Source: Catajapyx aquilonaris (lineage: Eukaryota). Taken from it: 34,011 nt of DNA. Position 1 is the first letter of the stretch, and every line of letters begins with the position of its first letter. The translations under genes were made by a program, and so were the position numbers. Of the stretch, positions 1 through 34,011 are shown in pieces. The DNA lies in contig KZ539096.1 of NCBI GenBank assembly GCA_000934665.2, positions 1 through 34,011 of the forward strand. The letters are read 5' to 3'. A model generated the notes under the pieces. It was not told the DNA's origin. It ran no database searches and saw only the letters and a list, made by a program, of their open reading frames with translations.

Positions 1-717
1 CCTCCGCCACAGCACTTATCAAGATGAGCATAATGGACCTACGCTTATATTCTCCTTATTCGAAGAGCACACCCCCCCTCCCCCCAACTCGAAATTCTGT
101 CAGTTCAACAGTGGCGCTATCTGTCGAAATTCCACCCTCTCTTTTGAAGGCCTGGTTTTTGTTTTGTGTCTGACTCTGGGACGTGTTGAACATTCATTGG
201 GAGATACAAAAGGGAGGGTATATGAAAAGGGAGGGGTACAGAGGGAGTGAGAGAATCTGTCCAATTAATTGGGCAATCTGAATGTGAAAGGAGAGTCTTT
301 GAAGTTGCCTGGCTAATTATTAGCGAGTCCTTTTTTAAAGAGAGTTTTCAATGGGAGAAGCTTTTTTTTTAGTGTAATTAATGTACCGTTTGTAGTGTTA
401 TTACAAAGAGACGAATAGCAGTTCGGTATAATTTTGGCAGGTACAGAGGGGTTAATGAATAATGTCACGATATTGGTTTCGTTTTGATTCGTCGTTTTCA
501 CTGCTTGAAAAATGTAAAGCTGATGGTTTGAAAAATAACTAATATGCAGTGTAAGCTAGGAAAACCAATGTTTAAAATGGCTAAATGATGCATATAAATA
601 TTTTGCAGATTGATGCGGTTCAGTTCTGATGCGACATTTTCCTTCTGTGATTGCAAACATCGGATTTGTCCATTTCAGCCTTATAAATAGGGAAGCGCAT
701 GAAAGTGGGCTCAAGTG

Positions 718-811
718 AAGGGTGTTCCAGATTCGTGGATCATTTTTTGATAACTTGATATCGCCCGATAGCAGTTATCAAAAGTGGCCCGCGAATGCGT
801 AACACCCTGTA
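718..811. mobile_element. Degenerate Tc1/mariner-type MITE
   Basis: Imperfect terminal inverted repeats AGGGTGTT..ATTCG.GG..CA.TTTTGATAACT / AGTTATCAAAAGTGGCCCGCGAATGCGTAACACCCTG, followed by TA. Confidence 0.55.
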
Positions 812-821
812 TATGCAAAAT

Positions 822-1122
822 GTGTTTATAAATCTGTCTGTCTGTCTGTCTGTCTGTCCGCCTGCCAACAGTCATTTGCCTGCCATCTGTGCTCCACCCC
901 CAGGCCGGGAGAGGATGGAGGTGTTGGGGGTTGACTACAGATGGCAGGCAAATGACGGTTGCCGTTATACAGGCGGGAGAGGTTCAAGGTGTTGGAGTAG
1001 CAGGACCACAGATGGCATTGGTGGCCGGACACACAGAAAGACAGACAGTTGACGGGGGTACTGGCAGGTGTTTTCCCTTCATTCATTTCTTCCCGGGCAA
1101 CGCCGGGTGCCGCAGCAATTGT
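822..1122 (+). mobile_element. Non-autonomous Helitron-like element
   Basis: 5' (TCTG)n microsatellite, an internal perfect 20-bp inverted repeat (871-890/937-956), and a 3' GC hairpin CCCGG-GCAACG-CCGGG (1092-1107) followed by a degenerate CAGCTAG-like end. Confidence 0.6.
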
Positions 1123-1195
1123 AATGGAATAAATACCGGTATAGTCATGTAAAAACCAAACATATAGGTACCGGTATATGTTTACATCGAGACAG

Positions 1196-1560
1196 AATTA
1201 ATATTACTAATTAGTTAATTTACAAAACAAAACAATTAGACACAAATAATTATAATTAGAGTAACAATCAAATTGTTATATAATCGTAATTACCCAACAA
1301 TTAAAATAATTAGGCAATTTAAGTAATTAATAATTAAAGCAACAAACCTGCTAAATCATTAAATATCCAAACTAATAAGTTATTTATAATAATTACCATA
1401 TTAAAATAGTTACAACAAGTAAATAATGAATTAATGTCAGTAATTAATAAACGATAAGCATGTAAGTATAATTACAGAATATTATAAGAATTACACTACG
1501 TATAAGTGTAATTAATAACAATTATACATAAATGAACTTAAAATAATAATAAATTAATTT
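1196..1560. repeat. Very AT-rich low-complexity tract
   Basis: Dominated by AAT/TAA/ATT words with very few G or C. Confidence 0.7.
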
Positions 1561-4500
1561 TGAAGCAAATTGACCGTGGAGCATGGGAACTCGCACCATC
1601 TGGCCCATGCCTTGATGGAACCAATTTCGTGTGTTCCGCTCATTCCGGTCCAAAATGTCTGGTTCCACCATGTACAGAATCACAGACGGAGGAAGCTAGG
1701 AAAGAGCCCGTGTCATGTGTCTGTGTGTGTTTGTGGATTGAGTGATCATTTATCTTTGCAATGCAGAGATTAGAGCGGAAAGGGGAGAAGATGAATGAAA
1801 GCTGCTGGATGCTGGGGAAGAACCGGAGGATGAGAATCCCTTGAAGGGAAACCCATTCGTTATCTGGATGAAAATTTCATTTCCGCGTCTTTTGAGGTCC
1901 ACCCCCGAAAAGTCCCGGAGGGTCGGGGGGAACAAAAGGTTGTGGTCAAAACCAGTCAAGTGTGTCCCCATCGATTCTCTCGGAATGACGACTCTTTGGG
2001 AGATAAAACCAGTTTTTGCATTGTTTCTGAGTTTCACAACAATGATATTGTCGTATGCTTCAGTACTTTGAATCGAGCCAATGGATTAATATTTGAACTC
2101 ACAGTAATATTTATTCAAAAATTTCAAATATTGTAATTAAAAATTAATATCGGCACATCGTCTTCAATAATCGGAAATGGCTCATTATGAATCAAGATTT
2201 AGTTACGAATTAATTTTAACGGTTTTAGAAGTAAACACCGGTTGCAATGCTTTTTCGAATATTTATTTCACGCCACGGCTGTGTATCCGGCAATTTAACG
2301 GTCCGGTAATTAAAATTACCGGTACTCTAACTTAATTACTGTAATAATTTTGAGCGAAATGTGTACACCCTGCCATCTACTGTTATCATCCGAACTTCCA
2401 ACAGACAACAAAACCGCTTTCTCCGCCATCTCTCATCAAAAGAAGCAAACTGCCTGACATATAACGACCAAGAATTCACTCAAATGGTCTCAGAATTTCT
2501 GACAAAAAAAAAAAAAAAATACTAGCAAAAAGGTAAAAGCTGGCGCAGAATTCTATTAAGCTCCATGGCAACACAAAGAGAGAGAAAAAAACATTTTTTT
2601 TGGAAGATCTGTACAAAGGAAAAGGGAAAAATTTTATTTCTTTTTTTTGCTACATAGAGAGTAGCTAGTCTCTTTATATTTAATTGCATTTTCATTTTTT
2701 TTGCCTCTGGAATATTGAGCGGGATAGTAGCTTTGGTGGAGGATTTGCACTTGACGTTGCTATGGAGAGAGTAACTGGAGGCTGGAGGCGGTCGGACAAT
2801 AATAAACCTGGAATAATCCTGGACAAAAAAATTGTCCCAAAGAATGGAGAGGACGAAGGGATTTGAGCAGATAAGTTATAATTTAAAAAAATAATGATAA
2901 AAAAATCAACAATAATTTCAACTGGCATAAGTTTCATTACTGTGATACTCTGAGCAGACACTCTCCCAGGGGCAATTATTGGGCAAAGTATTGTTGACCT
3001 CCGAACAATGACTTTCAATTGAGATCAAAGCTAATATGTACTCTGTGCATGCAAATTACCATATCCCCAATCAACTTGTTATGTCTCTCAATGGCTCTGA
3101 AAAATGGAATAAATTACATGCACAGAGTTCAACATGACAGTTCAAAACGTAGTTAGGTACAAAATATATTAATTACGGCTCGTTTACGCCATCAACCAAC
3201 CACCGAAGCAAAGTTTGGTATTATTTAACCCATCTTACTTTGCATCTGATATTTCCGACCCACACCCAGGAATGCAACTCAAACATTCCACAAACGTTTG
3301 AAGTCTCTCTTACATTTAACCACAAAGAACACTCTAAGGTAATTGGGCCTTTCCTTCCGTGGCCGCCAGATACAGAGTGTCTCATAACAGAAATATTGTA
3401 AAGTTGGATCACTTCATATGTATGTCATTAATCAAACTCTAACATTACATTTTTATCCATAATGAAAAACTGCTTCAGTGAGCTGTACTGCAATATTCTG
3501 AAAGTCATAAAACCAAAAATGCTAAATTAAAATGAAGTACTGTACAGCATACTGTACAGTACGTATGTGAATTTCAATCGAGAAAAAAAAATATTACCTC
3601 CGGAGTCTATAGTCGCGCTCGAGGGAATAATTCTATTTGCATCTCTATCCGGCTGGAAACGAGAAGGTCCTCAGCAGTGATTCTAATTGAATCAGCAATG
3701 CATCTCGGAGAATTCCCAGCAAATCCAGTCTTCGACGCAATCAATATTACATACTATGTAGAGTCCACAAACCTGAGGTAGGTTCACTTCCAAAAAAAGT
3801 TGTCCGAAATTTTGGAGCATAATGCAACAATGAAGCTTTTCAGTGAACCAAACGACATTGTGTAAGTAGACAATTAGGTGATCGATATAGGATAGTATCA
3901 ACATTGCTTCGGTGAACACTGGGGAGCCAAATTGAACGTTGGATAATAGAGCACGTATTGGCAGTCATATGTTGACAACAAACGAGTCTGATCTTTGGGA
4001 GCACAGTTTTCTGATACAAAATTATTAACCAAAATTTTTGCAAGGTTGACCGGACAACTTTTGTCGATTAGCCCTGTTGTGGTTAGAGTACTTGGTACGT
4101 GTGATTTAATACTCTTGTAGCAACTAGGTGTCTCCAGGGATACGAGACTAACGCAATCCTGTCCGCTCCACAGCCCACAACAACCTCCGTTCAATTCACG
4201 GCTCAACGACTATTGGAAACCTGCACTTCCTTGCATGTTGGGTGTTGGGTATGACTGATGCAATACCGTCCTCTTCAGACCAGCAGCCTTGATCCTCTCT
4301 ATTGTGGCACCGGCCTTCTTTGTTGTGAATATAGAATTTGCAGCAGGTGGCTGTGACATAAGCCGATCATGCCCGAAGCCTGTTAAATCGCTTCTGCTTC
4401 AACAATGAGAGGTGTTGGACAGGTCTCAACAATGCATGTGGACTATAGTCCAAGAAATATAAGCCGGTTTGAGGTATAAAAAGCTGCAATAAGAGATAAT

Positions 4501-7174
4501 ACAGTGATTCGCAACGTTACAATTCAATTTTACTAATTAATATAGTTACCTGACTGTAATAGTTGGCTCTGCATTGTGTACTACTTACATGGCTTATACT
4601 TTGATTAGTTTTTATTTGAAAGTTTAGTAATGAGTTAGGCGGAGTGTTGCGCAATTAAGGAGATAGAAGCTGATCAGAAAAAGTGGAGATATTAGTTTCG
4701 CAAAGTTCGTACGTTCAAAAGGAAAGTTTAGTCATAACTCATAAGTTATTTTGTTACCTGCGTTGATGAAGCAAAGGTAAGGCACGATGCAGAAAATGTT
4801 TTGCTGAGTAGCACTGTACAGTGACTATCATCAGCTATTTTAATTGGTACGATCCTGGTCTCAATGGACTCACTTTTGATGTTTTCTATAGTTAAGTGCG
4901 GTTAAGTGACTCTTTGTTTCCTGCCATTCTGACGCAAATGCACTGCACATGAAGTACCAAGATCTAACGAATATTCATTCTCTGTTGAAAGTATGCAAAC
5001 TACACACGAAGCAAAAAGATGACATGAGTTTATACAAGACCACATACACTGTACTCCAAACCACTCCAATTCGTGCCTCAAAGCCCCCTCATATTTCTCA
5101 TGAGAGAGGATCTCATGTATACTGTACGCCCAGAGATAATTATAAATTAATGCCAAAGCATATTAAGAGTGCTCCGGTTTATTACCAAAATGTAATATTT
5201 CCCTCTCTTTGCTCTAGGCCACATCTGATTTTCTATAGTAATTTCTATAGCATCAAAGCTGGTTTAAAAGGGCTCTCAAAAGATTGGGTTGCCATATTTG
5301 CTATACAGTCACATCAGGCAAAGGCTTGAGGCTAATCAACTGCGTGTTCAATTACTTTAATGGTTATCAAAGTATTAGCTAGTAGGCCTAATATTATGAA
5401 GCTAAAACTCCTAGAATAACTTAAACAGAGGCAACTCTGAATGCCACCCACTCCGGATGCCAACGCGACAACTGAGTGCGATAAGAAGCTCGTAACATCC
5501 CAGACTGTATCTGATTTGATATTTACACAATTTCTGGCACACCCTTTCTGAGGGTGGACTAAAAGCTCGATTTTCGTCCCATCTGCTCTGGATGGATCTT
5601 ACCGGTTATCGATTTTGACATCCCTTTTGTGCCAGAACATCCCCCACAATCAAGCAGGAATGTGGACAGGATCCCCAAGGAGCTGTCACTCTCTTCCCCT
5701 ACTCATTTTTTTTGGGGGCCGTCCACTAAGAGCTGGGACACTCTCCTGTCCTTCCCAGAAAAAATTCCTCTTGGGGACTTTGAATGAACGTAACATGATC
5801 TAATTGTCGTGCATGCAAGTTCCCCGTCCTTTTTTATATATAATTTTTTTAAACTTCCATTTTTATGTCAGGAGCGCTCATATTTTGTGTCTCACAACTG
5901 GGAATCCCCGTGCAATTCACTTTTGCAATCCCTTAGGATGAGTAATTGCTGGGACGGACAAATGAGGTGAAATCAAATAAGTGCTGATCAGTTGATTGGA
6001 AAGATGTCGGATTGAGTCTGTGCCTCTGTTTGTCCGAGGGGGGGGATTGGCATTAAATTAAAGCCTTCAAACAATAGTCATAAACCTGAACAAAGCTTAA
6101 GCACAGAGATTCGGCATAATTCTCCGCAGGCCAGAAAATGTCATTTTGTCGCAAATAAATCCGTCAACTTGCTTAATTCCTGGATGACAATGAGTTAACC
6201 GCACCTTCTCGACAGGTCTGGAATCCTTTTCTAACTTTAAATCCAGATTCACAACCCTATGGCGCATCTAGCCACAATATAGCTGGGTATATATGGCTGT
6301 CATTATTATCTCCAGCACTGCAGTATGCAGTTAATGAGACCCACTCTCTGCTGCTGGTTGTCGGAAATAATGCTTGTAATTAACCTGTACCGTCAAACTC
6401 GACTGCAATGCGTTTGATATGAGAAGATACAGTACTATGTACCAAACTATGTACCAACATTCTAGCAAGTAAATAAATAATTTCCTTACCTTGGTATAGT
6501 CCTACAAGAGTTGACCTCTTGGAGCATCATCATATGTTCAAATTCACATGTTCGCAACATACATACTTTTATTGAATAATGTATCAACAATTAACATGTC
6601 TCCTTCGCAGTTGATGAACACGACACATATTTCTAGGAACAACCACATAACCGATTATACCATTGAACATACGCACTCATATTATTATTATCATGTGGTA
6701 AATATTGCATGAGCAGGAATATAGTTAAAGCCTGACCTCTTTTACCTCTTCTGTAAATTGAGAATAATTAAGGTACCCTGGGTGAGGTGGCCGTAACTCG
6801 TTCCTGATGCAATATTCAGCAAGAGCACTAAGCGCATCTAACTACATTAGGCTACACATAGTTAAATCCCAAGCTAGTGCGAGTCACTGACACTAAAGGT
6901 TACAACAGTGGTTATAGTGCAACAGTGGTTATAGTACGCAAACTATGCTCTTTTTTATAACATTTTGGTCATTAACTTTTTGAGCCATTTTTTTGACAAC
7001 ACCTGCCTACTGTTACAGTAACATAACATGAAAATATATACGTCCATCTGTGACATTAAAAAATATTTCCTATCCGATCACACCAACAATGAAAGGTCCA
7101 ACGTCCCCAAATAAAACTACTATTCTCACACATTGCCTTTCAACATAAAAGGTAAAAGCAAAGGTTCCTGTCCG

Positions 7175-7333
7175 TCACTTCCGGTCCGCCCCTTCCGCTT
7201 CCGCCTTCTGCATGGCCTCCTTCATGACGTATCCCATGTATCTGAAGAGCTGCATCCATGCCTCCTGCAGTTCTTCTGTCCATTTGTCCTCCAGGGACGG
7301 TCGGATAGCCAGCACAAACTGCGGTCCGATCAA
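7175..7333 (-). CDS. GbX: Globin X-like gene, coding exon 4 (helices G-H and stop)
   Basis: Acceptor cattttgatag|. Translates LIGPQFVLAIRPSLEDKWTEELQEAWMQLFRYMGYVMKEAMQKAEAEGADRK*, with the WT.E...AW..LF helix H motif. The four exons total 666 nt, i.e. 221 aa plus stop. Confidence 0.92.
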   Translation of the reverse strand: MIGPQFVLAIRPSLEDKWTEELQEAWMQLFRYMGYVMKEAMQKAEAEGADRK

Positions 7334-7668
7334 CTATCAAAATGGATAACAACAATGGAAATGAATAAGGTAGCAGACCTACAGGAGCGCCTCTGGTGGA
7401 GGATAATTTGAGCTTCAGTTTTTATACCCATTTTGCACCCACTTTACCACGTGAAGGTCCGAATTGGATCCAGACTTCAAAATTAATTCTGGAGGCCATT
7501 ACTGGAGCTAAATGTGCTAGCTTTTAGCTCGTAGTTTTCCTTCACAGAGGCCTGGTGGCCTGGGGGTGGGGCTGCAGCAATTAGCCTCTTGCTGCGCCAT
7601 GATGATGAACGCATTCACTAGGGTCTCTATGATTCAAAGCTGTGTTTTTGTCTGGGGGGGGGGGGGGG

Positions 7669-7730
7669 NNNNNNNNNNNNNNNNNNNNNNNNNNNNNNNN
7701 NNNNNNNNNNNNNNNNNNNNNNNNNNNNNN
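7669..7730. other. Assembly gap
   Basis: Run of N flanked by poly-G and poly-T. Confidence 1.
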
Positions 7731-9260
7731 TTTTTTTGTAGACATTAATATTATGATTCTATGCCAAAATTTGTGATTGATCACGTAACTGCCAATAGCT
7801 GCTGTTGAAGCTATTTTTAAGCACTCGAATTTCGATCCAACCCAGAAAAACAATCAAATCACCTTCACAGGTTTCCAATATCAATTGACTACCCCGAATC
7901 CTTACAAGAGCGAGGCACTTGTCAGGCTTTGCCGTGACCTTTTTTTTTTGTCCGTTGCAAGCCTTTTGTAGCGACCAATTTTCGCCTACGCTTATTTCAT
8001 AGGCTGACTGATAGAACAATGTCAACCACAGAGCAGAATACCATTGTTCGCTTTCAATTATCCGCTTCAAAGATTCTTCATTGTTCCTGAACCAGCATCA
8101 TAACTGAAATGTTCTAGACTATTCATCGCTTTGATAGCATGAATATTGTTGATATCACATGTACGGGAACTGCCAGATAGGCCCACTTGACTTTTATCTT
8201 TTGTCAGAGATTTTTCAGCCATATCATGTATGACAATTGATGGAAAAGCACTCTAGCATACCTCCAAATTTCCGACAGGAAAGACCAAGTTGTATTATTT
8301 ATTCAAGCTGCATCTCCAAATAATATATGACTTTCTTCGTACTGATATTGAAAACTAGAGTGCACCATCTGCATTCAATTCCAAGTGAGTGTATAGCCTC
8401 AAACTGGGCATGTGCTTTTAAACTATTCCACGAATTCATGCTGAAGCCTTTCAGCACTAATTAACACGAGATTAGACAACGAGAATTCTCAGAGAAAGCC
8501 ATCAAAATCTGAAAGCTCGACTATAGTTTCAAATCCGATTTTGAATCCCACAGCCTTTGTTTATTCACCCGCAAATATTATTAGCTTAGTCTGAAATAAT
8601 CCGCCTTTCCACACAGAACACTTCAGCACAGATTGTTCTATTAAAACGACTGTAATCATCCAGATTAATTTGATATCGAGGCGGTTACAAAATCAGGACA
8701 ATTAGGCTACAGGTTGACCCTTTTGAGGTAAACCTCAAACTGCAATTAGCATCTATACTTAACTGTGAAATGAGAAGCCATATTGAATTCTTCCAGTGAA
8801 ATTCATGCTTTTGTCTCAAAACCCTTGTTTAAAACCTGTACGAAAATTTCCATCAGCAATGTTGCTTTTCACAACAGACAAAAGCCTACCTGCCGTGTTT
8901 CTTAATCTTTCCAAGAATGTAACAAATCATCTTCAGGCTCCAAAACCATCCATTGCTTATAAGCTTCTTTTTACTCGAGTAGGCCACCGCCTGATTAAAA
9001 CCAGGAACGCAAGAAATGTGAGCCCCTTGGGTATGCTCTTGAATAAAATAACATGAACAAAAAAAAAACCTTTCCTAGACTACAGGGTCCTATGATCTTC
9101 TTAAGCCAGAAGGCTTTTGGTAGACAAAATGAGGCGGTTCAAATTGGAATTTATGGCGGCCTTGGATGATATGGCGGCGGGTATAAAGTCATAGCATTAG
9201 TTTATTTCTTGTAGAGAACTCTCTTCTTTCTAAGACTGTGGAAGATTTGGAAGGACTTAC

Positions 9261-9381
9261 GTCGATGTAGTTCTTCTTGGCTCCGTAGAAAAAGTGGTTC
9301 CTTCCCAGGTCCTTAAGCAGGGTGTCCAGTTTGTCCGGGACATGCAGTCTGGCTACAGCTTTCTGGACAAAAGCCATCACT
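9261..9381 (-). CDS. GbX: Globin X-like gene, coding exon 3 (helices E-G)
   Basis: Acceptor ctattgcag|A completes CGA. Translates VMAFVQKAVARLHVPDKLDTLLKDLGRNHFFYGAKKNYID with proximal His F8 (LGRNH). Donor GAC|GTAAGT (phase 0, G7.0). Confidence 0.93.
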
Positions 9382-9902
9382 CTGCAATAGTTTAGTGGCA
9401 GGATCAAGCCTGGATCTGAGGAGATTACTCTGGACATGCATCTTGGAGCTTCAGAGTGAGCCACATGAGAGCAGCACATTCACTAGCAACTATGCTGCTT
9501 CTGGTGGGCAAATTAGTAAAGTTCATATATGCTCTCATCAAGAGCTAATCATTTATTAAAACTATTAATAATTAATTGCTATAACTATAGTACCCACAGC
9601 ATAACATCTCAAAAAGTAAGTGGCTATGTTACATTGCTGATCAAAGGTTACAGCAACAGGAGACGCCATCTTGTTTACATCTTGACGCGCACAAACTAAA
9701 ATCAAAGTTCAGTACGGTCTAGTGAAGTTTGAGTGAAACTACAGCTTCAAAGGCTTCAAGGCGGATTATTAAGACCAAAAGCTACTGTTAAAAGCGCCTC
9801 TTATTGTAGGCTCCCTTTATGGGATCTGGGTCTATGTGGACTGACGGCAAAACGTGATTGATCGATCAAAGTCTGACAAGACGTCATATTTTCAGTTCTT
9901 AC

Positions 9903-10007
9903 CGGAGAGCGTGTGCTCTAAGCTGCTTGCTGTGCTTCAATTCTTCCACTTCGATTCCGCTGAAGGGCATGAACACTTCCTTCACGTCTGGATGCGTCTC
10001 GAACAAC
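9903..10007 (-). CDS. GbX: Globin X-like gene, coding exon 2 (helices B-E)
   Basis: Pyrimidine tract ttccttttccaacccaacag| completes the codon AA+G. Translates (K)LFETHPDVKEVFMPFSGIEVEELKHSKQLRAHAL(R), with Pro C2, Phe CD1 and distal His E7. Donor CG|GTAAGA (E10.2). Absent from the ORF track because it is short. Confidence 0.92.
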
Positions 10008-10613
10008 CTGTTGGGTTGGAAAAGGAAAGAGTGTTAAGGGGACGCCACCGCTAGAGGGCACCGCATAAAAAGGTACACGTGGGTGAACTTAATTTAAGTG
10101 TGTTATCGAAGTTTCATGAACCTGCAGGAGCGTTAATGCAAAACGTATTTAATTCCCGCAGTAGATTATTCGTGGTAACATTTCAAATTGAAGTATGAGG
10201 GAAGGCAATTCAAGTTTGAAGCCCCGAGACACGAGTAAAGAGGCCGCCTCCGACATGGTGTCGCGGTTACATTAGTCGCGACTCTTGTAACCGCAGCCAA
10301 AGCCGACGCTTGACTTCCAGCTACTTTTTGTTACGAGAATTACGAGAGGTTGGGTATAGAGTTGAAGTCTCGCTAGCTGATGGAAAAGCGAGACTTCAGA
10401 GACCCCGAGAGAGTAACAAAAAGGCTGCAATTTGGGAGCAGAAAAGTCGCGCTCGTTATTTTTCACAACCAGTCTTAAAGTCCCTTTAAAGTTGCATTCA
10501 ATGGCAGTTTAAATTCACATGGACACACAAACAAACTTTGCCTTTATAATAGCAGAGAAAAGTAAAATAACGAAATTACTTGAAATTGAAAAGTTTGTTA
10601 AAGTTTGCAATTT

Positions 10614-10799
10614 CTAGCGATTCACCCAATCCTTCAACATATTTTCAAAAAGTTTTCCAGCCAGTCTGAACAACTTTCTTGATCTATCCGGACCACCCGG
10701 AATGTTGCCTTTCTGAATCCATTTCCACAGCTCCATATCTGACTCCACGGGTGAGGCTGGATAAATCCTTTTCCGGAGTCTATGGGCCTGACTATTCAT
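10614..10799 (-). CDS. Possible 61-aa small protein, divergent from the DUOXA-like gene
   Basis: True ATG, a possible acceptor (ctttcatgtag) just upstream, a GC-richer island in AT-rich intron and protein-like composition. No family recognised. Confidence 0.3.
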   Translation of the reverse strand: MNSQAHRLRKRIYPASPVESDMELWKWIQKGNIPGGPDRSRKLFRLAGKLFENMLKDWVNR

Positions 10800-11116
10800 T
10801 AGTTGCTACATGAAAGAGCCATTGCAGGGAGTGGCGGGGGAAGCTCTATTTCTGCCCTTATTTTCTTATCTACTTAACATTTCAACGTGTACTTTGCCCC
10901 TTCGGCCATATTTTCAGAAATATAATTAGTTGGCCTGGGGAAGGTTACTGGTGGAAAAGTATACAGGGTTGTTTGGGAAGTATGATGTGGCCACCGAGTT
11001 GCTATTAGTTGTTGGCAACTATGAACAAATAAATTATTAATAACAATCGTGTTACCCTGGCCAACTTAATGTGTTTACTTCCATTGTTGCTGAAGGAGAT
11101 TTTTGTTCTTTTGCAG

Positions 11117-11204
11117 CGAGATAGTTCGAAACCAGCAAAAGACATTAGTGGCATGAGAGCTGTGGGCAACATATTTCCCGTCTAGTTACCACCCAAAGCT
11201 GCAG
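11117..11204 (+). other. Putative 5' leader exon of the DUOXA-like gene
   Basis: Strong acceptor ttttgttcttttgcag| at 11101-11116 and donor CAG|GTAACG at 11205. The next acceptor, aatttccag| at 11311-11319, precedes the ATG at 11346. Confidence 0.45.
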
Positions 11205-11345
11205 GTAACGTACAGGACACACTCTGTCTTAAAAATGAGTAGATATGACTATTCTATAAAGCCGAATGTACGCAGTACAGTGGCGTTCAGGTGAAAGTTA
11301 ACAATGTGTAAATTTCCAGCTGCCAACAATTAGCACGATTCGAGC

Positions 11346-11536
11346 ATGGCAAATGCAGGCGGCTTGGTGGTGTTGTCCTACCACCTGGTCATCATCATAT
11401 TACTGGCGTATGTCATAGGGTCAGACAGATGGGAACATGGATATGCCAGGGTGCTCATCCCCTACAACAAGCAGGACATAGAGTTTGAGATTTTCTTAGG
11501 CATTGGGCTCTCCGATTACGAACTGCAAGCCATAGG
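11346..11536 (+). CDS. DUOXA: DUOXA-like (dual oxidase maturation factor/NIP/moladietz family) gene, coding exon 1
   Basis: MANAGGLVVLSYHLVIIILLAYVIGSDRWEHGYARVLIPYNKQDIEFEIFLGIGLSDYELQAIG: a TM helix followed by the S.W..G.....PY...I...IGL pattern of DUOXA. Donor GG|GTAAGA (phase 2) opens a 100-bp intron, 11537-11636. Confidence 0.82.
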
Positions 11537-11636
11537 GTAAGAGGATCATAGCCATGCTCTCATTACTTAGTAACGCACTCATAATAAGCAGATAAACTTA
11601 TAACAGCTTATAATTATTGGTGTGGGTTTTGCTCAG

Positions 11637-14600
11637 GCACGACAAGATTCAGGGTGCGAGCGTGGAGTTCAAGAAAGAGTTTCCATGGCGAGACGCGGTG
11701 AAGATGAAAATTGGCGAAGGCGATCTGATCGTGAGGCAGCACCAGGACGCGGTCGCACGCGGCTACCCGCAGCCGGTGATCTGGGTTATGGAGTACCTGA
11801 TGGTCAACAAGGAGGGAGTCCAGTATGGTCGGAACTACCGTATGGCCGGGTGGTACAGCTATTGCTTCCTGTCCACCGCCATGTTCACCTGGACTGCAGG
11901 GTACTTCCTCTCCTTCGCACTGGTGGGGATATACGCCCAGTGGGTAGCCACGACCGGGATGTTGATGCTGGGCGCCTCCGCTGTGTTCAGGTTCCACCGG
12001 AGCCCTTACTCCGACATGCGCGTACCGCTGTACGGACCGGACTTCGACACCGCTTTCCTGCAACTGAGTTACGGCCCTCCCTTCTACTTGTCCATGTACG
12101 TCGGAGCCATCCTTGCCATCTGCGGGATGGTCCTGGTCTCGCTGGAGAAGAGTAGGCCGGCGATTGTCAACAGGTTCTTCGGCATCAAAACAGCGGTCAC
12201 GTACATTACGGAGTTGAGGAGGGAGAGAGTGCACGTGAAGATGAAGAAGAGGGGCAGGAAGAAGAGGGGGGAACCAAAGACGGTGGGATATGTGGATGAG
12301 TGGGTGGAGGAGCCGCCTGTGGCACTGGCCGCCTCGAGGCCTACAACGTCTCCACCGCCACCGTCGTCGCCACCCATGCCGTCTACACCGCAGTCGTGGT
12401 CACCACTGTCTTGGGTATCATCGCTGGGGTCCCAACAGCCGCCGCCTCCAGCGGGCGTGGGCATGGAGGAAGAGATGGAGCAGAAGAGTCCTTCCCAGTC
12501 CTCCGATGGCACGTCGAGGAGCGGTAAGACCAGCGGTACGGAGCAGGAGAGTTTGCTGTCTTGGTTGTCTCACGGCAAGCCGAGGGGCCGAAAGACAAGC
12601 CAAGGGAGCGATTCTTGGTTGTCCCACGAGGATGAGACGAGTAGCGGAAAGACAAGCGGTGCGGAGGAGGAAAGTGACTCCCAATCGTTGGGAGAAGCGT
12701 GGATAACCGGAGACAGTGGCAGCGGTCAGGAACGGAGGAGAGTGTCACAGTCGTCCGAGACCAAGTCTGGGAGCAGTAAGACTACCGGTAGCCATCAGGA
12801 CAGTACGTCCCAGTCGTCCGAGGTCAAGTCCAGGAGCGGAAAGACAAGCGAAACCGAGGAGGAGACTACGTCCAGGTCGTCCGAAAGCAAATCTTGGGGC
12901 GGAAAGACAGGCGGGACCCAGGAAGAGAGTGAGTCCAGGTCGTCCAAGGTCAAGTCGAAGAGCCAAAAGACCAGCGGTGGGGAGGAGAGCAGTGAGTCCC
13001 AGTCGCCCGAGGTCAAGCCAAGGCGCAGAAAGAGCAGCGATTATTGGCATGACAGTCTGTCCGCCCAACCGACAAGCGGGAATCAGGACGAGACTACGTC
13101 CAGGTTATCCGAAAGCAAGTCGAGGGGCGGAAAGACAAGCGGGACCCAGGCCGATACTACGTCCAGGTCGACTGAAAGCAAGTTTAGCGACGGAAAGACA
13201 AGCGGTACCCAGGACGAGACTACGTCCAGGTCGACCGAAAGCAAGTCGAGGGGCGGAAAGACAAGCGGTACCCAGGAGGTGAGTACGTCCAGATCGACCG
13301 AAAGCAAGTCTAGGGGTGGAAAGACAAGTGGTACCCAGGACGAGACTACGTCCAGGTCGACCGAAAGCAAGTCTAGCGACGGAAAGACAACCGGTACCCA
13401 GGACGAGACTACGTCCAGGTCGACCGAAAGCAAGTCTAGCGACGGAAAGACAAGCGGGACCCAGGACGAGACTACGTCCAGGTCGACCGAAAGCAAGTCC
13501 AGGGGCGGAAAGACCAGCGGGACCCAGGAGGAGAGTACGTCCAGGTCGTCCGAAAGCAAGTCGAAGAGCCAAAAGACCAGCGATGGGGAGGAGGACAGTA
13601 CGTCCCAGTCGTCCGAGGTCAAGTCAAGGAGCAGAAAGAGCAGCGATGATGGGCGGGACAGTGTGTCCAGGTCGTCCGAGAGAAAGTCTAGGGGAGGGAA
13701 GACCAGCGGTGGGGAGGAGGACAGTGCGTCCCAGTCGTCCGAGGTCAAGCCAAAGAGCAGAAAGAGCAGCGATGATGGGCAGGACAGTGTGTCCAGGTCG
13801 TCCGAGAGAAAGTCTAGGAGAGGGAAGACCAGCGGTGGGGAGGAGGACAGTGCGTCCCAGTCGTCCGAGGTCAAGCCAAAGAGCAGAAAGAGCAGCGATG
13901 ATGGGCAGGACAGTGTGTCCAGGTCGTCCGAGAGAAAGTCTAGGAGAGGGAAGACCAGCGGTGGGGAGGAGGACAGTGCGTCCCAGTCGTCCGAGGTCAA
14001 GCCAAAGAGCAGAAAGAGCAGCGATGATGGGCAGGACAGTGTGTCCAGGTCGTCCGAGAGAAAGTCTAGGAGAGGGAAGACCAGCGGTGGGGAGGAGGAC
14101 AGTGCGTCCCAGTCGTCCGAGGTCAAGCCAAAGAGCAGAAAGAGCAGCGATGATGGGCAGGACAGTGTGTCCAGGTCGTCCGAGAGAAAGTCTAGGAGAG
14201 GGAAGACCAGCGGTGGGGAGGAGGACAGTGCGTCCCAGTTGTCGGAGGTCAAGTCGAGGAGCAGAAAGAGTAGCGATGCAGGGCAGGACAGTGTGTCCCA
14301 ATCGTCCGAGGTCAAGTCGAGGAGCAGGAAGAGCAGCAATGCAGAGCAGGAGGGTGTGTCCCAATCGTCCGAGGTCAAGTCGAGGAGCAGGAAGAGCAGC
14401 GATGCAGAGCAGGAGGGTGTGTCCCAATCGTCCGAGGTCAAGTCGAGGAGCAGGAAGAGCAGCCATGCAGGGCAGGACAGTGCGTCCCTGTCTCCCGAGG
14501 TCAAGCCAAGGCGCAGAAAGAGCGGAGATGTTTGGCAAGACAGTCTGTCCAGGTCGTCCGAGAGCAAGTCTAGGGGAGGGAAGACCAGCGGTGGGGAGGA

Positions 14601-15342
14601 GGACAGTGCGTCCAGGTCGTCTGAGGTCAAGTCGAAGAGCAGAAAGAGCAGCGATGATGGGCAGGACAGTGTCTCCAGGTCGTCTGAGAGAAAGTCTAGG
14701 GACGGAAAGACCAGCGGTGGGGAGGAGGACAGTGTGTCGGAGGTCAAGTCGAGGAGCAGAAAGAGTAGCGATGCAGGGCAGGACAGTGCGTCCCAATCGT
14801 CCGAGGTCAAGTCGAGGAGCAGGAAGAGCAGCGATGCAGAGCAGGACAGTGTGTCCCAATCGTCCGAGGTCAAGTCGAGGAGCAGGAAGAGCAGCGATGC
14901 AGAGCAGGACAGTGTGTCCCAATCGTCTGAGGTCAAGTCGAGGAGCAGGAAGAGCAGTCATGCAGGGCAGGACCGTGCGTCCCTGTCTCCCGAGGTCAAG
15001 TCGAGGAGCAGGAAGAGCAGCGATGCGTCGAAGTCGTCCGAGGTCAAGTCTAGGGGCGGAAAGAGCAGCGCTCCCGACCAGATGAGTTTATCCGAAAGCG
15101 AAGACTCGGATTCCCTGGATGTGTACGAGGATGCGGAGTCAGGGTCGATGCCCCCGAGACGTCGAAGGCTCACCTCGGTGGAACTTAAGGACCTCAGCAT
15201 CCACTTCCAGCTGCCTGATGAAGAACAGGAGCCTCCTCTGCGCCAGATTACTGCCAAGCAGAAGAAGCAGAAAAAGAAGAAGAAGCGTCATGAGGATGAC
15301 GAAGACCCCATTTGCGGATGGTGCGGGCTCATGTGGTGCTAG
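11637..15342 (+). CDS. DUOXA: DUOXA-like gene, coding exon 2: rest of the DUOXA domain plus ~1000 aa repetitive Ser-rich tail
   Basis: Acceptor ttttgctcag|G completes GGG in frame. Motifs EFPWR, AVARGYPQPVIWVMEYL, EGVQYGRNYRMAGWYS, TTGMLML and YGPPFYL...G.....G match DUOXA (ALxxGLPxPI/VLxxAEYF, YRxAGxY, GxxFW/Y). Three more TM helices follow. Stop TAG at 15340-15342. Confidence 0.85.
12500..15070 (+). repeat. Coding tandem repeat, 63-bp/21-aa unit with a 126-bp/42-aa higher-order array (13696-14199)
   Basis: Units such as SGTQDETTSRSTESKSRGGKT. Four near-identical copies of GKTSGGEEDSASQSSEVKPKSRKSSDDGQDSVSRSSERKSRR start at 13696, 13822, 13948 and 14074, with a partial fifth from 14200. Confidence 0.95.
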
Positions 15343-15457
15343 AACTGAACCATTCTTGCGATTCAAGAGGACGCAGAATGAAGGGTCGTATGTGCAAGTG
15401 ATGGAGTAGTTAATTTTCACCTCAGATTTTAAAGTGTTACTGAGTCTTTTGAATTGT

Positions 15458-15505
15458 AATAAAGTCAGTTACATGTTCATGTAGCAGCAGAGTCTGCCGA
15501 ATAAA
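15458..15505 (+). terminator. Polyadenylation signals of the DUOXA-like gene
   Basis: AATAAA at 15458-15463 and 15500-15505, ~115 and ~160 bp after the stop. Confidence 0.6.
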
Positions 15506-18500
15506 CGTAATATTTAAGTTATTACGCTGCTTCCCAACAAAACCTGCCCATATCCGAATCATTACTGTGAAACACAATTTCTTTCAGCCCAAACTTTTTC
15601 CGTCTGGTTCGATCCTTATCAAAGACAAGCAACAGTTGTTACTGGTTCTATTGGCCAAATCTTGTGTTTCTAAAGGGCTGTCCAGGTAGTGTGGAAACTT
15701 CAGCAGCTTGTTTATGACGAAAGCAGTGCTCAACACCTCCATCTGCTAGAAGCCTGCGATTTTCGAAAATTGTGCCAGGGTCGAGAATGTCATTTTTATT
15801 TATTTTTTTCGAATGTGGGGGAGGGGGGGGGAGTGGTTGACGCAGACAAATGTTTGGTCGGTGAAAGACCATCAGTCATACCCTTCTGATTTGTCCGGAG
15901 TGTAAGAGTGAAACGTCTATTCTGCTGTCAGCCTGATCCCTTGTGTACATCCAGTGCTACGGGGGTTGGAAGCCCATTTGTCATTAGGCTTATGGAATCA
16001 AGTCTGGACACTGTCCAGATTTTGCAGGTTTTGTCCCCTCCTAGTTTTCTGGACTTTGGAGCAAGACTTGACCAGGAGGGACCATTATAATAAATTACAT
16101 TTAAAGTGCGCAAATGTTATGCAACCTACGACTTGTTTGTTCAACTCTATTCTTGTCAACAATGCACATGCAGCCAACAAATATTATTCTAGCCTTAACA
16201 AGATGTTCAAAATGCAAGTGAATTGTATTCCTTCACCCACACATCAACCCATCCACACCCACACACGTGCCCACACATAATTTTTTTCAAGCCTGCACTT
16301 TGAAACAATTGTTCAAAAAAGATAAGCTGCTTATGACTTTCGCATTGTCTTTAGACATCCGGTTTAATTTAAAGCCAGTTTTTCCCTCCAATATTTTGCT
16401 TAGAAAAGAAACGCTCATTGTTTCAACTTTTCAAGAGCCTGGAGCTGCCTGGATACTTGAATGGGGACAGGACTCATATTATTTGTGTTCAGAATTTTTA
16501 AAAATATTCTTACATATTTTCCTAGAAATTAATTAGCTCTGTAAAATTAATAGCTGCTCAGGATTCGAGCCCAGAACTTTGAAGGCAAGAAACATCAAGC
16601 CTTGTTGATATGTTAATGGAATATTCATAGGACAGTTACTTAATTCTCTATTAAATTTATTAGTTAACACGTTTAAGGATAACTAAGCCGGCTATATGGT
16701 TTTTCATTATCAGCTGCTGTTTGTTTGCTTATTTTGTTTTATATATGTAACAATAGGCGAGAACGAAACAGGGGTGTCCTTTGTTCTTTCCATAGGCTTT
16801 ATCTGCATTTAGATCAAAATTATGAATAAACCGACAATAATAATTCATGCTGATAATTGTTAGTGTTGTATGACTTGTTCGCTTGAATAACATTCAGCTT
16901 ATTGCATGCTGTTTTGACAATCCGGAGGGATTTGGTGGTCAGAATAATTATTATTATGCAGTATGCTATGATTAAACAGCCGTTAAATTAAACACTAAAA
17001 TATGCCTGCAAAAAGCGTGATATTTGAACTGTAGTTCTCCGTGTCAGTAGAGTGATACAGTCATTGATATTTTACTTTTAGATGTACCGTACTTTGAATT
17101 TAAACCACAGTTATTTTAAGTCTCCGTTGACTCGACAAAAAAGCTGCAAAAAATTGCACGCAATGCAGATAGCTAATAATAATAAACTGCAGCTACGTGG
17201 TGCATAATTGTACTGGCATGTAAGCTGCTTTAATATACAGTATGATTAATACGACGACAACCTTTTATCCCATAGCAAAGCTATTTAAAAAACCTAATCC
17301 TTAAATCCCGCTTAATTAATTAACTTAAAAGACACAAATCTTAAACGAAATCTCATCTAAAGATTAATACTCGAACTCAAATTAAAAGACCCAAAATCTT
17401 CCTTTGCTTCATAGACTCTTGGCAAAAAGCTTCATTCGAAAGCAAGTACTCTCAGCAATGTAAGAAAGACTCTGTTACTTTTTTTGATCCTACTTGTAAA
17501 GAGATTTCCTTCAAATTTCTTTAGAATTTTTTTCCAGAGTTTATAGAGTGATGCTTTCAACAATCTTTCCCTTGAAGTAAATGGAACGATCCTTAGAGGC
17601 CCACTGATGGCTTAATGGGATAGTCACCGTCGAGGGTCTCTCAGCCGCCATACTAAAGCGGCTTTTCCGTAACAAAATTACCAGGCTAGCTCCTTTCCGT
17701 CCGACTCTTGCCTTGGTCCTTATCTCACTATCTATTCAGCTTTTGCAAAAGAGCCGGATAATCGCTGCAACTAGGAAGCAAACACGTTAATTTTTAAAGT
17801 GTTTTCTACTACGACTTGGAGCAGGTATACATTATGAAGTTCAGCTGATAGCCACTAGCTCCGCCACTTGCAGAAATCGCAGTAAAATTATAAAAATGAA
17901 ATCAAATAAACTATATCATATCGCTTTAAAGTTTAAGCCATATCCAGCCAGGCCAGCTTTAAAAGAAACCCCATTTGCATATCAAAAATCGGGTGAAAAA
18001 TAGTACCCGCTTTTCCCTCACCATCATAAAAAAAACCCTGGTCCTCATGCCCTGTCAACTTTGCTCAAACTCTGGAGCCGACGATGATGCATAAGTAATA
18101 CGAAAGCGCTTGCAATATTTCTCGCGCCTTATGCGTCGCCCATTTTGGCTCCATCTGGAAAGCTCAATCTGAGACCGGGTTTAGAGGGTCTGACTCCCAA
18201 AGGCATCACTTCTTCTGATTGCTAACATCTCACCTAAAATATTGGCAACAAACTGGACATAAAAAGGACACAAGTTTGGACTAAAGATGGAGGCTTTGGA
18301 CCAAAAATTGCATATAAGATGTAGGCAGAAAGAGAGGCTAAAATGTGATGATACAGGTGTGAGGAAGGATAGTTAATTAACTTCCGAGCTTGTATAAGCG
18401 TGATATTAGAGCCAACACGGTGGCGTAGCGCCTTCCGTTTTAATTACGGCACACAGGCGTTAACGAGTCGATAAAGTCCCGCTTTCATTATGCCCCCAGG

Positions 18501-18651
18501 AGGGGGTGGTACCCAATATCACAATCGACACACTTTTTCGTCACATCACATCGGGGATATGAGCTGATGATGACCCCTAGACACACGCGGCAACACACCG
18601 ACTTGCGCTCTCAATAAGCTATGGGGACGTTGAAAACACAACTTTTCGAAG

Positions 18652-18934
18652 CTAGTGTAAATTAACTTTACACTAGGTTTACGCTAGGTTTACACTAGGT
18701 TAGGTTAGGTTAGGTTAGGTTATAACGTAACGTAACCTAGGTTAGTTTAGTTTAGGTTAGGTTAGGTTATAACCTAACCTAACCTAGGCTGAGAGAAATG
18801 GACTTCTGTGAAACCCTGCAAATCGAAATTGTGAGGCCATGTCCCCCCACTATAACGGTAACGTTATGGTGTGTGAAGATGTGGGGACCCAAAATGTCCC
18901 TACAAGAAAAATTGTGGGGACACTAGTCCCCACA
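18652..18934. repeat. Interstitial (TTAGG)n telomere-like palindromic block, probably inside a non-autonomous DNA element
   Basis: TTAGG/CCTAA runs at 18695-18788, a perfect 34-bp palindrome at 18753-18786, three 11-bp TTTACRCTAGG units, and the hairpin TGTGGGGAC-acta-GTCCCCACA at 18913-18934. Confidence 0.7.
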
Positions 18935-21900
18935 GTTACAGTAAAAACACATACTTCCGTTGCCACAGCTTCATGAAGATAAAAACATACTTGATACAAC
19001 TAATTTCATAGATTTGTTTTTATTGTACTTTTGTTGATTTTGCGAATGGTCACTGACCTCAGGGTTGCCAGGTGTGTCTAGTGAGCAAATATTTAAAGAG
19101 TTTCTTGGTTCCACGCACAGTGTTTGTCGATTTTGAGCCCGAGTTTTTGTTGCGGTTACCACCTGCCAAGATTCCTCTGCTTACTTTTCCTTCCATAGCA
19201 AACTTGTTGAGAGAACCAGCAAATGGCGGAGAACCCCAGGCATTTCGTGCGTCAATGGCGTATGTTGCTCTCTCTCACTCCTCGCAAAATAATGTAAACT
19301 TTTTCTGCGGTTTTTTTCAGGTCGACAAAGAAATGGCAAAAGGAAAGCTGTTACTTCAAGAAACGAAGAGTTATTCGCTCTTAATATTCTATAGAACACC
19401 AGGTCGGTATTCAGATCTTTACAACGTTTGAACACCCTGTACTGTCTAAGAAAAGCAAGTCCTGGTCATAATGGTCCTAGTTTTACGAGTCGTGAGGCGG
19501 ACTTAATTTAGAAGCTAAAAGGTATTTAAGTAATCAGCGTTTTCTCCAAATGCAGATGGAATCGCGGTCGCTCTTTAAAGCGTCCAATCCCAATTTAATT
19601 CCCACCAAGGCGCGAATCCCTGGAAAATGGGAGCTAAATTATGCAAGCAAGCTTCCCCTCGAAAATGACCACTAGAAAATTTTTGCATCTAAAAATTAAT
19701 AGGTATTTGCCCATAATTTTAATTGAATTACAGGGTTGTCCAACATGCAAATCAACTTTAACAATGGCCACCCCCCAAAAAAAGCAAACATGTTGACACA
19801 ATTTTCATCGGGCAGATAACCCGCCCACGACTTATCTGTAATTCATTCTGCCAGAAGCCATTAAGTCAACGTGTGGAAAAAATAGCAGCTTGTTTTTCTG
19901 TTATCGTGTTATTCCAATCTGTTTTCGTTAGCCGTTACGTTTGCGGTTATCTTCTCGGACCAGGAGGTTGAGCGTGATTAAATCGCGGAACTTGAAATGT
20001 GCGTGTGCACCTGAAGCTACATTGTAAGCTTCATTGGGCTTTTCTGGCCTGTCATGAGCATAGCTTGTAAGCTGCAGGCTAGTAAACTATATAACTCTCC
20101 AGTTCAAGAGACTAACATAAACAAACTAGCTTAAAGAGAAGCTACAATCAAAATAAGCTCAATGCGATATAAGTGTCATACACATCAGCTGAGTTTGACC
20201 TAAACTGTCATGGCGTCCAGATCCAATCTATATTTTTATATTGTTTTTTTTGCGGAAACGGTGCCGAGGGACTTTGTAAAACTCAAAAAACGCACAAAAA
20301 ACCGACCTCGTCCTTTCCACGGAATTCCCATTTCCGCCGTTCCGGAGCCACCTCCTGGGTGGCGACTCGCTTACTTCTGCACTTCACCGTAGGATGTCGC
20401 TTCGATGCTGCTGCCTGGTGCGGGTCTCTCTCTCCCTCTCTCTCGCTTTCTCTCGCACTTTTGCCAAATTTTGTGCCAAATTTTGGCAAGTTGGTGCCTA
20501 CTATGTTACTATTTAATGAACAATCAATATCTGTCCCTCTTGGACGGTGGACTTTCCCAGCACATTTCGGAGGCATGTAAGGATTCTAGGGCCTAACTCC
20601 GACAAAGGATCAAGTGCCTATTATGATATGCAAGAACGTACCGCAGGTATTGCATGAGTGGAATTGGGAACAGCAGAGCATAACGAAGCTAATATTTAGT
20701 CATAGTCGTAGCTGCACGAGTTGATCAAAAGCCTTTTGATCTTTCGGTCTTGCGATAGGCTTGCCTTTTTATAGGAACAAAACATGTTGGCGAAACTGAT
20801 AATCTGTTTGCTTGTTTGTCCATATGATACCACAGGTGGCGAGTGCAAGTGATGACTCGCCCCGGACAGACACATAGCCGATCATTATTAAAAGGTAAAA
20901 AAATTTAAATATTGATTACTTGATGGGTGGCCAGTATAGGCAGTGTTTGGCGAATGTAAATGGGTAAGTCCGATGGTGTCGTAAGTATTTATTGCAGGTA
21001 ATATAGAGCAAATTTATGGCGCCAGGGGAGCTGCAGTTGGCGGAGCTAATTAAATGAGGCGTAGTTTACCCACAAAGTTGGGCTTCAAGCGGGCATGCTC
21101 CTTTAATTACTTCCAGAATACGGTCCTCCTAGGTACACACAATGCGTATGTCTAGGCCCTAAGGTACTGTACATACAAGTCACCTGAGAGCTGACCTTTT
21201 TAAAGTGCTGGCCAATGAAAATTATAACAAGCTACTTAAAATTTATAATTAAACACCATCAGTAATGGAAACAGAAAAGGATGTCATATGAATGAAAATG
21301 GGATTGAAAATTATCAATAATTTTAAAAAATTGGTATATTTGGCAGGATTTGATCCACCGACCCTCTACGTTGAGGCCCCACAGGACTACTGTATTAATA
21401 ACATTTCTCAGTAAGTTTTGATTGAATTTTTTTGCTTAATTTTTATTCATTTCCGATATAGAGTTTTAATTTTGGGTTTTGTAGTCAGCATATAATTATT
21501 ATGTACTGTACAGTACATTTACACGTCCCAGCCTGTGGTTTTCCGTACTTTTGCTGACATTCAACATACGCAAAAAAAAACTCTGCAAACTTCATCATGT
21601 AAATGGAACCTGCTCTTAAGCGACAATGCGCAGATTCTGCACCATCCCCCGCAAAAAAAATGCACCTAAATCTCCTCTATAATCGTCCTGGACAAGCACC
21701 TCCACTTTACATGTACACATTTCAAAATCCTAGCTTTAAATTTTTTTTGAACAGGGTTGTTTATAAAGCGGCGGATTAAACTGTGCTATACCTGCAGGCC
21801 GAATTCTGCGGTGAACAAACCAGTCCAATCATGGTCTCCACATCAATTGGTGTCAGCGACGTGTGACGTCACAAAAAAAGGATTGGGTTTTCATAGGTGG

Positions 21901-23270
21901 TTACTTCAAAAAAAAAAAAAAAAACGGATAATTTTTTGGGCCCAATTGCAGCAAAAAGGTGGTGGGTTTATGGATGAGTTGGCTTTTTTTTTTGGCAAAA
22001 ATGCGTATTTGCAATGTTTTTCCCTACAAAGGACCGCCGCTTTGAATAACTGTCGGAGAAAGGTATGGAGTGAAATATGCAAATGGGTGTTTTCACGGTA
22101 AATGTGTGGGGAAATATGGCGTGCCTGGAGTAATATTCAGACATTGCAAAAAGTTTGCGTTCCGAGCGAATTCGTGTTTTTTTTTAAAACACTGCGGTTG
22201 TTATGAGTTGCAGGCTGGTGGAAATGGTAGTCTGTAGACTATAAAGGCTATAGTGTGCATAAACAGTGATTCCTTTAGGTGCATATATGAGCAATATTTG
22301 GACTTAGGCTAAATTGAAAAAAAGAGTAATCGCAATCAGCAATTTTCTGAAACTGATTTTATGTCGAAAAATTAAGTTGGCAACCTGCAACTGTCAGGAA
22401 TTTCTTTCAAAAAAAAACTTGTCGTATATTTGAAAGGAAGTCTGCTCGTATAGCAACGACTTTTGTAAGACATTCTAAGAGTTAGGATTAGGAATTTTAA
22501 CCTTTACAAGACGCCTCCCAATTTCCAATCTAGCCTAGTAGTACCCTGGTCCTTTTACAAGTTGCGAATAGTTTCCTGATTAATTTGGCTGCTTTTGAAC
22601 CGCGAACATGGACCTAGAAGGGATATCATAGTTTTTTTAAACAAAAAATCTGGGTAAAAAAAAGGTGGAGATGAAGTGTAACATATTTGAATAGGCATTA
22701 ATTATCCTTGCTGGAAGTAATGTCCCGAAATTGTGTTTTCGTTGTATAATAAGTCCACAGTATAGGCTGCATAATGTTGATGTTAAAATATTTTAATGCA
22801 TCCCATTATAACTTTATTTATTTTATGTTTTTACGAGAATCTTTCCCTTTATATTTCCTATATACTGATTATTATAATTATCATTATGATTATAATTTAA
22901 TATTCCATCTCTACTCGAGTGCGTCAGCTCCAGCTTTGAAACCTACAGTATACATTTCAATTTCGAAATATCCTGCAGCTAGCTTCATTCATGCAACAAA
23001 CCATTACCTTTTATATGGTACACGAATATTCTTCCCTCGAATATTTCTCTCGGGGAATATTTCATTCCAGGTCTGCCTCGGAAATCCCACATTCAGACCT
23101 ACCCTGTGGAATTCCAGGCTGAGGTACAGTATAGTATGATACATGCCTTCCCTTCAATTAACACCCTGAAAAAAAAACCTGCCAAATTTTTCCAACCTAA
23201 TAATCAGCATCCCTATTGGACTATTGCACGATTACAGTCATGCTAGAATTCGATTACATTCCCCCCCCCC

Positions 23271-23302
23271 NNNNNNNNNNNNNNNNNNNNNNNNNNNNNN
23301 NN
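23271..23302. other. Assembly gap
   Basis: Run of N within poly-C. Confidence 1.
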
Positions 23303-25390
23303 CCCCCCCCCCCCAGCCAGATGAAATTGCCTACTAGATTTTTTTTTTGAAGAGGGCTTTGGAATATTCGAATATTATCGTGGCAAAAAGAAGGTCCTAA
23401 ATAAATCCGGATAGAAGGGACTATGAAGCGACAGCAGGTTCAAACTCCAAGGGGATCCCTAACTCATACACATGCACACACACATTTAAAAAAATTTAAT
23501 AAAGAGTGGATATGAATTCTGGTGCTGCCAAAATATGCGGTTCAGAGGCGGCTCGTATGGCGTGGGAGGATCGATTCCCATTTCCAACATATTTCACTTT
23601 TGTATGGGGGGAGGATTATAAGCCGGAAATAATTCGGTTATTTTGCATGTTTGATCTTCAGTGCATTTTAAGGTTTGGATCGTAATTTATGTGCAATATA
23701 AGTGGTCAAGGTAGTTGTGGAAATTGCGTTTAGCAATGTTTATCGCATTGCAATATCAGTTAGATGGCTTAAATTGTTGCTCTGTTACACCTGGTTTAAC
23801 CGGTGACCATACTGAAAAATGATTTAAAAAAATCGACATTATAATGTAATTATGTAGTGAAAAATAACAGCATCTGCAATGTAGTTGCTAAACAATAATT
23901 GTGTTTGTGTTTTTTAAATGACCCATTAAAAACCCATCATTGTCATAACTAAGCCACATATTGCCAGAACAAGGGAATTATTCAAAAAATAAAAGCAGAA
24001 AAATTAAATTATCAATCTACTTCAATTAATCAGAATTTTTAGAAGGTGTCAACAATTAATAAATAATTTGTTGATTGAATTTAACTGAACCTGCTATTAC
24101 ATGATCACAACAAAGTGAATTACTAAAACGAGAACAATGCAAAATTAATTACCTATGTACAGTACACGTAGAGCAAATACCTATACCCATTAAACTTAAA
24201 TGTAATTTTATTTCAGGATCGCAGTCCCTGTTTGTTCAAAAGTCGTCAAGTCAGACTCATTTTCTCAAAATTGTCTGACTTATCACTTCCTAAAGTTTCA
24301 GACGCCAGAACTTCCCCTCCGAGTCTTCCAATTTGCACATTATTGGCGTATATATACCTTGAGCCACAGCAACAAAAGGGCCAGGTTTCAAATTAGGTCT
24401 CACGGATAACTTATGCTCAAAATACAACTTCCAGGCCGAGATTATAACATGACCCGAGCTTATAAAGTACGCTCATGTTCAGACGAGTTATCCTTCATCA
24501 TCGTCAAAATACACGATGAAAAAAAAATTGGCGTACTTCACAATAATGATGCGCGGTTCGAAGGTTAATTAGCGGATGAGCTTTCACATTTTGCAAAATA
24601 CGGCTGGTTCATTGTGGGGTTTGAATTAAGGCTGGTTTTTTGCCATTCATATTCGTCTCCGCAGATTCAGTGCCAGTCAAAAACATTCTTCTCGTTCGTT
24701 TGGGGGGCCAGAAGTCCATCAACTTAGTCCAAATTTAAAAAATCTGGACAAAATTGATCCTGGTATTTGTGCACATCTGTATGAAACACCCTTGTATATA
24801 CCATCTGGTTCCATTTCATCCCAGCAAATATTGGAATCGGCTGAGTCCACAATGCAAACAGCACAAATGTACCGCAGTGTGGACATCATCGATCTGACTT
24901 GATTTTTATGTATCCGAAAAAAATGCATTTTTCCATCATCTAAATGGTCCAGTCGACTAAACTGTCCAGGTTAGTTTGTTAAAAAAATAGTTGAACACTG
25001 TTCAACAATGTGAGCTTCCTGCGGTTTAATTAATGCTGTAATTTATCATCTTGTCTGCAGTCATTGTTGCTCCTGTCTGTGAGGTATTTCAATTGTGTTA
25101 CATCATACCTTTACTCCAGCAGACTATTGGTGTCGGAGCAATTTGAAACTCAATCGATATAATAGTCGTGAACACCTGTTGAGCCCCCATATTCTCAAAC
25201 GCAACAGTCGACAACAATTATCCAATAATATCACGACTAAATAAAAACTGCAACTGTGACAGCAACATCAAAAGAAATGCAGTCCTTTGTCATACACATT
25301 TCACACATGTCTACTGTACAGTATCATACTGAACCTGAAGCTTGGCAGTCTAACTTAATTGCAATTGCAGTCATTTATATTTTTAATTAA

Positions 25391-25688
25391 TTCATACGAG
25401 ATCGTGGAATTTTCATACGAGATCGTGGAATATTCATACGAGATCGTGGAATTTTCACACGAGATCGTGGAATTTTCACATGAGATCGTGGAATATTCAC
25501 ACGAGATCGTGGAATTTTCACATGAGATAGTGGAATATTCACACGAGATCGTGGAATATTCATACGAGATCGTGGAATATTCATACGAGATCGTGGAATT
25601 TTCATACGAGATCGTGAAATTTTCATACGAGATCGTGGAATTTTCATACGAGATCGTGGAATATTCATACGAGATCGTGGAATTTTCA
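25391..25688. repeat. 21-bp minisatellite, 14 copies
   Basis: Unit TTCAYAYGAGATCGTGGAATW repeated head-to-tail with no spacers. Confidence 0.97.
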
Positions 25689-26407
25689 ACTTGAAAAGTC
25701 ATAAACTTTTCTGCATGTTGGTACACCGCTGCTGAGTAACGTACAGTATCCATTCCCCCCCCAAAAGTCTCTAAAATATCTACTTTCCCCACATTGTTTT
25801 CACACACTGTGCAAACTACACTTAATTTCAAATCCATCTGGGCCCGAGGCACCATATACGTTACAGTGTATCGAGCAAGACTGTGTTTAGCCAGGTCTTG
25901 CTTTGTGCATTGAATTCAGATTCTAAAGGGAGTATGGACTATGGGGAATTATCGTTTAGCTCTATCATAGCACAAAAGGGAATTGGGAAATTATATTCCA
26001 GTGGGGGGAATTGCGCAGATGTATCAAAATCTAGGCCAGAAAATTAGTCACATTTTCGAACCACCTCTGGGTGGTATACCGCACTATAAACCGGGCGTCA
26101 TTAATTAATAAATATAGTGGCCAGCGTTCAACTGAACATAATTTCATTGCAATCCCCCGCAGATGTCCGTACCTGTAATTACATCATATTCCCGGAAATG
26201 TTCATGATCTCTCTCATCTGATAGGAAATCAGCTTAGGCTTATTAGGGAAATTGATCCGGATCCGAGCTTACCAATCGAACAAAACCGGATTGACTTGTT
26301 GCGCATGGTAGTTACTCCCAAGTAATTACTGAGCCTAAGTCCCTAAGAGGGAGGCTGAGTCTTTAACTCTATTAAAGAGCACATTTCTTATCGGGTCCAC
26401 TAATGTC

Positions 26408-26668
26408 CATAACTCACATAGAGGCTGTGAGTTATGCCCGTTTATGTGAGTTCGCTTCATATTTTTCAGATTTTTACAAAACAGAAAATAATATGTACGC
26501 ATATTATTTTCTGTTTTGTAAAAATCCGAAAAATATGAATATGTCCGCTATGACGTCATATGAGAGAGGCAGTAGTCCTGGTAGTGGCATAAGCCCGGGG
26601 GTTTAAGTCAGACAGAGTTCGCTTCATATTTTTCGGATTTTTACAAAACAAAAAATAATATGCGGACA
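26408..26668. repeat. Foldback/inverted-repeat element
   Basis: 40-bp arms at 26456-26495 and 26500-26539 (one mismatch, TACG loop), a third direct copy of the arm at ~26615-26662, and an 11-bp stem at 26408-26418/26426-26436. Confidence 0.8.
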
Positions 26669-29600
26669 GATTTCCGATTCTGTTGATGTGTAGGGTATAT
26701 ATGATTTTCTTCCACGAGTTATAACCTGAACCTCTTTAAAATATGGCTTCCAGACTCCATTGACTCCGACACACGACTGCAAACAGTAGTGAACGCATCG
26801 CCGGAGCAGAGAATCCTTTCAATACCCATCAACCCTTGCGCAGTTTGAATGAGGCAAGAGAAGGATGCCCCGCTTCCAAACTGGAGGATTGTCATGGAAA
26901 TGGTACCCGTGGATGCAATCTGGTTCCACGGGAACACTTCTTTTCTGTGGGCGTCTGCTGGAAACCCAAGGTGGAATTTGTAGTGATTGTGCGCTTCGCG
27001 GTGTTGCCCGTTTCTACATCGCGCGACCACATCCGGGGAAACTTGTTTTGGAAGCGACGCCAACGCCCCCGGTGGTGGCCGCCGTTTGATTCAATCCCTG
27101 ATGCTGGAAATTATGTTACACCTCAGTGGTGTGTCCATTATTCGTGTAATTAACAGTTCTCTGTCAGTTGAAAGGGGGGGGGGGATGGGGGGTAACTAGA
27201 TTTTGAGTTTTCAAAGAGCGCACTTTAGGCTTTGAATTTTACACCTGGTAACAGTGTGATGCAATTTTGTTGCTGATGGCGGTTGGGAACCACATTCCCA
27301 GAGGGGATGAAGAGTTTCCCTCCCAATGGACCAGTAACAAGATGTTAAGCAGTTCTGTTGTTGTTGGGGGAAACCCTGCATTGTATGCTTGGCATCCACT
27401 TACACTCTTGCGTAATTGGATGTTCAAACGCGGTTTAAGCTGGCACGTGATGTCATGAAATCAGACCTGCAAACGTCTAGGCCATTCACACCATAGGCTA
27501 CTAAAGAGTGTCAGGAAAATTCTGAAACACATGGTGTACCTCAGAAGCCCACACAAGCTTGTTGAGTATGGCAACCACGAAACATTCTCCGGAGCACCTA
27601 TATCAACACACAACGTAGAAAACATATGCTAAACATTGTGCAGAACTTACACAAGAATTGCGAAACTGATTTATGCGCAGGAAAGTGACACACTATTGAA
27701 AATTCATGTACCTAAGTAAAATGGGTTACATCATGCTATGATGATAGGTTGATTTGGTCGAATTTGGAGTTGATATTTTGCTGGCAGAAACTTTTGCAAA
27801 CTTGGGTCTTCCAACTCTTTGTAACAAAGTAACCTCCCGATGATGCGACATTACACTTTAACATTGAGTCTGAGAAACGAGGAGGGCTTGGGTCTTCATA
27901 AAATTACCGTTAAATGAGGACATCAACGGAACGTCCCGTAATGACGGCCGCGTAACTGTAGGAGTTTATTTTTGGCGGGACTCAAGATTCCGCTCGACAC
28001 TAATTTGCATTAATTAAGCAAATGAGGTTGCGGCGTTTATTGAATGTAAGTGCACTTTTGGAGTCTACTATTAAATTTGAAGGCTAGCTGGACCTTTTAC
28101 GCCATGTAATGAAGGCTAATGTCTAGAACGAACGTACTAACAACGTTTCTCTCATGAGCGAAAGTATTATAACGCTTCAATTTTACTGAGAACGTCCAAA
28201 TTAGGGGAAGTTTTTAAGTCACGACCTGCAAGTCAGGTAAATAGCAGCAGGATAAAATTTTAAAATAATGACAAAAAATTATTTGAATATTTGTTTGGGA
28301 CATTGGACATTTCATGTCCGTTGGTGTCACTTAATTTTTTATTTTATTTTATTTAAAAAAATTATGAGGCTCATTTTCATATCCCAAGTGCAGAGGGAAG
28401 TAATATTGACATGACTCTGTCGGTTAGGGCGTCCGCCAAATATCTACAGCTAATTACGTGAAGTTGTGTACCCTGTACAAACCACTTGGCTGAGAAGTGC
28501 GTCCGGGATTCTGACTTTTGGCCTTTGATGTCTAACCAGTTTCCAAGTTTGGGGATTGGCCTGGGTAATGATGATGACAAAACTGAGGCAGAATTGGAGG
28601 ACTGTTACATCTAACTGCGTTTTAATATAATTCGCAAACTACTTCATTACCTGTTAATTCTAGCCTTTACCACACAACCTTCGGAGTATAAGTACCTGGG
28701 GGTAATGATTGGTGCACTGATCATGCTAATTAGTGGTAATGTCATATGGCTTATGCAATGAAGGACAAACGTATATCACTCGAGCAAAGTGAAAAGGTTT
28801 TTATAAAAATTTGTCAAATAAATGCAACTTTTATTCGTTATTTCCACAGCGCACAAGGTCTTCCCTATAAAGTTCGACTGATGAAATCAAAAACTTTTCA
28901 TACAACTATGAACATCCTGCCAACTGGTAATTTAATATCAAGTTGTGGGTATTGGGTGGACATCATGTGCAGTACTTGCATTTGAAAAAACCCATTTGAT
29001 CCTAGTTATTAATTCAGTGTTCATAACCGGATTTTGGCTCCATTTTTGCAAAAAAATTAGCAACCTCTATTTAAAAAATCGCAATCACGACGTAATTGAA
29101 AAAAAAGTTCAGTACCCTTTTACTTATTGAAACCCCGGATCCTCCCTCCCCATAAAAGAGACCCCATCAAATAATGGCCTCCATAGCCATATGCCTGGTT
29201 ATTGCCCATGCAGAAGTTGCGCAGCAGGTGATCTTTCACCATTACTGCCACAGCCCGATATAAATAATCCACTGAAAACACCCGGTAGCTTATCTCACAA
29301 TAATGATGGGCTTCCATTGAAAAAAAAATAGTGCGGGTCTCACAAGGGGGGGATTCACACGTCTGAATAGTGCACTTCAAAAAGTGTTTTAAGCCAATTA
29401 GACACGCGTAACACTCTCTTGCATAATTTACACCGTCCATTTGGGCCACTTGCATGATGCAACCCATTTCTCATTACCTTTGATTGTTGCTGGTAATATT
29501 GTTAGTGGATCAAAGAAGCGCAATTTTTCACCCAGCTTCCGGCAGAAAATTTGCAACTACAATTTGCAATCCTAATGTAATCTTGATATAGTGATCTTCC

Positions 29601-29882
29601 GCCCACTGGGCGATAATCAATTCAGCATGCTATTGTCGCGTATTGTTATTCCAAAGAGATCGTTCCATTACGGGATTTTCGTTCGAGAAAAAAAAGTCAG
29701 TCATAATGCATGTATAATACAATTCCATTTGTTTCCCCCCCTCTAATTTAAATGATAATTTAAACATAGGGTGACGTGCAAAGTTTTTCGCGCTGCTGAA
29801 AAATTCATACCATGTGCATTTGGGAATATTTGTTTTCCTGTGGATTTGGGTTATGACCCTTTTTTTAGCGGTAGGTACTTAC

Positions 29883-30163
29883 TTGGTGAAGGTGATGACT
29901 CCAACTTTAGCAATGTTCTCTTCTAGTATCTTCCATGTGTCTTTGATGATCTCTGCTTGTCTCTCGCTCAGTACCGGCTTTTCTCCTAATGGCACATCCC
30001 CATTTGTTTGATTACCATCTTCCTTATCTTCCTCTCCACTTCCTCCTTCTTCATCTTCTTCTTCGCCTTGTTGTTGTTGTTCCTCGTCCGTCACTGACTT
30101 GGACGGAACCAACGAGGCCCTCTGCTGCCTCCCATCCTTTCCCTTATGCAACTGGTTACCCAT
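29883..30163 (-). CDS. GbX: Globin X-like gene, coding exon 1 (N-terminal extension plus helices A-B)
   Basis: ATG in the context ACCATGG. Translates MGNQLHKG...acidic stretch...LSERQAEIIKDTWKILEENIAKVGVITFT, matching globin helix A (LS..Q...I..TW) and helix B. Ends AA|GTAAGT (phase 2, conserved B12.2 position). Confidence 0.9.
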
Positions 30164-30266
30164 GGTTGCTCATTGGACACTCATGGCCACCATCGGAAGG
30201 AGGCCACCATCCTTCCTCACTGTGGCCTGGTCCACTTCTGGTAGCCCCTCCAAACGGGCTCATGGC

Positions 30267-30273
30267 TTTTATA
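30267..30273 (-). promoter_or_regulatory. Putative TATA box of the globin gene
   Basis: GGTATAAAAG on the minus strand in a GC-richer context, ~105 bp upstream of the globin ATG. Confidence 0.4.
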
Positions 30274-33200
30274 CCTCCCCATGATCATGGCGCATGCTCC
30301 TATTCTTCAGACACGGGGGGTTTGAACCCGGACTTTAATGTTTAATAATTTAACACAACACAAACTAGTTAATCATACTTAAAAATTATGGGTAATGGTC
30401 GTTATCATTGGCGATGGTACACCATTTCCGTGGTTAGTGAGCGTGTAATCGCTCTTTGAGTTTCTGGCGTTTCAAGTCCCACGGGTGCACTTTGTTTATG
30501 CAATTGTAGGAGAGTGTGAAAATATATGTTCTGGAAAAATATTCCAGAAGCAAACTGATGAAAAAAAAACCATTTCCAAAAACTGCGCACATAATTAATT
30601 ATTACACATGTCAACTAACATTGTGCATCATTTGAAAGTCCCTTTTGACAGTGACTATAAAAGATACAAGGTTGCTCATCAAAAGGACACTATTTAGCGA
30701 ATGCTTTTGAAGTCGTGTGAGCACACTTTCCTTGCGTTAGCCTAAGGGTAGTTACTAATACAATTAAAATAAGGCACGAAATTTGTCATTAAGCACCACA
30801 CTGTAGGCCATGGTGTCATCCAGACCTTAAATCGGACTCTGAAACTAATATTATATATAATTATATATATTACACGGTGAGGTTACACGGTGAGGTTTAA
30901 CACACTGACCCCAGAGAACTGCACCCCTTATCAGTCTATAGTTATACAGTATTATCCTACGCAAAAACCAGTCCCAGGCCTTTCAAATATTAGCCCCAAT
31001 CCACATCAGACTGTGTTACTTCACTGTAAATAGTTAGAGAATTATTACAATTCAGAGGTTACAGTAGCTTGGCTACTCTCGCCCACATATACCAGCTCTG
31101 TAACACAAAGACCTGAGAGGTCAGAAAGAAGTTGTCCTTACATACCCTCAGGATTGGTACAGTACTCTGCAGGGTCCGGAATAATTATGTATTTCAATGT
31201 AGAATAATTTCATTCCTTTGTCTCACAATAAAAAATCGTCCCCTCGGCCTGTATAAAGTACACAGTATGAAAATCAACTTAACACTGGCTCCAACATTGG
31301 TGGGATACATTACACTAACTTGACCATCTACAAAGGGTACTCTTGGGTACTGGTTAAAATGTGACTGCATTGCAGGTGTGATATACTGTCATTTAATCCA
31401 GAAATAGACTGATTAACATGACGCATTGGTAGCATACAGTCTCAAAATACATTGGTGCAAACCCACAATATTAAATTTTAAATTATAATCAGGCTCGCCG
31501 TCACTATTTCTAAACCCACATAGGCTTTCAGAAATAGCAAAACTGAATACATGAAAGCAATTACACCATCAAACGGTGGAGGTTACATTGCTCTCATCAT
31601 AGTTAATGCACTGACTGACAAACGTGTGACAAACCTTCCCTTGCTATACGTCTATTTAATATATGTTATCCTACGTAGCTCAACAAACGGTCCGCAGCCT
31701 TTCAGATGGTTGATGTTACAACCCACGCCAAATTGGCATATAGGCCTACTCTATACACTGTATCGGAAGCACAGATTCAGAGAAAAACGCCTACACTCTC
31801 CCCCACACACCCGGTCATGCACACCTACAGGAATTGCACGTAGGATGACTTTCAAGTAGAATTTTAAATCATAAATTAAATGGCAATCATCTACAATTTG
31901 ACTAGGTAATGAGATACCATTTCTATCTTTCAGTATTTTCCATTTTCTGATATGAGTTAAATGTTCATTTTTTGAGCTAGAATAAGTCTGTTTTCCAATC
32001 AAAACGAGCACCAGAGTGTCATTTTGTAGGTCATACGAGGGGGACAGGGGCAAACTGTACTCCGCTGGCTACCCCTCTATGGGATTATTTTGCCGTGAAG
32101 TAAATGTAGCTGCAAAGGCTATAAACATATTTCGAAAGCTTTGTTCTCTGTTATTGCTTCAAAAAAGGTTTGCCAAGCATAAATTTGAAAACTGTTGAAA
32201 ACAGATCCGTATAAGGTGAAGCAACAGTAATTTGTTATTTTACTTTTCGCCATCGTATAATTATATTGATTCTACCTCGGATTCTACTAAACTATATTTT
32301 TTTTGTTTAATACTCTCTCCTATACCGCATTGCAGTTGCTTTGTTAGAATTTTTTTCTCATCCATCTGACACCTACAGTGTTGTAGTTGCAATACGTGAC
32401 GAAAGAAACACATCAGGCCAATCTGTGACTTCAAACTCCAGACACTTGAACCTTAGAGCCACCTAACGACAGCCCAGAAAATATATTGATTTAAAAGTGT
32501 GCCAGCAGGTAGAGCCATTTGTTAAAGTATACCTGCCCATATCACGCTCCAACAATGTGGATCTGAAATAAATTTACTATTAAATTTATTGTATTATTTT
32601 GTTAGTCGATACTGTTACGGTATAATTACTGCTTAGCCAATCGGAATTATTCGCCCATTTTGGGTTGGATGAATACAATCAAAGTGTAGTTACAAATTCG
32701 ATTTGTAAATCTGGGTGGCGGAAAAACAAATCTAATGGTCCTCCCCTGATTGTTAGGAGAGAGAGAGAGAAAAAAAAGAGAGACGCTTCATCCGTGCGAA
32801 ATCTTTGTGTTGGCCAAACGCTTCGCGAAACGTGCCTTCCATTCTAATGCTTCGCGAATTAGGTTATGGGCAAACAAAGGCCTGCACGCGGCTAACGAAG
32901 TTTGGAGGAAACATGTGCGGTATGCAAATTAAAATGCTGGATTACTCGCGGCCCGGAAATTAAACGGTGAATCTGCAGCGAAAATTTTTCAGGCAGAACA
33001 ATATTTGAAAAGGCGGAATTCAAATAAATGCACATGTATACGCATATGGACTGAAATAATAAACAGTCCCACATGTCCATTTAGCATAATTAATATGATG
33101 TAGATTTAGCTTAATTACATAAATAAATAATGATCATGCATAACGTGCAAAGCATAATGACGCAAGTTACAAAATATTATTTATCGTAATAATAAGCAAC

Positions 33201-33368
33201 CCAAATATTACGCAAGCAAGCTTGTACGCTCTAAAATATTTTGCGATTAACACAACTCAATTTGAGTGACTGAAAAGTAACTCTCAATTGTCTGCAAAAA
33301 TGGAGCATAAATAGCACTAAAATAGTTTCAGAAGGTAGCAATTATTCTCCTTGATTACTCTAACACAA

Positions 33369-33378
33369 TTTATTTATT
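33369..33378 (-). terminator. Polyadenylation signal of the sulfotransferase
   Basis: Overlapping AATAAATAAA on the minus strand, ~85 bp after the stop. Confidence 0.55.
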
Positions 33379-33462
33379 CCCCACGTTTGCCTGTAATAAA
33401 AGTGTTTGTGTTAATGTCACTATAAGTCTCACTTTTTCTCTCTTATGTCATCACAGTGTGTC

Positions 33463-34011
33463 TCACGCTCCAGCAAAGTCCAAGTACTTGTCCGGTTCGT
33501 ACCCAAACAACTCGAAGTCCAGTTGGTACTTCATATACAGCCTCCGTACCTGCTCTTTGGTCAGAAGCTGAAAGTACTTTCTGGCCACATCCCCAGTGCT
33601 CTTCCCTTTGGTCAAATGCTTCCAGGTCGGCTTCAAGATCCGAGTCAGATTGGCCTTCCTGATAATGTACATCTGGTCATCCCGCAGTGTCTCCATTTTG
33701 GCTATGACATCATAGTCTACCCAGCATGGAGTCGCATGCAGGAAGAACGGTATCCAGTGGTCATCGCTTCTCTCGACCACATCCAGATCGCACAAGTAGC
33801 TCACAAACTCTGGAAATGTTGGTTCCACACCTTTTGGTGGTGGAATCCCATAGTCTCCTTCCAGAACACCCGGTGGATACCTCAAAGTGTTGTTGTCTTT
33901 CCGGTACTTGGCCACAATCTTCTGTCCATACTTCTTGTAGAAATGCTCAACCCCATGCTCCAGACCTACTCTAACGTTCTCAAGCTTATCCCTATAGGCG
34001 GACAGTAGTCG
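33463..34011 (-). CDS. Carbohydrate sulfotransferase (CHST11/HNK-1ST, Sulfotransfer_2 family), 3' part; runs off the window edge
   Basis: The frame is open from the edge: RLLSAYRDKLE (3'-phosphate-binding motif), PTFPEFVSYL, DHWIPF, PCWVDYDVIAKMETLRDD, YFQLLT..QVRRLY.KY.LDFELFGY. Stop at 33463-33465. Confidence 0.93.
   Translation of the reverse strand, partial: RLLSAYRDKLENVRVGLEHGVEHFYKKYGQKIVAKYRKDNNTLRYPPGVLEGDYGIPPPKGVEPTFPEFVSYLCDLDVVERSDDHWIPFFLHATPCWVDYDVIAKMETLRDDQMYIIRKANLTRILKPTWKHLTKGKSTGDVARKYFQLLTKEQVRRLYMKYQLDFELFGYEPDKYLDFAGA

What the first reader, a model, noticed from the sequence alone, without database searches (positions are those of the whole stretch)
7175..30163. DUOXA-like gene nested antisense inside a putatively membrane-anchored globin X-like gene: candidate ROS/redox module
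Seen: the globin's B12.2 intron (29882-10008, ~19.9 kb) holds a complete opposite-strand gene with a DUOXA domain. Established: DUOXA proteins are maturation partners of H2O2-producing dual oxidases; in vertebrates they are physically paired head-to-head with DUOX; and N-acylated GbX-type globins are membrane-bound and linked to ROS/NO handling. Inference: two membrane redox-related genes share one locus with no DUOX in this window, which could mean co-regulation or a globin-DUOXA functional link. I know of no description of this arrangement. It could also be a chance nested paralogue.
Basis: partly seen in the sequence, partly recalled or inferred. Interest (0 to 1): 0.8.

Follow-up and report, generated by a model that had tools for sequence, protein, structure and literature searches.

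The report
Divergent DUOXA-like gene inside globin X intron
A conserved arthropod membrane-type globin gene carries, inside its long first intron and on the opposite strand, a fast-evolving and shortened relative of the dual-oxidase helper protein with a huge serine-rich tail, and nothing found so far suggests the two genes work together.

Summary
On the minus strand, four exons (30163-29883, 10007-9903, 9381-9261, 7333-7175) give a 221-aa globin. It aligns end to end with arthropod globins at 59-68% core identity and has the gene structure published for arthropod globin X (introns B12.2, E10.2, G7.0; Met-Gly start, no Cys3). Its 19.9-kb first intron holds a plus-strand two-exon gene (11346-11536, 11637-15342; 1298 aa) with a Pfam DuoxA domain (E 3.8e-26) and a DUOXA1-like predicted fold.

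The "redox module" reading is not supported:
- The DUOXA-like protein is highly derived: 24-29% identity to relatives that share 47% with each other, and the longest branch in the tree.
- It lacks the N-terminal peptide and TM1 that contact DUOX1 in the solved complex, and it has no N-glycosylation sequon.
- It carries a ~1030-aa tail of 21-aa serine-rich repeats.
- No DUOX lies in the window.
- 0 of 12 related metagenome contigs with the globin's exon 2 hold a DuoxA-like ORF.

No RNA run was listed and no genome was held, so expression and true synteny remain untested.

Unchecked earlier notes of this scan describe two other divergent DUOXA-like genes beside unrelated genes elsewhere in this genome. 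The most likely reading is an incidental nested paralogue.

The parts
29883..30163 (-). Globin X coding exon 1: Met-Gly start, acidic N-terminal extension, helix A and helix B up to B12.2
   Evidence: Sequence and GTAAGT donor. Spliced model. Orthologue-only profile positions 7-80, E 4.3e-12.
10008..29882 (-). Globin X intron 1 (position B12.2), 19,875 nt, which holds the nested gene
   Evidence: Donor AA|gtaagt and acceptor cag|G. Outside the nested gene, no Pfam family passed its cutoff among the ORFs of this stretch that were scanned.
9903..10007 (-). Globin X exon 2 (B12.2 to E10.2; Phe CD1 and distal His E7)
   Evidence: Pfam Globin E 2.6e-6. 77-92% identity to arthropod globins. Profile E 1.2e-21.
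9261..9381 (-). Globin X exon 3 (E10.2 to G7.0; proximal His F8)
   Evidence: Splice sites ttgcag|A and GAC|gtaagt. Profile E 5.7e-20. Alignment.
7175..7333 (-). Globin X exon 4 (helices G and H, stop TGA)
   Evidence: Acceptor gatag|TTG. Profile E 2e-20.
30268..30273 (-). TATAAA 110 nt upstream of the globin ATG (promoter-like; inferred only)
   Evidence: Pattern search; sequence.
11255..11260 (+). TATAAA 91 nt upstream of the DUOXA-like ATG (promoter-like; inferred only)
   Evidence: sequence.
11346..11536 (+). DUOXA-like coding exon 1: start codon, single TM helix equivalent to canonical TM2, first strands of the claudin-like ectodomain
   Evidence: An in-frame stop lies just upstream. Donor GG|gtaaga. 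Own profile positions 86-137, E 6.4e-4.
11537..11636 (+). DUOXA-like intron (100 nt, GT..AG)
   Evidence: Reading through without splicing meets a stop (read from the sequence).
11637..15342 (+). DUOXA-like coding exon 2: rest of the ectodomain, three TM helices, ~1030-aa cytoplasmic tail, stop TAG
   Evidence: Pfam DuoxA 92.2 bits. PDB DUOXA1 E 3.5e-9. Model with pLDDT 82, and Foldseek top 3 hits are DUOXA1 chains.
12734..15026 (+). 63-bp (21-codon) tandem repeat array that codes the serine-rich tail; G+C up to 0.59
   Evidence: Tandem Repeats Finder. Composition.
15458..15505 (+). Two AATAAA signals (15458-15463 and 15500-15505), 116 and 158 nt after the DUOXA-like stop
   Evidence: Sequence.

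Best explanation
Two independent genes share the locus by accident of location.

The host gene is the conserved, normally single-copy arthropod globin X. It is a small haem protein with both haem histidines and a Met-Gly start. By analogy with published work it is probably N-myristoylated, attached to the inner face of membranes, and expressed mainly in nervous tissue.

Its long B12.2 intron has come to hold a lineage-specific, rapidly evolving paralogue of the dual-oxidase maturation factor. That paralogue keeps only the four-helix claudin-like core of DUOXA. It has lost the N-terminal peptide and TM1, and it has gained a ~1030-aa serine-, lysine- and glutamate-rich repetitive cytoplasmic tail.

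The nested gene appears to have its own promoter-like TATA box and its own poly(A) signals, and it is transcribed against the host. The most that the arrangement implies mechanistically is possible transcriptional interference.

Shown: both gene models, the nesting, the family assignments, the truncation and the divergence.
Inferred: expression, membrane anchoring of the globin, the function of the DUOXA-like protein, and independence of the two genes.
For: Globin:
- The spliced 221-aa product aligns without gaps at the exon junctions to 8 arthropod globins. Core identity is 59-68% for the 7 with complete cores and 48% for one mispredicted protein.
- 6 of those 8 start with Met-Gly.
- The gene has the B12.2/E10.2/G7.0 structure that Prothmann et al. 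2020 describe as typical of arthropod GbX. They also report that the myristoylation motif is kept and the palmitoylation motif lost (passages read).

Nested gene:
- Pfam DuoxA E 3.8e-26.
- The predicted fold matches DUOXA1 chains 6wxu_B, 6wxr_B and 7d3e_B at probability 1.00 and TM 0.55-0.56.
- Identity is 24-29% to 16 relatives that average 47% among themselves.
- It keeps only 33 of 67 near-invariant columns.
- Its terminal branch is 2.33, against a median of 0.66.
- It aligns only from position 87 of a 462-position profile built from 92 relatives. No six-frame ORF in the window matches positions 1-86 significantly.
- In the human complex, the N-terminal peptide and TM1 contact DUOX1 (Wu et al. 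2021, passages read).
- The best of 1.84 billion representatives is 30% identical, and 0 have E <= 1e-30.

Context:
- 0 of 147 scanned ORFs outside the repeat carry a DUOX-type domain.
- 0 of 12 related metagenome contigs with GbX exon 2 hold a DuoxA-like ORF. Five of them reach 2.0-4.9 kb upstream of exon 2, where the window has the gene at 1.3-2.3 kb.
- Unchecked earlier notes place two other divergent DUOXA-like genes next to unrelated genes in this genome.
- Intronic genes are about 6% of D. melanogaster genes (abstract of PMC3786989, seen in the listing).
Against: - No RNA evidence at all: no run was listed, so neither gene model nor any expression relationship was tested.
- True synteny could not be examined, because no eukaryotic genomes were available.
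- The 12 contigs show only five distinct exon-2 peptides, and eight of them share one.
- At least L001 is intronless and therefore uninformative. Several other contigs reach less than 2 kb into the intron.
- Both proteins are membrane-associated and both families touch redox biology, so a link is not excluded.
- Evidence for selection on the tail is weak. Third-position differences exceed first and second at repeat lags of 126 and 252 nt, but not at 63 nt.
- The claim that there are further paralogues in this genome rests on unchecked AI notes.
Confidence: 0.75

Rival explanations
1. Functional redox module. The globin and the DUOXA-like protein are co-regulated or interact physically. For example, a membrane-bound globin might handle the H2O2, superoxide or NO produced by an oxidase that the nested gene helps to mature.
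For: Both products are predicted to be membrane-associated. Published work links GbX to ROS protection (Prothmann et al. 2020 citing Koch and Burmester 2016, passage) and links DUOXA to H2O2 production. The two genes share one locus.
Against: - The nested protein lacks the DUOX-contacting N-terminal peptide and TM1.
- No DUOX lies in the window.
- There is no close orthologue of the nested gene, although the globin is conserved at 59-68%.
- 0 of 12 related contigs show the pairing.
- The arrangement is antisense inside an intron, not a shared bidirectional promoter.
- 0 papers hold both 'DUOXA' and 'globin X'.
Confidence: 0.06
2. The nested gene is not a working protein gene as modelled. It could be a decaying paralogue, or the G+C-rich 63-bp array could be a minisatellite that stays open by chance and is not translated as a tail.
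For: - The N-terminus is truncated and half of the near-invariant family columns are changed.
- Other frames on both strands are also open across the purine-rich array, for example 600-aa and 624-aa frames.
- The excess of differences at codon position 3 is weak and is absent at lag 63.
- No transcript evidence.
Against: - One frame alone runs uninterrupted for 3.7 kb from the DuoxA core through the array to a unique C-terminal end.
- The repeat period is 21 codons.
- The core scores 172 bits against the family profile and folds confidently, with pLDDT 82.
- A TATA-like box, a clean 100-nt intron and AATAAA signals are in place.
- Other invertebrate relatives in the library also carry long serine-rich tails, for example proteins of 592-659 aa.
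Confidence: 0.12
3. Regulatory nesting without a protein-level link. Antisense transcription of the nested gene through the host intron lowers or gates globin X expression, or the reverse, so that the two are expressed in mutually exclusive cells.
For: The nested gene starts only 1.3 kb from globin exon 2 and is transcribed against the host. Transcriptional interference by nested genes is described in the literature (title and abstract of PMC3192792, seen in the listing).
Against: Nothing was tested directly. This applies in principle to any nested antisense pair and needs no redox connection.
Confidence: 0.1

Closest known systems
Arthropod globin X (GbX) as defined by Prothmann et al. 2020 (PMC7457136)
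   Same: - Four coding exons with introns at B12.2, E10.2 and G7.0.
- An N-terminal extension that starts Met-Gly and has no Cys3.
- Both haem histidines and Phe CD1 present.
- 59-68% core identity to hemipteran, orthopteran and springtail proteins, close to the 68% average the paper gives for GbX.
   Different: - Residue 6 is His, where the commonly used myristoylation pattern (recalled) expects a small residue.
- The extension is unusually acidic.
- The first intron is 19.9 kb and holds another gene.
- I did not build a tree with labelled GbX and GbXL sequences.
DUOXA1/DUOXA2 of vertebrates and their invertebrate orthologues (Pfam DuoxA PF10204; PDB 6wxr, 6wxu, 7d3e; fly mol/NIP recalled)
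   Same: - Pfam domain well above its cutoff.
- Predicted claudin-like core that superposes on DUOXA1.
- Conserved motifs around the ectodomain-TM3 junction.
- Cytoplasmic C-terminal tail.
   Different: - No N-terminal peptide and no TM1, so four helices instead of five.
- No N-X-S/T sequon in the ectodomain.
- 24-29% identity where relatives share 47%.
- A ~1030-aa tail of 21-aa repeats.
- Not adjacent to a DUOX gene.
Vertebrate DUOX/DUOXA head-to-head gene units
   Same: A DUOXA-family gene is physically coupled to another membrane redox-related gene.
   Different: There, the partner is the client enzyme and the two genes diverge from a shared promoter. Here, the partner is a globin, the DUOXA-like gene lies antisense inside an intron, and its start is 18.5 kb from the globin's start.
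Other divergent DUOXA-like genes noted in this same genome (earlier notes e1-7708900 and e1-7595665; unchecked)
   Same: They are described as fast-evolving, N-terminally shortened or four-pass, and lying on the opposite strand within or between unrelated genes.
   Different: The neighbouring genes differ: one copy lies in an IR8a intron and the other between DEG/ENaC genes. I could not see their sequences, so relatedness to this copy and the presence of a repeat tail are unknown.
Ordinary nested (intronic) genes of insects, e.g. 2mit in an intron of timeless2 (PMC3786989, abstract only)
   Same: A protein-coding gene lies wholly inside one intron of a host gene, in the opposite orientation.
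   Different: None in kind. The only special feature is that both gene families have been connected with redox biology.

Membership tests
Arthropod globin X (GbX) | Globin domain with haem-contact residues (Phe CD1, distal His E7, proximal His F8) | tested here: met
   Pfam Globin on exon 2: 28.3 bits against a cutoff of 22. PDB nerve haemoglobin 8oup_A: E 1.5e-4. The residues are seen in the alignment.
Arthropod globin X (GbX) | Four-exon structure with introns at B12.2, E10.2 and G7.0; the E10.2 intron distinguishes GbX from GbXL | tested here: met
   The Lys codon is split AA|G two residues before Phe B14. The Arg codon three residues after His E7 is split CG|A. A phase-0 intron lies before the helix G segment. 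The criteria are from PMC7457136. I mapped the helix numbering by hand.
Arthropod globin X (GbX) | N-terminal Gly2 myristoylation motif, usually without a Cys3 palmitoylation site | tested here: inconclusive
   Met-Gly is present and Cys3 is absent. 6 of 8 relatives start Met-Gly. Residue 6 is His, which does not fit the PROSITE-type pattern as I recall it. No predictor was available.
Arthropod globin X (GbX) | Orthology to labelled GbX sequences in a phylogeny | not tested
   Only pairwise identity was measured, 59-68%. The database names of the relatives are generic (cytoglobin-2, neuroglobin-like, globin CTT-Y-like).
Arthropod globin X (GbX) | Membrane attachment and brain expression | not testable with these tools
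   No RNA run was listed.
DUOXA (dual oxidase maturation factor, Pfam PF10204) | DuoxA domain above the curated cutoff | tested here: met
   92.2 bits against 23.3, but only profile positions 115-277 of 279 on exon 2. The spliced first 300 aa score 172 bits on a profile built from 92 relatives.
DUOXA (dual oxidase maturation factor, Pfam PF10204) | Claudin-like four-helix core with an extracellular domain | tested here: met
   AlphaFold2 model of the exon 2 part: pLDDT 82, pTM 0.73. The top three Foldseek hits are DUOXA1 chains, followed by claudins at weak scores. The model lacks the helix coded by exon 1.
DUOXA (dual oxidase maturation factor, Pfam PF10204) | Extracellular N-terminal peptide plus TM1 (five-helix topology) that contact DUOX | tested here: not met
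   The alignment starts at profile position 87 of 462. An in-frame stop lies directly upstream of the ATG. No window ORF matches positions 1-86; the best has E 1.8 and lies in the wrong place. The role of these elements is from PMC7794343. A very divergent upstream exon cannot be excluded without RNA.
DUOXA (dual oxidase maturation factor, Pfam PF10204) | N-glycosylation sequons in the TM2-TM3 ectodomain | tested here: not met
   The window's ectodomain (residues ~25-130) has no N-X-S/T, read from the protein printed. The near-invariant Asn and Thr of the first sequon are replaced, and most of the 16 relatives also carry a second. Those columns are listed as changed.
DUOXA (dual oxidase maturation factor, Pfam PF10204) | Genomic pairing with a DUOX gene (a vertebrate feature) | tested here: not met
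   0 of 147 ORFs of at least 58 aa outside the repeat hit a peroxidase, ferric-reductase, FAD- or NAD-binding family. The window covers only 34 kb.
DUOXA (dual oxidase maturation factor, Pfam PF10204) | Promotes ER exit and activity of DUOX | not testable with these tools
   This needs heterologous co-expression.
Conserved functional gene pair (module) | Arrangement conserved in related genomes | tested here: inconclusive
   0 of 12 metagenome contigs with GbX exon 2 have a DuoxA-like ORF. Only 5 of them reach 2 kb or more into the intron, and the 12 show only five distinct exon-2 peptides, eight sharing one. No eukaryotic genomes were available.
Conserved functional gene pair (module) | Correlated expression or physical interaction | not testable with these tools
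   No RNA run was listed. I sent no complex prediction because I do not claim binding.

The most novel reading that the evidence does not exclude
This arthropod lineage has spun off a family of DUOXA-derived four-helix claudin-like proteins that no longer serve DUOX. They would have lost the DUOX-gripping N-terminal peptide and TM1, and would now act as auxiliary or trafficking subunits for other membrane-associated proteins. Their gene copies would sit inside or beside their clients' genes: IR8a, DEG/ENaC channels, and here globin X. The giant phosphorylatable tail would act as a scaffold at the membrane. A variant of this reading pairs them with the catalytically dead Duox paralogue noted elsewhere in the genome.
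Probability: 0.04. Interest if true: 0.75.

Novelty: new variant of a known kind. Interest (0 to 1): 0.27.

Why it matters
If the two genes really formed a module, it would link a membrane globin to regulated peroxide production. That would give the long-unexplained globin X a testable partner. The evidence here points the other way, so the pairing itself is probably of no functional weight.

What remains of some interest is the nested gene. It is a DUOXA relative stripped to its claudin-like core and fused to a ~1000-residue repeat tail, apparently one of several such copies in this genome. That raises the question of whether DUOXA-type proteins can acquire functions unrelated to dual oxidase.

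The globin annotation adds one more well-supported arthropod globin X gene, with an unusually long first intron.

Tried and rejected
Searches that gave nothing or could not run:
- Whole-genome search for DuoxA in the window's own assembly: no genome is held.
- RNA evidence: no RNA holder was listed for window 7100-12400.
- Word-index homologue searches found nothing for the DuoxA core among longer proteins or for globin exon 4.
- The exon 2 query of 34 aa was too short. I sent it again as the 44-aa open frame that contains it.
- The metagenome scan with the DUOXA-like core found 39 pattern matches, and none encodes a relative.
I replaced it with an alignment of 7 orthologues.

Leads that turned out to be nothing:
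- Two weak DuoxA-profile hits upstream of GbX exon 2 in L008 and L006 (E 0.083 and 0.81) are translations of dinucleotide repeats. I rejected them.
- I considered an upstream frame starting at 11153 as a decayed original N-terminus. I dropped it because the family profile gives no match there and the resemblance rested on recall.
- Apparently N-terminally short relatives in the library (for example P0008, P0014, P0026) look like partial gene predictions. They are not evidence for a four-helix subfamily.

Negative background checks:
- Rfam and tRNA scans of the window gave 0 matches each.
- Literature: 0 papers hold both 'DUOXA' and 'globin X'. The listed results showed nothing on DUOXA paralogue expansions in arthropods or on nested DUOXA genes.
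- Look-ups of earlier scan notes by sequence, nearby place and relatives returned nothing.

Not run: complex prediction, because I do not claim that the proteins bind.

Full report
**What the window is.** The DNA is animal-type, with about 40% G+C and a G+C-rich island of up to 0.59 at 11-16 kb. It has spliced genes and an interstitial palindromic run of TTAGG-type repeats at 18696-18788. TTAGG is the usual arthropod telomere unit (recalled). Earlier notes of this scan call the genome arthropod-like. No whole genome is held for it.

**The globin.** Reading the minus strand and splicing in a script gives four coding exons: 30163-29883, 10007-9903, 9381-9261 and 7333-7175.
- All are bounded by GT and AG. 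The donors are gtaagt, gtaaga and gtaagt, and the acceptors follow pyrimidine-rich runs.
- The total is 666 nt, coding 221 aa.
- Pfam Globin passes its cutoff on exon 2 alone (28.3 bits against 22). On exon 3 it is below the cutoff (E 0.083). Exons 1 and 4 give no hit on their own.
- Exon 2 best matches a nerve haemoglobin among solved structures (8oup_A, E 1.5e-4).
- A database search with the 44-aa frame holding exon 2 returned 10 proteins from 13 candidates, 77-92% identical. They are named as globins of planthoppers, a leafhopper, a katydid and the springtail Folsomia candida.
- The spliced product aligns end to end with 8 of these, without gaps at the exon junctions. Core identity is 59-68% for the seven with complete cores and 48% for one mispredicted protein.
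- 6 of the 8 begin Met-Gly.
- A profile made only from 7 orthologues finds four significant matches in the six-frame translation of the window. All are on the minus strand, in order, and cover profile positions 7-205 of 209. The next best match has E 2.2.

So exon 1 at 29883-30163 is the only candidate in the window, and the 19,875-nt first intron is as real as homology can make it. Reads were not available: no RNA holder was listed.

**Which globin.** The first intron splits a Lys codon after its second base, two residues before Phe B14. That is B12.2. The second intron splits the Arg codon three residues after the distal His, which is E10.2. The third is phase 0 at the start of the helix G segment, which is G7.0.

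Prothmann et al. 2020 (PMC7457136; I read passages) state the following:
- Arthropod globin X typically has exactly this four-exon structure.
- The E10.2 intron distinguishes GbX from GbXL.
- GbX is usually single-copy.
- GbX is absent from Holometabola and Acari.
- Most arthropod GbX proteins keep a myristoylation motif but have lost the palmitoylation site.
- The average core identity within GbX is 68%.

The window's protein fits all of these (Met-Gly start, no Cys3). One caveat is that residue 6 is His, which does not fit the usual myristoylation pattern as I recall it. Anchoring is therefore plausible but not shown. I did not build a tree with labelled GbX and GbXL sequences.

**The nested gene.** On the plus strand, an ATG at 11346 follows an in-frame stop.
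- Exon 1 runs to 11536 (donor gtaaga). A 100-nt intron follows. Exon 2 runs from 11637 to the TAG at 15340-15342.
- A TATAAA lies 91 nt upstream of the ATG. Two AATAAA signals lie 116 and 158 nt after the stop.
- The product is 1298 aa.
- Pfam DuoxA scores 92.2 bits (E 3.8e-26) on exon 2, covering profile positions 115-277 of 279.
- Mouse and human DUOXA1 are the only solved relatives (E 3.5e-9 and 1.4e-8).
- An AlphaFold2 model of the exon 2 part, built on an alignment of 41 sequences, has pLDDT 82 and pTM 0.73. Its top three Foldseek hits are DUOXA1 chains at probability 1.00, TM 0.55-0.56 and rmsd 2.5-3.4 Å. Claudins follow at weak scores.

So the family assignment is sound.

**How far it departs from DUOXA.**
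- A search of 1.84 billion representative proteins gave 209 hits at E <= 1e-3, 43 at <= 1e-10 and none at <= 1e-30. The best is 30% identical.
- The named clusters among the top hits are DUOXA1-like proteins of a crinoid, a scorpion, a tick, a bivalve, a starfish and a stick insect. No taxon is noticeably closer than another.
- Over the core, the window's protein is 24-29% identical to 16 relatives that average 47% among themselves. It keeps 33 of the 67 columns that are identical in at least 14 of the 16.
- In a quick maximum-likelihood tree of 41 rows, its terminal branch is the longest: 2.33 against a median of 0.66. Its placement is therefore unreliable.
- Against a profile built from 92 relatives of 330-560 aa, the spliced first 300 residues score 172 bits. 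They align only from position 87 of 462, which is the second transmembrane helix of the family.
- No six-frame ORF in the window matches positions 1-86. The best has E 1.8 and lies at 25241, beyond the gene.
- The alignment shows the same picture. The N-terminal peptide and TM1 are missing. The single helix of exon 1 lines up with canonical TM2. The conserved sequon columns of the ectodomain are replaced, and I see no N-X-S/T in the window's ectodomain (read).
- In the human DUOX1-DUOXA1 structure, the N-terminal peptide (F8, F10, Y11, K15) packs on the peroxidase-domain/membrane junction of DUOX1 and TM1 contacts preM1 and M1. The other four helices are claudin-like, and an ordered glycan sits on N109 (Wu et al. 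2021, PMC7794343, passages read).

The window's protein thus keeps the claudin-like core and has lost two DUOX-contacting elements. A four-helix topology with both ends in the cytoplasm is still consistent (inference).

**The tail.**
- After the last helix come about 1030 residues with 27.6% Ser and about 10% each of Glu and Lys.
- They are coded largely by a 63-bp (21-codon) tandem array at 12734-15026 with roughly 35 units.
- The strand is purine-rich and other frames are also long there, so openness alone proves little. However, only this frame runs uninterrupted from the DuoxA core to a unique C-terminal end.
- Differences between repeat units are somewhat enriched at codon position 3 at lags of 126 and 252 nt (0.150 and 0.146, against 0.083-0.112 at positions 1 and 2). 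They are not enriched at lag 63. This is weak evidence.
- Some other invertebrate relatives in the library also carry long serine-rich tails, for example proteins of 592-659 aa.

**Is there a module?**
- No DUOX-type domain occurs in the window. 0 of 147 ORFs of at least 58 aa outside the repeat hit such a family. Three further ORFs containing N-run translations were left out. An earlier scan of 22 ORFs gave only one sub-threshold hit.
- The nested gene's start is 1.3 kb from globin exon 2 and 18.5 kb from the globin's start, and the two genes are transcribed towards each other. This is not the shared divergent promoter of vertebrate DUOX/DUOXA (recalled).
- As a partial synteny test I fetched metagenome contigs that encode relatives. 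None was found for the DUOXA-like core. Twelve were found for the globin.
- None of the 12 holds a DuoxA-like ORF. The two weakest-of-weak hits were translations of dinucleotide repeats.
- Five contigs (L006, L010, L008, L007, L011) extend 2.0-4.9 kb upstream of exon 2, where the window has the nested gene at 1.3-2.3 kb.
- This negative result is limited. Eight contigs share one exon-2 peptide, and the 12 show only five distinct peptides. At least L001 is intronless and so uninformative. A gene deeper in the intron would also be missed.
- Literature searches found no paper with both 'DUOXA' and 'globin X'. The listed results showed nothing on nested DUOXA genes or arthropod DUOXA expansions.
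- Intronic genes are common in insects: about 6% of D. melanogaster genes (abstract of PMC3786989, seen in the listing).

**What the scan found before.** Unchecked AI notes on other pieces of this genome describe the following:
- a fast-evolving, N-terminally shortened DUOXA-like gene lying antisense in an IR8a intron (e1-7708900);
- a six-exon, four-pass DUOXA-like gene between DEG/ENaC genes (e1-7595665);
- a Duox paralogue with a dead NADPH site (e1-7683437);
- another nested antisense small gene (e1-7593773).

I could not see those sequences. If the notes hold, DUOXA-like copies are scattered next to unrelated genes, which favours chance location here.

**Verdict.** The host is the known arthropod globin X. 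The guest is a real-looking but strongly derived DUOXA-family paralogue. The redox-module idea has no positive support and several indications against it. Expression data and genome-scale synteny, neither available here, would be decisive.

Noticed in passing
window 33463-34011 (-): The 3' end of a carbohydrate-sulfotransferase-type gene (Pfam Sulfotransfer_2, E 2.5e-25, profile positions 93-252 of 252) runs off the window. It lies upstream of the globin on the same strand, and its stop is 3.3 kb from the globin ATG.
   Followed up: partly
window 18696-18788: A palindromic interstitial run of TTAGG-type repeats and their complement (period 47, 2 copies, 91% matches) lies inside the globin's first intron. 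This is the arthropod telomere unit (recalled).
   Followed up: no
window 25391-25688: A 21-bp minisatellite, 14.2 copies at 93% identity, lies inside the globin intron. Its translations give spurious sub-threshold Pfam hits.
   Followed up: no
window 7669-7730 and 23271-23302: There are two N runs of 62 and 32 bases. The first is flanked by poly-G and poly-T, and the second by poly-C on both sides. They look like unresolved or masked homopolymers rather than scaffold joins, so the intron lengths are approximate.
   Followed up: partly
window 30164-30273 (-): Between a TATAAA box and the globin start codon lie several upstream ATGs that open very short frames. The last one overlaps the start codon. 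If they are in the mRNA, they could damp translation (read).
   Followed up: no
window 11304-11333 (+): A nine-codon upstream frame lies between the TATA-like box and the DUOXA-like start codon (read).
   Followed up: no
window 15080-15342 (+): The unique C-terminal end of the DUOXA-like protein has an acidic stretch, a run of Lys and Gln, and a final Cys-rich segment with four Cys in the last nine residues. No family hit covers it.
   Followed up: no
L001 223-915; L002 613-1017: L001 carries a full-length globin X-like frame without introns on a 1,111-bp contig, so it is probably transcript-derived. L002 has the exon 2 and exon 3 parts contiguous, without the E10.2 intron.
   Followed up: no
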